Shown: positions 1-64,000 of the stretch, piece after piece | Layout of the letters: each line of letters starts with the position of its first letter | Position numbering within the stretch: position 1 is the stretch's first letter | The notes under the pieces: model-generated | What the model was told of the DNA's origin: nothing | What the model saw: the letters and a program-made list of their open reading frames with translations, nothing else | Database searches by the model: none | Made by a program: the position numbers and the translations under genes | DNA from: Alphaproteobacteria bacterium | GTDB lineage: Bacteria; Pseudomonadota; Alphaproteobacteria; JAWKYA01 | Length of the DNA: 64,000 nucleotides | Reading direction: 5' to 3' | Assembly (NCBI GenBank): GCA_041396725.1 | Contig: JAWKYA010000002.1 | Location: forward strand, 52,650 to 116,649

Positions 1-1
1 G

Positions 2-739
2 GCAAGATCGGCTCGTCAGCATGGATTTAAGGTTGTTCTTTCTGGTGAGGGAGGTGATGAAATTTTCGCCGGCTATGGCCGTTATCGTAGCGCCTTACGG
101 TCATGGCCTTTCAAGAAATCTATGCGCAGTCGTGGCGTTTTCGATGGCCTTGGTCTTTTACATCCTCACTACGAGCAGGATAGAAATTGGCAGCGAGAAT
201 TTCGGGATAGTGAAGCTAAATTTTCTAAACGAGACCTTACCTCTCTCCAGAAACTACAAGCCACCGATTGTATGGATTGGCTTCCTCATGATCTTCTCAT
301 TAAACTTGATCGATGCTTGATGGCTCATGGTGTAGAGGGGCGAACGCCGTTTCTTGACCGAGAGATTGCTAGTTTCGCCTTCAATCTTCCTGATAAACTC
401 AAAATAAATCAGGGAATGGGGAAGTGGCTTCTTCGTCATTGGCTAGAGCAACATCTTCCCATAGCTCAACCTTTTTCACGAAAACGCGGTTTCACTGTCC
501 CCGTAGGTGCCTGGATGCTAGAGCAGGGAAAGAAACTCGGTGATGCTATGGCACGCCAAGTCGCGATCGCAGAGATTGCGCGGGTTGATGCTGTTCGTAG
601 GCTTTATACTGAACCGCGCTTAGCAACGGATTCTCGCCTAGCCCATGCCGCATGGGGATTATTATTCTATGCCCTTTGGCATCGACGCCATATTCAAGGC
701 CTTACCCCAGAAGGCGGCATTCTCGACTGCCTATCTTAG
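2..739 (+). CDS. asnB: asparagine synthetase (glutamine-hydrolysing), C-terminal part; 5' end lies outside the window
   Basis: The frame is open from base 2 and translates ...VVLSGEGGDEIFAGYGRY... (the ATP-pyrophosphatase SGGxD-like motif of Asn synthase). It continues LDREIASFAFNLPDKLKI...GKWLLR, which is typical of the AsnB C-terminal domain. Confidence 0.8.
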   Translation, partial: ARSARQHGFKVVLSGEGGDEIFAGYGRYRSALRSWPFKKSMRSRGVFDGLGLLHPHYEQDRNWQREFRDSEAKFSKRDLTSLQKLQATDCMDWLPHDLLIKLDRCLMAHGVEGRTPFLDREIASFAFNLPDKLKINQGMGKWLLRHWLEQHLPIAQPFSRKRGFTVPVGAWMLEQGKKLGDAMARQVAIAEIARVDAVRRLYTEPRLATDSRLAHAAWGLLFYALWHRRHIQGLTPEGGILDCLS

Positions 740-746
740 CGTCTTT

Positions 747-1385
747 CTAAATGAAGGGCGCTTCGAGTCCTTCCTGTTGAAGGGCGTGTTGAACAGCAGG
801 CCGCGCTAATAAGTTTTCAAGATACTTCCCCAAGACAGGAAAATTGCGTGGAGGCTTCTGTGTTTTGCGTGCAAAGCGCGACACCATCAATAAGTACGGA
901 TCAATTGCCGTATAATCCTTGCCTAAGAAGAAAGGTCCGTGTTTGGCAAGCTGCTGATCGATCAAGGTAAACATGTCGTTTAGTCTTTGATCAGAGGCTG
1001 CCTTAATCGCAGAAACGCCACTAGAGTCTGCTGTATAACGCTCGCTATACCACCAGATGCTCACTTCCGGCTGAATAGTATTGGTTAGATACATAAGCCA
1101 CGTATAAAATTTTGTCCGCTCGGGCGTACCTATTTTTGGAATTAATCCTTTATCGGGATATTTATCGCATAAATGCAAGCAAATTGCCGCCGACTCAAAA
1201 ACGATCAAGCCATCATCGATCATGGCTGGAATCCGGCCCGTAGGGTTAAGGTTTAGATAAGCCTCACTCTTATGTTCGTTTTTATCGCGATCCACCAGCT
1301 GCAATTGATACGGCACACCCATCTCTTCTAAGAGAATATGCGGCGCTAGATTAGCATTTCCCGGGTAATAAAAAAGCTTGATCAT
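747..1385 (-). CDS. glutathione S-transferase family protein
   Basis: 212-aa ORF with an N-terminal thioredoxin-like GST fold (YYxPGxANLAPHILLEE, NPTGRIPAMIDD) and a C-terminal helical domain. Confidence 0.8.
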   Translation of the reverse strand: MIKLFYYPGNANLAPHILLEEMGVPYQLQLVDRDKNEHKSEAYLNLNPTGRIPAMIDDGLIVFESAAICLHLCDKYPDKGLIPKIGTPERTKFYTWLMYLTNTIQPEVSIWWYSERYTADSSGVSAIKAASDQRLNDMFTLIDQQLAKHGPFFLGKDYTAIDPYLLMVSRFARKTQKPPRNFPVLGKYLENLLARPAVQHALQQEGLEAPFI

Positions 1386-1407
1386 CCCTCATTTCCTAAC
1401 ACTTACC

Positions 1408-4060
1408 CTATGCTGTTGATGTTGGTTTAATTCCTGCCGGAGCAACAGCAGCTTGGGCAGCAGCTAACCGCGCAATGGGAACGCGATAAGGTGAGCAAGA
1501 TACGTAATCGAGCTTCACCATCTCGCAAAAAGCAACTGAGGCAGGATCACCCCCATGTTCGCCACAGATACCTAGTTTTAATCGTGGGTTGGTTTTTCTT
1601 CCCTGGGTCGCAGCGATTTCAATCAAAACTCCGACACCCTTGCGATCAAGGGTCACAAAAGGATCGATTTCAAAAATTCCTGCCTTTTGATAGGTTGCCA
1701 GGAAACTTGTGGCATCGTCGCGGGATAAACCAAAAGTCGATTGCGTCAAATCATTTGTTCCAAAACTAAAAAACTCGGCAGCCTCAGCAATGGCATTGGC
1801 GCGTAATGCTGCGCGCGGTAGTTCAATCATCGTTCCCACAAGGTAGTCGAATTGTGCCTTTGTTTCTTTTTTAACTGTCTCAGCCACTCGATCGACAAGC
1901 TGTTTCATAATCGCGATCTCAGCCTTTGTCGCAACCAGTGGAATCATGATTTCTGGAACGACGGTCTCGCCACGTCGTTGCGTTTCTGACGGGCGAGCTT
2001 CGAATATAGCGCGCGCTTGCATTTCGCAAATCTCTGGATACAGACCGATTCCGACGGCATCCACATGACCTGCTGACGGATTTGATCAGCGCAAGCGCTG
2101 GTTCGCTACGAACTTCCATCATAGAAACCTTTAGCTCTTTTAGCGACTGTTTCACCTCTGATCTGTTTTTTTATGGGTAAGAACTCATGAAGTGTGACTC
2201 CAATAGCTTGTACTGGTCACCTGTAAGTTGCCAGAATTTCAAACAGTTTGATGAAATCTTGGCGTTGCATAGGAAAGTTTATCCGAGCTGCCACAAGCTC
2301 AGCTTCATCCTCAGCGTCAATCCAGCATGCCATCGCATTGGAACAATGTTCTTCGTCAAAAACATATGTCAGGGTGGCAAAAGGCCGATTCTTCCGCGCT
2401 GAACCTTCCGAGCCGCCTGATAATCGGTCGGGTTTCCGCATCGGCAACGAACCTTCATACGGCGCAATTCATCCGCCTAACCATTAGTGTTTTAAAATGC
2501 TCAGATAATCCAGGTTGAATGGTCGGAATAAGACCGCACACCTTCGCCTAAGCAGTCTCTACTGATATAATAATCTGCATCTTCGTCGCAGGATCACAGA
2601 GCCGACTGAGGTGTTTTTGCCGAATAATCGATACGGATCTCCTGCCCTGATACACGCAAGGCCGGCCATACCGCGTGCTACCACAGCGGTACGGCTGGTC
2701 ATGCCACCGCGCGTGGTCAAAATTCCTTTGGCAGCGGTATACCATGAATATTCCTTCAGGGCTACGGTCTCGATCCGCAGCAGTACAACAGCCGCCCTTT
2801 GTATAAGGCCTCAGCTTCATCAGCTGTAAAGACACTTTACTCGAGGCCGCACCGAGATGCCGGTAAACCCTTGGCGATGACCTCCCCGTTTCGCTTTGAT
2901 CTAGGGGTCGATGCAGCAACTGATCAAGAGCTGGATCAACCCGATAACCGCTTGCTTCATCGGATGTTTCCGCTTCCATCTCGATCGCACATCAGAAGCG
3001 CTGTTTGAGTTGTTCGTTTCCCGGGTCCGTGTTTGTAACATATAAAGCTTATCATCCTCAACCGTAAATTCGATATCCTGCATATCGCGATAATGCTTTC
3101 CAAAGTTGTGCGCACATCGCAGCCGTTTTGAAAACCGCAGGTATCACTTCTTCCACCGCTGAAGATCGGAATTATTAGCCTTCGCTTACTCCTTGCAGAG
3201 CAGAAATGCTGCGTATGTCTGAATACTGGCAACGACATATCCTCACCTACATTCACACATACTCACTGTAGAGCAATATTTTCTCAGTCGAGGGGTCACG
3301 GTGAAGCTGACGTTGGTGGCAACCTGGGCCCATATTCCCGAAGACCATAGCCTGGACACAATCCGCAGTGCCCCAACTTTCAGATATCAGACTTACGATA
3401 AATCTGCGCCTGCTGATCCATCCCATGAGTTAAATACTGCACTAATCGTTCCAGAGTTGAGCCTCTTGGGGTCCTGAGGGCGGCCGCGCCCTGGTTCCCA
3501 GCAATCAAAGATTTATAATCAGCAACAAGATTTTTAAGTCCGGGCGTTCTCGTCCAGTTCTGTGTCGAGCCGAACACCTTCGTGGTTTTATGCCGCCTCA
3601 TAATCCTCTCAAAAGACGACCATCTCCAAACAACATTGCTGGTATAATTTTGAATGAAGGACGAGAAGCTATCATAAGCAAAACTCGCAGGGCAAGTCAA
3701 CAATTGCTCATCAGTTCCAACTAAGATTAAGAACTGCATCCATCATGTTGCAGCTGGACAAAGCAAGCAACTATCCAACCGATACAAGAAGAGGGATTTT
3801 GCATCGCCAAACTTTACCCAATGCAGATTCAACTGCCTCCGGCTGTTTGTCCACTGAGAATTCAGACCGCTCGATAAGTCTTTCTGAGCGTAGTGCATGC
3901 CAAAGTAGACTTTGTCGTTACAACCCTGGAGGTACAGGAAGTCCTAACGCCGACACATCTCTGCAAGATTGGCCTCTTTAACAGTTGAGAAGATTTCGCA
4001 TTCCTTGCAATATTCTTCAGCTATATCTTTGCCGAAAGAATAAACCGATTAACACAGGTG
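1408..4060 (-). pseudogene. ppdK: pyruvate, phosphate dikinase, degraded (multiple frameshifts and stops)
   Basis: The 218-aa ORF at 1408-2064 carries only the C-terminal PEP-utilising TIM-barrel ([10 protein letters not shown]). Upstream, PPDK-like pieces fall in different minus frames: YVFDEEHCSNAMA..AEDEAELVAA at 2217-2447; a phosphohistidine-domain remnant (G.TRYGRPCV) at 2548-2979; [22 protein letters not shown] at 2901-3083; and LKNLVADYKSLIAG at 3380-3739. The 5' boundary near 4060 is approximate. Confidence 0.75.
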
Positions 4061-5420
4061 CCCACTTCAATCTTAGAAAATTCAGCCAATGGATTCATGA
4101 GTACCTTCGAATACCAAAGCAACCGCGTAACGATTGCAGGCAGCGGCGGTTCAGGATCGTTAACGGGTTACCTTGTCGAAGAAAAACATCAATTGACGCC
4201 GTAGTTCCGCCATAGCCATCCTGCTCATCTCTTTGCAAGGCAGATTGAAGCCAAGGCCGCGCGGTCAACCTTCATATAGATCCGTTTCTTCCACGAGAGA
4301 AAGAGATTCTTCGCCAGCGAAGATAATGATGATTATCCCTTTTTCTCTTCGATATGCGTAACATGGTGGCGTGCCGATAGCTGCTAAGGAGATTGGCACC
4401 ATCCTCCGATACCGCGTTATCCAAGGGCATCAATCCTCAGCGAGAAGCCGTGAATATCTTCCCACCCATCGCAAAAACAGCTGTGACCAGATCGTAGACG
4501 TGGTGCTCGTTCTTCAAGGTAACTCTTCAATCGATTCGCCAAAATTCCATTAACTGCCGAAATTGCCTCTGACCAGCGTGATTCTGCTCACGTATGCTAC
4601 CAGCGGCAAAGAATTTTCCGGTAATGGCAATTCTGCCGTTTATTTTCACGGATAAGCTGATCAAACCTTGGTGGCCGCGCGGTATGCAAAGCATATGGAT
4701 CTTGAGCTCGTCGGTACTTTCCAATCGCAAAAAGCCTACTGTGCATTCAATTTGTCGGAGAGGGATAAGATAACCGCATTAGGCGAAGGCAACGATCTGA
4801 TGGGCTTATGGCATAATGATCCGCAATGGCTTTGCAACTTACCTCTTCTGGTGAAGAGCATAGTACTGACCCAAGATTCGTGAATTTCGGTACCTTCAAT
4901 CATGCTAGATGAAGATCTTTTCGCCAATGGCCAGTTCGCATACTTATCAATGTAGAACTAGAGAATATCGCCAAGATCGGCCGCCAAAATTCCAATCTTT
5001 TTACTATCCAGGACCGCACTCTAGCTTGGCATGAAAGTCATACTGGCAAGCTTAAAAGTGTATCAAGTTTGCTTTTGATCCGTCTCATAAAAAAGCAAAC
5101 CGGGTGCATCGGAGAGCCGAGCGCGTAAAACTCGCTCATATTCCAGCAACAATCAGTTTACCGCCATCCTTGGCGTCAATATTTGCAATTAACGACAAAA
5201 GAGGTACCATTCCACCTGCAGCCATCTCTATCGGAGAGAAGTACTTTGTTGCATTGCGCATAAAAAAGCCGTTACGACTTCAGTGGTAATGTCATAAACT
5301 TTGGTATCGATAAGTCAAATCAGGGCTACCACACTTTACGAGTCCGATAACCTCTTCCATCAGACTCCTGGATCGTCGCGAAGACGCAAATCCGATGACA
5401 AAGTTTTCTTGAAGTTGCAT

Positions 5421-6086
5421 CTAAGATCGATTGCTTTTCCGAGCTAATTCAAAATGACATGAGTTTTCTGAAGCTTTTGTTCGTAATCTTGAGAATCCGT
5501 CGACAGTAAAACTTGCTGGAGACATAAATCGATGCCCCCAAGTGGTGGCGCCAAAGGTGAGACTCTTGCCACCCCCCATATCGATACTCCCTGGCACTAC
5601 CTTATTATCAAACAGAGCAATGATAGAGTGCAGTGGCCGAACCCAGGTTTGAGTTTGAGCACCAAACTTCATTGATTTTGGCCATGGAAATTCACGGATG
5701 GATTTTACAATCAGTTCCGCCAGCAAATCTGTCGTCGCTTGGCCCTTAACGGTTTTCGACGAAAATAAGAAAGTTACCCCTTTGATATCGCGTTTTTCAC
5801 ATACATCTAGAGTCGTTTCTGCTGAGCGCAGAAATCCCTCGATGGCATTCGGGGGCGCATCGATACGCGGTCCTTTCCGTTCCACCGTACGATCGGATTG
5901 AACCACTGGAAGGCCATCGATAGTCACAACCAGTCGCCGTGGCGTCACATAACTTGCTGTATGTGAAAAAGTCACCCCGGCTTCTGTTAAACCAGTGGCT
6001 AGCAAACGACACAAATCCTCAGCGGCTTTTACTTGCATTCGCGCTGGGATCTCTTCACCGAATAATTCAAGAAAAAACTGAGGCAT
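5421..6086 (-). pseudogene. glyS: glycyl-tRNA synthetase beta subunit, N-terminal ~220 aa only; the remainder downstream is degraded
   Basis: The ORF starts [18 protein letters not shown] (the canonical GlyS N-terminus) but ends after 221 aa, whereas a full GlyS is about 690 aa. No minus-strand ORF of 60 aa or more continues it between about 4100 and 5420. Confidence 0.7.
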
Positions 6087-7060
6087 TACGCGCTTCCACC
6101 CGCCAGTTCAAGGGTAGCAGGCCAATTACCGTGACCACGACTAGCCAAATAGGCTTCACAGCAGGCTTTGGCTAAGGTACGAACTCGGCCGATATAAGCT
6201 TGACGCTCGGTAACGCTAATGGCGCCACGTGCATCCAAGAGATTAAAGAGATGGGATGCCTTAATACATTGATCATAGGCCGGCAGAGCGACCTTTGCCT
6301 CTAGGAACTCTTTGCAGTTTAACTCTGCTTCTTCAAACTGACGTAAGAGCCGACTGGTATTCGTTAGTTCAAAATTATGTCGTGAGAATTCAACCTCAGC
6401 TTGATGATAAATGTCGCCATAAGTTTTTTTATCCTGCGTATTATCGTCTGGCTCGAAATTCCAGCGAAGATCGTATACGTTTTCGATGCCCTGAACATAC
6501 ATAGCGAGGCGTTCAAGACCGTAAGTTAATTCAGTCGACGCTGGGTTGCATTCAAGACCACCGACTTGCTGAAAATAAGTGTATTGTCCTACCTCCATAC
6601 CATCGCACCAAACTTCCCACCCTAAGCCCCAGGCTCCCAAGGTAGGGCTTTCCCAATCATCTTCAACAAAGCGGATATCATGAAGAGATGTATCGATCCC
6701 AAGCTCACGCAATGAATCGAGAAATAGCTGCTGACTGTTTTCTGGCGATGGTTTCAGGATAACTTGAAACTGATAATAGTGTTGAAGGCGGTTTGGATTC
6801 TCCCCATAGCGCCCATCGCCAGGCCGCCGGGAGGGTTGTACATAAGCGGCACTCCAAGACTCGGGTCCTAAGGCACGTAGCGTTGTCGCCCAATGGAAGG
6901 TACCAGCGCCCACTTCCATGTCATAAGGCTGCAGGATAACGCAGCCCTTTGCCGCCCAATAGCTCTGCAATCTTAAGATCAAGGCCTGAAAACTGGTCTC
7001 TTGTGTCGGGTGATCCGAAGGAAGAGATCTGCGCGGCGATGGTATAATGGCGGACGTCAT
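6086..7060 (-). CDS. glyQ: glycyl-tRNA synthetase alpha subunit
   Basis: 324-aa ORF with strong GlyQ similarity ([37 protein letters not shown]...[12 protein letters not shown]...[22 protein letters not shown]). Its start overlaps the glyS start region. Confidence 0.9.
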
Positions 7061-7135
7061 GGCTCTAATTCTACCTATCGGTTGTGCGCCGCACCATACC
7101 TGTGGTGGCCTATCAATTCAACGCCGTCCGTATCT

Positions 7136-7360
7136 TTAATAAGGACACCCCTTTTGCCCACAATTTTTCAATTTCGTAGCAACGACATAGACCTTACAAA
7201 CCGGACATTCGATGGTCTCCTGGGATGATCCGCGGCCGAATTTCGGTGGCGGCTGCCGATTTTGTGAGCGCGGTTTCCCGCCCCATAAACGGTAGCTATA
7301 CCAGATAATTCCTACCAGTAAGGCTAGTAGTATCAATTTTGATAAAGATAATCCAAACAT
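7136..7360 (-). CDS. hypothetical small membrane protein with a C-terminal CxxC...C zinc-ribbon-like motif
   Basis: 74-aa ORF with an N-terminal hydrophobic helix (LILLALLVGIIWYSY) and C-terminal CPVCKVYV...NCGQKGCPY. No family is recognised confidently. Confidence 0.4.
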   Translation of the reverse strand: MFGLSLSKLILLALLVGIIWYSYRLWGGKPRSQNRQPPPKFGRGSSQETIECPVCKVYVVATKLKNCGQKGCPY

Positions 7361-7387
7361 AAGACAGACTCTGCGCAGGATAATAGC

Positions 7388-8167
7388 TTAAAGCAAGAGA
7401 GCAGTGCCGCCACGTAATACGGCCTCTGCTTCTGGTGTATATTCACCACCAGCTTGATGCAAGGTGAGGCCTGCCGCTAATCGTAAAGGGGCCTTTTTCC
7501 CTACGATCACCTGAACCAAGATACGCTTAGCATCTCTACATATACCATCGCGCCTACGGCCTGGCCATAAGGGATAGATCACAATACTTCCCATTTCTTT
7601 CTGAGTTAAAATGGATAAAATGTCCCCTAAGCGATCCGCGCGATGGATAAGAGTGAGACTCCCCTTAGGTTTCAGATATGTCATCGCTGTTTTCACAAAG
7701 ATTGCTAGATCCGCTGTGCTTTCTTGGTGAGCTAGCTGTTTTTGTGCGTGATGCGGGGCTGAAAATTTTTCTCCCACAAGATAAGGTGGATTTGCCATAA
7801 CGTGATCAAATCCATCGCTCAAGGAGCGAGTTGCGGAGGAAGGCGGTGCGGCGATATCCCCCACGAAGATATGCAAACGTTGATGGACATTGTTACGAAG
7901 TGCGTTCTGCTGAGCTAAATCCGCAATAAGTGGATCAATCTCAATACCGACTACCTCAATCTTGGGTACTCTCGCGAGAAGACATAAGGCCGCCGCTCCG
8001 GTTCCGACCCCTAAATCAAGAATTCTATCGCCCGAGTGCGCTGCAACTGCGGCTGCTAAAAATACAGGATCTACTGCGACACGATAACCCTGATGCGGCT
8101 GCTCAAGTGCGACTCTACCGTTCAAAAGATGATCCACTGTTGTCTTAACGCTATTCGGTTGGCTCAT
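7388..8167 (-). CDS. SAM-dependent methyltransferase, tRNA1(Val) m6A37 methyltransferase (TrmN6/YfiC)-like
   Basis: Contains a DLGVGTGAAAL SAM-binding motif and the NPPY motif (VMANPPYLVGE) that characterises N6-adenine/N5-glutamine methyltransferases. Confidence 0.7.
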   Translation of the reverse strand: MSQPNSVKTTVDHLLNGRVALEQPHQGYRVAVDPVFLAAAVAAHSGDRILDLGVGTGAAALCLLARVPKIEVVGIEIDPLIADLAQQNALRNNVHQRLHIFVGDIAAPPSSATRSLSDGFDHVMANPPYLVGEKFSAPHHAQKQLAHQESTADLAIFVKTAMTYLKPKGSLTLIHRADRLGDILSILTQKEMGSIVIYPLWPGRRRDGICRDAKRILVQVIVGKKAPLRLAAGLTLHQAGGEYTPEAEAVLRGGTALLL

Positions 8168-8293
8168 TACGCAATACCGTCATCCAATAAGGTAGTCCGC
8201 GACTTTCCGCCTCTTGACCTACTCCATAGCTATTCTATGCTTTCGTTCCGATCATGGGTCAAGTCATGACCTAAATCCTTCTGCAAGGAGACG

Positions 8294-9322
8294 ATGATGG
8301 CTTTGGTGGTCAGTCTCGAGAGCCAGCGCAATCTCGCTTCATCGCTTACAGCGATGGATCAATTGACGACTCTTGTTGGACAGGATCTTGACAAAGTTAA
8401 CAGTCTCATTGTCGAGAAGATGACAAGTCGTGTCCCGCTTATCCCGCAAGTAGCAGGGTATATAATTGCTGCGGGTGGTAAACGGCTCAGGCCGATGTTA
8501 ACCTTAGCTGCAGCGCGCCTTTGTGGTTATACTGGAGACCGGGCTTATGGTCTTGCTGGTGCCATAGAATTTCTGCATACCGCAACATTACTTCACGATG
8601 ATGTCGTGGATGAGAGCGCTTTGCGCCGCGGCCAAGATAGTGCCAATGCTGTGTGGGGAAACAAGCCATCTGTCCTAGTTGGTGATTTCCTGTTTAGTCG
8701 CGCCTTCCAAATTATGGTTGCGGATGGTGACCGTGCGGTTCTTAAAATCCTCTCAGATGCCTCCGCCATTATAGCTGAAGGAGAGGTTTTACAACTCTTG
8801 ACCGCTAACGATACAGAAACCTCCGAAAGCGACTATCTGGAGGTTATTCAAGCAAAGACTGCCGCTCTGTTTGCTGCAGCGTGCGAACTTGGTGCTGTAG
8901 TTGGCGATGTAAAACGCGTCGCACGCGAAGCTTTACGTAGCTATGGATTTAATCTTGGAATTGTATTTCAACTTATCGACGATGTTTTGGATTATGCACC
9001 AGCGCAAACTGACCTTGGCAAAACCCAAGGTGACGATTTTCGCGACGGCAAAATGACTTTGCCGGTTATCCTTGCTTTTCGTCGAGGCACCCAAGAAGAA
9101 CGAGATTTCTGGCGCCGCACAATGCAAACGCAAAGCCACGAAAATGCGGACTTCGATCATGCGTTAACCCTACTTAAAAAGCACGATGCTTTACGCGATA
9201 CTATTAAACGCGCCCGTCACTATGGCGCTATTGCTCGGGATGCACTGGGTATATTCCCGGATAGCGAGATTAAGTCTGCTCTTACGGGCATCGTCGACTT
9301 TTGCATCGGGCGCGCGACTTAG
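8294..9322 (+). CDS. ispB: octaprenyl-diphosphate synthase (polyprenyl synthetase)
   Basis: Both DDxxD motifs are present (LLHDDVVDES and FQLIDDVLDY). It aligns along its full length with alphaproteobacterial IspB. Confidence 0.9.
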   Translation: MMALVVSLESQRNLASSLTAMDQLTTLVGQDLDKVNSLIVEKMTSRVPLIPQVAGYIIAAGGKRLRPMLTLAAARLCGYTGDRAYGLAGAIEFLHTATLLHDDVVDESALRRGQDSANAVWGNKPSVLVGDFLFSRAFQIMVADGDRAVLKILSDASAIIAEGEVLQLLTANDTETSESDYLEVIQAKTAALFAAACELGAVVGDVKRVAREALRSYGFNLGIVFQLIDDVLDYAPAQTDLGKTQGDDFRDGKMTLPVILAFRRGTQEERDFWRRTMQTQSHENADFDHALTLLKKHDALRDTIKRARHYGAIARDALGIFPDSEIKSALTGIVDFCIGRAT

Positions 9323-9448
9323 CAGCTACTTTTCTTTTTGTTCCTTTTTCGCTTTTTCTTTAATTTACAATCTCTTTAGCATTAGGGGTTGCTTCGCAAC
9401 AAGATCGCGCTACCCTTGTTCAAACCTAAGGCTTTCGGGGTCTGGGCA

Positions 9449-10267
9449 ATGAAATATATTTCCTATCTTATCGCCGTAATACTGTTCTTTGGGGTTGCTG
9501 AAGCTAAGGCTGAGAGTGTTGATCTTGAGCTTGTCCTAGCAGTGGACGTATCGCGGAGTGTGGATGCTACCGAAGCTAAACTTCAAAGAGATGGATACAT
9601 TGCCGCACTTCGTGATCCGCGTGTTCATGCTGCAATTAAATCTGGGTTCAACAGAAAGATCGCCGTTCTTTACTTAGAATGGGCAGGATACGGAAATACG
9701 CACATCGCCGTCAATTGGTCATCTATCGCCAACCTTGATGACGCCAATAAATTTATCGCGCAGCTCATAAAGGCAGAACCCGTCTCCGCGTCGCGTACGT
9801 CCATTAGCGGTGCTATAGAGTCGGCGATCCCTCTTTTTGATAATAATGGTTATGAAGGCGAGCGCCGAGTCATTGATATATCCGGTGATGGTCCAAACAA
9901 TACAGGGCCTTTAGTTACAGTCGCTCGCGATGCCGCGCTCAAGAGAGGAATCACCATCAACGGGCTCCCTATTCTGGATGACAAGCCTTCTTTTGGCTAT
10001 CCTGCTATCGTTAATCTCGATCTTTATTATGAGAACTGCGTTATTGGTGGAAATGGTGCCTTTGTCGTTGTGGCAGAGAACTTCACCGCCTTTGGTGAGG
10101 CGATTTTGCGGAAGCTTATTCTGGAAATCGCGGCCCGACCTATGCAAGGCCATCCGAGTTCCCATGTTCTTTACGGCCAGAGATTGCCTCGCATGCTTAT
10201 TGCCGATAAACGAACTCCGCCTCCTTGCGATATTGGCGAACTGCAATGGCGACGGATGGTCCAATAG
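9449..10267 (+). CDS. DUF1194 (vWA-like) domain protein, secreted
   Basis: Signal peptide MKYISYLIAVILFFGVAEA, then DLELVLAVDVSRSVD...IDISGDGPNN, characteristic of the DUF1194 family common in Rhizobiales. The internal ATG was chosen over the longer ORF starting at 9389. Confidence 0.65.
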   Translation: MKYISYLIAVILFFGVAEAKAESVDLELVLAVDVSRSVDATEAKLQRDGYIAALRDPRVHAAIKSGFNRKIAVLYLEWAGYGNTHIAVNWSSIANLDDANKFIAQLIKAEPVSASRTSISGAIESAIPLFDNNGYEGERRVIDISGDGPNNTGPLVTVARDAALKRGITINGLPILDDKPSFGYPAIVNLDLYYENCVIGGNGAFVVVAENFTAFGEAILRKLILEIAARPMQGHPSSHVLYGQRLPRMLIADKRTPPPCDIGELQWRRMVQ

Positions 10268-10358
10268 ATTTCGCAAGAAATACCCGAAGACGCTGTCGCG
10301 GGCCTTGCAGGAGATACACCACAGCGCTATAAGCCAGGGGGTAAAGTCCCAATAGGGA

Positions 10359-10435
10359 CGGAGTATAGCTCAGCCTGGTAGAGCACCGTGTTCGGGACGC
10401 GGGGGCCGGTGGTTCGAATCCACTTACTCCGACCA
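10359..10435 (+). tRNA. tRNA-Pro (anticodon CGG)
   Basis: Cloverleaf folded by hand: acceptor CGGAGTA/TACTCCG, U8, D-stem GCTC/GAGC, anticodon stem CCGTG/CGCGG with loop TTCGGGA (anticodon CGG, G37), variable loop 5 nt, T-stem GGTGG/CCACT with loop TTCGAAT, discriminator A, encoded CCA. Confidence 0.85.
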
Positions 10436-10477
10436 TTTCGCCGCTGAAAATCAGAAGATCAAATGAACCGCTATAAT

Positions 10478-11263
10478 CTATGAGTTCCGGCGTATGGGCT
10501 CATGCCAACGATGCAAAACTAACCATGTGAGTCCCGAAAATCCTGCGTAGATCGCAATACCTGTCGCTGCCAATAGAAATAAAGCCGCGAACATACGTGG
10601 TATTTCTAATCGATAACCCGCCTCGATAAGACGCCAAGCAAGGCCAGACCCTACGCCAGCAGATCCTGCGACAAACTCTGCCGCAACGGCACCAATCAAA
10701 GCAAGGCCACCTGCGATTCGTAATCCTGTCATAATATGAGGCAAGGCTGTAGGAAACTGAAGCCACCACAATACTTGCCATCGCGATGCCTTATAAAGGC
10801 GAAACAAATCCATATGACTAGGATCGACACTTACTAAGCCTTGTGCCGTATTCGCAAGAATTGGGAAAAAAGCGATAATAGCGGCACAAATGATTAACGC
10901 CCATTCCGTGTTTGGCAGATAAATCAATAATAATGGTGCAATGGCAATAATGGGCGTTACCTGCAAAACAACTGCCAGAGGTAGCAAGGCACGTTCAATC
11001 CAAATCGACTGAACGAATAAAATCGCTAAGGATATAGCGCCAAGAGTTGCAATGCTTAAGGCGATAAAACAAATCCGCAAAGTCACAAGAAGTGCGTGAT
11101 AGAGAGAGCCACCATCTTGGATAAGGCTCGCAAAAATATCGCTTGGAGCAGGTAAAACATAGGGCGGGATCTTAGTGCTACGCACCAACCCCTCCCACGC
11201 TAACAGAGCTACTATTACCATTAATGTTGAGGGGAGAATCTTCTGCGATACCAAAAATTTCAT
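10478..11263 (-). CDS. ABC transporter permease (NitT/TauT-type, binding-protein-dependent)
   Basis: 261-aa polytopic membrane protein with a permease EAA-like region. It is co-oriented with the ATPase and substrate-binding genes, and stop/start codons overlap. Confidence 0.85.
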   Translation of the reverse strand: MKFLVSQKILPSTLMVIVALLAWEGLVRSTKIPPYVLPAPSDIFASLIQDGGSLYHALLVTLRICFIALSIATLGAISLAILFVQSIWIERALLPLAVVLQVTPIIAIAPLLLIYLPNTEWALIICAAIIAFFPILANTAQGLVSVDPSHMDLFRLYKASRWQVLWWLQFPTALPHIMTGLRIAGGLALIGAVAAEFVAGSAGVGSGLAWRLIEAGYRLEIPRMFAALFLLAATGIAIYAGFSGLTWLVLHRWHEPIRRNS

Positions 11264-12042
11264 GACTCTTTCCCTCTTAACCTCTGATCCTCCTCTTCTG
11301 CTTTTGATGTAAGGATTTTCATTACCAAATTACAGGCTTGCACATAATCCACACTTGCTCGAAATGCAAAAGACCGTGGTTGCAGTGTCTCTATATTGAC
11401 TTCACCAAGGATGCGTCCTGGCCGGGGGCTCATCACTACGACGCGATGCGCTAAGTATACAGCCTCGTAAATTGAGTGCGTCACAAATACCGCCGAAAAT
11501 TTGCGCTGCTGCCACAAACTTATCAGTTGTTCATCAAGTTGAAACCGACCAATTTCGTCGATAGCAGCGAAAGGTTCATCTAAAAGTAGTAATTGAGGAT
11601 TGGTAACTAGACTGCGCGCCAAGGCAACGCGCATTTTCATGCCACCCGAAAGCTGGCGAGGGTAAGCACGTGCAAAATCTTCCAGGCCGATCAAAGCTAA
11701 AGCTTGATCGACGGAAAGGGTTGCATGCGATGGATCGGATCCTAAGCGAAGAGGTAAGGTAATATTTTCTTCTACCGTCGCCCACGGCAATAGAGTTGGA
11801 TCTTGAAAAATATAACCGATGCCTGCACCATCATCTTGGTATCCAAGCCTTATATTCCCTGTAGTTGGCGTCTCTAATCCCGCGATTAACCGCAGAAGCG
11901 TGCTCTTGCCGCAACCCGATGGCCCGACGACAGCTACAATTTCTCCCACGTTAAGAGAAAATGTAAGCGCTGAGAGAGCCGTTACACCCGAGGTATAGGT
12001 TTTTCCAACCTGATCTACCCTAACCAGTGCCGTGCCTGTCAC
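11260..12042 (-). CDS. ABC transporter ATP-binding protein
   Basis: Walker A GPSGCGKST, signature LSGGMKMRVALAR, Walker B LLLLDEP. Confidence 0.9.
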   Translation of the reverse strand: MTGTALVRVDQVGKTYTSGVTALSALTFSLNVGEIVAVVGPSGCGKSTLLRLIAGLETPTTGNIRLGYQDDGAGIGYIFQDPTLLPWATVEENITLPLRLGSDPSHATLSVDQALALIGLEDFARAYPRQLSGGMKMRVALARSLVTNPQLLLLDEPFAAIDEIGRFQLDEQLISLWQQRKFSAVFVTHSIYEAVYLAHRVVVMSPRPGRILGEVNIETLQPRSFAFRASVDYVQACNLVMKILTSKAEEEDQRLRGKES

Positions 12043-13058
12043 GGATGCCGTAACTCCTTGCCAACACCCTTATTGACGAATTGCAGAGTATACGCCTGAC
12101 GATAATCAAGATCAGGTGAGAAAACCTGAGCCTGCACCATCTTCTCAAAGAAACTTTTGACCCGAGCATCGGTCATGGCGCCGATTCCTAGCGAAAGCGC
12201 GTCGCCGCTATCAACAATACCATAGGCCTTCATCCCTGCTAAGGCTGCGGCCAATCGCGCATCCGTCATTTCTGGATTATCTTTTTTGATTAACTCATTA
12301 GCAGCACGATGATCACCATAGAGATAATTATACCAACCGATAATACTGGCATCGACGAATCGCTGAACCATATCTGGATGTTTTTCAATCGTATCAATGC
12401 GCGCCTCAATTGTTGTCGAGTATGTATCAAAGCCATAATCAGCTAGAAGAAAAACCTTAGGTTTAAAGCCACCCGTACGTTCGATCTCATAGGGATCAGA
12501 GGTTACATAACCTTGCATTCCTATTTTTTTGTCAGCCAGAAACGGTGCCGCATTAAAAGTATAAGGTCGTACCCGTTCTTCGCTAAAATCATAGGCCGCC
12601 ACCATCCATCGATAGAACGTAGCTAACCCACCTTTACCGATAAGAAGATCGATGGATTTTAAATCCTCAAATTTTTCGATACCAACATCAGGATGCGCTA
12701 ATATCGCTTGCGGCTCTTTCTGAAAAATTGCAGCGATGACTTTGGTTGGTATTTTTTGCTGAACTGCAAAAAAAGACGGAATGAGATTCCCACCCATGTA
12801 AAAATCCAATTTGCCCGTCGCCAACAGAAGCCGGTCGTTGCGTTGAGGTCCACCTGGTTCGATAACAACCTCCAGACCATATTTGCGATAGGTTCCATCG
12901 GCAACAGCCTGATAATAACCCCCGTGTTCAGCTTGCGCTTTCCAGTTCGTACCGAACACCACACGGTCGGCCGCCATGGTGGGCGATGAGTATGAGTAAA
13001 CGCCTAAGAATCCAAAAACGATCGATACTATAAAACGCATGAAGAGCTTCATCGTCAT
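12039..13058 (-). CDS. ABC transporter substrate-binding protein, NMT1/THI5 (ThiY-like) family
   Basis: Signal peptide plus NMT1-like fold (VVFGTNWKAQAEHGGYYQA...). The substrate is not determinable from sequence. Confidence 0.75.
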   Translation of the reverse strand: MTMKLFMRFIVSIVFGFLGVYSYSSPTMAADRVVFGTNWKAQAEHGGYYQAVADGTYRKYGLEVVIEPGGPQRNDRLLLATGKLDFYMGGNLIPSFFAVQQKIPTKVIAAIFQKEPQAILAHPDVGIEKFEDLKSIDLLIGKGGLATFYRWMVAAYDFSEERVRPYTFNAAPFLADKKIGMQGYVTSDPYEIERTGGFKPKVFLLADYGFDTYSTTIEARIDTIEKHPDMVQRFVDASIIGWYNYLYGDHRAANELIKKDNPEMTDARLAAALAGMKAYGIVDSGDALSLGIGAMTDARVKSFFEKMVQAQVFSPDLDYRQAYTLQFVNKGVGKELRHP

Positions 13059-13332
13059 AACCTTTTCATCGCGATAGCAGGAATAGCGATACCTGAATAC
13101 CTCTAGCTATCCGGTGCCATGAATACCTCTTGAATAAGACGTGATGTTTGATAACACAACCACTCATCCATCGACCTACATCGACATAGCATATTCCCAA
13201 TTCAAGATACCCCGTTATAGAGGGTTCATCTAAGGCCGTATAGGCCCAGATTCCTTCGAGAATGAGATTGTAAGAACCCGAACTACCAGATAGGATCGCG
13301 CCCGCACAGCAAAGGCATGCAGCGAGGAATTC

Positions 13333-13857
13333 ATGAATCTAAAAGATTACATTCGATCGGTACCTGATTTTCCAAAACCAGGCATTTTATTTTATGACAT
13401 CTCAACCTTGCTTGCACACCCCAAGGCTTGGCAGACAACGGTCCAATGCTTACGTGATCAAATCGCTCCCTACAAACCCGACCTCTTGCTTGGAATTGAA
13501 TCGCGTGGATTTTTAACGACCGCCCCTCTGGCTCTAGAATTGGGGATTGGTTTTGCTATGATTCGTAAAAGAGGGAAATTACCTGGTGCCACTATTCGCT
13601 ATACATATGATCTTGAATATGGCCAGGACACGATTGAAATTCAGGCCGACGCTGTCCAACCCGGACAGCGTGTAGTTGTATTGGACGATCTCCTGGCGAC
13701 AGGCGGCACTCTCGAAGCGGCTATCGTCCTCTTGCAGAAAATTGGCGCCAATGTCGCAGCGGCGGCTTGTATTATCGAGCTTTCTTTCCTTGGCGGCCGC
13801 CAGCGACTCGAAAAGACCGGCATCCCCTTTACTTCGCTAATTTCCTACGACAGTTAG
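13333..13857 (+). CDS. apt: adenine phosphoribosyltransferase
   Basis: Contains [21 protein letters not shown] and the PRPP-binding motif [13 protein letters not shown]. Confidence 0.9.
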
Positions 13858-13951
13858 GTGTTTCTATTTTATCTTATGTGAACTGCTTGACCTTAGCTAA
13901 AGGGACGCGCGATCATGTGCGACTGCGCTATGCGCTATAGGAGATAGGTTT

Positions 13952-14578
13952 ATGAATCGTCGTCAGTTCGCTGTGTCCGTTTTTCTTGTTACTGGGGCCT
14001 TGGTGGGGAGTTTTCCAGCCCTTGCCGCCGCTGCCAATGAGCAAGAGGCGAAAACCTTTATGATCAATATGGGTCAGCGCACGCAAGAGGCCCTTACCAA
14101 ACCAGGGCTCACGGACGAACAACGTATTTCTATGCTGGGTGGCATATTGGACAAGGCGCTGGATATTGAAGGCCTAGGCAAATTCACCTTAGGACCGTTT
14201 CTCCGCCAGTCTAATGCGGATAGGGTTGCGGAATTCCTGAGTTGGTTTCACAAATATGTTGTAATGTTTTACCCAAAGCTGATGCTGAAACTTTCTTTCG
14301 TTGGTTTCGAAGTCAGAGATGCACGCTCAACCTCAGATCAAGATATCTTGATTGGGGCATTGCTAAAGCGGCGCGAAGGCGGTGAGGTACAAGCCGATTG
14401 GCAGTTGCGTATGATTAATGGGACTTACCAAATCGTTGACGTCAAGGTTGAGGGCCACTCCTTACGCGCCTTTACTCGAGCAAAGTTTGAGCGTGTCCTG
14501 CGTGAAAAATGGATCGACGGCTTGATCCTTGTCCTCAAGGACTGGGTGATGAGTGGCACTGAAAAGCCTGTGTTTTAA
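13952..14578 (+). CDS. mlaC: MlaC/Ttg2D-family periplasmic lipid-binding protein (Tat/Sec signal)
   Basis: N-terminal RRQFA twin-arginine-like signal, about 200 aa, and the overall pattern of toluene-tolerance Ttg2D/MlaC proteins. The call rests on family resemblance only. Confidence 0.6.
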   Translation: MNRRQFAVSVFLVTGALVGSFPALAAAANEQEAKTFMINMGQRTQEALTKPGLTDEQRISMLGGILDKALDIEGLGKFTLGPFLRQSNADRVAEFLSWFHKYVVMFYPKLMLKLSFVGFEVRDARSTSDQDILIGALLKRREGGEVQADWQLRMINGTYQIVDVKVEGHSLRAFTRAKFERVLREKWIDGLILVLKDWVMSGTEKPVF

Positions 14579-14939
14579 CGGTACGAAATTGTCTTGGCAT
14601 TCCTCCATTTTTAAATGGATATCAATCGCTTCACAGACATTGGGGTTTGTTGTTCTTTGTTCCTGTTTAAGTAGTTGCCTAAGTTTCGGCAGCGAGCGCG
14701 CCGTCAGCAATTGGACACGCGCGAATACCGATGTTGATACGATGAAACGAGATGTCCTTGATTGCCAAAGCTTTGCTCGCCAACAGACAAAGGCTCAAGA
14801 AGGGGTTGATAGCGATATAGCTGGGGGGCTAACTGGCCGAACCACACAACAAAGCGCGAATGCTCATATATCTGAGAATAGGCGAGTCAATCTAACCAAC
14901 GCTTGCATGCGATCTCGTGGCTACATTAAAGCAAGATGA
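14553..14939 (+). CDS. hypothetical protein, possible lipoprotein (LSSC lipobox-like)
   Basis: ORF with a hydrophobic stretch FVVLCSCLSSCLS followed by a polar domain. The true start is uncertain; a TTG near 14592 is possible. Confidence 0.3.
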   Translation: MALKSLCFNGTKLSWHSSIFKWISIASQTLGFVVLCSCLSSCLSFGSERAVSNWTRANTDVDTMKRDVLDCQSFARQQTKAQEGVDSDIAGGLTGRTTQQSANAHISENRRVNLTNACMRSRGYIKAR

Positions 14940-14949
14940 CCCTTGCTTA

Positions 14950-15276
14950 CTAATGAACGCGCAAAGGAATGAAGGGCGCTTGAATTAAGATCTTGTTTTC
15001 CATGTGCATAATCCGGAGTGTTTGCTGTGCCGAGAAAGCCTTCCATTCAGGATCGGCCAGCAATTTTGCGCGCTTCTCCGCTCGCTCATTTAAAGAAGTA
15101 TAACCCCATAAATGGACAACTTGATTTAACTCTCCAATATCCATACTCGTAAAATAACCCAATGGTGCACCAAGATATTTGCTTTGCAGCGGGTAACCTA
15201 CATCCTCATACAATTTCATATAGGATACTATGGTGCCTGGAAAAAGCGTATAGGTACGGTGGTCGACGATCATCAA
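14950..15276 (-). CDS. NIPSNAP family protein
   Basis: 108-aa protein matching the NIPSNAP domain pattern (MIVDHRTYTL.PG....Y..LYE..G....SKYLG.PLGYF....GELNQVVHLWGY.SL.ER). Confidence 0.65.
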   Translation of the reverse strand: MMIVDHRTYTLFPGTIVSYMKLYEDVGYPLQSKYLGAPLGYFTSMDIGELNQVVHLWGYTSLNERAEKRAKLLADPEWKAFSAQQTLRIMHMENKILIQAPFIPLRVH

Positions 15277-15287
15277 AATCTCCTCTG

Positions 15288-16457
15288 TTAATTTGGTTTA
15301 ACCTGAAGATGCCGTATTCGTGTGATGAGTTCATTTATACACGGAACAGCTACAGCAACCGCTGCTAAACTAAACAACAAAGCGGAACTCCCCCACTGAT
15401 CCATAGCAGCGCCCACAATTGGCGGTCCGATAGTGCCACCGATCTGATAGGCCATAACAAAGACAACATTAGCACTTGCAAGCTCCGTTGCAGGAAATCG
15501 TCGACCGAGACTTGTTAAACCCAAGGTGTAGAAACCATAAACAACGCCACCCCAAAAAACGATGCTGGGCCATAACAATACCGTTCCTGCAAAGTATGGG
15601 ATAACAGCTGCGCTGATCGCAGCACTTAAAGTAAGTATGATAGTTAGGCGGCGTTCGGATACATGATCGATCAACCACCCCAATGGGGGTTGCAAAATAA
15701 TACTGCCTACTGAAAAGGCCGATACGAAAAACAAGGTTCCTGTTTTGGTCAGACCGATATCTACCGTAAACAAGGGTACTAACCCGAAGATCGCAGCCTC
15801 GGTCGACCCACTTACTGCAGCTAAACCCAGAGCTATAGGTGCCCGTTTAAGCAAAGATCCAACGCCTTGAGCAGGAGTCATCGCCATAACAGGGGCTTTT
15901 TCGCGAATAAATAACAGAGCCATGGTGGTTAAGAATCCAACGATGGCTGGAACAACGAAAGGGAGAATGCCATCAATGCCCAAGAGATTTACAAGCTGAG
16001 GCCCTATAGCAAAGCCACTCGCTAAAGAAACGGAATACCAAGCGACTATACGTCCTCGACCCTTTTCCGGCGCCAGGGCATTCAGCCATGCTTCAGCAAC
16101 AACCCAAAGAGCCGTCACCCCCATGCCAATAGCAAATCTTAAGATAAACCAGGCAACAAGCGATGAATAGAAACCCATGAGGGCAGCACTGGCCCCAGCT
16201 ACAGCCATACCACCAACGGCAAGGGTTGCTGGATTGACCCACCTCAGCAAAACGGGAACAAGTGGCCCAGTTAAGATCGTTGCTAAGGGAAAAACAGCTG
16301 TATTGAGACCAATCAACCATGGAGCTATCCCCGCTTGCTCCAACCGGAGTGCAAGCACGGATATCAGAACCGCATGAGCTAAACTAACAGGAAAAACCGT
16401 TGCAATCAGGACCAATGGTGCGTTTAGCGATGGATTACGGTCGTATAGTCTAGGCAA
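15288..16457 (-). CDS. MFS transporter
   Basis: Twelve predicted TM helices. The start is reassigned to the TTG at 16455-16457, which sits 3 nt downstream of a GGAGAGGAGGAA Shine-Dalgarno sequence. The longer ORF reaching 16649 has a non-membrane N-terminus and overlaps aroQ. Confidence 0.8.
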   Translation of the reverse strand: MPRLYDRNPSLNAPLVLIATVFPVSLAHAVLISVLALRLEQAGIAPWLIGLNTAVFPLATILTGPLVPVLLRWVNPATLAVGGMAVAGASAALMGFYSSLVAWFILRFAIGMGVTALWVVAEAWLNALAPEKGRGRIVAWYSVSLASGFAIGPQLVNLLGIDGILPFVVPAIVGFLTTMALLFIREKAPVMAMTPAQGVGSLLKRAPIALGLAAVSGSTEAAIFGLVPLFTVDIGLTKTGTLFFVSAFSVGSIILQPPLGWLIDHVSERRLTIILTLSAAISAAVIPYFAGTVLLWPSIVFWGGVVYGFYTLGLTSLGRRFPATELASANVVFVMAYQIGGTIGPPIVGAAMDQWGSSALLFSLAAVAVAVPCINELITRIRHLQVKPN

Positions 16458-16590
16458 AAATTCCTCCTCTCCTCTTCCCAAGATTATCGCCCACTTAAAT
16501 TTAAGGCAAATGATTGCACGTGCGTTGCCAAGTAAGGGCCGCACCGCTATAAGCGGCAAGCTTCCTATATCGAACAAGAAGGATAGCTGC

Positions 16591-17040
16591 TTGTCTAAGC
16601 CGCGCAGGTTACTTTTGTTGAATGGCCCCAATTTGAATATGTTGGGCACACGCGAGCCATCGCTTTATGGCGCCCTAACCCTGGAGCAAATTGTAGAACA
16701 GGCGCAAACGCGCGCGGTATACTATGGTTATACTTTGGATGCCTACCAATCTAATATCGAGGGAGAGCTTGTGGAGCAGATCCAGAAAGCTCCTCAAGTC
16801 TATCAGGGAATTGCTATTAATGGCGGCGCTTATAGCCACACCTCCATCGCCATTGCGGATGCTCTTCGTTTAGCTGGGCTCCCTTGTGTTGAAGTCCATC
16901 TCACCAATATTTATCGCCGAGAACAATACCGTCATCATTCACATATTGCCGAAGTGGCCACAGGGACACTTTGTGGTTTAGGTGCTATGGGTTACACGCT
17001 TGCAATTGACGCCTTGGCGCAATTAATCGAAAACTCATAA
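16591..17040 (+). CDS. aroQ: 3-dehydroquinate dehydratase, type II
   Basis: Contains [21 protein letters not shown]...[16 protein letters not shown]...[12 protein letters not shown]. The start is placed at a TTG preceded by AAGGA; the longer ORF begins at 16510. Confidence 0.9.
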
Positions 17041-17041
17041 T

Positions 17042-17533
17042 ATGGCACGTCGATCAATGTCTTCAGAGACTGGAAAGGGATCCATGCCTAGTTTTTCTGT
17101 TGATGAAACGCTTATTCGCCGGTTAGCGACTCTTCTTAAAGAAACCGGCTTATCGGAAATTGAACTGGGCGATGGTGAGAAACGGATTCGCATTGCACGC
17201 ACCGTCACGGGCACTGTCATAGCGCCCGTAGCGTCTGATACAATTGCAACCACCAATGCAGCGTCACAACTTTCAGGAAAAATCGGCGCTGTCGATACTG
17301 CGAATGCAGTGACTTCGCCTATGGTTGGAACGGCCTATTTGTCACCGCAGCCAGGTGTAGCCGCCTTTATAAAAGTAGGCGATATCGTCCGGGAAGGTCA
17401 GACCCTTTTGATTGTTGAGGCCATGAAGGTCATGAATCCCATTGTTGCACCGCGCGCAGGAAGAGTCAGTCGAATTCTGATCGAGGACAAGCAGCCTGTC
17501 GAGTATGGTGAGCCTCTCGTTGTAATCGAATAA
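17042..17533 (+). CDS. accB: acetyl-CoA carboxylase biotin carboxyl carrier protein
   Basis: C-terminal biotinyl domain with the EAMKVMN motif and an Ala/Pro-rich linker. Confidence 0.9.
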
Positions 17534-17550
17534 TAAGCCTGGACGGCCAA

Positions 17551-18909
17551 ATGTTTGAAAAGGTTCTCATCGCTAATCGAGGGGAGATTGCCCTACGCAT
17601 CGAGCGCGCTTGCCGCGAGATGGGCATTCAAACCGTTGCTGTGCATTCGACTGCAGATGCCGAAGCGATGCATGTGCGGCTTGCTGATGAAAGCGTTTGT
17701 ATTGGTCCACCACGACCTGCGGATAGTTATCTGAACATTCCTGCGCTCATAACTGCCGCTACAGTCACTAAGTGCGATGCTGTTCATCCGGGAGTTGGTT
17801 TTTTAGCTGAGAATCCTCGGTTTGCGGAGATTATCCAAGATCATGGAATGACTTTTATTGGCCCATCACCCGAGCATATCCGCATGATGGGCGATAAGAT
17901 CACCGCACGCGAGATCGCTAAAAAGATTGGTTTACCCCTTGTACCAGGCTCTACAGGGCGTATCGAAAGCATCGAAAACGCCATAACCACCGCCGAGAAC
18001 TTGGGCTTTCCTGTGTTGTTTAAAGCTGCAGCAGGGGGTGGCGGGCGCGGCATGAAAGTTGCATCTCGACGTGAGGAGATTGCAGAAGCTTACACCTTGG
18101 CGCGAAATGAAGCCGAGGCTGCTTTTGGTGATGGCCGACTTTACATCGAACGATATCTCGCTCAACCCCGGCACATCGAGTTACAAGTTCTTGGCGATCG
18201 CCATGGCAAGGTTGTTCACTTCGGTGAACGCGATTGTTCATTGCAACGGCGACATCAAAAGGTTATGGAGGAGGCACCCTCACCAGCATTAAACGCCAAG
18301 ACTCGAGAGAAGCTGGGCCGCACCGTGGTAACCGCCCTGCAGGATCTTGGGTATCACTCTGCAGGCACGGTCGAGTTTCTTTATGAAAATGGTGAATTTT
18401 ATTTCATAGAAATGAATACCCGACTCCAGGTCGAACATCCTGTTACGGAAATGATCTGTGGTATAGATTTGGTACGTGAACAGATTCGTGTAGCTGCAGG
18501 GGCACCGCTCGGATTCGATCAGAAAGATATCGTCTTCGACGGTCATGCTATTGAATGCCGAGTCAATGCCGAGAATGCAGAAACCTTTCAGCCTTCTCCT
18601 GGCAAGGTAACGGAATATCATGCCCCTGGTGGTCTAGGTGTGCGCGTCGATTCAGCGCTCTATTCTGGGTATACGATCCCCCCCTATTACGACAGTCTCA
18701 TCGCTAAATTGGTTGTTCATGGCCGGTCACGTAACGAATGTTTAATGCGATTACGCCGCGCACTCTCAGAGTATGTTGTTGGTGGGATCGAAACTACCAT
18801 TCCTCTACATCAAAAATTGATTGGCACTAAAGCAATTATCGATGGTGAGTATTCCATTCATTGGCTTGAAGAATTTATGGCTCAGGAGGCAAAGAGGCCG
18901 AAGGAATAA
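17551..18909 (+). CDS. accC: acetyl-CoA carboxylase biotin carboxylase subunit
   Basis: 452-aa ATP-grasp enzyme ([17 protein letters not shown]...GGGGRGM...[14 protein letters not shown]). It lies directly downstream of accB. Confidence 0.95.
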
Positions 18910-19577
18910 TGGATAAAATAACGCCCGAGATTGTTTTGCGGGCCTATTCAATTGGCCTTTTTCCGATGGCAGAAGATCGGGAGGATCCTTTGTTATTTTG
19001 GGTTGACCCGCAACAGCGCGGGATTCTACCCCTCGATCAATTTCACATCTCGAGATCACTTCATAAAACTTTGCGCCAAGAATACTTCGAGGTCCGTTGC
19101 GATACCTCATTTCATGAAGTTATTACTGCATGCGCCGATCCTACACCTACACGGCAACAGACCTGGATTAACGATGAAATTCGTAATCTTTATCAAGACC
19201 TCTTCTATCAAGGCTATTGCCATAGCATCGAGACATGGTGCGGTGATCATCTTGTTGGCGGTCTCTATGGCCTCGCCTTAGGTGGTGCTTTTTTTGGCGA
19301 AAGTATGTTCTCGCGCCAGTCGAACGCTAGCAAAGTCGCTCTTTGTCATTTGGTTGCTCGGCTACGAGCTGGCGGTTTTTGTTTGTTGGATACGCAGTTT
19401 TTAAATGAGCATCTCCGCCATTTCGGCGCTATAGAAATTCCCCGCCAAAACTACAAAGCAAGACTAGCCCAAGCCTTGACTGTTCCAGCCCAGTTCCCTG
19501 TAACGCTCGATAACCCTTTGAGCTATCTCATTAATAAGCAATTTACTAATGGGACTATATCCCATTATTTAGATTAA
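18909..19577 (+). CDS. aat: leucyl/phenylalanyl-tRNA--protein transferase
   Basis: Contains [20 protein letters not shown]...[20 protein letters not shown]...GESMFS, the Aat family signature. Its start overlaps the accC stop (TAATG). Confidence 0.9.
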
Positions 19578-19715
19578 TAATCCTATCGATAAACAACTAT
19601 TAGTAGTTTACACTGAACAGTGGACTTAGGGCGTTGTCAAAAAACTATGCCAAGGCTGGAGCTATGTTAACCTTTACCCACGATTCCTTTTGAGAATCTT
19701 TTGAGGCCAATGCTG

Positions 19716-20441
19716 ATGCGTGTACTGCTTGTTGAAGATGATCCTACAATGGCAAAAAGCATCGAGATGATGCTTCGGCCACATGGTTATGTTGTCGATG
19801 TTAGTGAATATGGTGAGGATGGGTTAGAGATTGGTAAACTTTACGATTACGATATTATTTTGCTTGATCTCATGCTTCCCGATATTACGGGATATGAAGT
19901 TTTAAGACGGTTACGAAACGGTAAAATTCGTACCCCTATTCTTATTTTATCTGGCCTTAGCAGTCTCGACGATAAGATTAAGGGACTTGGGTTTGGTGCC
20001 GATGATTATTTAACCAAGCCCTTCGACAAGCGTGAGCTGATCGCACGGATCCAGGCCATAGTGAGACGCGCAAAAGGACACCCAAGCTCAGAGATTCATA
20101 CAGGAAAAATGATTGTTAATCTGGATAGCCGTTCCGTCACGATCGATGGAAAAACAATCCGGCTGACTGGCAAAGAATATGCCATTCTCGAACTTTTATG
20201 TTTACGTAAGGGCGCAACCCTCAGCAAAGAGATGTTCTTAAACCATTTGTATGATGGCATGGATGAGCCCACGATGAAGATCATCGACGTCTTTGTCTGC
20301 AAGCTGCGTAAAAAATTGAGCATCGCTAGTGGTGGCCAGAATTATATTGAAACCGTATGGGGCCGCGGCTACATGCTCCGCGATCCTGACGCAGCTGCAC
20401 GGGCGCAACCTAAGAAAATGCTCTCCCCCGCACCTGGTTAA
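19716..20441 (+). CDS. ctrA: cell-cycle response regulator CtrA (OmpR family)
   Basis: MRVLLVEDD...[28 protein letters not shown]...LILSG...[14 protein letters not shown] matches CtrA very closely. The start is placed at the internal MRVLL. Confidence 0.9.
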
Positions 20442-21064
20442 GCGAAGTGCACAGTAAACTTGATAGCGTTCTTAATCGCGAACTCTGCCTGAACTTGCAC
20501 GTTTAATCGCTGCGCTAGCCGGCCAGTATAGATGGCCTGAGCGGTTAAAGCTTCTAAGTTAACTTTCGAAAATTCACCTTTTAAAGCCGCCTCGACATGG
20601 GTTGGCAAACGCACATTCTTACCCGTTGCCTGAAGCCACGGGTTCGTATTCTTAACGTTCACCTCGATTATACCGCCACCTGGTAAGCATTCGATAGCAA
20701 CGGCAACAAGATTCAGCAGAAGCTTTCCAAAACCATGATGTTCAAAAGGTTTATCGGCATGCAATCCCTCGTCCTTAAATGCGATTTTCCCTTTAGGACA
20801 AATTGCAGTCGCTAAATTACGAACCACACTGGCTGTACTTAATCCTCGATATCCTGCCGCACCATATGCCATCCGGTAAAAAAGCAATCTCTGACTAGCA
20901 AGAGCGCTACTCTCGGCTAATAACGCGAAGGCTTCCCCTTTTTCATCGCCAAGTTCTTGGATCAATTCGATCCCATTGTTAGCGGCGCCAATAGGTCCAA
21001 CAAGCTCGTGACAAAGGCGTGAACACAAATACTCGGCAAGTCGTGCATCAAGATCTTGGTCCAT
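20438..21064 (-). CDS. chpT: histidine phosphotransferase ChpT
   Basis: The [21 protein letters not shown] helix bearing the phospho-accepting His is characteristic of ChpT. The gene is convergent with and adjacent to ctrA, as in many alphaproteobacteria. Confidence 0.8.
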
Positions 21065-21168
21065 TCCCTTACCCTTGTAAAATCAGAGTTTCAAAACTTG
21101 AAGGAAAGAATTTTTACTTGTTTTATAATTCCAGGAGATTGGCAAAAAGCGTAAGGACATTTGCTGAA

Positions 21169-21360
21169 ATGACATCTGATCTTATACCCGGAAGCTACGT
21201 TCGTCATCCCGACAAACCTGAGTGGGGATTAGGTCAAGTGCAATCTGCGGTAGGATCGCGCGTTACCATAACCTTCCAACATAGCGGCAAACATTTGATC
21301 GATATACGCAGCGTGAGTTTGATCCTTCTAAGTGAGGATGATGTCCGCCAAGGCCTATAA
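21169..21360 (+). CDS. DUF3553 domain protein
   Basis: MTSDLIPGSYVRHPDKPEWGLGQVQSAVGSRVTITFQHSGK matches the short DUF3553 family that is typically found beside chpT. The start is reassigned from the 113-aa ORF that begins at 21019. Confidence 0.65.
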   Translation: MTSDLIPGSYVRHPDKPEWGLGQVQSAVGSRVTITFQHSGKHLIDIRSVSLILLSEDDVRQGL

Positions 21361-21608
21361 TCTACCAGCTGTTAGCTCTGTCCCGTTTTTCTTTACCCAT
21401 ATTAATCACATTGATAATAGCGCCCTCCTGAACGCTGGATTTGAAGTCTTCGAATCGAAGGGTTTTTATTGCAGGAAAACTCGAAATTTCAAATCAAAGT
21501 ACAGAGACTGCTTATATTTCCCACGCACGACCATCTACAACCCATATATCGAGCGGTGAGGGATACGCAGTACGCGCGGGATATAGAGATATGGGCCATA
21601 CGAATATG

Positions 21609-21642
21609 TCATATATCATATGATTAATCATATGATATATGA
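21609..21642. repeat. perfect 34-bp AT-rich palindrome (TCATATATCATATGATTAATCATATGATATATGA)
   Basis: Each position i is complementary to position 35-i across all 17 pairs (checked by hand). It lies in a 490-bp intergenic region between the DUF3553 gene and mobA. Confidence 0.9.
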
Positions 21643-21850
21643 ATATAATATATCCTCAAGTCCCATTTTATCGAGGCTTTATAAGAATAACCGCCGGCGC
21701 AGAAGACTATCTTCTTGCGCACCATCCGATTCTTTCCAAATAGCACCCTAGTTTAGTGCACGACACTAATCTCCAGGAAGATTGCCTGGTAATGGTTGTC
21801 AGTCTCAGAGCTAGAGGGATGCTTGAGATCATTTGAACAGGATATATTGG

Positions 21851-22471
21851 TTATTCAACATGCCCCGCCGTAAAACTTCGAGCAGCGCGCATTAAATCAC
21901 GCTGTGTGTTAATATTAAAAAAGGGGTCGATTTTGCTGACAGGAAACTCAACTATGACCGGCTTATAGTTCTGAGCCCAGGTAACGACTTTACGAACATT
22001 CCCGTGCACCAGAGCCTTATAAAGATCGGCCTTAAGATGTATGGACCATAATCCAACGGTTGCATGAACCTTCCCTTTGGATGCAGCCAACACAATCTGT
22101 GTTTGCGAGCCTTTCGCTTCACAAAGCCGCCGGCAGAGATCCTTGGGAAGAAAGGGCGTGTCGCTGGGAACTGTTACAATATAAGAAACTGCAGGCGATA
22201 GCGTATGCGCCCATTCCATTCCGGACAAAATCCCTGCTAAGGGTCCTAGGTGACCAGGGATCGTATCTGCGATAAAAGGCAATAAAAATTCTGTAAGCTG
22301 AGGGTAATCCCCATTTATATTGAGAGCTAAGTGATCTATCTGAGACTTAAGACAGTCGATTGCATAGGCAATCAGGGGTTTATCCGCACATATTTTGAGA
22401 AATTTATCTTCGCCCCCCATACGATGGGATAAACCGCCAGCTAAAATGACACCGGCAAGGCGAGAACTCAC
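21851..22471 (-). CDS. mobA: molybdenum cofactor guanylyltransferase
   Basis: Contains GVILAGGLSHRMGGEDK and the MobA fold, in about 200 aa. Confidence 0.85.
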   Translation of the reverse strand: MSSRLAGVILAGGLSHRMGGEDKFLKICADKPLIAYAIDCLKSQIDHLALNINGDYPQLTEFLLPFIADTIPGHLGPLAGILSGMEWAHTLSPAVSYIVTVPSDTPFLPKDLCRRLCEAKGSQTQIVLAASKGKVHATVGLWSIHLKADLYKALVHGNVRKVVTWAQNYKPVIVEFPVSKIDPFFNINTQRDLMRAARSFTAGHVE

Positions 22472-23427
22472 CCTACGGCCTCTGACGATCGTTCGCGTGC
22501 CGCCTCATCTAAATCTGCCCAGTGACGGACACAGTTTCGGCCCGCCGCCTTTGCCTGATAAAGCGCTCGATCAGCTCGTTCCATGACTTCTTTTATTTCA
22601 AGAGAAGGCTCCATCGTCGCGAGGCCAAAACTTGCAGTAACGATAAGTTCAAGATTAGGTGAAATAATGATCGGTGCTTCAGCCAGCCTCTCCCGCAAGC
22701 GCTCGGCGATAACACGTGCCTGCAACATCCCAGCGTTAGGAAGACAAATTAAAAACTCTTCACCTCCGTAACGGAAGACGGAGTCGTACGGCCTTAAGCC
22801 AGAAAGTACACGGTTGGCGACTTCTGCAAGAACCTGGTCGCCTACGCCATGACCGTAGGTATCATTAATTCCTTTGAACAAATCGATATCTGTCAAACAA
22901 AGTGTGCATGGCTGACCTGTGCGCATGAACCGTTCCCGCTCACGCTCAAGCTCTTCCATCATTGCACGCCGATTATATACACCTGTTAAATGATAGATAT
23001 CCGAAAAAGCGACACGCAGCGTATCGGCAATCTGTCGGGCTTGACCCGTAAAGGCATTAAACCGCTGCATCAACAAATCGTAATCCTGCATCGATATGGT
23101 TTGACCATTCACCAGACGTAGCGCAAGATCACGGCCAATTGCATACAGTTTGCGGTGCATCTTAGCCAAGGCATAGAAAGCAACCTGATCTACCATGTTG
23201 CGATTACGTCGGTACTCGTACCAAGCCCCAAACCTGGACATGAGATGGCCGTCTTGCGCTAAAACCGTTGCTGGAGGTTCAAGCCGACAGATTGCTGCGC
23301 GGTGCCAGGCCTCTAGCCACGCCATAATCTCGATCTGAACGGCCTCTAGTTCGTCAATGATCTCCCGAGCAATTTCGGGGCGTACAAACTGCGTTGCATC
23401 CGTTGCAACAGGATTGATGTTAGCCAT
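22468..23427 (-). CDS. diguanylate cyclase (GGDEF domain) with an uncharacterised N-terminal domain
   Basis: C-terminal GGDEF domain with an RYGGEEF active site and an I-site-like RxxD. The N-terminal ~150 aa is not recognisable. Confidence 0.85.
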   Translation of the reverse strand: MANINPVATDATQFVRPEIAREIIDELEAVQIEIMAWLEAWHRAAICRLEPPATVLAQDGHLMSRFGAWYEYRRNRNMVDQVAFYALAKMHRKLYAIGRDLALRLVNGQTISMQDYDLLMQRFNAFTGQARQIADTLRVAFSDIYHLTGVYNRRAMMEELERERERFMRTGQPCTLCLTDIDLFKGINDTYGHGVGDQVLAEVANRVLSGLRPYDSVFRYGGEEFLICLPNAGMLQARVIAERLRERLAEAPIIISPNLELIVTASFGLATMEPSLEIKEVMERADRALYQAKAAGRNCVRHWADLDEAARERSSEAVG

Positions 23428-23651
23428 GGTTAGAAAGTTTCTGGGGCAAAACGCATCCTAAAACCTACGATTGCTATACGACATACCCCTATGGGGCTAA
23501 AGGAAGAAACTAATGTTACAAAGCTTTTCAAGAGCTTAAAATACTTACCTTAAATTTTTAGATTTTTCTATTCGAGCGATAAAAGGTTGTAAAAATTGAA
23601 TAATTTATCACATAACACACAGAAAAACTCTTTTTACGAGTAGAGAACCTT

Positions 23652-24713
23652 TTGCCGATGCGTTCTCATAAAAGGATGTCTATCATGTTTGATGTAGGTG
23701 CCATGGCTTCTTTTGAACCACTGATCGATCCTTTCGGCCGTAGGATTAGCTATCTGCGCGTTTCTGTAACAGACCGCTGCGATTTTCGCTGTGTCTATTG
23801 CATGGCGGAGGATATGACCTTTCTGCCTAAAGCAGAGATCCTTAGCCTTGAAGAGCTCGATAGACTCTGCACAGCCTTCATTGCGCACGGTGTCCGTAAG
23901 CTTCGTTTAACAGGTGGCGAACCCTTAGTTCGCCGCAATGTGATGGATCTTATTCAAAATTTAGGCCGGCATCTGACATCGGGCGATTTGGATGAGCTGA
24001 CCTTAACCACCAATGGAAGCCAACTTGCACAACATGCAGATAACCTCATTAAGGCAGGGGTACGCCGTATCAATATCTCTCTAGATACGCTTAACCCTGC
24101 AAAGTTCACAGCTATTACACGATGGGGGCAACTGACAAAGGTGTTGAATGGCCTCCAAGCGGCGAAAGAAGCTGGGTTAGCCATAAAATTGAATATGGTG
24201 GCACTCAAAGACATTAACGATGATGAATTCGACACCATGATAAAGTTCTGTGGTGCTCAGGGATTTGATCTCACTTTGATTGAAGTGATGCCCATGGGCG
24301 ATATTGGTAGTGAAAATCGCATCGCACAGTACTTACCTCTCTCCCAGATACGCTGCGATCTTGAGAGGCGCTGGCACCTGACAGACCTTAACGAGCAATC
24401 AGGAGGGCCCGCTCGATACGTGAGAATTGAAGAGACAGGCGGAAAGCTCGGTTTTATTACCCCGCTAACCCATAATTTCTGCGAAGGCTGCAATCGTGTT
24501 CGTTTAACCTGTACGGGGACCCTTTATATGTGCTTAGGACAAGAGGCTTCCGTTGATCTACGCACACCTTTGCGCGCATCCTCGGATGATATGCTGCTCC
24601 ATACCGCTATCAAAAAAGCGATCTATCACAAACCTAAGGGTCATGATTTTATTATTGATCGTCATCACCAAGCCCCTGCTGTCGCACGGCATATGAATGT
24701 CACGGGTGGCTAA
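23652..24713 (+). CDS. moaA: GTP 3',8-cyclase (molybdenum cofactor biosynthesis protein A)
   Basis: Radical-SAM CDFRCVYC motif, C-terminal [18 protein letters not shown] cluster, and a GG tail. The start could instead be an internal ATG (23676 or 23685). Confidence 0.9.
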
Positions 24714-24787
24714 GACCATAACTTGCTATGCTCTACCCCTTCCCCTATCCTAGGGGACTTTCAATTCTATAACCTCATTCGATACTG

Positions 24788-25552
24788 ATGATTCACTCCA
24801 TCGCTTTCCTCGCCAGCAGTCATCCCGCTGCACAAGCTGCTTTGCCTCAACTTGTGCAACGCTATGGCTGCATCGCACCGGAAAAAGCTGAGGCGATCGT
24901 GGCCCTAGGTGGGGATGGATTTATGCTCGAGACTCTTCATCGCTATATGGGGAATGGCATTCCTATCTATGGAATGAACCGGGGCACTGTTGGTTTTCTA
25001 ATGAATACGTTTAATCTCGAAAATCTGAATGAACGTGTGACAGCGGCTATACCTATTAAGCTGTATCCTCTTTGTATGACGGCAACAACCCTTTCCGGAT
25101 CTCAGCATTCAGCCCTTGCTATCAATGAAGTTTCTCTCTTGCGCCAAACGCGACAGGCAGCGCATATCCGAATTGCTGTCGATAGCAAGGAGCGATTACC
25201 CTTATTAATCTGCGATGGGGTCATGGTGGCAACGGCTGCCGGTAGTACTGCTTATAACCTTTCCGCACACGGCCCGATTATTCCTGTTGATGCCAAGCTC
25301 CTTGCCTTGACACCGATCAGCGCTTTTCGCCCACGCCATTGGCGCGGCGCTCTACTACCACATCGTGTCTCGGTAACCTTAACCGTCTTGGAGCCAACTC
25401 TCCGACCGGTTAGCGCAACCGCCGATTTTGTTGAGATTCGTGATGTGGTTGAGGTTGCTATTAAAGAGGATGCATCTGCTGAATGCACTTTACTTTTTGA
25501 TTCCGAGCATAATTTCGAAGAGCGCATCTTAAATGAACAATTTATTCATTGA
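24788..25552 (+). CDS. nadK: NAD(+) kinase
   Basis: Contains the GGDGFML motif, with NRGTVGFL and a C-terminal beta-sandwich pattern typical of NadK/PpnK. Confidence 0.85.
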   Translation: MIHSIAFLASSHPAAQAALPQLVQRYGCIAPEKAEAIVALGGDGFMLETLHRYMGNGIPIYGMNRGTVGFLMNTFNLENLNERVTAAIPIKLYPLCMTATTLSGSQHSALAINEVSLLRQTRQAAHIRIAVDSKERLPLLICDGVMVATAAGSTAYNLSAHGPIIPVDAKLLALTPISAFRPRHWRGALLPHRVSVTLTVLEPTLRPVSATADFVEIRDVVEVAIKEDASAECTLLFDSEHNFEERILNEQFIH

Positions 25553-25589
25553 TGCAATTTTCATTACCCTTACCTAGATAGCTGGGCGC

Positions 25590-26240
25590 ATGAGCATCAA
25601 TCCTTCCGGAACATCTCCCGCGAACCCACCGATATTTAACCTCCCACGATCAGTTATTATCCTCATCGTTATAAATTTTGGAGTCTTTATCACCTTGCGA
25701 CTTTTGCCGGCAGCGGAGGCAGAGGGTTTACTGTTGAGCCTTGCTTTAATCCCAGCACGCGACAGTACCTTTTCCCTTGCAAGTGTACCTCCATTTCTTA
25801 CTCACGCCTTTACCCATTATGAGGGTACGCATCTTCTGATAAATATGGCATTTCTTGCCGCAGTCGGATCGGGGGTGCAACGTCGGCTTGGCACACTGCG
25901 ATTCATTATTTTCTACCTATTATGTGCCTTCGCTGGCGCCATAACACAGCTTGCCGTTACACCCGATTTAAATGCTCCCGTTATCGGAGCTTCGGCCGCC
26001 GTTTCTGGTCTCGTTGGAGCGATTGTGCGATTTGCCGTGCGTCACGATCAGCGATTTATGTTTGTCGTCCTGTGGCTGGGAGTTAATCTCATCTTTGGCT
26101 CAACGGCTCCAGCTATATTTGATCTTGATGTTTCTGTTGCTTGGGAAGCTCATATGGGTGGATTTTTTGTAGGCCTCATTTTATTCCCTATCTTCGATCC
26201 CTTACGTCAGCCACCTCCAAGCGTCAAAAGCGGTCCATAA
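25590..26240 (+). CDS. rhomboid family intramembrane serine protease
   Basis: Six TM segments. The catalytic Ser sits in GASAAVSG and the His in AHMGGFFVG. Confidence 0.75.
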   Translation: MSINPSGTSPANPPIFNLPRSVIILIVINFGVFITLRLLPAAEAEGLLLSLALIPARDSTFSLASVPPFLTHAFTHYEGTHLLINMAFLAAVGSGVQRRLGTLRFIIFYLLCAFAGAITQLAVTPDLNAPVIGASAAVSGLVGAIVRFAVRHDQRFMFVVLWLGVNLIFGSTAPAIFDLDVSVAWEAHMGGFFVGLILFPIFDPLRQPPPSVKSGP

Positions 26241-27075
26241 AGATCAGGTCGACGATCCCGGAAAACCCCCCAGCTCGCGCGTTGCGATCGGATCGCATCA
26301 AGATCAAAACTTGCTGTAATGACAGCCTCTTCAATCTGCCCTGCTTCTATTCGTTTTTCCCCAGTCGGGCCGGCGATAAAACTATGACCATAGAAGGTCA
26401 CTTCTGTCTCTATACCTTCCTCGCGGCCAACTCGGTTGCTCGCTACAAGCGGGATTAGATTAGCACCTGCATGCCCTTGCATAACCCGTTGCCAATGATC
26501 TTTAGAAAACAAACTTGGATCTTGAGGGCTTAGAACCAATCGCCGATAGGACCAACGAGGATCTCGGCGCCATTCAAAGTTAAACATCGCGCCGCCTCCG
26601 GGAACCACTGATCCCAGCATACCGCAGCGCCGAGCATCGCATAGCGCGTTTGGAAAACTTTAAATCCCGTATCCCCTGGACTAAAATAATATTTTTCTTG
26701 ATAGCCAGGTCCATCTGGGATGTGGCTTTTGCGGTAAAGCCCCACCATTTTCCCATCAGCATCAAAGATAGCCAAGCTATTGAAATAGGCATTGCGCGCT
26801 TTCTCAAAAAAACTAATAGGAAGCACGACGCCGAGTTTTGCCGCTAGATTCGAGAAACGCTCCAATATGGGATTATCTTCAACAGGTCGTGCCCATTTAA
26901 AAAATTCAGACCTTTGATCCTTACAGAAATAAGGTGTTTCAAAGAGCTCTTGCAGCAGGATAATTTGCGCCCCCGCCTCAGCTGCTTGGCGCACAAGATC
27001 CTCGGCGCATTTAAGATTGCCTTCATGATTGGGCGTGCACGCGAATTGGGTAGCCGCAAGGGTAACAACAGTCAT
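26207..27075 (-). pseudogene. aguB: N-carbamoylputrescine amidase, split by one frameshift near 26530-26620
   Basis: ORF 26530-27075 is the N-terminal CN-hydrolase part (IILLQELFETPYFC...VCWDQWFPEAAR). ORF 26207-26620 is the C-terminal part (DHWQRVMQGHAGANL...FYGHSFIAGPTGE...RDRRPDLY) in another frame. Together they make one ~290-aa AguB. Confidence 0.7.
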
Positions 27076-28205
27076 GACAATTCCTTCAAGAGATTATCAA
27101 TGCCTCGGGGCATCTGTTGGGTAATGCAGTGAATACCTCCTCCACCCTCTACGATAGCCTGGGCTGGCACTTGGACAATCTGCCGATCTGGACAAGCGCG
27201 CTGAAGCTTTTGATAAGCAGCAGCATCGGTGGCATCATCAAAGGATGGCAGAATAATACCGCCATTCGCAAAATAAAAATTAATATAGGATAAAGCTAAG
27301 CGGCGGCCATTTTGACCAATTCGACACGGTGGTTGTAAGAGTCGGATAATATCAAAAGCACGGCCTTTAGCATCCTTTGTTTTCTCAAGATAATCAATGT
27401 TAGCTTTCAATGCTTCATAATTGCCGTCAGTTTCATCATCCGTATCCAGTACGGCTACAACCCCAGGCGCGAGAAAACAAGCGACATTATCAACATGACC
27501 ATCCGTTTCGTCGTCTTCTAAACTACCAGGCAACCAAACAACCTTTTCTACCCCAATATAATCTCGCAAATATTTTTCCATAGCTTGCCGGGATAGGTTC
27601 GGATTGCGGTTTGAATTTAGCAAAACCGAAGATGTTGCAAGACAAGTTCCCTCCCCATCGACATGGATTGCACCGCCCTCCATAACAAAAGGCGCGGCAT
27701 AACGGGGGATCTTTAGTGAAGAAAGTAAACGACGCGCCATAACAGCATCAGCAGAAAAATCAGAGTAGTTTCTGCCCCAGGCGTTAAATTGCCAATCAAC
27801 ACCCGCAAGATTTCCATGATTGTTGATTATAAACGTAGGGCCTATATCCCGGGTCCAGCTATCGGTCAGCACCATCGGCGTCACAGAAATTCCTGGACCA
27901 CAAATCTGGGATGCCTCTGCTACCTGAGCAGGATTAGCCAGCATCGTAACCGGCTCGAAGATGGCAATCGCTCTAGCGATTTCAGCAAAGGCTGAGTACG
28001 CCGCTTGACGCCTTTCTGAGGTCGCGATGCCGAACGTTCCTTCATGGCATGGCCAAGCCATAAAACATCGCTGATGGAGGGCCCATTCAGGGGGCATGAC
28101 ATAACCATCAGCGGAAGGCACACCAGATCGAGGTGGCGGACCTTGCTCGGCATCGCCATCCCAATTTCCACCTAAAATCAACATAAGCTCCAGTAAAAGA
28201 GCCAT
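27072..28205 (-). CDS. aguA: agmatine deiminase
   Basis: Member of the porphyromonas-type peptidylarginine deiminase family (MPPEWALH...WTRDIGPTFI...DGHVDNVACF...GGGGIHCITQQ). Confidence 0.85.
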   Translation of the reverse strand: MALLLELMLILGGNWDGDAEQGPPPRSGVPSADGYVMPPEWALHQRCFMAWPCHEGTFGIATSERRQAAYSAFAEIARAIAIFEPVTMLANPAQVAEASQICGPGISVTPMVLTDSWTRDIGPTFIINNHGNLAGVDWQFNAWGRNYSDFSADAVMARRLLSSLKIPRYAAPFVMEGGAIHVDGEGTCLATSSVLLNSNRNPNLSRQAMEKYLRDYIGVEKVVWLPGSLEDDETDGHVDNVACFLAPGVVAVLDTDDETDGNYEALKANIDYLEKTKDAKGRAFDIIRLLQPPCRIGQNGRRLALSYINFYFANGGIILPSFDDATDAAAYQKLQRACPDRQIVQVPAQAIVEGGGGIHCITQQMPRGIDNLLKELS

Positions 28206-28213
28206 CTGCCCGA

Positions 28214-29332
28214 CTATAAACGCAAAGCTTCCTCTGGTGGGACATAAGCAAGTTTATGCGCCTCCGCGACGGCTTTATAAGTGATATGTCCCTCGTGAAC
28301 ATTGAGACCATTTAGCAAATGCCGGTTTTCAGTCAATGCAACCCGATACCCTTTATTGGCCAGCGCTAAGGTAAAGGGAAGTGTCGCATTGTTTAAAGCT
28401 ACAGTTGAAGTTTTAGCCACTGCCCCTGGCATGTTTGCAACACAATAGTGAACTACACCGTCGATGTTATAAGTAGGATTGGCATGAGTGGTCGGACGGG
28501 AAGTTTCAAAACATCCACCTTGATCGATAGCGACATCCACTAAGACCGAGCCACGCTTCATCCGTTTAATCATATCACGGGTTACCAACTTGGGCGCAGC
28601 AGCGCCCGGCACCAAAACTGCACCAATAACGAGATCGGCTGCCAAAACCTGTTCTTCGATGGACTCAACTGTCGAATAAAGAGTGTCTAAGCGGGCGCCG
28701 AACAATTCATCAAGTTGAGCTAGGCGCGATAAGGACTTGTCAATGACCGTTACTTGAGCCTCCATCCCAATTGCCATACGCAAGGCATTAGTACCAACAA
28801 CGCCACCGCCGATCACCACGACCTTCGCCGATGGTACGCCAGGAACACCTCCTAACAATACGCCAGCGCCACCTTGTGCTTTTTCCAAGCAATGGGCACC
28901 GGCTTGGATCGACATGCGGCCTGCAACTTCGCTCATCGGTGCAAGAAGTGGCAACCCACCTCGAAGATCCGTTACAGTTTCATAGGCAATAGCCGTCGCA
29001 CCACTATCGATGAGATCTCGAGTTTGATCTAAATCTGGTGCCAAATGTAGGTAAGTAAATAAAACTTGGCCCTTGCGAAGCATTTTGCGCTCTACCGCTT
29101 GTGGCTCTTTAACCTTTACAATCATTTCTGCGCGCGCCCAAATATCTTTAGCTTGATCAACAATTTCCGCACCCGCCGCCCGATATCGTTCATCATCAAA
29201 ACCAATGGCCGTACCTGCACCTGCTTCAATAAGAGTGCGGTGACCATGATGAATCAATTCACGGACGCTCGTTGGGGTTAAGCCCACACGGTATTCTTGA
29301 TCTTTGATTTCGCGAGGGACGCCGATTAGCAT
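28214..29332 (-). CDS. ald: alanine dehydrogenase
   Basis: Starts MLIGVPREIKDQEYRVGLTP, with the NAD-binding motif VVVIGGGVVG, in 372 aa. This is closer to Ald than to PntA. Confidence 0.85.
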   Translation of the reverse strand: MLIGVPREIKDQEYRVGLTPTSVRELIHHGHRTLIEAGAGTAIGFDDERYRAAGAEIVDQAKDIWARAEMIVKVKEPQAVERKMLRKGQVLFTYLHLAPDLDQTRDLIDSGATAIAYETVTDLRGGLPLLAPMSEVAGRMSIQAGAHCLEKAQGGAGVLLGGVPGVPSAKVVVIGGGVVGTNALRMAIGMEAQVTVIDKSLSRLAQLDELFGARLDTLYSTVESIEEQVLAADLVIGAVLVPGAAAPKLVTRDMIKRMKRGSVLVDVAIDQGGCFETSRPTTHANPTYNIDGVVHYCVANMPGAVAKTSTVALNNATLPFTLALANKGYRVALTENRHLLNGLNVHEGHITYKAVAEAHKLAYVPPEEALRL

Positions 29333-29394
29333 ATTCTTCTCCTAATAAACTTGGTCGACTACGGAGTAGTCGTAGGTAAAATAATTTTAAGCGC

Positions 29395-29520
29395 TGATAC
29401 AATAAGGGACCATGCGCCCCATAGAACTAAACCACCCCCGATCAGGATACCAATAAAAATCTTCAGAAGAAGCATAGGATCGATTAACCGGCGGTGCGGT
29501 ACTTTTTGCGATTCCATAAT
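29395..29520 (-). CDS. hypothetical small membrane protein (~41 aa)
   Basis: Short ORF below the 60-aa track cutoff, translating MESQKVPHRRLIDPMLLLKIFIGILIGGGLVLWGAWSLIVSA. It has a single TM helix. This is a speculative call. Confidence 0.2.
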
Positions 29521-29759
29521 ACCCTCTTTATTGATCAGTTATCCTTGATGCCCCTAAATACCCTACCTTAGGTATCTTACCTAGAATCATTCCTTTGTAC
29601 GACCGAACTTAGGGTTGTTTGTAAAGGTTATGAAAACGCTCTAAAAAAGCTGCTTCGGCGGTCTTTGTTGGCCATGGTACCAAATTAAAAACTGGCAAAA
29701 TAGGAAGCGTACCGAAGCTTTATCCATCCTTGAAGAAAATCCAGCAAAGATGCCGCGCC

Positions 29760-30221
29760 TCAGTGAGGCACCAAACGATCCGCTTGCTTGATGAGACGCT
29801 GGAGAATTTCCGGAGCCGCCGCGGGTAAACCGAATCGCAAAAATATGGCTCGCGATAAACGATGTTCAATCGTCTTATAACCCTGTCCAATAGCCTTTTT
29901 GAAAGGTGTGATAAGATCACTGATAACATATTCCGGTGCATCATGGAGAAGGGTCGTCAGTTGAGCTGACTTCAGAGGTTGAACGCTTAAATAATCAACC
30001 AAATCACAAACCAGAAGAGAATGTTGAGCTACGCTGAATGGGTATGCACCAATAGTTTGACCGTTCCAGCAGGGTATTCTTGCTAAGCCGTGAGCGATAT
30101 CTTCGATCTCTATATCGAGAGGCGACGGATCTAAAAGATCTAATCGTCGCCCACTAAGCATACGCTGCCATGCGCGCTGCGGCTTTTTCTCTATCGGCAT
30201 GTTCCAGAGCCCTGCGGCCAT
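29760..30221 (-). CDS. HD-domain phosphohydrolase (YfbR-like), possibly C-terminally truncated
   Basis: HD motif in YPFSVAQHSLLV...LLHDAPEYVISDLITPFK. At 153 aa it is shorter than typical family members (~190 aa). Confidence 0.5.
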   Translation of the reverse strand: MAAGLWNMPIEKKPQRAWQRMLSGRRLDLLDPSPLDIEIEDIAHGLARIPCWNGQTIGAYPFSVAQHSLLVCDLVDYLSVQPLKSAQLTTLLHDAPEYVISDLITPFKKAIGQGYKTIEHRLSRAIFLRFGLPAAAPEILQRLIKQADRLVPH

Positions 30222-31332
30222 AGTCTAAAAACAAACGTAGCCAAGCGACCATTGCCATTTACATACGGAACTTTGATTGCACCTCGCTCTCCTGCTTGTG
30301 GGTCTAGCGCAAAAAGCTTCTGCGCTTCGGGAATAATACTTGTTTCGCGCACATCTCCATCACCACTCCAAATGACCAGGCACTGCCCTGAGGTTGCGCG
30401 AACAGGTGGTATGTAGTGAGGATAGAGTGCCGACAAAAATCGTGATCCTGGAAACTGAAGCTTTTAAATCTCCGGCGATAAAATAAGGATAGTTATGGGC
30501 ATAGACTGTCCCGCCAACAAACCCTGCTGACCTTAATTGCTGCGCGATCTCATCATAAGGAATATGAAGGGGTGCCCATTTATTAGCACGACAAACCATA
30601 TAAGTGACAGCTAAAGCAATAGGAACGACAAGAGCGAGGCCAAAACCGTATAGATAGGCTTTAAAGGCAGTTTTTATATCCGATATTTTCAATCCGATAA
30701 AAGGCCCACAAGGGTAGCGGAAAAAGCAGAACATATAATGGATGCGCACGCAGGTCGTTCCGTCAGTAGAACCATCGAGACTGTCACAAGAACGACTGCA
30801 TTAGAATACCTACCAATTAAGCGGCCGAGCATTTGGCCTTCGTTCGTAGGTGCGGAGAAAGTTCGGAACAAGCATGCCAAAAGGGGAAGCAAAACCGCAA
30901 ATGGCAAGACAAAGCTTATAACAGCCTCGCCCCAGGCCCTGAGACCCATAAAAGCTTGGGTCAACCACTCCGTATCATTTGCTATCTGAAACTTTTGTAC
31001 CGTAACATCGCCCATGAGAGATCGCTGATCCAACAGCCATAATCCATGAGAGGTGCTATAATAGCGATGGCGATACTGGCGATTACTCAGAACGATGTAT
31101 AGATTGCTGAAGCTTTGGCAGGTAAAGCTTCTCCACAAGGCGACAGCCATAAAACAAACAAGAAAAATCGCGTAATTATATTGGCAAGCAGGCCCAGACC
31201 CATAGCAAATCCTAAGGCAAGGTACCGAGAAAACCGCCGTGTGGTATGAATTTGATAAAATACGTAAATTGTTGCCATTATCGCAGCCAGCAGCATGATA
31301 GAATGGGTGTAGGTGCGTATACTATCAGGCAA
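30191..31332 (-). pseudogene. ArnT/PMT-like membrane glycosyltransferase (GT83/GT39), fragmented into at least 4 frames
   Basis: Four consecutive minus-strand ORFs (31087-31332, 30689-31150, 30360-30749, 30191-30436) in different frames. Each encodes polytopic-membrane segments consistent with one ~480-aa ArnT-like protein, and it lies immediately downstream of a GT2 remnant, as in arnC-arnT pairs. Confidence 0.6.
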
Positions 31333-31705
31333 AATAATAGATTGCGAGTGGGCTAGGGGCTGGCAGCGATAATGAGTTTTTATTTGTAAATACAGTGTGC
31401 GAGGCGATCCTGGAAAAAGAAAATAACACCAAAGAACAAGAACTTTATCAAATAGCGCTCACTGCGGTAATGCCGAAAAAGATGCTCGGAGATAATGACC
31501 AGCCAGGTTGGCAAGACAGGGTTTGGTAGATGATACCCTGCAAGAAATCCCGATTGAGCGAATAAAATCTGTTCGGCATCATCGCACACTAGCGATGGAT
31601 AGGCAAAAGCACGCCAGAGAAAAAATCAAACCAAGATAAAGCGTAAGGAAGCTATAGAAGCCTTTGACGTTAAAGGCGATCAGCCATTGCGATCCAGCCT
31701 TTAGC

Positions 31706-32760
31706 CTAGAGCGCGGTACGCTTTTCAGCGTAGATCAACCACAAGTTCCGTGCATATATAAAGATTCCGAACATATTTCCTAAGATAAATACAAGATCCT
31801 TCCGATAAAGAGAATAAGCTAATAGAATTCCTCCACCTAAAATGCTGCAATACCAAAACATGATTGGGATCGTACTGCGTTTAGCGTACCGAAACAGCCA
31901 TTGCAAAATAAATCGAGCTGAAAAAAGAACCTGACCCGATAAACCAATAGCAATCCAAATAGTCTCTGTACTCATCACTTCTTCACCTTCATATCGCTTA
32001 AGTTTGCGACAACAGGTCGACGATACCGTCGCATAAAGGCAAGCCACACCGAACAAATCGACGATACCGACTAGGCCTCGGTCAATAATTCCATAATGAG
32101 ATTTTCCTTTTAATCGGGGTCGATTGACGACAGGAACTTCAATCAATGTATAGCCGCTTCGCTTAATTGTACTGGCAAAAAACGATGCATATTGTCGAAA
32201 ACAGGGAGCGCTAAAACGCCTCGCGCGGTAAACAGCCGCAACCGCTATCGCGTGCGCCATCCTTTAAGAGAAACTGTCCGAAACCGATTCGCAATCTTAG
32301 GGGTAAACACGCCAGCTTTCCCGTCATTCGAATTCTGCCTTACAGCAGAAACTAATCGCAGCATAGAGGTCAACTGAAGCATCCCGCGCAGCCAATAATT
32401 TGGATCTCCAGATGGAACATCTTGACCATCACCATCCATGGTCACTATCCACCCCTTCGGCCGCTGTTATCCCGGTAACCAAGCCTGCGGTTTTGCCGCA
32501 CTGCATCATATGACAGAGAACCCGCAGTTTGGGTGGTCCGATAAAGCCGATAAAGCTCGTCTCGGCTACTATCATCGCTACCGTCATCAACCACGATAAT
32601 CTCGCAATGCTCGTTAATAATCGAACGACTTAGAAAGGATAAAGTTGTATTAATTTCCGATAAAAGAGGTTCAATATTCTTCCAGCTTCGTTGTGCGCCA
32701 GGATCACAACGGACAAGCTTACCACCACAGGATCCCTATGAAATGCTGCCTAATCCCAGA
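31706..32760 (-). pseudogene. GT2 polyprenyl-phosphate glycosyltransferase (ArnC-like) with C-terminal lipid-A-disaccharide-synthase-N-like membrane domain, N-terminal part disrupted
   Basis: ORF 31706-32260 carries the GT2 C-terminus (GYTLIEVPVVNRPRLKGKSHYGI.DR) plus a three-helix membrane domain. Upstream in other frames there is DGDGQDVP (32245-32445) and an ...NIEPLLSEI......EIIVVDDG remnant around 32590-32700 interrupted by stops. Confidence 0.6.
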
Positions 32761-33006
32761 TTAGGATTATTAAAATAAATTCATCCTAGTTCATCTCCCT
32801 GCTCATGCCACAAGTTAGGTATACCATAGAAAAGTGATGCACATCACGCCGAAACCGTGTCAAATATCACTCAATTTGTGTGATGACCATCATTTCAAAA
32901 TTACCGCATCTATCTAAATCTTCGCACCTATGACGCAGAATTACACAGAGTACAAAGAGGTCTAAATGGTGCCGTCACCTAGCTCTCCCCGGTACTCGGT
33001 GCGGGC

Positions 33007-33625
33007 ATGATAACGATGGCGGCTCTTCTTGCAGGCACTCTTGCTCAGATGAAGACTGCCGCGATAGAAGTATCGCCTATCGGCGTTGTGGATGAGGTCC
33101 GCAACGATGCTTTCGGCACCCTTCCCAATCGTGCACCAGAACGGTTACGTAACACAGCAGCTGTTTTTTTCGATGAACGTATCAACTTCTGTCAATGCGC
33201 TAAGCCGGCTTTTATTCGTAGACGATACGACCTTAACTGTTGGCGCCAACTCTTCAATGATTCTCGATCGTTTTGTCTACGATCCCAAAACGGCCAAAGG
33301 CGAAATCCTTGTCCATATGGCGACAGGCGTCTTCCGCTTCGTTTCCGGTAAGATGCCGAAGGAAAATGTTACACTGGTTACGCCCGGCGCTTCCATCGGT
33401 ATTCGCGGGACGGACTTTATCGTCGAGATCTTGGGTGACGGCACTACCCGTGTCAGCGTTCTGCACGGACGCGTCATTATGACCCCTACAGCTGGCGGCA
33501 ATACATTTTCCTCGAACTTGGTCAGATGGCTCCGATTGCTAAAGAGCATGAAAACTGGTCAAGTTGAAACATGTCCTGCATCAAATTGCGCACCTAGCAC
33601 AGAAACAGCAGCTACGACCTTGTGA
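33007..33625 (+). pseudogene. FecR-domain protein, interrupted by a frameshift near 33185-33200
   Basis: ORF 33007-33351 has an N-terminal signal-like region and GTLPNRAPERLRNTAAVFFDERI. The +1 frame ORF 33086-33625 continues with LLFVDDTTLTVGANSSMILDRFVYDP...FVSGKM...VTPGASIGIRGTDFIV, which is the FecR domain PF04773 pattern. Confidence 0.5.
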
Positions 33626-33883
33626 CTACAGTTGTTTTTGGTATTAAAGCACCAAACGGCCAGTACCAGCCTGGCATACAGCTCAGGATATAGAGCCCGC
33701 CACACCAAATCCAACAACGGCCACACGCAGTGAGTTATCTGTGGGAAAGATATGCAACGGCTGGTGACCGCAGCCGGCCGCGCGTTTCTCAACCCCAGAG
33801 ACCTAAGAGCGGTGGACAACCTCCCCACGGTGATGGATCCCCAATTAATCGACCGTTTTTCATCCAATAGCGGTGAAATAGGT

Positions 33884-33918
33884 AAAAAAAACCGGAGATC
33901 ATAATCTCCGGTTTTTTT
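33884..33918. terminator. bidirectional rho-independent terminator
   Basis: An A8 run, then an 8-bp perfect stem CCGGAGAT / ATCTCCGG with a 4-nt loop, then a T7 run. It sits directly 3' of the minus-strand cyclophilin gene and 3' of the plus-strand FecR-like region. Confidence 0.8.
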
Positions 33919-33923
33919 ATAGC

Positions 33924-34475
33924 TTATTTATTATTGCCAAGCGTTACCGTAAGGATTCGATCGGGATCGTCAACCATGCCGCTTTGACGATCTGGAGGAG
34001 CAGCTTTAATCTTATCAACAGCTTCCATCCCTGATGATACACGACCTACCACTGTGTACTGACCATTCAGCCACGAAGCATCTCCAAGGCAGATAAAAAA
34101 CTGACTATTTGCTGAGTTAGGATCGGCGGAGCGCGCCATCCCAACTGTTCCCCGTATAAATGGGGTCTTACTAAATTCAGCTTTTAAATTCGGTTTATCC
34201 GATTTTCCTGTTCCTGTCCCTGTAGGATCGCCAGTTTGCGCCATAAATCCTGGGATCACCCGGTGAAAAGGAACACCATCGTAAAACTTAGCAGCAGCTA
34301 ATTCCTTCAATCGTTGCACATGATTGGGGGCAATATCACTAGCAAGATCAATCACGATTGCACCATGACGTGTTGTGATAACCAGCTGATTAGCTGGTTC
34401 AGCCGCTTTACCAATACCTGCAGAAACGGCAAGGACAACAGCCGTTGCAGTGAGAAGAGGAAGAAATTTGATCAT
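33924..34475 (-). CDS. ppiA: peptidyl-prolyl cis-trans isomerase, cyclophilin type, periplasmic
   Basis: Signal peptide plus [21 protein letters not shown] and a [12 protein letters not shown] cyclophilin core. Confidence 0.9.
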
Positions 34476-35692
34476 TGTTTTGCCATTCTTTCAGTGAGAT
34501 TTTTATCGAGCACTTCTAAAAACTGCATTGTTGTTAGCCAGGGTTGATTGGGAGAAATCAAAATCGAGAGATCTTTAGTCATCTGCCCGGCCTCTACCGT
34601 CTCGATGCAAACGGCCTCCAATGTCTCAGCGAATTTTTGCACCTCGGGGGTAGCATCGAACTTACCTCGATACCACAGCCCCCGTGTCCATGCAAAAATC
34701 GAGGCGATTGGATTGGTCGATGTCTGCTTACCTTTCTGATGTTCACGATAATGCCGAGTCACTGTTCCATGGGCAGCCTCAGCTTCGACTATATTACCGT
34801 CGGGCGTAAGCAGTACACTGGTCATAAGGCCCAGAGATCCAAAGCCTTGCGCTACGGTGTCGGACTGCACATCACCATCGTAATTTTTACACGCCCATAC
34901 GTAACCGCCACTCCATTTCAGAGCTGATGCCACCATATCATCGATAAGACGATGTTCATAAGTAATCTTCTTAGATTCGAATTTTACCCTAAACTCTTCA
35001 TCGTAAATCTTCTGAAAAAGATCTTTGAAGCGCCCATCATAAGTTTTTAAGATCGTATTTTTCGTTGAGAGATAGACGGGCCATCCCATATCTAAACCAT
35101 AGTTGAAGCAGGCTCTGGCAAATCCCATAATGCTTTCATCAAGATTGAACATCCCCATTGCGACACCGGCGCTTGGAAATTTCGCAACCTCCCTAGTGAT
35201 GGGTGCGCTTCCATCGGCAGGAACGAATGTCAGGGATAAAGTCCCTTTACCCGGAACCTTAAAATCGGTTGCCCGGTATTGATCGCCGAAGGCATGGCGC
35301 CCTATAACGATAGGCTTGATCCATCCCGGTACCAGGCGCGGAACATTTTTACAGATGATAGGTTGACGGAAGATTGTGCCCCCAACGATATTACGAATCG
35401 TTCCATTCGGCGATTTCCACATTTCTTTAAGGCCAAACTCCTCAACCCGTGCCTCATCGGGCGTAATGGTTGCACATTTAACACCTACACGATAGGTCCG
35501 GATAGCTTCCGCTGCATCGACAGTAATTTTATCGGAGGTAGCATCACGACTTTCGATACCCAAATCATAGTATTTTAAATCAACATCCAAATACGGAAGA
35601 ATAAGGCGTTCTTTAATCATCTTCCAAATAATGCGGGTCATTTCATCCCCATCTATTTCGACGATGGGATTCTTCACCTTAATCTTCGCCAT
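34472..35692 (-). CDS. icd: NADP-dependent isocitrate dehydrogenase (eukaryotic-like ~405-aa type)
   Basis: [23 protein letters not shown]...[11 protein letters not shown]...GRHAFGDQY matches IDH1-like bacterial enzymes. The start is at MAKIKV rather than the upstream in-frame ATG. Confidence 0.95.
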
Positions 35693-35780
35693 CATTAACT
35701 CGCCCCTATGCAATCATTATCCAAGGCGGCGACATTAAGCGGCATGAGTCGCCCTTGCAAGAGACAGATTTAAGGTATTC

Positions 35781-36377
35781 TTATAGACGTTGAGTCTGCG
35801 CAGGTCGCCCAGGAACTGTTTCCTCCTGCAAGAGATGCGCCATCAATTCTGCCGAAGAAGAAACAATGCGGTAAAGTCTACGAGTTGCTGCCGATGCATA
35901 ATGGCCCTCGATAACAGCGTCTAGAAGCTTGATTAAAGGTTGCCAATATCCATCAATATCAAAAATGAAAATCGGTTTGTCATGAAGATGCAGCTGGCGC
36001 CAGGTTATAATCTCAAACGTCTCATCCAAGGTTCCTAACCCACCCGGAAGAATGATAAAAGCATCCGATCGCTCGAACATCTGACGTTTTCGAATATGCA
36101 TACTGGGTACAATATGTAATTCCGTTATCCCTTTATGGGCGATCTCTGCTTCATGCAAGTGCTCAGGAATAAATCCAATAACCTTACCGCCCGCAGCAAG
36201 AGTCGCATCGGCAACGGTACCCATCATTCCCACGCGACCACCACCATAAACAACCGCTATTCCAGCCTTCGCCATAAGATGGCCTACATCACGCGCCGTA
36301 TCATAATGAATAGGTGCGCCACTAGCGGAACTTCCACAATAAACACAAACTGATTTAATAAGAGGCATGTGAGTCAC
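35781..36377 (-). CDS. LOG family protein (cytokinin riboside 5'-monophosphate phosphoribohydrolase-like, TIGR00730)
   Basis: Contains SVCVYCGSS...VYGGGRVGMMG...PGGLGTLDE, the LOG family signature. Confidence 0.85.
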   Translation of the reverse strand: MTHMPLIKSVCVYCGSSASGAPIHYDTARDVGHLMAKAGIAVVYGGGRVGMMGTVADATLAAGGKVIGFIPEHLHEAEIAHKGITELHIVPSMHIRKRQMFERSDAFIILPGGLGTLDETFEIITWRQLHLHDKPIFIFDIDGYWQPLIKLLDAVIEGHYASAATRRLYRIVSSSAELMAHLLQEETVPGRPAQTQRL

Positions 36378-36577
36378 TTGGTTTGAGAGGATCCCATAAA
36401 TGACAGATCGCCGTTAACTTGTGAAGAGGTGCAGAACCCTATGATAACTTAGATTATTAACGTATCACAGGGAGTTGAGGCAGATTTTGTTTCCTTCTCT
36501 TTGGCGTTGCTTTAGCATTTGTCCCCTTGGGATATCGACACGCGAGGAGGCTTCCGATGGTACGCGCAGGTTCTTTT

Positions 36578-37930
36578 ATGCGGCAGGGTTTTACGGTTGG
36601 TCTTATAATCAGTGGCCTTATGGGCTTTGCCGCTTTAGCAGCTGATATGACGGCTACAATAAAAGAACGTCAGGCACTCATGAAAGACATGGGTGCAAAA
36701 ATGGGGATCATCAGTGGTTTTATCAAAGAGAGTAAAGGTACTCCTGCGGATGTAGGAGTTGCTGCACAAGTTATCGCCAACCATGCACCTAAAATCCCTG
36801 CCCTCTTTATCGAAGGTTCCAGCCTTGATAAGGTGAAAGATCCCAAGACAGGTGCCAAGCCGGAAATTTGGACGGATTGGGCTAAGTTCGAAGCGGCGGC
36901 AAAAACTTTAGCCGATGAGGCCACCAAGCTGAACGCTGTCGCTAAGGGTGGCAACAAAGATGAAATCGCTGTGCAGTTTGGCAAAGTCGGTGCTGCCTGC
37001 AGCGCGTGCCATACCCCTTCGGGAGAAGATTTAATCCTTGGGGCGCGTAGGATTTCGGTATGCGCCCTTTTCTTACCCTCAGTATCGCAGCGCTTAACTT
37101 TATCCGATCTATTATCTCCCCTCGCCTGGAGCGCAGAGCCTGACGCAAAACGGGGTGCCTATATTTTCTCAGCAGCAGGATGCCAGGGGTGCCACACGGA
37201 TAGCCGTAACAGCGGTCAAATAGGCGCTGGGGGTCGCGCTTTAAAAACCCCCTTTGGCATTTTTTATGGCCCAAACATTACACCGGATCCTGACTATGGC
37301 ATCGGATCATGGTCTTCTGTAGATTTTCACCGTGCCCTCCGGGAAGGTATACGCCGAGATGGCTCTCCTTATTATCCAGCCTTCCCTTACGCTGCCTTCA
37401 CAAAAATGTCCGACCAGGACATTGATGATCTTTATGCCTACTTGTTAACCTTACCACCAGTCAAACAGCCCAGCAAACCTCATGAGCTTGGATTTCCCTG
37501 GAGTATCCGCACCGGTATTTGGGTCTGGCGGATGCTTTATTTTATACCTGGCCCTTTGTCTGCCAGTCCAAACCGATCGAACGATTATAACCGCGGCCGC
37601 TATCTAGTCGAAGCCTTAGGTCATTGTGAGGAATGCCATACGCCGCGAACCAGCCTTGGAGGTTTAGAAAATAATCGTGCCTTTAGTGGCAGTAAAGTAG
37701 GCCCTGAAGGCGGCAAGGTTCCTAATATTACCCCCCATGCCGATGGGATCGCAGATTGGAGCGAAGCAGATATCACAACAGCCCTTGAAGATGGGATGCG
37801 GCCGGATGGCGATTTCATTGGGGGTGCCATGGGAGAAGTTATCGCTAATTCTACCAGCAAGTTAACACCGGCAGACCGCAAAGCAATCGCTGTTTATTTG
37901 AAATCTCTTGTACCTCAACCTGGTCCTTGA
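36578..37930 (+). CDS. cytochrome c: class II (c'/c556-like) N-terminal module read through into a dihaem cytochrome c module (possible frameshift fusion)
   Basis: Residues ~1-165 have a signal peptide, a four-helix-bundle pattern and C-terminal AACSACH, as in cytochrome c'/c556. The rest has two further CxxCH sites (AAGCQGCH and GHCEECH), as in COG2010 dihaem cytochromes. An out-of-frame ATG at 37060 begins a signal-peptide-like MRPFLTLSIAAL. Confidence 0.55.
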   Translation: MRQGFTVGLIISGLMGFAALAADMTATIKERQALMKDMGAKMGIISGFIKESKGTPADVGVAAQVIANHAPKIPALFIEGSSLDKVKDPKTGAKPEIWTDWAKFEAAAKTLADEATKLNAVAKGGNKDEIAVQFGKVGAACSACHTPSGEDLILGARRISVCALFLPSVSQRLTLSDLLSPLAWSAEPDAKRGAYIFSAAGCQGCHTDSRNSGQIGAGGRALKTPFGIFYGPNITPDPDYGIGSWSSVDFHRALREGIRRDGSPYYPAFPYAAFTKMSDQDIDDLYAYLLTLPPVKQPSKPHELGFPWSIRTGIWVWRMLYFIPGPLSASPNRSNDYNRGRYLVEALGHCEECHTPRTSLGGLENNRAFSGSKVGPEGGKVPNITPHADGIADWSEADITTALEDGMRPDGDFIGGAMGEVIANSTSKLTPADRKAIAVYLKSLVPQPGP

Positions 37931-38014
37931 GTTTACGACTGTCTTTTACCTGATTGCCGAAAGCGAATGATGCTGTTTATGGTGGGCTTTCTTTTCCTGT
38001 GAGCTAATTTAAGC

Positions 38015-38905
38015 ATGAATAACTTTTCTACACGCCAACGCGGCATCGCTTTAATGCTTTTTTCTATGTTCTTGCTGGCGTCTATGGATGGAGCTGGCAA
38101 GCATCTCACTCATACCTATTCCATTTTTCAGGTTATGTGGGTACGTTTTCTTTTTCTCTTACCTTTAGTATCACTTCTCGCCTTACGCAAAGGTGTCTAC
38201 CGGCCGTGGCGCAGCCAGCAGCCACGCTTACAAATTATCCGCTCACTGATTCTGCTATTTGAGATCGCTTTTTTCATTCTTTCTTTCAAATATCTACCTC
38301 TAGCCGATGTTCATGCTATTGCCTCTGCTTCGCCCTTACTTGCTACGGCTCTGGCCGTTCCTCTTTTGAAAGAGAAAGTTGATTTTCGTCGTTGGGCCGC
38401 CGTGTTAATTGGATTGGTTGGCGTATTAGTCATTATCCAACCAGGACTTAGCAGCTTTAGCTATCTCTCATTAATTCCTTTACTCAGTGCCGCACTCTGG
38501 GGGCTTTATCAAGTCTTGGTAAAAGCTGTTAGTACGACAGATAATGTAGAGACAGGGCTTTTCTATACAGCGAGTATTGGTGTCATCGCCCTAAGCTTCA
38601 TCGCTCCCTTTAGTTGGGTTACACCAGATATCGAAGGGTGGTTCTTTTTAACTCTTGTTGCTTTGTTGGGATGCGGTGGACATTTTTTTATGATGAAAGC
38701 TTTTGAACTTGCACCTGCTTCCGCCTTACAACCCTTTAATTATACCTTAGTGGTTTGGGCGACGATCATCGGCGCTATTGGCTTTGGCGATCTTCCCGGG
38801 CACTGGACGATTATCGGCGCCGGTATTGTCGTTGCTGGCGGCCTCTATGCCTTCCGCCGCGAACATATAGATGATCGTAGATTGCAAAAGAGTAGCGTCT
38901 CTTAA
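38015..38905 (+). CDS. EamA/DMT family transporter
   Basis: Ten TM helices with two EamA repeats, in 296 aa. Confidence 0.8.
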   Translation: MNNFSTRQRGIALMLFSMFLLASMDGAGKHLTHTYSIFQVMWVRFLFLLPLVSLLALRKGVYRPWRSQQPRLQIIRSLILLFEIAFFILSFKYLPLADVHAIASASPLLATALAVPLLKEKVDFRRWAAVLIGLVGVLVIIQPGLSSFSYLSLIPLLSAALWGLYQVLVKAVSTTDNVETGLFYTASIGVIALSFIAPFSWVTPDIEGWFFLTLVALLGCGGHFFMMKAFELAPASALQPFNYTLVVWATIIGAIGFGDLPGHWTIIGAGIVVAGGLYAFRREHIDDRRLQKSSVS

Positions 38906-38919
38906 GACTTTACCTTAAA

Positions 38920-39636
38920 TTGCCATCTATGATTGATCAGATCGAGTCTATTCTTAAAATAATCCTTGTGCCGATTCATCGGGATGGTTGGCGTTTTATC
39001 GCCTTCTTCGCTGCCGGTGCTCTTATCTTGGCCCTGATAGCTACGCCCCTTGGATGGATTGGTGCCCTCCTTACTCTGTGGTGTCTTTATTTCTTCCGTG
39101 ATCCGACACGAACAACTCCAACAAGATCGGGGCTTGTTATTAGTCCGGCCGATGGCGTGATTCAATCCATCGGCCCAGCTTTACCACCCCGCGATCTCAT
39201 GCCCGAAGGGCAAGAAATGACGCGGATTTCCATTTTCATGAATATCCTCGACGTTCACGTAAATCGGATCCCGAGCGATGGTATGATTGTAAGCCGGTCT
39301 TATCGACCTGGCAGTTTTTTCAATGCCTCCCTTGATAAGGCGAGCGAAGACAACGAACGATGCTCCGTTTTACTTCGCTTACCGAACGGCAAAGATCTTG
39401 TTTTTGTCCAGATTGCTGGGCTTATTGCGCGACGCATCCGTAATGACCTTAACCACGATCAAGAAGTTAAAGCTGGCCAACGTTTCGGTTTGATTCGATT
39501 TGGTAGCCGATTAGATGTATATTTACCCCATGGCACAGCACCACTTGTCTGCATCGGACAGCGTGCCGTTGCAGGAGAAACTGTTCTCGCCGATGCGATG
39601 TCGGACGAGCCAGCTCGTGAAGGAGAATCTCGATGA
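38920..39636 (+). CDS. psd: phosphatidylserine decarboxylase (short, PSD-A type)
   Basis: About 230 aa, with the FGSRLDVYLP self-cleavage-type motif (related to LGST/GS) and an N-terminal TM segment. It overlaps the pssA start (ATGA). Confidence 0.85.
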   Translation: MPSMIDQIESILKIILVPIHRDGWRFIAFFAAGALILALIATPLGWIGALLTLWCLYFFRDPTRTTPTRSGLVISPADGVIQSIGPALPPRDLMPEGQEMTRISIFMNILDVHVNRIPSDGMIVSRSYRPGSFFNASLDKASEDNERCSVLLRLPNGKDLVFVQIAGLIARRIRNDLNHDQEVKAGQRFGLIRFGSRLDVYLPHGTAPLVCIGQRAVAGETVLADAMSDEPAREGESR

Positions 39637-40511
39637 CCGAGGGTAAGCCACGTCTCATCGTGTTTCCGTATCATCGCGACCGCAACAACCAAGGGCGTTT
39701 GCGTCCGCCGAGGCTACGAGGATTAGCGTTTCATCGCCTTATCCCCAATATCTTAACCGTGCTCGCTCTATGTTGTGGCGTCACTGCTATTCGATTTTCT
39801 GCTCAAGGCCGGGTAGAGATCGCTGTACTTTTTGTTGTTCTTGCTGGGATTTTCGATGGATTAGATGGTCGCATGGCCAGACTTTTGAAAAGTACCAGTG
39901 CGATTGGTGCCGAACTCGATAGCCTATCCGATTTTGTTAGCTTTGGGATCGCTCCAGCTATGGCTCTTTATTATTGGTCGTTGCATAGCCTAGGTGGTAC
40001 TGGGTGGGGGATTGCTCTCATTTACATTATCTGCTGCGGATATCGTCTTGCCCGTTTTAATACCAAACTTGGCATCGCGACGAATGTACCTACCTATACG
40101 AACAATTATTTCACCGGAGTCCCTGCCCCAGGCGGCGCAGGCCTGGCCATGATGCCAATGATGCTCAGCTTCGGTAGTGGCAGTGATTTATCCCCTTATG
40201 CACTCCTAACGGGGATATGGGCTCTCGCCGTTGGTTTCTTAATGGCTAGTACGATTCCTACCTTCTCGATTAAGCGCTTTAAGATACCACAGCGTTATGT
40301 CCTTCCTACCTTATTAGTGGTCGGGTTAACCATGGCTTCAATGATCAGTGATCCTTGGCTTACCCTTGCGACTATTGGCGCTATCTATCTAGCGAGCATT
40401 TGTTTTTCTGTATGGAGTTATCATCGTCTTCAACAAACCGAAACCCATTACAAATCATCTAAGGTTACAGAAAAACCTCAAGATCACCCAGATCAAGGAA
40501 CCTCGGCTTAA
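39633..40511 (+). CDS. pssA: CDP-diacylglycerol--serine O-phosphatidyltransferase
   Basis: CDP-alcohol phosphatidyltransferase motif DGLDGRMARLLKSTSAIGAELDSLSD. It is translationally coupled to psd. Confidence 0.85.
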   Translation: MTEGKPRLIVFPYHRDRNNQGRLRPPRLRGLAFHRLIPNILTVLALCCGVTAIRFSAQGRVEIAVLFVVLAGIFDGLDGRMARLLKSTSAIGAELDSLSDFVSFGIAPAMALYYWSLHSLGGTGWGIALIYIICCGYRLARFNTKLGIATNVPTYTNNYFTGVPAPGGAGLAMMPMMLSFGSGSDLSPYALLTGIWALAVGFLMASTIPTFSIKRFKIPQRYVLPTLLVVGLTMASMISDPWLTLATIGAIYLASICFSVWSYHRLQQTETHYKSSKVTEKPQDHPDQGTSA

Positions 40512-40517
40512 GCGGGG

Positions 40518-41147
40518 ATGCTCGATTCTCTTATTCATCAAGCTACGCGCCCATTTCTTGAGCGCATGGCCACACGGCTCGTCCGCCAAGGCATTAACGC
40601 CAATACCGTTACCCTTATCGGGTTCGGTATTGGTCTTTCTGTCGTTCCAGCTCTTGCTCTAAACAATTACTATTTTGCTATCGTCGCCATCCTCCTTAAT
40701 CGCTTTGCCGATGGACTTGACGGCCCGATGGCACGACAGGAAACGGGCCAATCGGATGGGAGTAGTTTTGGTGCCATCCTAGATATCGTTTGCGACTTTA
40801 TTTTCTATGCGGCCGTACCTTTCGGCTTTGCCTTAAGCGATCCGAACTTGGCGCCTTGGGCGGCGCTTCTTCTGTTTGCATTTGCAGGGACAGGATCTAG
40901 CTTCCTTGCCTTTGCTATCATGGCAGCAAAACATAATTTTCCTCTGATTGATCCTACGGCGGTGCATCGAGGACCTAAAGGATTTTATTATCTCGGAGGA
41001 CTAACCGAGGCGAGTGAAACCATTGTCGTATTTTTGGCCTGTTGTTTGTGGCCAGAATATTTTTCATGGTTTGCTGGGGGGTTTGCTTTAGCGTGTTTTA
41101 TAACCACAGCGAACCGCGTTTACACTGCTTTTATTCGACTTCCCTAG
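40518..41147 (+). CDS. CDP-alcohol phosphatidyltransferase family protein (head-group unknown; Pcs-like or PgsA-like)
   Basis: Motif DGLDGPMARQETGQSDGSSFGAILDIVCD, which is D-G-x2-A-R-x8-G-x3-D-x3-D. It is 209 aa with about 6 TM segments. Confidence 0.7.
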   Translation: MLDSLIHQATRPFLERMATRLVRQGINANTVTLIGFGIGLSVVPALALNNYYFAIVAILLNRFADGLDGPMARQETGQSDGSSFGAILDIVCDFIFYAAVPFGFALSDPNLAPWAALLLFAFAGTGSSFLAFAIMAAKHNFPLIDPTAVHRGPKGFYYLGGLTEASETIVVFLACCLWPEYFSWFAGGFALACFITTANRVYTAFIRLP

Positions 41148-41152
41148 ATAAC

Positions 41153-42118
41153 TCACTGTGGGTTCGGCGTAATAAAGCGATCGATCAAACTTAAAGCAAG
41201 ATTTCGTATATCATCTCGTTCTTTTAGAATCTCATGCTTTGCGCCAGAGATTTTTATTAGGGTCGCAACAGGCATTTTCTGCGCTAGATTTTCTTGAGCC
41301 TTTATATCCACCACAGAATCATCGCCAGCACATAGAATAAGCGTGGGCGTTTTCATAGCGGCAGCGAAACTGGGCTCCGCCGCTGCCTCCATACTGCGAA
41401 ACGCTGCTCTTAACCAACCAAAGGTCGGTCCACCGACTGCCAACCCAGGTTGCGCTGTTATCCAAACTTCAACATCCTTAAACCGCTTAGGATCGGAGGT
41501 TAGCCGGTTACCCTCGAATGGCCGGCCACGTAAATAATCTCCCGGTCGCCCAGGAAGATAAGTATCGGAAAATCCGCACAGACAAATTAACTTTACCAGA
41601 AAAGATGCTAGACCAGCCGGCAGAAACCTTGGTAAAGCCAAAGATATCATAGGGGCCAATAAGACCATCTTGGTAAAAGCATCTGGATACTTACGCGCAT
41701 AGTGTAGAGTAACCAAAGCACCAAAAGAATGGGCGATTGCGATACGCGGCAAAGATCCAGTTTTTGCAACAACCTCCGTCATAAAACGCTGCAAATCATC
41801 TTCGTAACGAATGAAATCATCGATATGGGCTTTATAAGGATCGCGCAACAGACGGGATGACAGTCCTTGACCTTGCCAGTCAAAGCTAAAAACCGCCCAG
41901 CCACGATGTAAAAAATCTGCAATAGTTTCGTGATACTTTTCAATAAATTCGCCGCGACCGTGAAGCAAGATAATTGCTCCGCACACGGAATGCTCAGGTT
42001 GCCAGACAACAGTTCTGATCGTTCCACCATTTGCGGTCATGATACGCCGCGTTACCCCACCAGGTGGTGCTCTGCGGCGCTGGCCAAGCGCGTTGGATAA
42101 GTCGCTATCGGAAACCAT
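41153..42118 (-). CDS. alpha/beta hydrolase (lysophospholipase-like)
   Basis: HGRGEF...AHSFGA nucleophile elbow (GxSxG as HSFGA) and a C-terminal His. It matches the monoacylglycerol-lipase/lysophospholipase family pattern. Confidence 0.7.
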   Translation of the reverse strand: MVSDSDLSNALGQRRRAPPGGVTRRIMTANGGTIRTVVWQPEHSVCGAIILLHGRGEFIEKYHETIADFLHRGWAVFSFDWQGQGLSSRLLRDPYKAHIDDFIRYEDDLQRFMTEVVAKTGSLPRIAIAHSFGALVTLHYARKYPDAFTKMVLLAPMISLALPRFLPAGLASFLVKLICLCGFSDTYLPGRPGDYLRGRPFEGNRLTSDPKRFKDVEVWITAQPGLAVGGPTFGWLRAAFRSMEAAAEPSFAAAMKTPTLILCAGDDSVVDIKAQENLAQKMPVATLIKISGAKHEILKERDDIRNLALSLIDRFITPNPQ

Positions 42119-42123
42119 GCCAT

Positions 42124-43299
42124 TCAGCTTCGATGAGGATTGGTCATAGGTGATTTTGTTAATTGACCTGGGATAAGGTGATGATAAAGATCCAAGGTCT
42201 GTTCAATAACCCGTGTTGTAGAGAATTCTTGCTCGACAAGGCGGCGCGCGCTGATACCAAGACGATGACGTAAAGATGGATCCTTTGCGAGACGCGCGAG
42301 CGCCGCGGCTAAGGCCTCAGCATCGCCGACTGGAACCAACAGCCCTGTCTCATCAGAGTGACAGATCTCTCGACACCCTGGTGCATCAGTCGCGACTATG
42401 GGTCGACCACAACTTGCCGCTTCTAGTAAAGCTTTCGGCAAGCCCTCTCGATAAGATGGTAGGACAGCGATAGCAGCCTCTTTCCAAATGGCACTGACAT
42501 CTTGGCGTGGACCAAGCCAAGATATGATACCTTCTTTCGTCCATGCTTCGAGCATCCGAGATGAAATCGCCGCTGGATTTGCAGGATCCGTTGGTCCCAC
42601 TAGATAAATCTTAAGGTTAACACCTTGATCGCGTAACATTCGCGCAGCTTCAACCGTTTCATAAATGCCTTTATCACTCAGCATACGAGCGACAAGCGCA
42701 GCGATAGGTGGGCCCTCAGGCAAGGGCATAAACGGAAATTCATCAAGATCGACTCCTGATCCTCGTATTAACCTAATCCGATCGTGATGCAGTAACCCAT
42801 TTTGCAGAAGGGTCGCATGATCATCCTTGTTTTGAAGAATAAGGGTCGTTCGCGGACGATTGAGCGCAAAGCTGAGCAATCTATAAATTAACCAGCTTAA
42901 TCTGCTTTTAGGACTAATAAAGAAATAGCCAAGACCCGTGACCGCGTTAATGACCTGAGGGCGTACACCCCAAAATCCTACCACCCATGCCGACAGAGAG
43001 CCTAACAGAATAGGTTTGATCGCAACGTGATGAACTAGATCAGGGCGCCAGCGATAATAAAGGACCGCTAATTGAAAGACTGTTCGGAGCTCTTGAAAAG
43101 GATTTTGACCTCCCCTCTCCCACTTTAAGGGGAGGATTTTGAAGCCCTCGGCAGCAATTGCCGCGTGATGATGGGAAAACCGCGTTGCGATGAGAACCTC
43201 AGCTCCAGCATCACGGGCTGCCCGAGCGATCGGTAAGCGATGGGAGAGAAAATACCAATCCTCAGTGACTAGAAAAAGAAGGCGGGGCTTGCGAGTCAT
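42124..43299 (-). CDS. glycosyltransferase family 1 (GT4-like, GT-B fold)
   Basis: C-terminal EGLPKALLEAASCGRPIVATDAPGCREI...ETGLLV motif (E-x7-E-like) typical of GT1/GT4 enzymes. Confidence 0.8.
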   Translation of the reverse strand: MTRKPRLLFLVTEDWYFLSHRLPIARAARDAGAEVLIATRFSHHHAAIAAEGFKILPLKWERGGQNPFQELRTVFQLAVLYYRWRPDLVHHVAIKPILLGSLSAWVVGFWGVRPQVINAVTGLGYFFISPKSRLSWLIYRLLSFALNRPRTTLILQNKDDHATLLQNGLLHHDRIRLIRGSGVDLDEFPFMPLPEGPPIAALVARMLSDKGIYETVEAARMLRDQGVNLKIYLVGPTDPANPAAISSRMLEAWTKEGIISWLGPRQDVSAIWKEAAIAVLPSYREGLPKALLEAASCGRPIVATDAPGCREICHSDETGLLVPVGDAEALAAALARLAKDPSLRHRLGISARRLVEQEFSTTRVIEQTLDLYHHLIPGQLTKSPMTNPHRS

Positions 43300-43385
43300 T
43301 CCTTACTTTAACGTGAATGCTAGAATTGGTCATCCTGTACGATTCGCCCCTTGGCCTTTATCCTTATTCCAGCCTAAATTGCCTC

Positions 43386-46300
43386 ATGACCTTTATTGAC
43401 CAGACCTTTCCTGCCGCTTCACCCGAACGCAACACCCTCCGCAAAGCTCTATATATGGACGAAGCGGCGGCGTTGCGTCAGTTGGTTAATTCTATTGATC
43501 TATCGAGTGAGGTTCTTCATCGGATCGAAGCCAGGGCTATTTCTTTCGTAAAGAAAATTCGGGAGACCGAAGCCGAGCGCAGTGGAATTGATAGCCTTTT
43601 ACAAGAGTTCGCCCTATCGACGGATGAGGGTATCGCTTTGATGTGTCTTGCTGAAGCCTTGCTGCGCATTCCTGACAGCACCACAGCCGATAAACTTATT
43701 AAGGATAAGGTTGCTACGGCCGATTGGGAAAAACATCTCGGTCAATCAGACAAGCTCTTGGTGAATGCCTCTGCCTGGACGTTGATGCTGACGGGGAAAG
43801 TCTTGCGGCTTGATAACAATGCCTCCAACGATATGGATCGGGCCTTGCGGCGCATTGTCACTCGCTCGGGTGAGCCTGTCATTCGCCAAGCGATCACCCA
43901 AGCTATGCGCATCCTTGGCCGCCAATTTGTTATGGGGCGCACAATAGACGAAGCTTTGGAGCGCGCTAAAACCCTGGAGGCGAGAGGATACCGTTATTCC
44001 TATGATATGCTTGGCGAAGCGGCGCGTACCATGGCAGATGCAGATCGGTATTTTGAATCCTATCGCCAGGCTATCGTGTCAATTGCCAAGGCCAGCCATG
44101 GGCGCGGCCCGATCGAAGGCCCAGGCATCTCTGTGAAACTATCGGCGCTTCATCCTCGATATGAGTTTGCGCAAAAGCAACGCGTTATCGATGAACTCAC
44201 ACCACGTCTCATCAGCTTAGCCCGGCAAGCCGCAGCAGCGAATATCGGCTTTTGTGTCGACGCCGAAGAAGCAGAGCGACTTGATCTTTCCCTTGATCTT
44301 ATTAAAGCGACAGCTCTTGATTCCAGCCTTGGTTCTTGGCAGGGATTCGGTCTTGCCGTCCAGGCTTATCAGAAACGTGCGCCTTACGTAATCGATTGGC
44401 TTATCGCCTTGGCTCGGGAGGCGAAGCGACCTCTCTGTGTACGGCTTGTCAAAGGTGCCTATTGGGATACCGAGATTAAACAAGCTCAGGTTAATAGCTT
44501 ACCAAGCTATCCCGTTTTTACCCGTAAAGTGGCGACGGACGTTTCGTATCTTGCTTGCGCACAGCGTCTCCTGGGGGCAGGCGATCTGATTTTTCCGCAA
44601 TTCGCCACCCATAATGCCCATACTCTGTCCGCAATCCTAGAATTTGCCAATGCCCATCGTGACTACGAATTTCAGCGCCTACATGGCATGGGCGAGTCGC
44701 TTTACGAACAAATTGTCGATACCGATAAGTTAAATAGATCGTGTCGTATCTATGCCCCGGTTGGCAGTCACGAAGATCTTCTTGCCTATCTTGTGCGGCG
44801 TCTTCTAGAGAATGGAGCCAATACCAGTTTTGTTAATCGCATTGCCCATGCCGAGCTCCCGATCGAGCGTTTGGTGGAAGATCCGATTCAGCGCATTCAT
44901 AATCTTGATTACGCGCCGCATCCGCGCATTCCTTTACCATCGCGGCTTTACGGGGATGAGCGTCGCAATTCCAAAGGTCTTGATCTTAATGATCCTCTGA
45001 CTGTAGAGACCTTAGCCCAAGATATGGCTGTTATATGGGAAAATCGCCATTGGGATAGCCATGATACTCCTACCCACGGAACGATCGATTCAATCCATGA
45101 TCCTACGGACACGCGGCGCATCGTCGGAAAAGTAATACCCGCAACAATAGATGATGTTCATACTGCTGTTACAAAAGCTGCTGCCGCCCAGCCAGAATGG
45201 AATGAGCGCGGCGCTGAAGCTCGGGCATTAATTCTCGACCGCATTGCTGATCTTTATGAATCACATATGGTTGAGTTGATGACCTTGGCGGTGCGTGAAG
45301 CGGGTAAGACGCTTCCCGATGCTATCGCCGAAGTTCGTGAAGCCGTTGACTTCTGTCGCTATTATGCACTGCGCGCCCGCACCGATTTTACCAAACCTGA
45401 GCTCATGCCTGGCCCTACAGGTGAGCGGAATACTCTCTCTCTTCAAGGTCGTGGCGCTTTTGTTTGTATCAGCCCATGGAATTTCCCCTTAGCGATTTTT
45501 ACGGGGCAAATCGCCGCCGCCTTAGCTGCAGGAAATACGGTCTTAGCAAAACCAGCCGAGCAGACACCTCTCATTGCAGGTCGCGCCGTCGCCCTTATGT
45601 ATAAAGCTGGTATTCCAAAAGAAGTTCTGCATTTACTGCCCGGATCAGGGGAAGATGTGGGCGCACCATTGGTCCGCGATCCGCGGATTGCCGGTGTTGC
45701 CTTCACAGGATCAACGCAAACCGCTTGGAATATTGCCGAAGCCCTTGCGCAGCGCCAAGGACCGATTATTCCCTTTATTGCCGAGACCGGGGGACAGAAT
45801 GCGATGATCGTTGATAGTTCGGCTCTGCCCGAACAAGTTGTTGCTGATGTCGTGACCTCAGCCTTCCGCAGTACTGGACAAAGATGCTCGGCTCTACGGG
45901 TTCTGTTTTTGCAAGAGGATATTGCTGACCATATCGAAACCATGCTGGCTGGCGCTATGGCTGAGCTTGTTGTCGGCGATCCTGGACACTTAGCAACGGA
46001 TGTTGGCCCTGTGATCGATAAGGATGCCCAGGAGGCTTTAAGCAGACATCTTGATTGGCTCGCCGCTCATGGTCGCCTGATCGCGCAAACACCTTTACCA
46101 GATTCGGCCGAGCACGGCTGGTTCGTAGCACCTACCGCCTATGCGATCGATCGTATCGATCAGTTAACCCAAGAAAATTTTGGTCCTATCCTGCATGTTA
46201 TCCGTTATCGGGGGGATCAGCTCAACGACATCATTCATGACATCAATGCAACAGGCTATGGTCTTACCCTTGGCATTCATACGCGCATCGACAGCGCCGC

Positions 46301-46529
46301 TCACTACATCGCAAGCCGTGTACATGTCGGCAATATTTACGTTAATCGCACCATAATCGGCGCCACCGTCGGCGTTCAGCCCTTCGGAGGCGAAGGTCTA
46401 TCCGGCACCGGTCCGAAAGCAGGTGGCCCCCATTATCTGCCCCGATTTGCAACCGAACGCACCCTCAGCATCAATACCGCAGCCGCTGGCGGAAATGCGT
46501 CGCTTCTGGCTTTAAGCGAAGAACCCTAA
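43386..46529 (+). CDS. putA: bifunctional proline dehydrogenase / L-glutamate gamma-semialdehyde dehydrogenase
   Basis: About 1047 aa. It has a PRODH beta8/alpha8 region, then an ALDH domain (FTGSTQTAW, EAGGQNAM, catalytic Cys in GQRCSALRVLFLQE). The start is at MTFIDQTF inside the longer ORF. Confidence 0.9.
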   Translation: MTFIDQTFPAASPERNTLRKALYMDEAAALRQLVNSIDLSSEVLHRIEARAISFVKKIRETEAERSGIDSLLQEFALSTDEGIALMCLAEALLRIPDSTTADKLIKDKVATADWEKHLGQSDKLLVNASAWTLMLTGKVLRLDNNASNDMDRALRRIVTRSGEPVIRQAITQAMRILGRQFVMGRTIDEALERAKTLEARGYRYSYDMLGEAARTMADADRYFESYRQAIVSIAKASHGRGPIEGPGISVKLSALHPRYEFAQKQRVIDELTPRLISLARQAAAANIGFCVDAEEAERLDLSLDLIKATALDSSLGSWQGFGLAVQAYQKRAPYVIDWLIALAREAKRPLCVRLVKGAYWDTEIKQAQVNSLPSYPVFTRKVATDVSYLACAQRLLGAGDLIFPQFATHNAHTLSAILEFANAHRDYEFQRLHGMGESLYEQIVDTDKLNRSCRIYAPVGSHEDLLAYLVRRLLENGANTSFVNRIAHAELPIERLVEDPIQRIHNLDYAPHPRIPLPSRLYGDERRNSKGLDLNDPLTVETLAQDMAVIWENRHWDSHDTPTHGTIDSIHDPTDTRRIVGKVIPATIDDVHTAVTKAAAAQPEWNERGAEARALILDRIADLYESHMVELMTLAVREAGKTLPDAIAEVREAVDFCRYYALRARTDFTKPELMPGPTGERNTLSLQGRGAFVCISPWNFPLAIFTGQIAAALAAGNTVLAKPAEQTPLIAGRAVALMYKAGIPKEVLHLLPGSGEDVGAPLVRDPRIAGVAFTGSTQTAWNIAEALAQRQGPIIPFIAETGGQNAMIVDSSALPEQVVADVVTSAFRSTGQRCSALRVLFLQEDIADHIETMLAGAMAELVVGDPGHLATDVGPVIDKDAQEALSRHLDWLAAHGRLIAQTPLPDSAEHGWFVAPTAYAIDRIDQLTQENFGPILHVIRYRGDQLNDIIHDINATGYGLTLGIHTRIDSAAHYIASRVHVGNIYVNRTIIGATVGVQPFGGEGLSGTGPKAGGPHYLPRFATERTLSINTAAAGGNASLLALSEEP

Positions 46530-46699
46530 GTTTATAAGGAAAATGGCCTTACTGGTGGGTTCAGGGCTGGTTTTGATAGTTATGAGAATGAGAATGACTT
46601 GCAATTAAGATCTAGGAGCAGTAAATAACTCCTATCTCATCATCCGTGCCTGAAGCTTCGCACTGAGCAAGTCAACTGAGCCTATATCCAGGAGAGCAT

Positions 46700-47704
46700 A
46701 TGATCACGAAGGAACTAAGGTTGGTGAGTCCCACCTTGGAGACTTTTTGCCTCGGCTGCCGCCGCGCAACAGGAAGTCAATATTTATAGCGCCCGGCACT
46801 ATCAAACCGATGAAGCGCCGAGGAGAACTTTGGTCAAGACGACCGGCATCCAAATTAACCGGATCGAAGAGACAGATGATAAATGCACATAGATTGTTTG
46901 CGCGAAGGTGTTAATAGCCCGGGTGATATTTTGATCCTCGTAGACGCAGGCCGACTATGGCAGCGTCGAGGAGGCCGGGCTGTTCCAGCCGGTTCGTTCT
47001 GGAAATCCGGACGAGCGAATTCCTACAAATCTTCGTCATCCTGATGGCTTATGGTTTGATTTTCAACCCGAGCGCAAGCCATATTCTATAACAGGATCGT
47101 AAAATCTGGCGAAGAAAAACTGCGAAGACTTGGCCGATCCTAAACGAGCGTGGCTGGTGCGCCCGCTCAAGTCTGAATGTTTATAATCATATCGTTGATG
47201 GCCGCCATGATCGAGCGTCTGGTGAACAGAAAGCTGAAGCTTGGGCCAAAGCGTAGTCGCCAATTTTGCTCGCGACCTCGAAGGGAGCCGATACGGATCG
47301 CTTTTAGCTGCCGCGATGATAAGCAGTGCGCCATCGTCCTGCACAATCATTATTACTATATGCGCATGGCCAGTCCGGTACGGCCATGGAACGCAAAGCA
47401 ATGACTAAGTTACAAATCGTATGGCCTAATCAAGATCTGTCTGGCACCCACACCAATGTTTCCAGGGGCTGGGGTCTGGCGTACCGCCCCACAAAGAAGC
47501 TGCTATCAAGTTCGGAGTATTTAGCTTCTGATGCGGCGCAAGGCTATTTCTGCCAATGGCAATAATGAATTTCCTGCTGTTGCCAAGGCACTGAATAACC
47601 TTGAGCTCAAGGCACTGGGCTCCTTTAAGGCAGATCCTATCAATGTTGTGGTTTATGGCAAAAATCAATCCAGCAGAATCGGCGATCGTGCAGGATGGAA
47701 ATAA
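46700..47704 (+). pseudogene. fbpA: iron(III) ABC transporter periplasmic binding protein, multiple frameshifts
   Basis: The ATG at 46700 follows an AGGAGAG RBS. Translating across three plus frames recovers FASAAAAQQEVNIYSARHYQTDEA, ...TTGIQINRIEE..., ...ILIL VDAGRLW...(GLFQPV), ...ANGNNEFPAV... and ...INVVVYGKNQSSRIGDRAGWK*, all typical of FbpA/AfuA. No single open frame exists. Confidence 0.7.
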
Positions 47705-47799
47705 CCACCATCCTCCTTATGGTATGCATAGAGAATAACCCCTCGCTATCCATCATAGCGAAATTTTCTAATTAAATAGTCGAGAAGAAATCACCATAC

Positions 47800-49480
47800 C
47801 GACGCCATTACGGGAAATCGTAATAACTGGAAGAAGCCCTACAAACACAATAACCAACGCTGCTGTCGACGTGCCTCCGCCAATCTTTCATCGCTAGCAA
47901 AGCAGTATGCTGCACAGCAAGGGTAGAAAAATTATCAGTTGCAGAATAAGAGCAGCTGGCAATTCTTTCATCGCATCGACAAAGACCAACCCTGCGGCCA
48001 GCACACCGCGCCGCAACAGCGCCAGTGCACTTGGCACAAACTTCGCCACACGCTTGCACCTAAAACGCGTACATCGTTCCATTGCCGACGGAATCTTGGC
48101 AAACCTGCATCGACATTGAACGGCAACCGTAGAAACCGTACCAGATATGCAGCGATCAGAGCACTCCAGCTTCCGCTGAACAAGCCCGGTTGAAATGTTG
48201 ACGCACAAATCCGTCAACTGCGTTATCGATAAAGGCAAAAGGAAGCAGAACTCCAACAGCGATCACTGAGCTCAAATAGCATACCCCAAACTAGTAAAGA
48301 TGCTTCCTATCCTATGTAAGCCTTGAGGATAAAGTCGCCGCCCGTATACCAAAAGCGTCGCAATCACGACGGCAAGACTTGTCGTTATCGTCGCAAGACG
48401 CAGGCTGTTCCCAATGAGAGCAAAATAGCGCGGACCAAGTTCCCGTCTCCCACAAGTGAAAGCTAGACGCAACAAACGTGACCGGTAACAGAAATCCTAG
48501 GAAGACAGGAAAGAAAGCATGATTGCGCTCCCATTGCCTTCGCTCCCGCAGGGTTTTACCAACCACTTCAGTGTGACGGCGCATTACTATGAAACCGGCG
48601 GTGACCACGAGCCCAACGTTCCCAAAAATAAGTACATACGTGAATAAAAAGGAAGGAGGAAAAGTCTTGGCCGACGCAATATGATCCCCCTCATGGAAAA
48701 CCACGCGCGATATACGCCAACGGTTAAAGTTGGGATACCGAAGTAAGAAACGACCCCATAGTCTGCTAAGGTCTCCATTGCGACCAAGGCTAAGCCTGCC
48801 ACCAAGGCCGGCCGCGCCAAGGGTAAGGCAATGCGGAAGAAACTTCGCCACGGTGTCCGGCTTAGGGTACGGGCAACTTCGAGAGCCGAAGCTGATTGAT
48901 CGAGAAATGCCGCGCGCGCGATTAGATAAACATACGGATAAAGCGCTACTGTAAAAATGAGAATAGCACCACCCAGAGAGCGGATATCGGGAAACCAGTA
49001 ATCCTGTACTGCCCAACCCGTTGCATCGCGCAGCATCGTCTGCACGACACCTGCCGATTGAAAGAAATTAGCATAGGCATAAGCCATGATATAGGCAGGA
49101 ACAGCGAGAGGTAAAACCAAAGCCCATTCAAAAATCCGAACACCAGGGAATCGGAAAGAGACCACTAGCCAGGCGGCGCCGACACCAACAACATAGCTCC
49201 CCCCTATAACACCTATGAGAAGTACAATGCTGTTAATAATATAGTCAGCAAGAACGGTATGAGTTAGATGGAGGAGCGTGCCTTGATCCGTCCGTAGCAA
49301 GTTGGTGAGGACGGTTAAAATTGGAATTGAAAATAAGATAATGATCAAGACAGGCACAACAGCCAGTATCATGCGTGATACGCCGTAAGATCTTATCCTT
49401 AGGCGCGCAGGAATGGGGGCTGAGGTTGTTGTCATTAATGAAAAAACACTACTAAAACCATGCCAAGAAGCTAATGCCAA
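47800..49480 (-). pseudogene. fbpB: iron(III)/FbpB-type two-domain ABC transporter permease, frameshifted
   Basis: ORF 48587-49480 is the N-terminal permease domain. Fragments in other frames at 48312-49016, 48272-48475 and 47894-48256 (ending ...VFVDAMKELPAALIL, the conserved permease C-terminal motif) represent the second domain. Confidence 0.6.
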
Positions 49481-49568
49481 TAGAGAGCAACGACAAGACC
49501 GCGCTTTACTGGAAACTTACATAATCCTCGTCAAGATCTATGGGTTAACTTAGAATTGAGTTTATTTT

Positions 49569-50372
49569 ATGGGAAAACGCGTGGTTTTGACGCTTACCCT
49601 TCTGGCACTCCTTGCTTACGCTGGTGCTGTTCTTGTGGCCTATAGCTTCCAGCGTCAACTTTTATACTGGCCAAACCGCACCATTACTCTTGATGCTCCT
49701 GGCTACACACGTCTCGCGATAAAAACCGAGGATGGGATTTCGCTTGTGGGGTGGTACGCACCGCCAACAACATTGTCCATAACAATTCTTTTCTTTCACG
49801 GTAATGCTGGAAGCCCTCTTCTTCCTGGGCGGCTCGATAAAATCGCAACCTATCGGGATTTAGGTTATGGCATTTATATAGCGAGTTACCGCGGCTGGAA
49901 TGGCAATCCTGGCACACCCAGCGAAGAAGGATTATACGCCGATGCACGCGCGGCCGTGATGGCTTTAAAGCAACAAGGAGTTCTGCCACAGAACATCATT
50001 GTTAATGGCGAGTCTTTAGGCACGGGTGTGGCCATTCACATCGCGCTTGAATTTCCTTTCAAAGCACTCATTTTAGAAAATCCCTATACATCTATTCCCG
50101 CGGTTGCGCAAAATCATTACAAGTTTCTCCCTGCCTATTGGTTAGTCAAAGATCGTTTCGATAACCTTACGAAAATTACTAAGATTACGGTACCTACGCT
50201 TATTTTAAGCGCTCAAAATGATACGACCGTCCCACCGGCCATGGGTCAAACCCTAGCCGCTGCCAATACCCGCTGGGTAAAGTCTGTTATTCTTGAGGGG
50301 GCTGAACATAATAATCTCTATCATTATGGCGCCTTCGCTGCGGTCCACTCCTTCTTGAAATCCTTACCTTAA
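49569..50372 (+). CDS. alpha/beta hydrolase (S33/BAAT-like) with N-terminal membrane anchor
   Basis: HGNAG oxyanion region, nucleophile elbow GESLGTG, and a C-terminal His (AEHNN). Confidence 0.75.
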   Translation: MGKRVVLTLTLLALLAYAGAVLVAYSFQRQLLYWPNRTITLDAPGYTRLAIKTEDGISLVGWYAPPTTLSITILFFHGNAGSPLLPGRLDKIATYRDLGYGIYIASYRGWNGNPGTPSEEGLYADARAAVMALKQQGVLPQNIIVNGESLGTGVAIHIALEFPFKALILENPYTSIPAVAQNHYKFLPAYWLVKDRFDNLTKITKITVPTLILSAQNDTTVPPAMGQTLAAANTRWVKSVILEGAEHNNLYHYGAFAAVHSFLKSLP

Positions 50373-50451
50373 ACTCTCTATAAATCTCCTGGGTTGGCGA
50401 CGTACCTTCGGCCCACTAAGATCCATTATCTTTTCTCTCACGGGTTAGGCC

Positions 50452-52524
50452 ATGCCCTTCGGTACCACCAAGTCAGAAATCTTGAGATCGACCTGTCCTC
50501 ATGATTGTCCCTCGGTCTGCGCACTGGAAGTCGAACGACTAGATGCACAGCGGATCGGTAAAGTCCGAGGTGCGAAGACCATGCCTTATACTGCAGGGGT
50601 GATTTGTGCCAAGGTGGCACGCTATGCTGAACGCGTCCATCATCCCGCACGCCTTAGAACCCCGTTGCGCCGCATTGGACTTAAGGGCTGTGGTCCCGAA
50701 GGGTTTATACCTTTGTCATGGGATGATGCCTTGGACGAAATAGCCGAACAGTTCACCAAGGCTGCACAACGTTATGGCACGGAAACTGTGTGGCCGTTTT
50801 TCTATGCGGGAACCATGGGTCTGGTTCAACGTGACGGGATCGAGCGCTTACGACACGTCATGCGTTATTCGCAACAGCATTCGACGTATTGCGTTGCGCT
50901 CTCTAATGCTGGATGGGCTGCTGGCGTGGGTGATAGGCGTGGCGTCAATGCGCTTGAGATACCTGAGAGCGATCTTATCGTCATTTGGGGTGGCAATCCT
51001 GTGAATACCCAGGTCAATGTCATGACCTTGGTTGCAAAAGCTCAACGTCGAGGCGCTAAACTTGTGGTCATCGATCCTTACCGTACAGGCACTGCTGAGC
51101 AGGCCGATATGCACCTTGCGGTGCGACCTGGAACCGATGCTGCTCTTGCTTGCGCCGTCATGCATATTGCCTTTCGCGAGGGTCGGGCCGATCGCGCCTA
51201 TATGGCAAAATATACCGACGACCCCGCTGCCCTCGAAGCCCATGTCGCCACCCGAGATCCGAAATGGGCTGCCAAGATTACCGGCCTTGCCCCAAAAGAT
51301 ATCGAGGCCTTTGCCGATCTTTATACCCGCACCGCCAAAAGCTTTATCCGTATTGGCTATGGTTTCTCACGATCCAGGAACGGAGCACAGCAACTCCACG
51401 CCGTGTCATGCCTCCCCGCCGTAACCGGCGCTTGGCAACACCGGGGTGGTGGTGCCCTTTATTCCCAAAGCGGACTTTATGGGTTGAATATGTCATTGAT
51501 TAAGGGGCTCGACGCTCTCGATCCTACAACCCGCATTCTTGACCAGTCACGCATCGGATCCATCCTTTGCGGGAATAAAGATGATCTCGGTGCTGGGCCG
51601 CCGGTTACGGCTCTGCTGATCCAGAATACCAATCCGATGGTGGTTGCTCCCGATACCCATGCTGTTAAGCGAGGGTTTATGCGCAACGATCTTTTCACTT
51701 GCGTGCATGAACAGTTTCTGACGGATACGGCGCGGATGGCGGATATCGTTCTTCCCGCTACGACTTTTCTCGAACATGATGATTTCTATGTCGGGAGTGG
51801 TCATACCTATCTTCAAGTAGCCAAGGCGATCATCGCACCTTACGCGGAATGCCGCTCTAATCACGACGTCATTTGCACTCTAGCGAAACGCCTCGGCGCC
51901 ACCCACCCCGGCTTCTCCATGACCAGCTGGGAACTCTTGAATCAGACTCTACTAACCTCCGGTTACCCCTCGGCGGAAGAGATTCATGCCATGGGTTGGT
52001 ATGATCGCGCCGTTCCTGAGGATGAAGCGCATTTTCGCAACGGATTTGCCCACAAAGACGGTAAATTTCGTTTTAAAGCGGATTGGCGAGCGCTAGGTGC
52101 TAACAGCGTTGGGTTGTCTGCCTTACCAGATCATGTAGCGCTCATCGATGCGCCAACACCCGAACACCCCTTCCGTCTGGTAGCAGCCCCAGCGCGCACC
52201 TTCCTGAATACAAGTTTTACCGAAACCCCAGGATCTCAGGCACGAGAACGGCGGCCAACTGCAAAAATCCATCCTCAAGATTGTGATCATCTAGGCCTCA
52301 AACCCGATAGTCTGGTACGGATTGGCAATCATCAGGGGAGTATACTTATCCACATTCAGCCGAGCGAGGGTCAGCAACCTGGGGTTGTTGTTATCGAAAG
52401 TCTTTGGCCTAATGATGCTTTTATCGAAAAAATTGGGGTAAACTCGCTGATCAGTGCAGACCCTGGCCGACCAAACGGCGGGGGCGTTTTCCATGACACA
52501 GCCGTTTGGCTAAGAGCGGTATAA
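50452..52524 (+). CDS. molybdopterin-dependent oxidoreductase, MopB superfamily (N-terminal 4Fe-4S site)
   Basis: Contains CPHDCPSVC...C cluster-binding cysteines, molybdopterin-binding regions, and a C-terminal MopB_CT beta-barrel pattern, in 690 aa. The substrate is unknown. Confidence 0.8.
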   Translation: MPFGTTKSEILRSTCPHDCPSVCALEVERLDAQRIGKVRGAKTMPYTAGVICAKVARYAERVHHPARLRTPLRRIGLKGCGPEGFIPLSWDDALDEIAEQFTKAAQRYGTETVWPFFYAGTMGLVQRDGIERLRHVMRYSQQHSTYCVALSNAGWAAGVGDRRGVNALEIPESDLIVIWGGNPVNTQVNVMTLVAKAQRRGAKLVVIDPYRTGTAEQADMHLAVRPGTDAALACAVMHIAFREGRADRAYMAKYTDDPAALEAHVATRDPKWAAKITGLAPKDIEAFADLYTRTAKSFIRIGYGFSRSRNGAQQLHAVSCLPAVTGAWQHRGGGALYSQSGLYGLNMSLIKGLDALDPTTRILDQSRIGSILCGNKDDLGAGPPVTALLIQNTNPMVVAPDTHAVKRGFMRNDLFTCVHEQFLTDTARMADIVLPATTFLEHDDFYVGSGHTYLQVAKAIIAPYAECRSNHDVICTLAKRLGATHPGFSMTSWELLNQTLLTSGYPSAEEIHAMGWYDRAVPEDEAHFRNGFAHKDGKFRFKADWRALGANSVGLSALPDHVALIDAPTPEHPFRLVAAPARTFLNTSFTETPGSQARERRPTAKIHPQDCDHLGLKPDSLVRIGNHQGSILIHIQPSEGQQPGVVVIESLWPNDAFIEKIGVNSLISADPGRPNGGGVFHDTAVWLRAV

Positions 52525-52542
52525 TTCAAGAGAACCAATATA

Positions 52543-53406
52543 ATGAGTGAAATTCTTTCTTCGCCTACCCCTCCCACAACCGCAACCCGTCAGGGCACTA
52601 CAGGACGCGTTCTTGTGGTTGGCAATGAGAAAGGGGGGTCTGGAAAATCAACCGCGGCGATTCATCTTGCTGTTGGTTTTTTGCAAAAAGGGATCCCCGT
52701 TGCGACGGTTGATATTGATTACCCCCAAGGCACCTTCACTCGGTATATGGAGAACCGCATTGCCCATATTGAGCGAACGGGTAAAAATCTGATCGTTCCC
52801 GAACATCATGTCATACCTCCGTCGACCCATACGACTGCTACAGATATGGAGCAGGATGAACGGCAACGCTATACCGCCGTCATTGATGAGCTCAAGCAAA
52901 GGTTTCCCTTAATCATTGTCGATACGCCTGGCAGTGTAACCTTTATGTCTCGCCTCGCTCATGGGCGAGCAGATGTTATTTTAACCCCGCTGAATGACAG
53001 TTTCATCGATCTTGATGTCGTCGCTCAGGTCGATTTGGTGAATTTTTCATCCCTTACCCCAAGCCACTATGCGAATATGGTCATGCAGGCGCGGGCACGG
53101 AATATGCGGCAAGGTAAAAAACCGGTCGAATGGATTGTCATGCGCAATCGCCTCTCGCCGATCGCCTCTCATAATAAGGTCCAAATGGCTAAGATACTGG
53201 AACTCCTTGGCCGTCGATTCGGATTCCGTAGCATTGCAGGGTTTTCCGAGCGCGTGGCTTTCCGTGAGCTTTTTCTGCAAGGGTTAACCCTTTTGGATGC
53301 AACCGGATCCAAAAAATCTTCATCCTACCTTGCGGCCAAGACTGAGGTGGATAATCTTCTTGCCATCTTTGAGTCTGTGCCAGCTACGACCCATTCCTCC
53401 GCCTAA
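52543..53406 (+). CDS. mipZ: division-plane positioning ATPase MipZ (ParA/MinD superfamily)
   Basis: VLVVGNEKGGSGKST deviant Walker A, IIVDTPGS, and LAHGRADVILTPLNDSFIDLD. It is collinear with Caulobacter MipZ over the whole length. Confidence 0.85.
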   Translation: MSEILSSPTPPTTATRQGTTGRVLVVGNEKGGSGKSTAAIHLAVGFLQKGIPVATVDIDYPQGTFTRYMENRIAHIERTGKNLIVPEHHVIPPSTHTTATDMEQDERQRYTAVIDELKQRFPLIIVDTPGSVTFMSRLAHGRADVILTPLNDSFIDLDVVAQVDLVNFSSLTPSHYANMVMQARARNMRQGKKPVEWIVMRNRLSPIASHNKVQMAKILELLGRRFGFRSIAGFSERVAFRELFLQGLTLLDATGSKKSSSYLAAKTEVDNLLAIFESVPATTHSSA

Positions 53407-53512
53407 ACCGGGCCTTACGTATCTTTCTTGCCCCCGAGACTTTGACTGGTTAAATTGCCGCTCATTCATCGGCCGAAGATATTGCGACGGGTTAACAAGG
53501 ATATAGCATACG

Positions 53513-53767
53513 ATGACCGCACGGTCCGAACTTCCGCGCGAAATCGCGGCACTAAGTTTTGAAGACGCCTTAAAAGAGCTCGAACAGATCGTTCGTCGAC
53601 TTGAAGACGGATCTGCCAAGCTGGATGAGGCGATCGCCGCCTATGAGCGCGGGGCTCTTCTGAAGCGGCATTGCGAAACCAAGCTGGCTGAAGCCAAGGC
53701 TAAAATCGATACGATTGCCTTGGACAGCAATGGAACGCCGAGCATCGGTAAAAGCGATAGTTTCTAA
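53513..53767 (+). CDS. xseB: exodeoxyribonuclease VII small subunit
   Basis: 84 aa, with LSFEDALKELEQIVRRLEDG...LDEAIAAYERG. Confidence 0.9.
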   Translation: MTARSELPREIAALSFEDALKELEQIVRRLEDGSAKLDEAIAAYERGALLKRHCETKLAEAKAKIDTIALDSNGTPSIGKSDSF

Positions 53768-53783
53768 CAAAATTTAGCACGAA

Positions 53784-54683
53784 TTGGGGGATAGCTTGAC
53801 TGACCTAGGTACGGCCATGACAGATGCCGCTAAAGCCGTAGAGCGGATCCTCGAAGAATTTATGCCGCATAGCGATGACCTAGAAGGGCGTCTGTTTGAC
53901 GCGATGCGTTATTCTACCTTCGCTGGGGGAAAGCGGTTGCGGCCCTTCCTGGTGCGCGAAAGCGCGCGACTTTTCAATGTTCCTGACGACTATGCCGTCC
54001 GTGCTGGCGCCGCGGTTGAGCTTATCCATACCTATTCCCTTGTCCACGACGATCTTCCCGCTATGGACAACAGCGATCTGCGACGCGGCCAGCCAACGGC
54101 GCATAAAAAATTCGATGAAGCGACTGCACTAATCGCCGGCGACGCTTTATTGACCTTGGCCTTCGAGGTTCTCGCCGACGGCCAGACCCACCCTGATGCT
54201 GCCGTGCGCTGCAGTCTGATCAGTTCACTTGCAGGGGCCGCAGGGGCTATAGGCATGTGCGGGGGCCAAATCTATGATCTGCAGGCCGAAGATCGTACCC
54301 TTGATCTCGAGTCGATCAAAAAATTGCAAGCCATGAAAACAGGCGCTCTTTTCGCCTACTCCTGCGAAGCTGGAGCGCTTTTGGCTAAGGCTGATACGAA
54401 ATCGCGCCAAGCTCTCCGTCATTACGCCCATGACCTGGGCCTCGCCTTTCAGATCGCGGATGATATTTTAGATGCCGAAGGGGATGAAGCCTTGGTAGGA
54501 AAATCGATCCGCCGCGATGCTGATGCAGGAAAAGAAACCTTTGTTTCATTGCTAGGCCTGGATCAGGCAAAGGCCGAAGCGGCGCAGTTCGCAAGGTCAG
54601 CAGCGAATCATCTTGATTTGTTTGGCGACAAAGCCACACTTCTGCAATCTGCTGCTTTTTTTGTGGTCGAGCGGCAGACTTAA
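53784..54683 (+). CDS. ispA: farnesyl diphosphate synthase (geranyltranstransferase)
   Basis: DDxxD motifs in [17 protein letters not shown] and FQIADDILD. The start is a TTG at 53784, or possibly the ATG at 53817. Confidence 0.9.
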
Positions 54684-54724
54684 GTTCTGTTTATCCTGCG
54701 TTCAGCAGAAAAGGATGGTATCCC

Positions 54725-56656
54725 GTGACCAATTCTAAGACCAGCACCTATTCCCTTCTTGACCGGGTGAAGTTACCGCGCGATTTGCGGCAACTGCCAG
54801 AAAGCGACTTACAGCAACTCTGTGATGAACTTCGTCGAGAGACCATTGATGCTGTTTCCGTAACGGGTGGGCATTTAGGCGCAGGATTGGGCGTGGTCGA
54901 ATTGACGGTCGCCGTTCATTATATTTTTGATACGCCCAATGACAAGTTGATTTGGGATGTAGGTCACCAATGTTATCCTCATAAAATTCTAACGGGGCGC
55001 CGCGACCGCATTCGTACTCTACGCCAGAGTGGCGGTCTCTCCGGCTTCACCAAACGCAGCGAAAGCGAATACGATCCTTTCGGTGCTGCCCATAGCTCAA
55101 CCTCTATCTCTGCTGCTCTTGGGTATGCGGTCGGCCGCGATCTTAAAAAGAAAGACAATCACGTTATCGCTGTGATTGGCGATGGGGCGATGACCGGTGG
55201 CATGGCTTATGAAGCTATGAACAATGCTGGATCGCTAAAAAGTAAGCTTACGGTTGTCTTGAACGATAACGATATGTCAATCGCCCCGCCGGTAGGTGCG
55301 TTATCCAATTACCTAGCGCGATTAATCAGTTCAAAGCCCTATCACAAGTTACGCGATCTCGGCGAAGACTTGGCGAAGATCTTGCCGCGACCTTTGCAAA
55401 AGGCCGCCCGCCGCGCCGAGGAATACGCACGTGGTATTCTAACCGGTGGTGGGACTCTATTCGAAGAGCTTGGTTTTTTCTATGTCGGCCCCATCGATGG
55501 TCATAATCTCAATCATCTATTGCCGATCCTTAAGAACATCCGCGACTACCATGAAGATGGACCTATCCTTCTCCATATCGTGACTCAAAAGGGTAAAGGT
55601 TACGAGTTCGCCGAAAAATCTGCCGATAAAGGCCATGCTCGCAATAAATTCGATGTGGCGACCGGGGTTCAGGTCAAGTCGACCCCCAAGGCACCCGCCT
55701 ATCAAAACGTTTTCGCCGAAGCCTTGATTAAAGAGGCGGAGAAAGACGAACGGATCGTTGCTGTCACAGCAGCCATGCCTTCCGGAACAGGACTTAATCT
55801 TTTTGCGGATCGTTTTCCGGAACGATGCTTCGATGTGGGGATCGCTGAACAGCACGGTGTTACCTTTGCCGCAGGTCTTGCTTGCGAAGGGTTAAAGCCT
55901 TTCGCTACGATTTACTCGACCTTCCTACAGCGTGGGTACGATCAAATCGTTCATGATGTGGCCATTCAAAATCTACCTGTCCGGTTTGCTATGGATCGCG
56001 CAGGCCAAGTGGGTGCCGACGGTTCAACCCACGCAGGGTCTTTCGATATTGCCTACTTAGGGTGCCTACCGAACATGATGCTGATGGCGCCATCCGACGA
56101 AGCTGAGCTGGTTCACATGGTTGCAACCGCTGTCGCGTACGATGAAGGCCCTTGCGGGTTCCGTTACCCTCGTGGTGAAGGCATTGGCATTGCGCTACCA
56201 AAAACAGGACAGATTCTTCCGATCGGCCGCGGCCGCATCGTGAAGGAGGGGACAAAGGTTGCCTTTTTAACCTATGGCGTTGCCTTACAAACTGCCTTGG
56301 CTGCTGCAGAAAAGTTGGATGCTATGGGTCTGTCGACTACCGTTGCTGATGCACGGTTTTGTAAACCCCTAGATCAGGAGTTGATCCGCCGCCTGGCGCG
56401 TAACCACGAAGTCCTGATCACCGCCGAAGAAGGATCGATCGGCGGCTTTGCAACTCATGTCACCCACTTCTTGATTCAAGAGGGTTTATTGGATGGTGGA
56501 TTGAAATTCCGCCCTAAATATTTCAAAGATGTCTTCATCGATCAAGAAAAGCCTGAAACACAGAATCGGTTGATGGGTGTCGATGCGGAAAGTCTTGTGC
56601 AAACTGCGGTGACGGCCCTAGGGATCGATGCTTCAACCCTTCGCCGTCAAGCTTAA
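54725..56656 (+). CDS. dxs: 1-deoxy-D-xylulose-5-phosphate synthase
   Basis: 643 aa, with a [20 protein letters not shown] thiamine-diphosphate motif and a GDG(A)[12 protein letters not shown]-binding site. It has a GTG start. Confidence 0.95.
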
Positions 56657-56689
56657 CTCAGCTGCGCAGCCTCATGGGATAATCTATAT

Positions 56690-57478
56690 TTGGCTCGGAT
56701 CGATAAACAAAGAGCCGATGTTCTCTTATGCGATCGCGGCCTCGCCGAAAGTCGAACCAAGGCGCAGGCATTGATCCTTGCCGGCGTCGTTTTTTCTGGC
56801 GAGCGGCGCATCCAAAAGCCGGGCGATCTTCTCCCTCAGGATATTCCTCTCACGATTCGTGAGCGCGACCATCCTTATGTCAGTCGTGGCGGTCTTAAAC
56901 TTGCCCATGCCCTATCCTACTTCAAGGTTGATCCTCAAGGATTGACCTGCCTTGATATTGGTGCCTCGACTGGTGGTTTTACCGATGTCCTACTCAGGAA
57001 CGGAGCCGCTCTGGTTTATGCGGTCGATGTCGGTCGAGGACAGATTGCTGAGATTCTGCGGCGTGACCCCCGCGTTCGCATACGCGAGCGCACCAATGCC
57101 CGATATCTTAATAGAGAGCAAATTCCGGATCCCATCGATCTTATTGTTTGCGATGCCAGCTTCATCAGCCTTAAAACGATCTTACCAGCACCCCTTGCCT
57201 TGGCACAGCCGAAGGCCACATTGATTGCCTTGATCAAACCGCAGTTCGAGGTGGGACGAGAACATGTCGGAAAGAAGGGTGTCGTTCGCGATTCTGCCTT
57301 ACACGAAACCGTCTGTCAGAATATTGATGCCTTTGTAACGGCACAGGGATGGACCGTCGCAGGTATAACACCCAGCCCCATCCTTGGTCCTGAAGGTAAT
57401 CAAGAATTTCTGCTCGCTGCTCATCGTTCGACCACCTTTATCGACGAATCGGAAAACTCTCGCCCATACCTGCAATAA
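56690..57478 (+). CDS. tlyA: TlyA family rRNA (cytidine-2'-O)-methyltransferase
   Basis: N-terminal S4 domain (RADVLLCDRGLAESRTKAQALI) plus an FtsJ-like methyltransferase domain (CLDIGASTGGFTDVLL). It has a TTG start. Confidence 0.85.
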   Translation: MARIDKQRADVLLCDRGLAESRTKAQALILAGVVFSGERRIQKPGDLLPQDIPLTIRERDHPYVSRGGLKLAHALSYFKVDPQGLTCLDIGASTGGFTDVLLRNGAALVYAVDVGRGQIAEILRRDPRVRIRERTNARYLNREQIPDPIDLIVCDASFISLKTILPAPLALAQPKATLIALIKPQFEVGREHVGKKGVVRDSALHETVCQNIDAFVTAQGWTVAGITPSPILGPEGNQEFLLAAHRSTTFIDESENSRPYLQ

Positions 57479-57519
57479 TAGAAGCGAATAAGAAGCAAAA
57501 CTTCCCGCTGTTATGGAGT

Positions 57520-57837
57520 CTATTTTTCAATAGGTAGGCCTTCTGCCGCCCATGCTTTAATACCACCTTGCATATTGGCAATGTTCTCATAACCATTTTG
57601 TATTAACCATAAGCCAAGACGGCCGGACCGGGCGCCCGACTGGCACTGCAGGATAAGAGTTTTCCCGCTATATTCTGGAAGTTGAGCTGGATCGAATACG
57701 GATAAAGGAATAAGTTTTGCACCAGAGATACGCACTTGATCCCACTCATCCTGTTCGCGGCAATCCACAAGAACGGCCTTATTGCTATCTAATAATTCCT
57801 TTGCATCTGTAACAGTAATTTCTGCTAAATCAGCCAT
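57520..57837 (-). CDS. rhodanese-like domain protein (sulfurtransferase)
   Basis: Contains LVDCREQDEW....I.GA..IPL and the active-site CQSGARSG. The start is at the internal MADLAEI. Confidence 0.75.
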   Translation of the reverse strand: MADLAEITVTDAKELLDSNKAVLVDCREQDEWDQVRISGAKLIPLSVFDPAQLPEYSGKTLILQCQSGARSGRLGLWLIQNGYENIANMQGGIKAWAAEGLPIEK

Positions 57838-57924
57838 GCGCTTTTTCCTCTTCGCTAAGTTCTTTCGATAGTTTATCAAAACTAAGGTCTCTGTCAGTAT
57901 TTCAAGTGATTAGGCATCTGTCTT

Positions 57925-59219
57925 ATGCGGAAACGGTCCTCGGTGCTTTCCTCAAAAAATTTAAGTGAAGAAACTCTTATTGAGATCGAGGACTTAGGGA
58001 GGCGTGGGGATGGGGTTGTCAGAATCAATGGGCAAGCTCTTCACGTTCCTCTCACCCTACCGGGCGACCAGTTAAAGCTTCGCTATGATCTTAAGACACT
58101 GCGCCCTGCGGAATTCTCCCTTATAAAACCGAGCGCCCTGCGCGTTCATGCCCCTTGCCCCCATTTCTCCGCTTGTGGCGGCTGCCAGTTGCAACATTTC
58201 GCCGAGCTACCGTACCGTCAATGGAAGCGCCGATTGGTTATCGACGCTGTGATGCGTGCTGGCGGTAATCCCTCGGTCGTTACCGATATCGTTAGCGTAC
58301 CCACAACCAGCCGGCGCCGCGCAGTTCTTACAGCGAAAAAATATGGTGAGCACCTTCGTGTTGGATTTTATCGCCGCCACGAACATGTCATCGAGGATAT
58401 GACTCAATGCTTAATCCTCGCACCGCCATTGGCAAATCTTCTGCCCGCACTTCGTGCCAGTCTCTCTTCCGAGATCGACCTGCCAGAAATGCGGATTACG
58501 GCAACAGCTACAGAAAGAGGGGTCGATCTGATCATCGATGCTGAGCGACCTCTAGATTTAAGGTTACGTGAGAAATTTGCTCAGTTCGCGCACGATGAAG
58601 ATCTAGCCCGGATTTCGTGGCAGCAGAATCTCAGATGCCCGAGCCCATCTCCATACGCCGTACCCCAATTGTGATTTTTGGCAGAATCCCCGTCGCCTTA
58701 CCACCCGGTATCTTTTTACAGCCCAGTATTGAAGGTGGCGCCCTCCTTCAGGCTTTCGTGAACGAAGCTATCCCGGTTCATGCCTCACGTGTTGCCGATC
58801 TTTATGCCGGCTGCGGGCCTTTTACCTTTACGCTTGCAGGACGAACTATCGTCCATGCGGTTGAAGAAAACACCGAAGCAATCGGAGCCTTAAGCGCTGC
58901 ATCGCGGCGCGCTGGGCTTGTCCCTTGGGTAACCGCCGAACAGCGCGATCTTGCACGCCGCCCCCTCCTCCCCGATGAGTTGGCGGGATTCGATGCAGTC
59001 ATTTTTGATCCACCGCGCAGCGGCGCTTCGGCACAAGCGGCCACCTTGGCCGCATCGCCCGTCCCGCTTGTAATCGCCATCTCCTGTAATCCAGCAACCT
59101 TTGCTCGTGATGCACGAACTCTGATGGCTGGGGGCTACATCTTGAAAAAAGTTATGCCACTGGATCAATTCCCATGGTCCGCCCATGTGGAGTTAGCCGC
59201 ACAATTTATCAAGCCTTAA
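57925..59219 (+). pseudogene. 23S rRNA (uracil-C5)-methyltransferase RlmD/RumA-like, split into two frames at about 58617-58674
   Basis: ORF 57925-58674 has a TRAM domain and a CPHFSACGGCQLQH Fe-S cysteine cluster. ORF 58617-59219 (+2 frame) has the SAM methyltransferase domain (DLYAGCGPFT...FDPPRSGA...ISCNPATFARD). Together they reconstruct one ~430-aa enzyme. Confidence 0.65.
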
Positions 59220-59224
59220 GCGCT

Positions 59225-60307
59225 TTATCCGCACTGCGCCTTATGGCGCAACCAATGATCTGCAAGCACAATAGCCATCATCGCTTCGCCCACCGGAACG
59301 GCGCGGATCCCAACACACGGGTCATGCCGTCCCTTAGTTGCGATCTCGGTTTCTTGACCATGGATGTCGATGGTACGTCGAGACGAGAGAATCGAACTAG
59401 TGGGTTTGACCGCAAATCGCGCAACTACCGCTTGGCCTGTCGATATTCCGCCGAGAATACCGCCGGCTTGGTTAGAAAGGAAAACAGGCCTCCCCTTTTG
59501 TATTCGCATTTCATCGGCGTTTTCTTCTCCGGATAATTCGGCGGCCGCAAAGCCTGCACCGATTTCCACACCTTTCACGGCATTGATCGACATCATGGCC
59601 GAAGCTAGATCCGCATCCAACTTGCCATAGACGGGGGCGCCAAGCCCAGGCGGCACTCCTTCGGCAACAATTTCAATAACGGCGCCGATAGAAGATCCCG
59701 CTTTACGAATATCGTCGAGATAACCTTCCCAAACTGTCACCGTTTGCGGATCGGGGCAGAAAAAGGGATTGGTATCAACAGCGGCCCAATCCCAACGACG
59801 GCGATCGATCTTCTGCGTTCCCATCTGCACCAAAGCGCCCCGCAAGTGAAAATCCTGCCCCCAGGCAGCGGCGAGAATCTTGCGAGCGATAGCTCCCGCG
59901 GCAACCCGCAACGCGGTTTCGCGTGCCGACGATCGGCCGCCGCCGCGCCAATCCCGGATCCCGTATTTAGCCCAATAGGTATAGTCCGCATGACCAGGGC
60001 GGAATTTATCTTTAATCGCATCGTAATCTTTGGAGCGTGTATCTTCGTTATCGATCATCAGAGCAATGGGTGTCCCCGTCGTTTGCCCTTCAAATACGCC
60101 TGAAAGAATACGAGCCTTATCCCCCTCCCGACGTTGGGTCGTAAAGCGCGACTGACCGGGCCGCCGGCGATCCAACCAAATTTGCAAATCCTCTTCGCTT
60201 AGAGAGAGACGGGGTGGCACACCATCTACCACACAGCCAATGGCAGGACCGTGACTCTCTCCCCAGGTTGTTATGCGAAAAAGATGGCCGAAACTGTTAT
60301 GGGACAT
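59225..60307 (-). CDS. aroC: chorismate synthase
   Basis: [32 protein letters not shown] and the rest of the AroC signature, in 360 aa. Confidence 0.95.
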
Positions 60308-60336
60308 AAGCGCGCTCTAGCCGTTCTCTCATGACC

Positions 60337-61173
60337 TTAGCTTTTCTCAAGACCTGTCAGAAGCGTTGCAACTTCAGTGGCGGCATCCACGGCTACCATC
60401 CCCACCACATTGTATCCTGAGTCGACGTGATGAACCTCACCCGTTACACCGCGCGACAGGTCACTTAAGAGATAAAGTCCTGCGTTGCCCACTTCATCGG
60501 TCGTCACATTGCGTCGCAGAGGTGCATTCAACTCATTCCACTTGAGGATATAGCGAAAATCCCCAATCCCACTGGCCGCCAGTGTTTTAATCGGGCCTGC
60601 CGAGATCGCATTCACCCGAATGTCGCGCGTCCCTAAATCAACCGCTAAATAGCGCACCGATGCCTCCAACGCCGCTTTAGCAACACCCATAACATTATAG
60701 TGCGGCATCACCCGTTCGGCCCCATAGTAGGTCAAGGTCACCAGACTGCCGCCAGAATTCATGATTGCAGCCGCTTCCTTGGCTACGGCCGTAAAAGAGA
60801 AGCACGAGATGTCCAGGGTGGTGCGAAAATTCTCGCGCGTTGTATCGAGGTAAAGCCCCTTAAGTTCTTCCTTGTCGGAAAAGGCGATAGCATGTACCAC
60901 AAAGTCAATTTTCGGCCACGTTTTGGTAACTTGAGTAAAGCACGCGCGGATACTGTCGTCGGTAGCAACATCGCACTCAAGAACCAAGGATGAATTTATA
61001 CTCTCGGCCAAGGGTTTGACCCGTTTATACAGCGCCTCCCCTTGATAGGTGAAAGCAACCTCGGCGCCCTGCGCAGCGATCGCCCGCGCAATCCCCCAGG
61101 CAATGGAACGATCGTTCGCAACCCCCATGATAATGCCGCGTTTGCCGGCCATAAGCGGGGTAGAAAGGGTCAT
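60337..61173 (-). CDS. fabI: enoyl-[acyl-carrier-protein] reductase (NADH)
   Basis: Contains GKRGIIMGVANDRSIAWGIA and a Y-x6-K catalytic pattern (YNVMGVAKAALEA). The start may be the internal Met at 61152. Confidence 0.9.
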   Translation of the reverse strand: MTLSTPLMAGKRGIIMGVANDRSIAWGIARAIAAQGAEVAFTYQGEALYKRVKPLAESINSSLVLECDVATDDSIRACFTQVTKTWPKIDFVVHAIAFSDKEELKGLYLDTTRENFRTTLDISCFSFTAVAKEAAAIMNSGGSLVTLTYYGAERVMPHYNVMGVAKAALEASVRYLAVDLGTRDIRVNAISAGPIKTLAASGIGDFRYILKWNELNAPLRRNVTTDEVGNAGLYLLSDLSRGVTGEVHHVDSGYNVVGMVAVDAATEVATLLTGLEKS

Positions 61174-61320
61174 TGTTTGCCTCTTGAGATAGCGTCGACA
61201 GGGGTAGGCATCCTACACAAAGATCATTCTGCTTCCAAGCGACTGCTGCAACTTGCTCTTGGCAGGGTGGTAGGTAACATTCATAGTACGGTTTCCTTGG
61301 ATTAAAGCTGGACTTTCTCT

Positions 61321-61914
61321 ATGATTATTGCTGCTGTTCCAGATCCCTTCAGCCTTTTCGCCACCTGGCTGACCGAAGCAGAAACGCGAGAAGCAAACGA
61401 TCACAACGCCATGGCCTTGGCCACCGCCAGCCCTGGCGCCGTGCCATCGGTCCGTATGGTCCTACTCAAGGGCTTCGATCCTCGAGGTTTCGTCTTTTAT
61501 ACGAATTATCGAAGCCGTAAGGGCCAAGAGCTGAGTCAAAATCCCCAAGCCGCGCTTTGTTTCCATTGGAAGTCGCTGCGGCGGCAAATTCGCATCGAGG
61601 GCACGGTTGCCCAGGTCAGCCCCGAAGAGGCCGATACCTATTTCATCTCGCGCCCCTATGGATCGCAGATTGGCGCCTGGGCATCTCAGCAATCGCAACC
61701 GCTGAGCGATCGCCGTGAACTTGAGGCTCGAGTCACCCAGCTTGAACAACAGTACCCTGCCACGGTCCCACGACCCGATTATTGGTCAGGATTTCGCCTG
61801 ACGCCGCGGGCGATCGAGTTTTGGCAAAACATGCCCTCTCGGCTTCATGATCGTCTCCTTTATACGCGGATGGATGAAAGTAGCTCATGGACCATACAAC
61901 GACTTCAACCGTAA
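61321..61914 (+). CDS. pdxH: pyridoxamine 5'-phosphate oxidase
   Basis: Contains [30 protein letters not shown]...RQIRIEG, the PdxH family signature. Confidence 0.9.
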
Positions 61915-62882
61915 AAACCGATGCTGCCGCCCTGCGGTGGGTTCGCTGGGCGAGTTACGCCTCCGTGGGGGTTGCCGTCGTTCTTATCCTAGCTAAGCTT
62001 ACAGCTTTTCTCGCCACCGACTCTGTGAGTGTTTTATCGACCCTCATCGACTCTCTCCTGGATGCTTTTGCTTCCGTCATTATTCTCTTGGCTGTGCGTA
62101 CAGCTTCGATGCCCCCCGATGCCGAGCACCGGTTCGGCCACGGCAAGGCCGAACCCCTAGGCGCCCTTGCCCAGGCTTTGTTCGTCAGCGGCTCGGCGGT
62201 CCTTTTGTTCATCGAAGCGGGGCATCGTTTGCTAACGAGCCCACAAACCGTCACTCAGGTACCGCTAGGGATTGCTGTTATGGTGCTGTCCTTGGTCTTA
62301 ACGGGTTGTCTCATTCTCTTTCAGCGCTTCGTTATTCGCCGCAGCGGCTCCATCGCTATTGGCGCCGACGCACTTCATTATCGCACCGATTTTCTCGTCA
62401 ACGGCGCCGTCATCCTAGCGCTATGGTTCGGACAACAGCACTCGCTTGCTTTTGTCGACCCTCTTATTGCCTTCGGCATTGGCAGTTATATTCTTTATAG
62501 TGCATGGCATATCGGCCGCGGTGCCCTGGATATGTTGATGGATCGTGAGATCCCCGATCCCGACAAAGCCAAGATCATCGATCTCGCCTTCTCTTACCCC
62601 GAGGTGGCTGCTCTTCACGATCTTCGCACACGGCGTGCCGGACCGAATGCCTTCGTGCAAATGCATATCGAGTTGGATGGCACCATGCCTTTATCCGAAG
62701 CTCATCGCATCGCCGATGGTATCGAGAAAAAGATCCGCACCGCCTTTCCCGGTATCGACGTTCTTGTGCACCAAGATACCCTATTCCCTCTTGGTCGTAG
62801 CCGCCGCGTTGATCGAATTAATCGCCCAGAAACATCCGAGACTTCGCAAGCCGTTGGCGCATCCCATGCTTCCTCCTGGTAG
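61887..62882 (+). CDS. cation diffusion facilitator family transporter
   Basis: Six TM helices, with the HxxxD motif ([10 protein letters not shown]) and a C-terminal cytoplasmic domain (DREIPDPD...). It overlaps the pdxH 3' end by about 28 nt. Confidence 0.85.
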
Positions 62883-64000
62883 AACCTCCGATAAAAGTGA
62901 AACCTCTGATAAAGCCTTCGATAAAACCTATACCGAGGTAGTCGAGACATTTCGCTGGGCAATCCCGCAACAATTCAACATCGCTCAAGTCTGCTGCGAG
63001 CGGTGGGCCGACGGTCGGGGACGTCCAGCGATTATCCATGCAGCGGCTTCAGGAGCAGTCACCACCCTTACCTTCGATGCCTTAAATGCCGCCACGAACC
63101 GCCTGGCTAATCTTTTCTTGGCCCAGGGAATTCAGCGCGGCGATCGCATCGCCATTTTATTATCGCAGCGCCCCGAGACAGCCATCGCCCATCTCGCGTG
63201 TCAGAAAATTGGCGCCATCGCCGTGCCTCTGTTCGTGTTGTTTCAAACCGATGCTCTGCGGTTTCGCCTGGGAGATAGCGGCGCCCGAGCCATTGTCACC
63301 GATGCCGAGAATTGGCCCAAAATCGAAGTCCTCCGAATCGATCTTCCCCTGCTGAAAATAGCCGTTGTGATCAATCTTGATCATATCGGCACTGATACGG
63401 TAACCAACGGAGCATTGATCGATTGGGATCGAGGATTGGCCAAGGCGAGTGATCGCTTTACTGCTATCGCCACTCATATCGATGAGCCAGCCTTGATCAT
63501 TTACACCTCGGGGACCACGGGATCTCCTAAGGGTGCGCTTCATGCTCAGCGTGTTCTCTTGGGGCATTTGCCGGGAGTTGAATTTCCCCACGAATTCTTC
63601 CCACAACCAAACGACCTGTTTTGGACGCCCGCCGATTGGGCATGGATCGGCGGCTTGCTCGATGTTTTGTTGCCATCCCTGTACCATGGTGTCCCTGTCC
63701 TGGCGCAGCGGATGGCGAAGTTCGATCCGGAAGCGGCCTTTCGATTGATGGCCCAACACAAGGTTCGCAACAGCTTCCTGCCGCCCACTGCGCTGAAGCT
63801 GATGCGGGTGGTGCCTCAGCCGCAACGGTTTGGCGCTACCCTGCGGTCGATCGGCTCGGGCGGCGAAAGTCTGGGGGCCGAGATCCTGGACTGGGGTCGT
63901 GCCGCTTTCGGCCTTACGATCAATGAATTCTATGGCCAAACCGAGTGTAATCTTGTGATCGGGAACTGCGCCCGTGTGATGCCGATCCGTCCTGGCGCGA
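62866..64000 (+). CDS. AMP-dependent synthetase/ligase (acyl-CoA synthetase family), 3' end outside window
   Basis: The frame is open from the ATG at 62866 to the window end. It carries the AMP-binding motif IYTSGTTGSPKG and the downstream FYGQTE motif. Confidence 0.75.
   Translation, partial: MLPPGRTSDKSETSDKAFDKTYTEVVETFRWAIPQQFNIAQVCCERWADGRGRPAIIHAAASGAVTTLTFDALNAATNRLANLFLAQGIQRGDRIAILLSQRPETAIAHLACQKIGAIAVPLFVLFQTDALRFRLGDSGARAIVTDAENWPKIEVLRIDLPLLKIAVVINLDHIGTDTVTNGALIDWDRGLAKASDRFTAIATHIDEPALIIYTSGTTGSPKGALHAQRVLLGHLPGVEFPHEFFPQPNDLFWTPADWAWIGGLLDVLLPSLYHGVPVLAQRMAKFDPEAAFRLMAQHKVRNSFLPPTALKLMRVVPQPQRFGATLRSIGSGGESLGAEILDWGRAAFGLTINEFYGQTECNLVIGNCARVMPIRPGA

Follow-up and report, generated by a model that had tools for sequence, protein, structure and literature searches.

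The window (the whole 64-kb stretch of DNA analyzed here) belongs to a MAG deposited at NCBI under the locus tag R3E60 and labeled "Alphaproteobacteria bacterium." Approximately 114 frameshifts and 10 in-frame stops break 12 genes at 11 loci in it: ppdK, glyS, aguB, an HD-domain gene, arnT-like and arnC-like genes, a FecR-like gene, the genes for a cytochrome c' and a dihaem cytochrome, fbpA, fbpB, and rumA. Lesions were called by frameshift-aware protein-to-DNA alignment against intact orthologues of syntenic relatives, namely L162/L163 (Logan), L170 (JGI), and L082 (JGI). The broken genes and their informative neighbors are the following.

1408 to 2064, reverse strand: lesion-free 3' fragment of ppdK, a 218-aa ORF matching positions 117 to 292 of 293 of the Pfam PEP-utilizers_C profile
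2086 to 4057, reverse strand: ppdK relic with 35 frameshifts and 4 in-frame stops (lesions from 4045 to 2086)
4068 to 5500, reverse strand: glyS relic, the C-terminal ~500 codons, with 24 frameshifts and 4 stops (lesions from 5492 to 4068)
5421 to 6086, reverse strand: glyS 5' fragment, a 221-aa ORF matching positions 1 to 207 of 536 of Pfam tRNA_synt_2f
6086 to 7060, reverse strand: glyQ, intact, 84% identical to relatives, no indel
26210 to 27078, reverse strand: aguB (N-carbamoylputrescine amidase), carrying a 1-nt insertion at 26547 and another at 26528
29620 to 30221, reverse strand: HD-domain (YfbR-like) gene, frameshifted at 29771 and carrying a stop at 29722
30196 to 31665, reverse strand: arnT-like (PMT_2) relic with 10 frameshifts and 1 stop
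31706 to 31975, reverse strand: small LAB_N ORF between arnC and arnT, intact, 78% identical to the relative
31980 to 32722, reverse strand: arnC-like GT2 relic with 9 frameshifts
32986 to 33805, forward strand: FecR-domain relic with 6 frameshifts called (33184, the pair 33497/33541, 33623, 33676, and 33762)
36557 to 37930, forward strand: fused ORF of 457 aa, cytochrome c' plus dihaem cytochrome c (PGAP product MEZ5647462.1)
46755 to 47699, forward strand: fbpA (Fe3+ ABC substrate-binding protein) relic, frameshifted 14 times and free of stops
47809 to 48691, reverse strand: relic of the 3' half of fbpB with 10 frameshifts (48691 to 47871)
48691 to 49516, reverse strand: 5' half of fbpB, lesion free for 247 codons
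57925 to 59219, forward strand: rumA/rlmD-like 23S rRNA methyltransferase gene with a single 1-nt deletion near 58630

The density of disruption is far beyond chance. The broken genes make up 12 of about 69, and relic DNA occupies some 9.4 kb of the 64 kb (15%), figures that describe this window only. Free-living bacteria typically show a pseudogene fraction of 1 to 5%, and the fraction in the window is well above that level. Approximately 55 neighbors within the window are lesion free; 13 neighboring genes aligned to the same relatives showed no frameshift and no stop, and about 40 further ORFs gave full-length Pfam matches. An Rfam scan of the window returned a tRNA-Pro only. The relatives' own contigs carry 0 to 1 lesion per 8 to 26 kb, and all 12 genes are intact among syntenic relatives from other metagenomes. 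Among the relatives' copies of the HD-domain gene, a frameshift was seen in L082 only, and the L162 copy is intact. Because the relatives carry intact copies, the disruptions are lineage specific. An earlier note on this DNA had counted about 10 disrupted loci; all ten were confirmed, and the HD-domain gene, absent from its list, adds an eleventh and brings the number of genes to 12. The same note described aguB, rumA, the FecR-like gene, and the cytochrome as single-frameshift cases, which is true of rumA only. Its ORF-free stretch at 3750 to 5400 consists of the glyS relic and the 5' end of the ppdK relic.

The lesions gather in three blocks, at approximately 2086 to 5500 (block A), 29722 to 33805 (block C), and 46883 to 48691 (block E), each 1.8 to 4.1 kb long, and in three micro-clusters, in aguB (approximately 26528 to 26560), at the cytochrome junction (approximately 37013 to 37124), and in rumA (approximately 58620 to 58640). 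Rather than being scattered at random along each dead gene, the lesions end at sharp borders inside ppdK, glyS, and fbpB, where the blocks adjoin lesion-free fragments, an arrangement with P < 1e-3 for each border; if a dead gene decayed neutrally and uniformly, each pattern would have a P of about 1e-4 or less. They are confined to contiguous blocks irrespective of genes, and the flanks are clean.

In block A, all 35 frameshifts of ppdK lie upstream of 2086, and the last 217 codons are free of them; this 3' fragment is 83% identical in amino acid sequence to PpdK of L170, and residues 801 to 917 retain 100% of the near-invariant residues. The length of the ppdK relic is at most 2% off that of the intact gene. 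In glyS, the frame holds for the first ~198 codons, which share 78% identity with the relative; beyond them there is 1 lesion per ~60 nt, and the relic stays colinear with its orthologue through the final residue. Essential glyS is destroyed, yet its partner glyQ stays intact. The mismatch at codon positions 1 and 2 is 0.31 to 0.32 in the block, versus 0.10 in the intact part; fitting by simulation puts the noise in block A at 5 to 10% substitutions and 4 to 6% indel events. The block holds 8 in-frame stops. A scan for promoters and terminators around block A gave nothing above shuffled sequence.

In block E, fbpB runs for 247 clean codons and then takes 10 frameshifts within 820 nt. In the FecR relic of block C, the first three frameshifts are clear, and the last three fall in a weakly aligned tail. 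A 9-nt tandem duplication at 32538 resembles a genuine slippage event; tandem duplications were not enriched within the blocks. The aguB micro-cluster packs 2 insertions and 4 substitutions at conserved residues into about 36 nt, and the remainder of the gene is pristine. The N-terminal fragment of rumA is annotated by PGAP as a 249-aa hypothetical protein (R3E60_00610). The lesions are part of the publicly deposited record, where PGAP has derived products from them.

The cytochrome ORF is one of these products. A shift of -2 nt directly after the CxxCH motif of cytochrome c' (~37013) is compensated about 100 nt away by a second shift in the signal-peptide region of the dihaem cytochrome (~37100), and the two together bypass the TAA that divides the genes in relatives, where the two proteins are made separately and measure 158 aa and 287 aa. 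A natural c'-dihaem fusion was considered and rejected: among the matches listed, the other 119 homologues are 267 to 341 aa long and cover the dihaem half only, and both domains are spanned only by this MAG's own 457-aa product.

The lesion spectrum is dominated by small indels. Frameshifts outnumber stops by about 11 to 1 overall, and blocks C and E together contain 50 frameshifts versus 2 stops. In those two blocks, changes at codon positions 1 and 2 amount to 0.209 per site with a ts/tv of 1.26, indistinguishable from intact genes (0.200 and 1.27), and indel events reach 1.3%. When damage was simulated on an intact orthologue pair, substitution-to-indel ratios of approximately 1 to 2:1 fit the data. 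About half of the indels exceed 1 nt, deletions outnumber insertions by 2.2 to 1, and the spectra of indel size and direction are the same across all blocks. The largest of the 103 deletions is 14 nt, and relic lengths are within 2 to 4% of those of the orthologues. For comparison, natural pseudogenes of Ca. Burkholderia hold 396 deletions totaling 7,421 nt, and indels of natural pseudogenes are deletion biased, multinucleotide, and located away from homopolymers (PMC6054270). No enrichment of lesions was found at GANTC, GATC, or CCWGG motifs. Outside the patches the contig is accurate: a 3,892-nt stretch matches an independent Logan k-mer contig with 100% identity. Exact-product look-ups for an independent assembly spanning a lesion (IspB, the aguB N-fragment, the RumA N-fragment, rhomboid, AroC, PPIase, and both versions of the LAB_N ORF) found none, with only AccC on record.

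The earlier note had offered two readings, reductive evolution in a host-restricted Rhizobiales lineage and systematic homopolymer error in the assembly, and neither stands as written. What holds of the first is that the disruptions are lineage specific. No evidence points to host restriction, and the placement in Rhizobiales is unsupported: the nearest named matches are of the Kiloniellales/Rhodospirillales type, at 46 to 78% amino acid identity; the best named matches of RumA, GlyQ, and the cytochrome are from Kiloniellales, Rhodospirillales, or Azospirillum; and the best GlyQ matches in GTDB representatives, 64 to 73% identical, are spread across many alphaproteobacterial orders. Two further GlyQ matches, P0241 and P0242, seemingly 100% identical, were set aside as chimeric ENA products with internal duplications. 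Relatives of the lineage were found in several JGI, ENA, and Logan metagenomes. Other marks of reduction were likewise missing from the window: no repeat family of 22 nt or longer occurred beyond chance and no transposase domain was seen in the ORFs scanned; GC content, at about 0.49 (0.47 to 0.49) versus 0.49 to 0.53 in the relatives, has not dropped, and the blocks show no decrease beyond that of the relatives at the same loci; and no gene is missing relative to the relatives, with which gene order is identical. Finally, the lesions follow blocks of DNA and not individual genes.

There are three sharp blocks that cross gene boundaries, and the damage may therefore be patchy assembly noise and not genome decay. 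Four features were observed directly: lesions arranged in blocks, a spectrum rich in indels, flanks free of damage, and relatives with intact genes. From these we infer with about even confidence that most lesions are technical and stem from patchy, poorly polished assembly sequence. The contig would then be a mosaic of accurate sequence and poorly corrected patches, the latter deriving, for example, from long-read bridges, gap fills, or low-coverage strain-specific segments left unpolished by short reads. Within a patch, random small indels with some mismatches would break whichever gene happened to be there, and outside it the sequence would be clean.

We favor this patchy-assembly origin over real lineage-specific erosion, which we consider possible but somewhat doubtful. 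Under erosion, selection would have been lost on ppdK, glyS, and genes for polyamines, lipid A modification, iron uptake, and other accessory functions, with ppdK and glyS decaying first, arnCT, FecR, and fbpAB at an intermediate stage, and aguB, HD, rumA, and the cytochromes struck recently; the GlyS N-terminal, PpdK C-terminal, and FbpB N-terminal fragments would still be functional or would have been restored by recombination. Several observations favor this. All 12 genes are intact in syntenic relatives and at least 13 neighbors are lesion free; frameshifts and in-frame stops are both present, and block A has a clear substitution excess; the indels, deletion biased, multinucleotide, and away from homopolymers, resemble those of natural pseudogenes (PMC6054270); and the struck genes are mostly dispensable and include the operon mates arnC/arnT and fbpA/fbpB. 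The level of damage varies by locus, as expected of pseudogenes of different ages, block C ends near the limits of its own gene cluster with the LAB_N ORF inside it clean, and the duplication at 32538 looks like real slippage. Moreover, the noise in block A exceeds modern long-read error, such that an artifact would need single-read or old-chemistry coverage. Erosion does not, however, readily account for three sharp intragenic borders between dense lesions and pristine sequence, a dead glyS beside a conserved glyQ, or an 11-to-1 ratio of frameshift to nonsense when substitutions in blocks C and E are not detectably in excess. The ceiling of 14 nt on deletions with no loss of length and the clustering of the aguB lesions also count against it, as does a window free of IS elements and showing neither a shift in GC nor loss of genes; the paired cytochrome shifts add to the case for a technical origin. 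A patchy technical cause is no less likely than real decay.

If the blocks are real, the lineage might retain gene fragments that are expressed and under purifying selection as the remainder of each gene decays, a proposition we judge unlikely. GlyRS would be represented by a ~200-aa N-terminal piece of its beta subunit, next to which the alpha subunit is intact, PpdK by its C-terminal 217 aa, and FbpB by its first transmembrane half. Such a reading would call for a glycyl-tRNA synthetase that is split or trans-complemented and for mutations among which small indels are unusually frequent. Real blocks would also make the lineage an unusual instance of erosion, one reaching an essential aminoacyl-tRNA synthetase subunit.

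A mixed origin strikes us as quite unlikely. One form of it takes block A as old and real decay, or as DNA of different ancestry, and the indel-only blocks and the micro-clusters as technical; in another, the flanks of real relics would have been overwritten by recombination from intact conspecifics. The clear substitution excess and 8 stops in block A, with almost none in C and E, fit such a division, as does the 1.8- to 4.1-kb length of the blocks. Against it, indel size and direction spectra are alike in all blocks, recombination ending within a strongly decayed segment is improbable, and the glyS/glyQ paradox persists.

An assembly-wide, systematic homopolymer error of long reads is rejected as very improbable: nanopore-derived MAGs are known to carry homopolymer indels that truncate genes (PMC9262707; proovframe preprint, 10.1101/2021.08.23.457338) and frameshifts are the dominant lesion type here, but the context of 108 frameshift sites equals background, 54 runs of at least 6 nt outside the blocks are unbroken, homopolymer density is similar within and outside the blocks, ~55 kb of coding sequence has no frameshift, and indels of 2 nt or more make up about half of the total.

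Should the blocks be technical, pseudogene counts drawn from this public MAG would be too high and would point, wrongly, to a lifestyle like that of a symbiont; lesions have already become PGAP protein records, the 457-aa "cytochrome c" and the 249-aa "hypothetical protein." A homopolymer check alone does not clear an assembly, and lesion blocks that cross gene boundaries are a useful warning sign.

The cytochrome ORF resembles gene fusions that arise by stop-codon bypass in that two adjacent genes in the same frame, one TAA apart in relatives, are read as one ORF; it differs in that the fusion takes two compensating frameshifts and is unique to this record. With Sodalis glossinidius, the Ca. 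Burkholderia leaf-nodule symbionts, and Mycobacterium leprae, pseudogene-rich and recently host-restricted bacteria, the window shares a locally high proportion of broken genes (12 of ~69), relics colinear with intact orthologues, and deletion-biased indels away from homopolymers (PMC6054270). Unlike in those bacteria, the lesions here are blockwise, with no IS elements, large deletions, GC drop, or gene loss; frameshifts far outnumber nonsense changes; and essential glyS is struck while its partner glyQ is conserved. Compared with frameshift artifacts of long-read or hybrid metagenomes (PMC9262707; 10.1101/2021.08.23.457338), the indels here lie off homopolymers, are uneven, and are confined to three blocks and three micro-patches, and block A is noisier than a polished consensus would give; like those artifacts, they are small, dominate the damage, and truncate genes that are intact in relatives, and the sequence elsewhere is accurate, as it is in such assemblies where correction succeeded.

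Damaged genes were aligned with the orthologues of relatives by a purpose-written frameshift-aware protein-to-DNA aligner, which bore out the high density of disruption described in an earlier note and extended it by an HD-domain gene missing from that list. Frameshifts numbered ~114 and in-frame stops 10.

Lesions (frameshifts; in-frame stops) per damaged gene
ppdK: 35; 4
glyS: 24; 4
aguB: 2; 0
HD-domain gene: 1; 1
arnT-like gene: 10; 1
arnC-like gene: 9; 0
FecR-like gene: 6 (the last three called in a weakly aligned tail); 0
fbpA, plus strand: 14; 0
fbpB: 10; 0
rumA: 1; 0

Thirteen neighboring genes compared likewise had 0 frameshifts and 0 stops, and some 40 further ORFs in the window gave full-length Pfam matches. 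The description of aguB, rumA, the FecR-like gene, and the cytochrome locus as single-frameshift cases held for rumA only, the other three having more than one shift. In aguB, a stretch of 36 nt holds two insertions as well as four substitutions that hit family-conserved residues; the rest of the gene is pristine, and the repaired product aligned without gaps to PDB 5h8i (E 1e-120). At the cytochrome pair (36557-37930), two compensating shifts put the intergenic TAA out of frame, giving a 457-aa cytochrome c'-dihaem cytochrome fusion found in no other homologue; in relatives, the two genes share a frame, with just a single TAA and 21 nt between them. PGAP lists this frameshift-made fusion as a normal 457-aa "cytochrome c."

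The window belongs to a metagenome bin that has been deposited and annotated by PGAP, since its N-terminal RumA fragment and long cytochrome ORF are identical to NCBI proteins MEZ5647481.1 and MEZ5647462.1, respectively, which are both encoded on a 121,821-bp contig. An independent Logan k-mer contig (run SRR28338156) matched positions 15956-19847 at 100% identity. The GC content is ~0.48 and higher toward the 3' end (0.55; 0.54 to 0.56 at 58000-64000), and one tRNA was the only Rfam match in the 64 kb. The proposed Rhizobiales assignment found no support: GlyQ was only 64 to 73% identical to GTDB species representatives, spread over many alphaproteobacterial orders, and the named best matches of RumA, GlyQ, and the cytochrome were Kiloniellales, Rhodospirillales, or Azospirillum types. 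Typical alphaproteobacterial cell-cycle genes are intact at 19701-21360 and 52543-53406: those for a CtrA-type response regulator, a ChpT-like histidine phosphotransferase, DUF3553, and MipZ. The CcrM motif GANTC occurs only 153 times in 64 kb versus ~250 expected by length alone.

Reference contigs syntenic with the window came from scanning metagenomes with AguA and from querying with the cytochrome and GlyQ of the relatives. These sister-lineage contigs, L082/L083 (JGI Ga0075163 and ENA), L162-L169 (Logan, eight runs), and L170 (JGI 3300056999), cover 1-13,000 and 26,000-48,400 with gene order unchanged; conserved proteins are 80 to 92% identical and nucleotide identity is ~0.70 to 0.76. 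In them ppdK, aguB, the HD gene, arnT, LAB_N, arnC, FecR, cytochrome c', the dihaem cytochrome, and fbpA were each called as one unbroken gene; the fbpB call (563 aa) extends past the limit of the retrieved locus. The glyS of L170 has one frameshift at a G6 run (6960-7060, JGI Ga0558716_10039), leaving ORFs of 179 and 523 aa with an ATG (MGGGK...) exactly at the split; either a sequencing error or a genuinely divided GlyRS beta subunit could explain this. In L082, the HD-domain gene has a 1-nt deletion at 4570 (CGCC to CGC) absent from L162; apart from this, the two contigs share 99.9% identity over 7.7 kb. The L162-L169 lineage is, judging from its sequences, a strikingly clonal and widespread strain, with 100% identity over 5 to 9 kb across seven SRA runs (several accession series), 99.9% identity to the older JGI and ENA contigs, and L165 as a 97.5% variant. 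The top GlyQ matches, ENA proteins P0241 (418 aa) and P0242 (441 aa), have an internally duplicated GlyQ core and are probably chimeras of their metagenome assemblies. Between pssA and a hydrolase, the window carries an extra 209-aa CDP-alcohol phosphatidyltransferase gene (40518-41147), where relatives have only a 118-nt spacer, and an otherwise intact GT1 glycosyltransferase gene (~42895) is shortened by an in-frame deletion of 72 nt compared with theirs.

The lesions lie in three contiguous blocks whose edges fall inside genes.

Lesion-dense blocks
Block A, ~2086 to ~5500: all but the final quarter of ppdK, plus the 500 3'-terminal codons of glyS
Block C, 29722-33805: HD 3' end, arnT, arnC, and FecR, with clean stretches including LAB_N
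Block E, 46883-48691: fbpA in full, plus the 3' half of fbpB, which is convergent with it

Across its last 217 codons, ppdK has 0 lesions and 83% identity to a relative, with all near-invariant residues of 801-917 kept; the first ~198 codons of glyS and first 247 of fbpB are also clean. Under uniform neutral decay, each clean fragment has P of ~1e-4 or less, given one lesion per 60 to 90 nt in the adjacent DNA. Simple gene decay fits these patterns poorly. The small LAB_N membrane ORF (31706-31975) is intact, with 78% identity to a relative, although heavily damaged arnC-like and arnT-like genes flank it. An alpha2beta2 GlyRS requires glyS, yet glyQ, adjoining the glyS relic, has 0 indels and 84% identity to relatives.

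Calibration of the aligner with known indel and substitution loads added to the intact orthologue pair PutA gave a best fit for block A of ~4 to 6% indel events and 5 to 10% substitutions; blocks C and E had 1.3% indel events. At codon positions 1 and 2, blocks C and E (0.209 changes per site, ts/tv 1.26) match intact genes of similar identity (0.200, ts/tv 1.27), and they hold only 2 stops in ~2,000 aligned codons. The substitution-to-indel ratio was ~1 to 2:1; natural bacterial spectra are nearer 5 to 10:1. Deletions longer than 14 nt numbered 0 of 103, and relic lengths were within 2 to 4% of those of intact genes. Pseudogenes of Ca. Burkholderia have 396 deletions totaling 7,421 nt (PMC6054270).

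The contig may be a technical mosaic, in which bridges that were poorly corrected, or segments of low coverage, would break up otherwise accurate sequence, a reading for which we consider the balance about even. It would account for where the blocks end, for the glyS/glyQ paradox and the micro-clusters, for a spectrum rich in indels but lacking large deletions, and for the absence of other signs of erosion. Points against it are how noisy block A is, an indel spectrum that is multi-nucleotide and biased toward deletion, damage that varies in level, and a set of struck genes made up mostly of dispensable operon partners. Real gene erosion accounts for these points but needs special pleading for the three retained fragments and glyS, and we regard it as possible, on the doubtful side. 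A mixed or recombination origin seems improbable. Homopolymer indel error, which the earlier note had offered as its technical alternative, is very unlikely: the longest runs within 4 nt of 108 frameshift sites were distributed like those around randomly chosen positions of the regions concerned, 54 of 62 runs of at least 6 nt lie outside damaged regions, all unbroken, methylation motifs were not enriched near lesions, and, in nucleotide alignments, 1-nt events made up only 43 to 48% of indels, with deletions ~2.2 times as frequent as insertions. Natural pseudogene indels are likewise not tied to homopolymers (PMC6054270), and the lack of a homopolymer link is therefore nondiscriminating.

If the lesions are technical, they would belong to a recognized class of assembly problem, here taking an unusual, patchy form that would escape a homopolymer check. 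If real, they would mark one more lineage rich in pseudogenes, of a kind already known but with odd features.

Follow-up and report, generated by a model that had tools for sequence, protein, structure and literature searches.

A truncated glyS in an alphaproteobacterial metagenome-assembled genome is very probably an uncorrected noisy stretch of the assembly

Introduction

In Escherichia coli, glycyl-tRNA synthetase (GlyRS) is an alpha2beta2 enzyme (PDB 7EIV/7YSE) whose alpha-subunit gene, glyQ, is directly followed by the beta-subunit gene, glyS, the stop codon of the former overlapping the start codon of the latter. The beta subunit binds tRNA-Gly at its acceptor stem and its anticodon, by means of the HD and anticodon-binding domains (PMC9908026). 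The same arrangement of the two genes, overlapping codons included, occurs in the window, i.e., the whole 64-kb stretch of alphaproteobacterial DNA analysed here; in contrast with the E. coli gene, however, the glyS deposited for the window is in frame only in its N-terminal part, and its HD and anticodon-binding domains are out of frame. With the tRNA-binding domains out of frame, the deposited open reading frame (ORF) of 221 aa would, judging from its sequence, be unable to support aminoacylation. If the truncation were true, an essential aminoacyl-tRNA synthetase subunit would have been lost, which would call for unusual compensation or dependence on a host.

Two described kinds of broken gene lend themselves to comparison. 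False pseudogenes arising from uncorrected long reads resemble the window in that indels of 1-2 nt dominate, deletions outnumber insertions, the edges of the damage are unrelated to genes and the sequence elsewhere is clean, and in that an independent, k-mer-based assembly lacks the lesions (here over an overlap of 68 nt); the window differs from them in its error of ~15%, which is that of raw reads and not of a polished consensus, over patches of 2-3.5 kb. The pseudogenes in the reductive genomes of the Candidatus Burkholderia leaf symbionts likewise combine multiple frameshifts and stops with a retained overall length (PMC6054270). That set, however, is dominated by substitutions and holds 696 indels in 151 pseudogenes, many of them deletions of more than 15 nt (PMC6054270), whereas the window has ~200 indels within 3.5 kb, none longer than 6 nt, and its damage is not delimited by genes.

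Results

An ordinary gene order with an intact glyQ

The gene order glyQ-glyS-ppdK-GST in the window (Table 1) is ordinary for alphaproteobacteria, and the ORFs correspond to the deposited proteins MEZ5647420, -421, -424 and -425 of a metagenome-assembled genome (MAG) named 'Alphaproteobacteria bacterium' (locus tags R3E60_), where they lie on a contig of 121,821 bp. The same order, running from the methyltransferase and the small ORF through glyQ, glyS and ppdK to the glutathione S-transferase (GST), was found in contigs L001 and L082 (JGI) and L162 and L165 (Logan). The relatives, including L162-L167, form one tight sister clade, recovered by a metagenome scan (L082) and as members of the GlyQ cluster (L162-L167); no closer lineage was found, GTDB representative genomes reaching at most 73% GlyQ identity. 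GlyQ is full length, as the initial annotation had stated, 81-84% identical to the sister clade, with long invariant blocks across most of the protein and 0 indels in nucleotide alignments with three references.

Table 1. Features of the glyQ-glyS-ppdK locus in the window (positions are those of the window).
Feature	Coordinates	Strand	Remarks
Methyltransferase	8167-7388	minus	
Small ORF, 72-74 aa in window and relatives	7360-7136	minus	Between methyltransferase and glyQ
glyQ (GlyRS alpha subunit), 324 aa, intact	7060-6086	minus	Pfam PF02091 1-277/278, E=6e-143
glyS ORF as deposited, 221 aa, MEZ5647424.1	6086-5421	minus	PF02092
Frame-broken GlyS remnants, codons ~198-692	5495-4060	minus	Frameshift-aware alignment
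Damaged stretch, ~3.5 kb, contiguous	about 5495 to 1985		Nucleotide alignments (L082, L162, L001), MAFFT profile, frameshift-aware alignments
Frame-broken PpdK remnants, codons 1 to ~668-700	4057-1985	minus	Frameshift-aware alignment
ORF deposited as 'putative PEP-binding protein', 218 aa, MEZ5647421.1 (ppdK 3' end)	2064-1408	minus	
Glutathione S-transferase (GST), intact	1385-747	minus	Anchor for Logan contig L168

In the window, the N-terminus of the small ORF is hydrophobic and its C-terminus Cys-rich (ECPVCK...NCGQKGCPY); counterparts lie at 5,234-5,452 of L001 and in L163, L164 and L166, and the gene calls of the relatives have no Pfam match. In asnB, which lies at the window's left end, a suspected stop codon is absent, the frame being open over 2-736.

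All relatives examined have intact glyS and ppdK, with the exception of a single 1-nt frameshift in L001. L082, L162 and L165 each have one glyS of 692 aa and a ppdK of 891 aa. In L001, glyS is called in two pieces (179 + 523 aa) owing to one extra base in a CCCGGG run (~6,989), and the gene is otherwise 92% identical to the intact one of L082; the extra base likely stems from an error in sequencing or from a lesion that arose very recently. An apparently faster evolution of GlyS in L001 (84-88% identity, as against 95-97% for its neighbours) was rejected as an artefact of tblastn extension in the wrong frame, the true identity being 92%.

Remnants of the whole of glyS lie downstream of the truncated ORF

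The initial annotation had described glyS as truncated after ~220 aa, with no continuous frame between about 4100 and 5420, and both observations are correct. The 221-codon ORF matches PF02092 only over positions 1-207 of 536 (E=4.8e-46), and from 5420 to 4060 the longest open frame has 67 codons; between the 221-aa and the 218-aa ORF, about 3.3 kb are without an open frame. Codons 1 to ~197 of the deposited ORF are clean GlyS, and its last ~24 codons are out-of-frame read-through past the first indel. Against the E. coli beta subunit, the 199 clean aa at the N-terminus match residues 6-203 (E=5e-23).

A frameshift-aware protein-to-DNA alignment with the GlyS of L082 showed that all 692 codons have left collinear remnants, which extend from 6086 to 4060. 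Neither a stop nor a change of frame occurs in codons 1-198, which are 73% identical to L082; in codons 199-692 there are about 24 changes of frame and about 6 stops, and identity after frame correction is ~56%. The frame-corrected translation covers PF02092 over positions 1-535 of 536 (E=1.7e-85); PF05746 is not reported for it, and the remnants align collinearly to L082 aa 580-692 (FFDKVTVN, AEFSKIE). The two ORFs of 63 and 67 aa on the minus strand (4736-4927 and 4527-4730), which had been taken as unrelated, in fact carry GlyS remnants, e.g., SPNAVILSLSDKLN and RIAITGKFFAAG. Remnants of the full gene thus tile the region, which the initial annotation had named as an outcome that would speak against a truncation; they do not, however, lie in one frame. 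An uninterrupted GlyS ORF of ~690 aa is absent from the deposited sequence, and this absence is probably an artefact of the record.

The best database proteins for the frame-corrected GlyS are those of the sister clade at 53-55%, the next best reaching 42%, and the same clade is nearest for the flanking genes. A search of the protein database with frame-corrected queries did not find an intact GlyS of the same strain, and the deposited 221-aa fragment is absent from the contig index. There is no second glyS in the 64-kb window, tblastn with an intact relative's GlyS matching this locus only; a 690-aa ORF at 50452-52524 was considered as a candidate and rejected, being a molybdopterin oxidoreductase.

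The damage crosses into ppdK

The damage goes on through three quarters of the adjoining ppdK to about 1985, which the initial annotation had not noticed. In a frameshift-aware alignment, PpdK remnants run from 4057 to 1411; the frame changes about 33 times and about 6 stops occur before the C-terminus, which is clean, and the frame-corrected translation recovers the Pfam domains PPDK_N, PEP-utilizers and PEP-utilizers_C. Of the PEP-utilizers_C profile, the deposited 218-aa ORF covers no more than the last 176 positions, and it is clean only below about 1985.

The contrast between the clean and the broken parts is also seen in conserved residues, scored at a threshold of >=90% conservation among 120 GlyS and 62 PpdK homologues. 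Within GlyS aa 1-200, 41 of the 43 such residues are retained, as are 82 of 84 in PpdK aa 701-891; inside the patch, the retained share falls to about 62-65% in GlyS and PpdK. Since region 199-692 is more conserved than region 1-198 in pairs of normal GlyS proteins (ratio 1.16), the drop within the patch represents excess change and not ordinary variability.

Sharp edges and an indel-dominated spectrum

The patch is contiguous, its edges at about 5495 and about 1987 are abrupt and both lie inside genes, and the glyS/ppdK junction is crossed. Aligned with L082, L162 and L001, the patch has 7-17 gap openings per 200 nt, compared with 0 in clean gene bodies. No indels occur in glyS codons 1-197 or ppdK codons ~700-891. 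Relative to L082, gap openings number 55-64 per kb in the intervening block and 5-6 per kb in the flanks; identity across aligned columns is barely lower (0.68-0.71 in the patch, 0.71-0.73 in the flanks, both against L082). Indels dominate the spectrum: of ~200, 60% are of 1 nt, 25% of 2 nt and 9% of 3 nt, the longest being 6 nt, and deletions (120) exceed insertions (80) relative to L082. Overall length is kept, with 6315 nt from 7060 to 746 in the window and 6384 nt in L001, i.e., there is no large deletion.

Raw long-read error, with its nanopore-like excess of deletions, fits this spectrum. When simulated damage was applied to the clean flanks and scored as the real data were, about 10% indels per nt and 4-8% substitutions were needed to reach the observed values. 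Codon-level alignment gave more substitutions than indels, and the nucleotide-level simulation indicates that this excess consists of indels absorbed as mismatches. The transition/transversion ratio of the patch resembles that of the clean parts. Homopolymer run-length depletion, a nanopore signature, was not seen, run lengths in the patch being no different from those in the rest of the window. In nature, bacterial indel rates are ~10x below substitution rates, and 23 of the 104 deletions in a natural pseudogene set exceed 15 nt (PMC6054270); at that rate, the chance of zero long deletions among 120 is, by our own calculation, ~1e-13.

An independent contig of the same strain lacks the lesions where it overlaps the patch

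An exact look-up of 14 window proteins in Logan found the GST only, on a contig of 1810 bp (L168, from SRR28338156, for which a literature search found no publication) that aligns to window 2052 to 242. Over 1984 to 242, there are 0 differences between L168 and the window in 1743 nt. Over 2052-1985, which is all that L168 covers of the patch (68 nt of 3.5 kb), the window departs from L168 at 5 mismatches and carries three insertions, one each of 3, 2 and 1 nt. If differences arose at a uniform rate, such clustering would be expected with a probability of ~4e-12 (again our own calculation).

L168 lacks all 8 of these lesions and translates to an intact PpdK segment, and at every site where it differs from the window it agrees with the sister clade in base and gap pattern. 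It is nevertheless only 77% identical to the sister clade over these 70 nt, and is thus not a chimera with these outgroups. Given 0 differences over the 1.7-kb flank, a divergence of 12% next door cannot be by descent. On this comparison of sequences, the window version of 2052-1985 is erroneous, or else hypermutated.

Other broken stretches in the window

At least two further stretches of the window carry multiple frameshifts; the one mapped against a homologue is that of an ABC permease (49,435 to 47,781, minus strand). Compared with a homologue of 564 aa, aa 1-243 are clean, and at least 11 frame changes follow from ~48,690. Beyond it, from ~47,780 to 46,530, down to the putA stop at 46,529, ~1.2 kb hold no recognisable ORF or Pfam match. 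The mapped patches, i.e., those of glyS-ppdK and the permease, begin inside genes and have long clean sequence between them, which fits a technical cause better than gene-by-gene decay.

A stretch at 30,360-32,900 (minus strand) is probably another noisy patch. There, only a C-terminal ORF of 184 aa (31,706-32,260) is intact in a gene with GT2 and LAB_N domains, and an ArnT/PMT_2-like gene lies in at least four pieces (~30.4-32.9 kb).

Smaller irregularities were also seen. Two 1-nt insertions (~26,540-26,570), separated by ~30 nt and not located in long homopolymers, divide a CN-hydrolase gene (26,207-27,075, minus strand) into pieces of 181 and 137 aa, and there is no PGAP protein accession between the neighbours of this gene. 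Overlapping ORFs of 249 and 200 aa at 57,925-59,219 (plus strand; the first is MEZ5647481, R3E60_00610) may be one frameshift-split gene; around ~58,650, in a gene resembling tRNA U5-methyltransferases, the second piece matches the family and the first has no Pfam match. Three further segments (21,358-21,853, 29,342-29,762 and 53,404-53,777), of 370-500 nt each, have no open frame of at least 110 codons and may be intergenic or damaged.

Discussion

The truncation of glyS is very probably an uncorrected noisy stretch of the MAG assembly that resembles raw long-read sequence. The patch from about 5495 to 1985 would be low-quality sequence of the kind that long reads give when raw or scarcely corrected and left unpolished, possibly in a region of low coverage or where one noisy read spanned a gap. 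Errors of ~15% in the patch, mostly indels of 1-2 nt, would have shattered glyS over its 3' two thirds and ppdK over its 5' three quarters, and gene callers would hence report a 'GlyS' of 221 aa and a 'PEP-binding protein' of 218 aa. We infer that the remaining 3.4 kb of the patch, beyond the overlap with L168, are equally erroneous and that long reads were the source. Among the possibilities raised by the initial annotation, an assembly frameshift came closest to the truth; what it missed was the scale, which is not one or two indels but ~200 small ones plus miscalls across glyS and ppdK.

The initial annotation had also raised a real loss of glyS. In such a pseudogenisation, the part of GlyS that binds tRNA would be gone from the lineage, together with most of PpdK, a second GlyRS or a host would compensate, and GlyQ and an N-terminal GlyS fragment would be under selection. 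The frames are indeed broken in the deposited record, GlyQ and GlyS aa 1-197 look fully conserved, and the several other broken genes of the window could suggest a degrading genome. Decay should, however, hit a whole gene, whereas glyS and ppdK each keep one pristine end and are damaged in one block over their junction that ignores gene borders; the indel-to-substitution ratio and the absence of any indel above 6 nt among ~200 are unlike those of natural pseudogenes; and the retained half of the PpdK TIM-barrel has no plausible function. Moreover, L168, which matches the flank without a single difference, is undamaged inside the patch, a pattern that vertical decay cannot yield. A real loss is therefore not supported, and we consider pseudogenisation quite unlikely. 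The more specific version of it, in which the lesions are real, the tRNA-binding two thirds of GlyS are lost, and GlyQ and a ~200-aa N-terminal beta fragment are under purifying selection, is rated lower still.

The two versions of window 2052-1985 within otherwise identical sequence would also be expected if a real, locally hypermutated or recombinant allele coexisted in the population with the intact allele of L168. Yet patch and clean parts have a similar transition/transversion ratio, every comparable patch elsewhere in the window would require an event of its own, and we know of no mutational process that gives ~10% indels of 1-2 nt plus substitutions over 3.5 kb; such an allele is accordingly very unlikely. 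A split glyS, or programmed ribosomal frameshifting giving a functional GlyS from pieces, could draw on the glyS of L001, which is also called in two pieces, but that split is a single 1-nt insertion, and L082, L162 and L165 have one 692-aa ORF. In the window, such a mechanism would have to change frame at least 24 times and read through several stops, and no intact ORF follows downstream, none exceeding 67 aa; this possibility, which the initial annotation had left standing, is almost certainly wrong.

Were the lesions real, glycylation would fall to another or a host-supplied enzyme, and a complex of GlyQ with a mini-beta subunit would have a new role. With the patch read as an uncorrected noisy stretch of assembly, the organism most likely has a normal GlyS of 692 aa and an ordinary alpha2beta2 GlyRS. 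The locus then has cautionary value: a public MAG (MEZ56474xx, R3E60_) holds kilobase stretches of raw-read-quality sequence, and such stretches make false truncated proteins and pseudogenes, by which metabolic reconstructions, counts of pseudogenes and claims that a gene has been lost can all be led astray.

Follow-up and report, generated by a model that had tools for sequence, protein, structure and literature searches.

Clustered frameshifts in an alphaproteobacterial GT2/LAB_N/GT-C operon are probably consensus errors of a MAG contig

The stretch of DNA that was analysed, 64,000 nucleotides in length and hereafter called the window, comes from a 121,821-bp contig of a metagenome-assembled genome (MAG), which has locus tags of the form R3E60_... 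and is named 'Alphaproteobacteria bacterium' at NCBI. It contains an ordinary operon that encodes, in this order, a GT2 glycosyltransferase, a small LAB_N membrane protein, a GT-C glycosyltransferase and an HD-domain hydrolase, accompanied by a divergently transcribed FecR-like gene. An earlier interpretation made from the letters of this DNA (the sequence-only reading) had placed both glycosyltransferases here, each split into several frames, and had taken their loss as a sign of host adaptation. Intact loci of the same gene order were found in five relatives (L001, L006, L013, L015 and L017), and the pairing of GT2 with GT-C recurs in four distant alphaproteobacterial loci. Brucella and Ochrobactrum had been put forward as the reference; the relatives turned out to be uncultured Alphaproteobacteria, and among the matches listed the closest intact one comes from a MAG recorded as 'uncultured Rhodospirillales bacterium'. 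Frameshift-aware alignment to L001 yielded a single GT2 and a full-length, colinear GT-C. When the window was scanned for Rfam families and tRNAs, a tRNA-Pro gene (10359-10435) was the only match, and nothing turned up within the GT2, LAB_N or GT-C genes.

The GT2 gene is located on the minus strand at 31975-32728 (~248 codons; DPM1/ArnC/GtrB-like) and was, as proposed before, of the polyprenyl-phosphate type. It is 67% identical to the GT2 of L001 and was also aligned at the nucleotide level to four relatives. Compared with L001 it carries nine frameshifts (32670, 32534, 32455, 32405, 32374, 32271, 32212, 32168 and 32038) and no in-frame stop, and the DDGSDD and DGDGQD motifs are retained. 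The stitched protein matched PF00535 (E=2e-12; score 47.8 bits, cut-off 23.3), for which its relative P0002 scored 90.5 bits. In sequence searches of the PDB, P0002 matched ArnC best (9e-19), followed by DPMS and GtrB. The stitched GT2 obtained just 34.6 bits with the ArnC equivalog model NF007986, far below the cut-off of 529, and falls outside that group. Judged by sequence, ArnC is only the nearest solved relative. Because GT2 proteins of the window's clade have 248 aa, against ~370 aa for those located beside GT-C genes in the distant loci, the data suggest that this clade has a short GT2 without a membrane anchor.

Immediately downstream, the LAB_N gene (31975-31706, minus strand) encodes an 89-aa membrane protein of the PQ-loop/MtN3 clan, which scored 87 bits with PF07578 (gathering score 26.7). 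Its reading frame is intact, without any frameshift, and the product is 73% identical to the L001 protein. The sequence-only reading had recognized the LAB_N-type domain correctly and had considered it fused to GT2. A 184-aa open reading frame on the minus strand (31706-32260) does join the C-terminal part of GT2 to LAB_N, but this apparent fusion is an artefact of the reading frame: by a +1 insertion near 32037 the end of GT2 comes to be read in the frame of LAB_N. The LAB_N gene starts with an ATG of its own (31975-31973) that overlaps the stop codon of GT2 (TGATG), and in all close relatives GT2 (248 aa) and LAB_N (91-92 aa) are separate genes. The NCBI annotation likewise gives LAB_N as a separate 89-aa protein (MEZ5647455.1), and an exact-protein look-up found no record of the 184-aa product. 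True GT2-LAB_N fusions do exist elsewhere (P0006). A literature search on the function of LAB_N/PF07578 returned only a paper on the PQ-loop superfamily.

The GT-C gene (Pfam PMT_2; minus strand, 31698-30191; ~500 codons) is 66% identical to that of L001 and colinear over its full length with relatives of 509 aa. At least ten frameshifts distinguish it from the L001 gene (31623, 31481, 31452, 31394, 31327, 31181, 30765, 30727, 30675 and 30461), and nucleotide alignment to relatives indicates two further likely ones near 31080 and 31052. Here too no in-frame stop was observed, and the DDAEQ loop motif is retained. The relative P0121 scored 77.3 bits with PF13231 (PMT_2; gathering score 26.1) and belongs to that family; the stitched window protein reached just 20.7 bits because of the frameshifts. 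No match at E<=0.01 was obtained when the family profile was compared with PDB sequences, and none of the NCBIfam ArnT models was matched, so that by sequence the protein is not assigned to ArnT/GT83. Since the PDB sequence search was empty, the predicted fold was used instead. The AF2 model of P0121 (pLDDT 94.6) placed the ArnT structures 5F15 and 5EZM on top in a Foldseek search of the PDB (TM 0.58-0.63); OST, Emb and PMT ranked below them, and 5F15 was the best solved match at TM 0.63. The model thus points to an ArnT-like three-dimensional architecture, in agreement with the ArnT/PMT-like polytopic enzyme that had been proposed beside GT2. The family is large and uncharacterised, with 2056 clusters (50% identity) matching at E<=0.001.

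Two more genes complete the locus. The start of the fourth gene of the operon, which encodes an HD/YfbR-like hydrolase (29612-30200, minus strand), overlaps the end of the GT-C gene; its product is 78% identical to a 198-aa protein of L001, matches PF12917 weakly and contains two frameshifts (29770 and 29717), both within the last 55 codons. On the plus strand, the gene for the FecR-domain protein (32962-33813) shows 64% identity to its L001 counterpart in a frameshift-aware alignment, with six frameshifts (33184, 33510, 33544, 33624, 33689 and 33753) and no stop.

These lesions together define a tract, 29717-33753, here named tract 2, that holds 27 frameshifts in five genes, without a single in-frame stop and with gene lengths preserved. 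The nine frameshifts in GT2 and the at least ten in GT-C contrast with none in the neighbours Icd, Ald, PAD, PSS and PSD, which is far above chance; the earlier claim that both genes are split is therefore borne out, and both show the multiple frame disruptions against intact orthologues by which pseudogenes are recognized. These 19 frameshifts are of both signs, 1-2 nt in size and occur in unrelated sequence contexts that share no slippery motif. It is conceivable that the genes are expressed by programmed frameshifting or transcript slippage, and the absence of in-frame stops from the reconstructed frames is the sole observation in favour of this; given 19 shifts of both signs in unrelated contexts, and since to our knowledge no recoding system does anything of the kind, we give this explanation practically no credence.

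A more serious alternative is that GT2, GT-C, the HD hydrolase and the FecR-like gene are recent pseudogenes, decaying as part of a wider gene loss, and that LAB_N was spared by chance or is still useful. Several observations agree with this. The clearly indispensable neighbours Icd, Ald, PSS and PSD are all free of lesions, the indels differ from one another in size and context and are no homopolymer slips, and the window contains additional split genes (an amidase, a rumA-like gene and an ABC permease). Moreover, divergence residuals are slightly positive in all six tract genes. The spectrum of the lesions, however, does not resemble decay. Tract 2 and the nearby carbamoylputrescine amidase gene together contain 30 frameshifts and no in-frame stop, although 3.7% of single-base changes would create one. 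The absence of stops puts the number of substitutions for each frameshifting indel below 2.7 (95% bound); the probability of finding none is 1.5e-5 at ten substitutions per indel. Measured bacterial ratios range from 2.8 to 9.7, the value of the listed alphaproteobacterium being 9.7 (PMC4978911, Table 1). The amino-acid distances of the frameshifted genes exceed the expectation from intact neighbours by 1-5 points, each with z<1, and therefore provide no clear excess divergence. Thus, the tract-2 genes lack the signature of relaxed selection, which consists of in-frame stops and excess replacement changes. The indels are small, gene lengths remain within 1-3% and no long deletion was observed, while deletions in natural pseudogenes average ~19 nt (PMC6054270). 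A distribution of lesions over the whole gene is compatible with GT2 and GT-C; in the HD hydrolase gene they are confined to the last 55 codons.

A second lesion tract in the window (tract 1, 2053-5489) allows this comparison to be extended to two further genes, and both violate such a whole-gene distribution. Most of ppdK lies within it, with 38 frameshifts and 5 stops, and so does most of glyS, with 27 frameshifts and 3 stops. In ppdK all 43 lesions are located in codons 3-682 and none in the last 209 codons (683-891), the 3' end being clean (P~1e-5), and in glyS ~30 lesions follow ~199 clean codons at the 5' end (P~1e-4). The partner gene glyQ is intact (84% identity). This pattern, with the first ~199 codons of glyS and the last 209 of ppdK untouched, is impossible by gene-wise decay. 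In addition, independent contigs break off at the borders of the tracts, and one of them continues into healthy-looking sequence. On balance, we consider real pseudogenisation of the operon unlikely. The related view that the loss reflects host adaptation was not supported: the tracts also wreck glyS, a signature of decay is lacking and contig ends coincide with the tract borders, and no evidence in favour of the host-adaptation story was obtained. The absence of an AMP-binding gene beside a rhomboid gene was considered as another sign of decay and was rejected, as the relative L015 also lacks it. A supposed glyS frameshift at 5587 was likewise discarded; it belongs to the reference contig L020 and not to the window.

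The contigs that end at the tracts are informative. Contig L021 (SRR28338156) is 100% identical to the window from 242 to ~1985, and its end coincides with the border of tract 1. Its last ~65 nt differ from the window, towards a conserved, healthy-looking sequence; this end keeps the length and the residues of the reference (a run of 25 amino acids), whereas in the window two codons are added and conserved residues altered at this position. Similarly, contig L016 from the same read set matches 28023-29701 with 100% identity, and 16 nt separate its end from tract 2. A literature search for the accession SRR28338156 gave no match. When genome and metagenome collections were scanned with the GT-C alignment, the matches listed were all intact relatives, and a second copy from the window's lineage was not among them. 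Exact look-ups of the 184-aa, 153-aa and 89-aa open reading frames and of the prolyl isomerase returned none recorded as a placed gene.

The sharp switch between L021 and the window, from 100% identity to ~12% difference over 65 nt, together with the fact that the first differences are in-frame, would also be accounted for if the window were a mosaic of two genomes, in which the tracts derive from a divergent population or allele through natural recombination or mis-joining during assembly and the lesions belong to the minor genome. A divergent allele that functions, however, would not be interrupted by frameshifts at intervals of 50-150 nt, glyS would be needed by any donor as well, and the amino-acid distance of tract 2 to the reference clade is about that expected for the same lineage. 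Such a chimeric origin therefore appears very unlikely to us.

We conclude that the 19 frameshifts of GT2 and GT-C, like the others among the 27 of the 4-kb tract around them, are probably consensus errors in a low-quality stretch of the MAG contig. This conclusion follows from three lines of evidence: the lesion tracts ignore gene borders and hit most of the essential glyS gene; the 30 frameshifts are accompanied by no stop, almost no extra divergence and no long deletions, and the catalytic motifs are kept; and independent contigs end at the tract borders, L021 running into a healthy-looking version. At tract 2 itself an artefact is the probable explanation; of the independent contigs found, L016 stops just short of it and none spans its inside. 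Such a tract could arise, for example, where error-prone long reads alone provide the coverage. Two reports describe gene-fragmenting consensus errors in long-read and hybrid assemblies (PMC12007338 and PMC11017572). The lesions resemble such errors in that they are dominated by indels, include few substitutions, keep gene lengths and are placed regardless of gene function; they differ from typical long-read consensus errors in that they are not centred on homopolymers and are confined to tracts of 3-4 kb.

Some observations speak against an artefact. The indels show no concentration at homopolymers, so that the classic nanopore/454 signature is absent; a homopolymer test was non-discriminating, since clean sequence and the corresponding regions of relatives have the same run-length spectra as the tracts. 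Gene-wise decay would be compatible with tract 2 if that tract were considered by itself: its five affected genes are all plausibly dispensable, the lesions are spaced roughly as a Poisson process, and the clean LAB_N has P~0.15. At a B. subtilis-like ratio of ~3 substitutions per indel, moreover, the absence of stops is just mildly improbable (P~0.04). The artefact reading also does not explain why an assembler would leave tracts of 3-4 kb unpolished. A further reading takes the lesions as real and ascribes them to an indel-dominated mutational process that acts on tracts of 3-4 kb in an uncultured alphaproteobacterial population, with one frameshift per 50-150 nt, few substitutions, no long deletions and no regard for gene borders, and that knocks out, among others, the envelope glycosylation operon and most of glyS; we regard this as highly unlikely. 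Real frameshifts would mean that a pathway for envelope-sugar modification has been lost. If they are consensus errors, the contig contains several unreliable tracts and pseudogene calls in MAGs need support at the level of reads.

On the reading that the frameshifts are consensus errors, both transferase genes are probably intact in the organism. For the operon itself a function can be proposed. On the inner side of the membrane, the soluble-type GT2 would transfer a sugar from its nucleotide-linked form to undecaprenyl phosphate, the three-helix LAB_N protein would anchor GT2 and/or present the lipid-linked sugar on the outer side, and the GT-C of ArnT-like fold would pass the sugar to a periplasmic acceptor, for which lipid A or the LPS core is one possibility. 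The ArnC/ArnT (PmrF/PmrK) pathway, which adds aminoarabinose to lipid A, likewise combines a GT2 enzyme making a polyprenyl-phosphate sugar with a GT-C transferase. However, the P0121 model is just 12-13% identical to ArnT, the GT-C profile (A1) has no PDB sequence match, and a LAB_N protein takes the place at which ArnE/ArnF would act. ArnC chains in the PDB have 322-363 aa and carry a C-terminal membrane hairpin; because of this size difference, the hairpin seems to be missing from the 248-aa GT2 of the window's clade. Among the genes with Pfam annotation that surround the operon in the intact relative loci, neither arnA/B/D/E/F-type genes nor families of ara4N biosynthesis were found.

The same three-gene logic, GT2, a small membrane protein and a GT-C, is displayed by the GtrA/GtrB/Gtr(type) cassettes for O-antigen glucosylation, and GtrB matched the GT2 relative P0002 at 2.5e-13. 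The small protein of the window is LAB_N (PF07578, PQ-loop clan) and not GtrA, which is of a different family; moreover, Gtr cassettes are usually phage-borne, whereas the locus studied here is chromosomal and syntenic across its clade. A further likeness is with the eukaryotic DPM1/MPDU1/GT-C mannosyltransferases, since the locus has a short DPMS-type GT2 beside a PQ-loop-clan protein and a GT-C; DPMS (5MLZ) was matched by P0002 at 2e-13. MPDU1 is required if dolichol-P-sugars are to be used, and it shares its superfamily with LAB_N (PMC3281891). LAB_N, a half-size unit of three helices, may by analogy have a similar role. The pairing of a short GT2 with an MPDU1-related LAB_N is a modest clue to the way in which monosaccharides linked to lipid are passed across the membrane.

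Three co-linear genes on the minus strand (32728-30191) encode, in this order, GT2, LAB_N and GT-C. The stitched GT2 translation matched the Pfam model for family-2 glycosyltransferases (PF00535, E=2e-12) and gave weak matches to NCBIfam's PgfS and ArnC models. LAB_N, of 89 aa, matched PF07578 with 87 bits, and over its whole length the GT-C gene aligned with a small group of PMT_2 proteins of 509-518 aa. Looking up GT-C relatives yielded intact syntenic loci (L001/L007, L006, L013, L015 and L017), in which the order is LOG, Icd, prolyl isomerase, FecR (opposite strand), GT2 (248 aa), LAB_N (91-92 aa), GT-C (509 aa), an HD-type hydrolase (185-198 aa), a 52-aa ORF, alanine dehydrogenase, agmatine deiminase and carbamoylputrescine amidase. 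This order recurs, reversed, in the window. The operon genes are real and ordinary. Exact look-ups placed the window proteins on record as MEZ5647420-MEZ5647460, from an NCBI MAG named 'Alphaproteobacteria bacterium' (locus tags R3E60_..., 121,821-bp contig). Nothing points to Brucella or Ochrobactrum, the frame of reference of the sequence-only reading; among the matches listed, the closest relative with intact genes comes from a MAG that bears the label 'uncultured Rhodospirillales bacterium'.

To map the breaks we wrote a frameshift-aware protein-to-DNA aligner and used the L001 proteins as reference. The earlier observation that two genes lie in several frames was correct, since GT2 carries nine frameshifts (67% identity) and GT-C ten (66% identity); nucleotide alignment suggests two further GT-C frameshifts near 31080 and 31052. 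The LAB_N gene is free of frameshifts (73% identity). Frameshifts were also found in the HD hydrolase gene (two, both within the last 55 codons), in FecR (six) and in the amidase gene (three). Two +1 insertions spaced by only 16 nt (26528-26544) break up the latter gene, with a further site at about 26215; its sequence is otherwise clean (76% identity to relatives), and the adjoining agmatine deiminase gene is intact.

GT2 had also been read as fused to LAB_N. This fusion is a reading-frame artefact: the GT2 stop codon TGA (31977-31975) overlaps the LAB_N start codon ATG (31975-31973), the two genes are separate in every close relative, and the NCBI annotation gives LAB_N as its own protein. 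The 184-aa ORF arises because a +1 insertion near 32037 shifts the GT2 tail into the LAB_N frame. True GT2-LAB_N fusions are known elsewhere (for example P0006).

The lesions form tracts irrespective of gene borders. One tract, at about 29.7-33.75 kb, holds the operon. Another, of 3.4 kb (2053-5489), wrecks ppdK and glyS, as scored by alignment to a second reference contig, L020. In ppdK, 38 frameshifts and five stops fall in codons 3-682 and none in the last 209 codons (683-891); in glyS, an essential gene, all 27 frameshifts and three stops follow about 199 clean codons. Its partner glyQ is intact (84% identity). Real recent decay, which we consider unlikely, would have to leave these ends clean under an even spread of lesions along a dead gene (P about 1e-5 for ppdK and about 1e-4 for glyS). 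By itself, the 29.7-33.75 kb tract is consistent with five dispensable genes decaying, with LAB_N staying clean by chance (P about 0.15). In L020 itself, a related JGI metagenome contig whose GlyS is 75% identical, one frameshift near codon 167 causes glyS (6497-8576) to be called as two ORFs of 179 and 523 aa; a window glyS lesion at 5587 was a false call, the frameshift being that of L020.

The lesion spectrum also fails to fit decay. Together, the five frameshifted genes in and near the operon contain 30 frameshifts and no in-frame stop. As 3.7% of the possible single-base changes in these genes would yield a stop, this implies fewer than 2.7 substitutions per frameshifting indel (95% bound); at 10 substitutions per indel, zero stops has P = 1.5e-5. 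In mutation-accumulation data, bacteria show between 2.8 and 9.7 substitutions per indel, with 9.7 for Agrobacterium (PMC4978911). The amino-acid distance of the frameshifted genes is only 1-5 points above that expected from intact neighbours. The indels are short, gene lengths being kept within 1-3%; deletions in natural pseudogenes average about 19 nt (PMC6054270). In favor of decay, and as a caveat to an artefact, the indels show no centring on homopolymers.

At the tract borders, independent data break off. Window proteins are also encoded on two contigs from an assembly of run SRR28338156. One of them, L016, matches 28023-29701 with 100% identity and stops 16 nt short of the first lesion of the operon tract. 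The other, L021, agrees fully (100% identity) with window positions 242 to about 1985 and ends at the border of the ppdK/glyS tract; its last 65 nt retain the reference PPDK length and residues, where the window has two extra codons and changed conserved residues. None of the independent contigs found reaches into the 29.7-33.75 kb tract, and within that limit we conclude that the breaks are probably not biological but a consensus or assembly artefact, because the tracts ignore gene borders, the spectrum is not that of decay, contigs break at the borders and the window holds other such damage (permease, rumA-like and amidase genes). A mosaic or chimeric contig is less probable still than decay. 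The presumed inactivation of GT2 and GT-C is therefore most likely an assembly artefact, and its reading as host adaptation finds no support.

The function of the operon we infer throughout. The best solved-structure sequence matches of a GT2 relative were ArnC (9e-19), dolichol-phosphate-mannose synthase and GtrB, all of which produce polyprenyl-phosphate sugars. The GT-C relative P0121 had no match in the PDB by sequence; its structure, predicted from a 71-sequence alignment (pLDDT 94.6), had two ArnT structures as top PDB fold matches (TM 0.58-0.63), ranking above oligosaccharyltransferases, Emb and PMT. The proposed arnC-like/arnT-like pair holds for the closest solved GT2 match and the GT-C fold and is predicted to work like ArnC/ArnT, but at the sequence level the two enzymes fall in neither family. 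The GT2 and GT-C pair recurs in distant alphaproteobacterial loci, which have a GT2 of about 370 aa and lack LAB_N; locus L008, like this clade, has a GT2 of 248 aa with LAB_N as the next gene. Two of the distant loci, L009 and L010, have at about 9880-12510 a homologous GT-C gene followed by the longer GT2 with no LAB_N, which suggests that LAB_N and the C-terminal membrane segment of GT2 are alternative answers to one need. LAB_N belongs to the PQ-loop superfamily, also home of MPDU1, a factor required for dolichol-phosphate sugar use (PMC3281891). In the likely scheme, GT2 would synthesise an undecaprenyl-phosphate sugar, LAB_N would anchor GT2 and/or offer the lipid-linked sugar at the outer face, and the ArnT-fold enzyme would move the sugar onto a putative periplasmic acceptor.

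Elsewhere in the window, a third stretch without a long ORF (46527-48600, about 46.5-48.6 kb) is an ABC permease tract: the minus-strand two-domain permease gene (BPD_transp_1) keeps an open frame through the first ~297 codons (48587-49480) and is broken downstream. A tRNA/rRNA uracil-5-methyltransferase-like (rumA-like) gene (57925-59219) is seemingly split into overlapping ORFs of 249 and 200 aa, the frame changing once near 58617-58674. Some 790 nt without a long ORF (21064-21851) separate the ChpT-like and MobA-like genes, against about 160 nt in L015; this could be an insertion or a gene remnant. Finally, 36527-37930 is a single 467-aa ORF where relatives have two genes, one for cytochrome c' (158 aa) and one for a cytochrome c of 286 aa; the sole difference detected lies in the last few codons of the cytochrome c' gene (37016).
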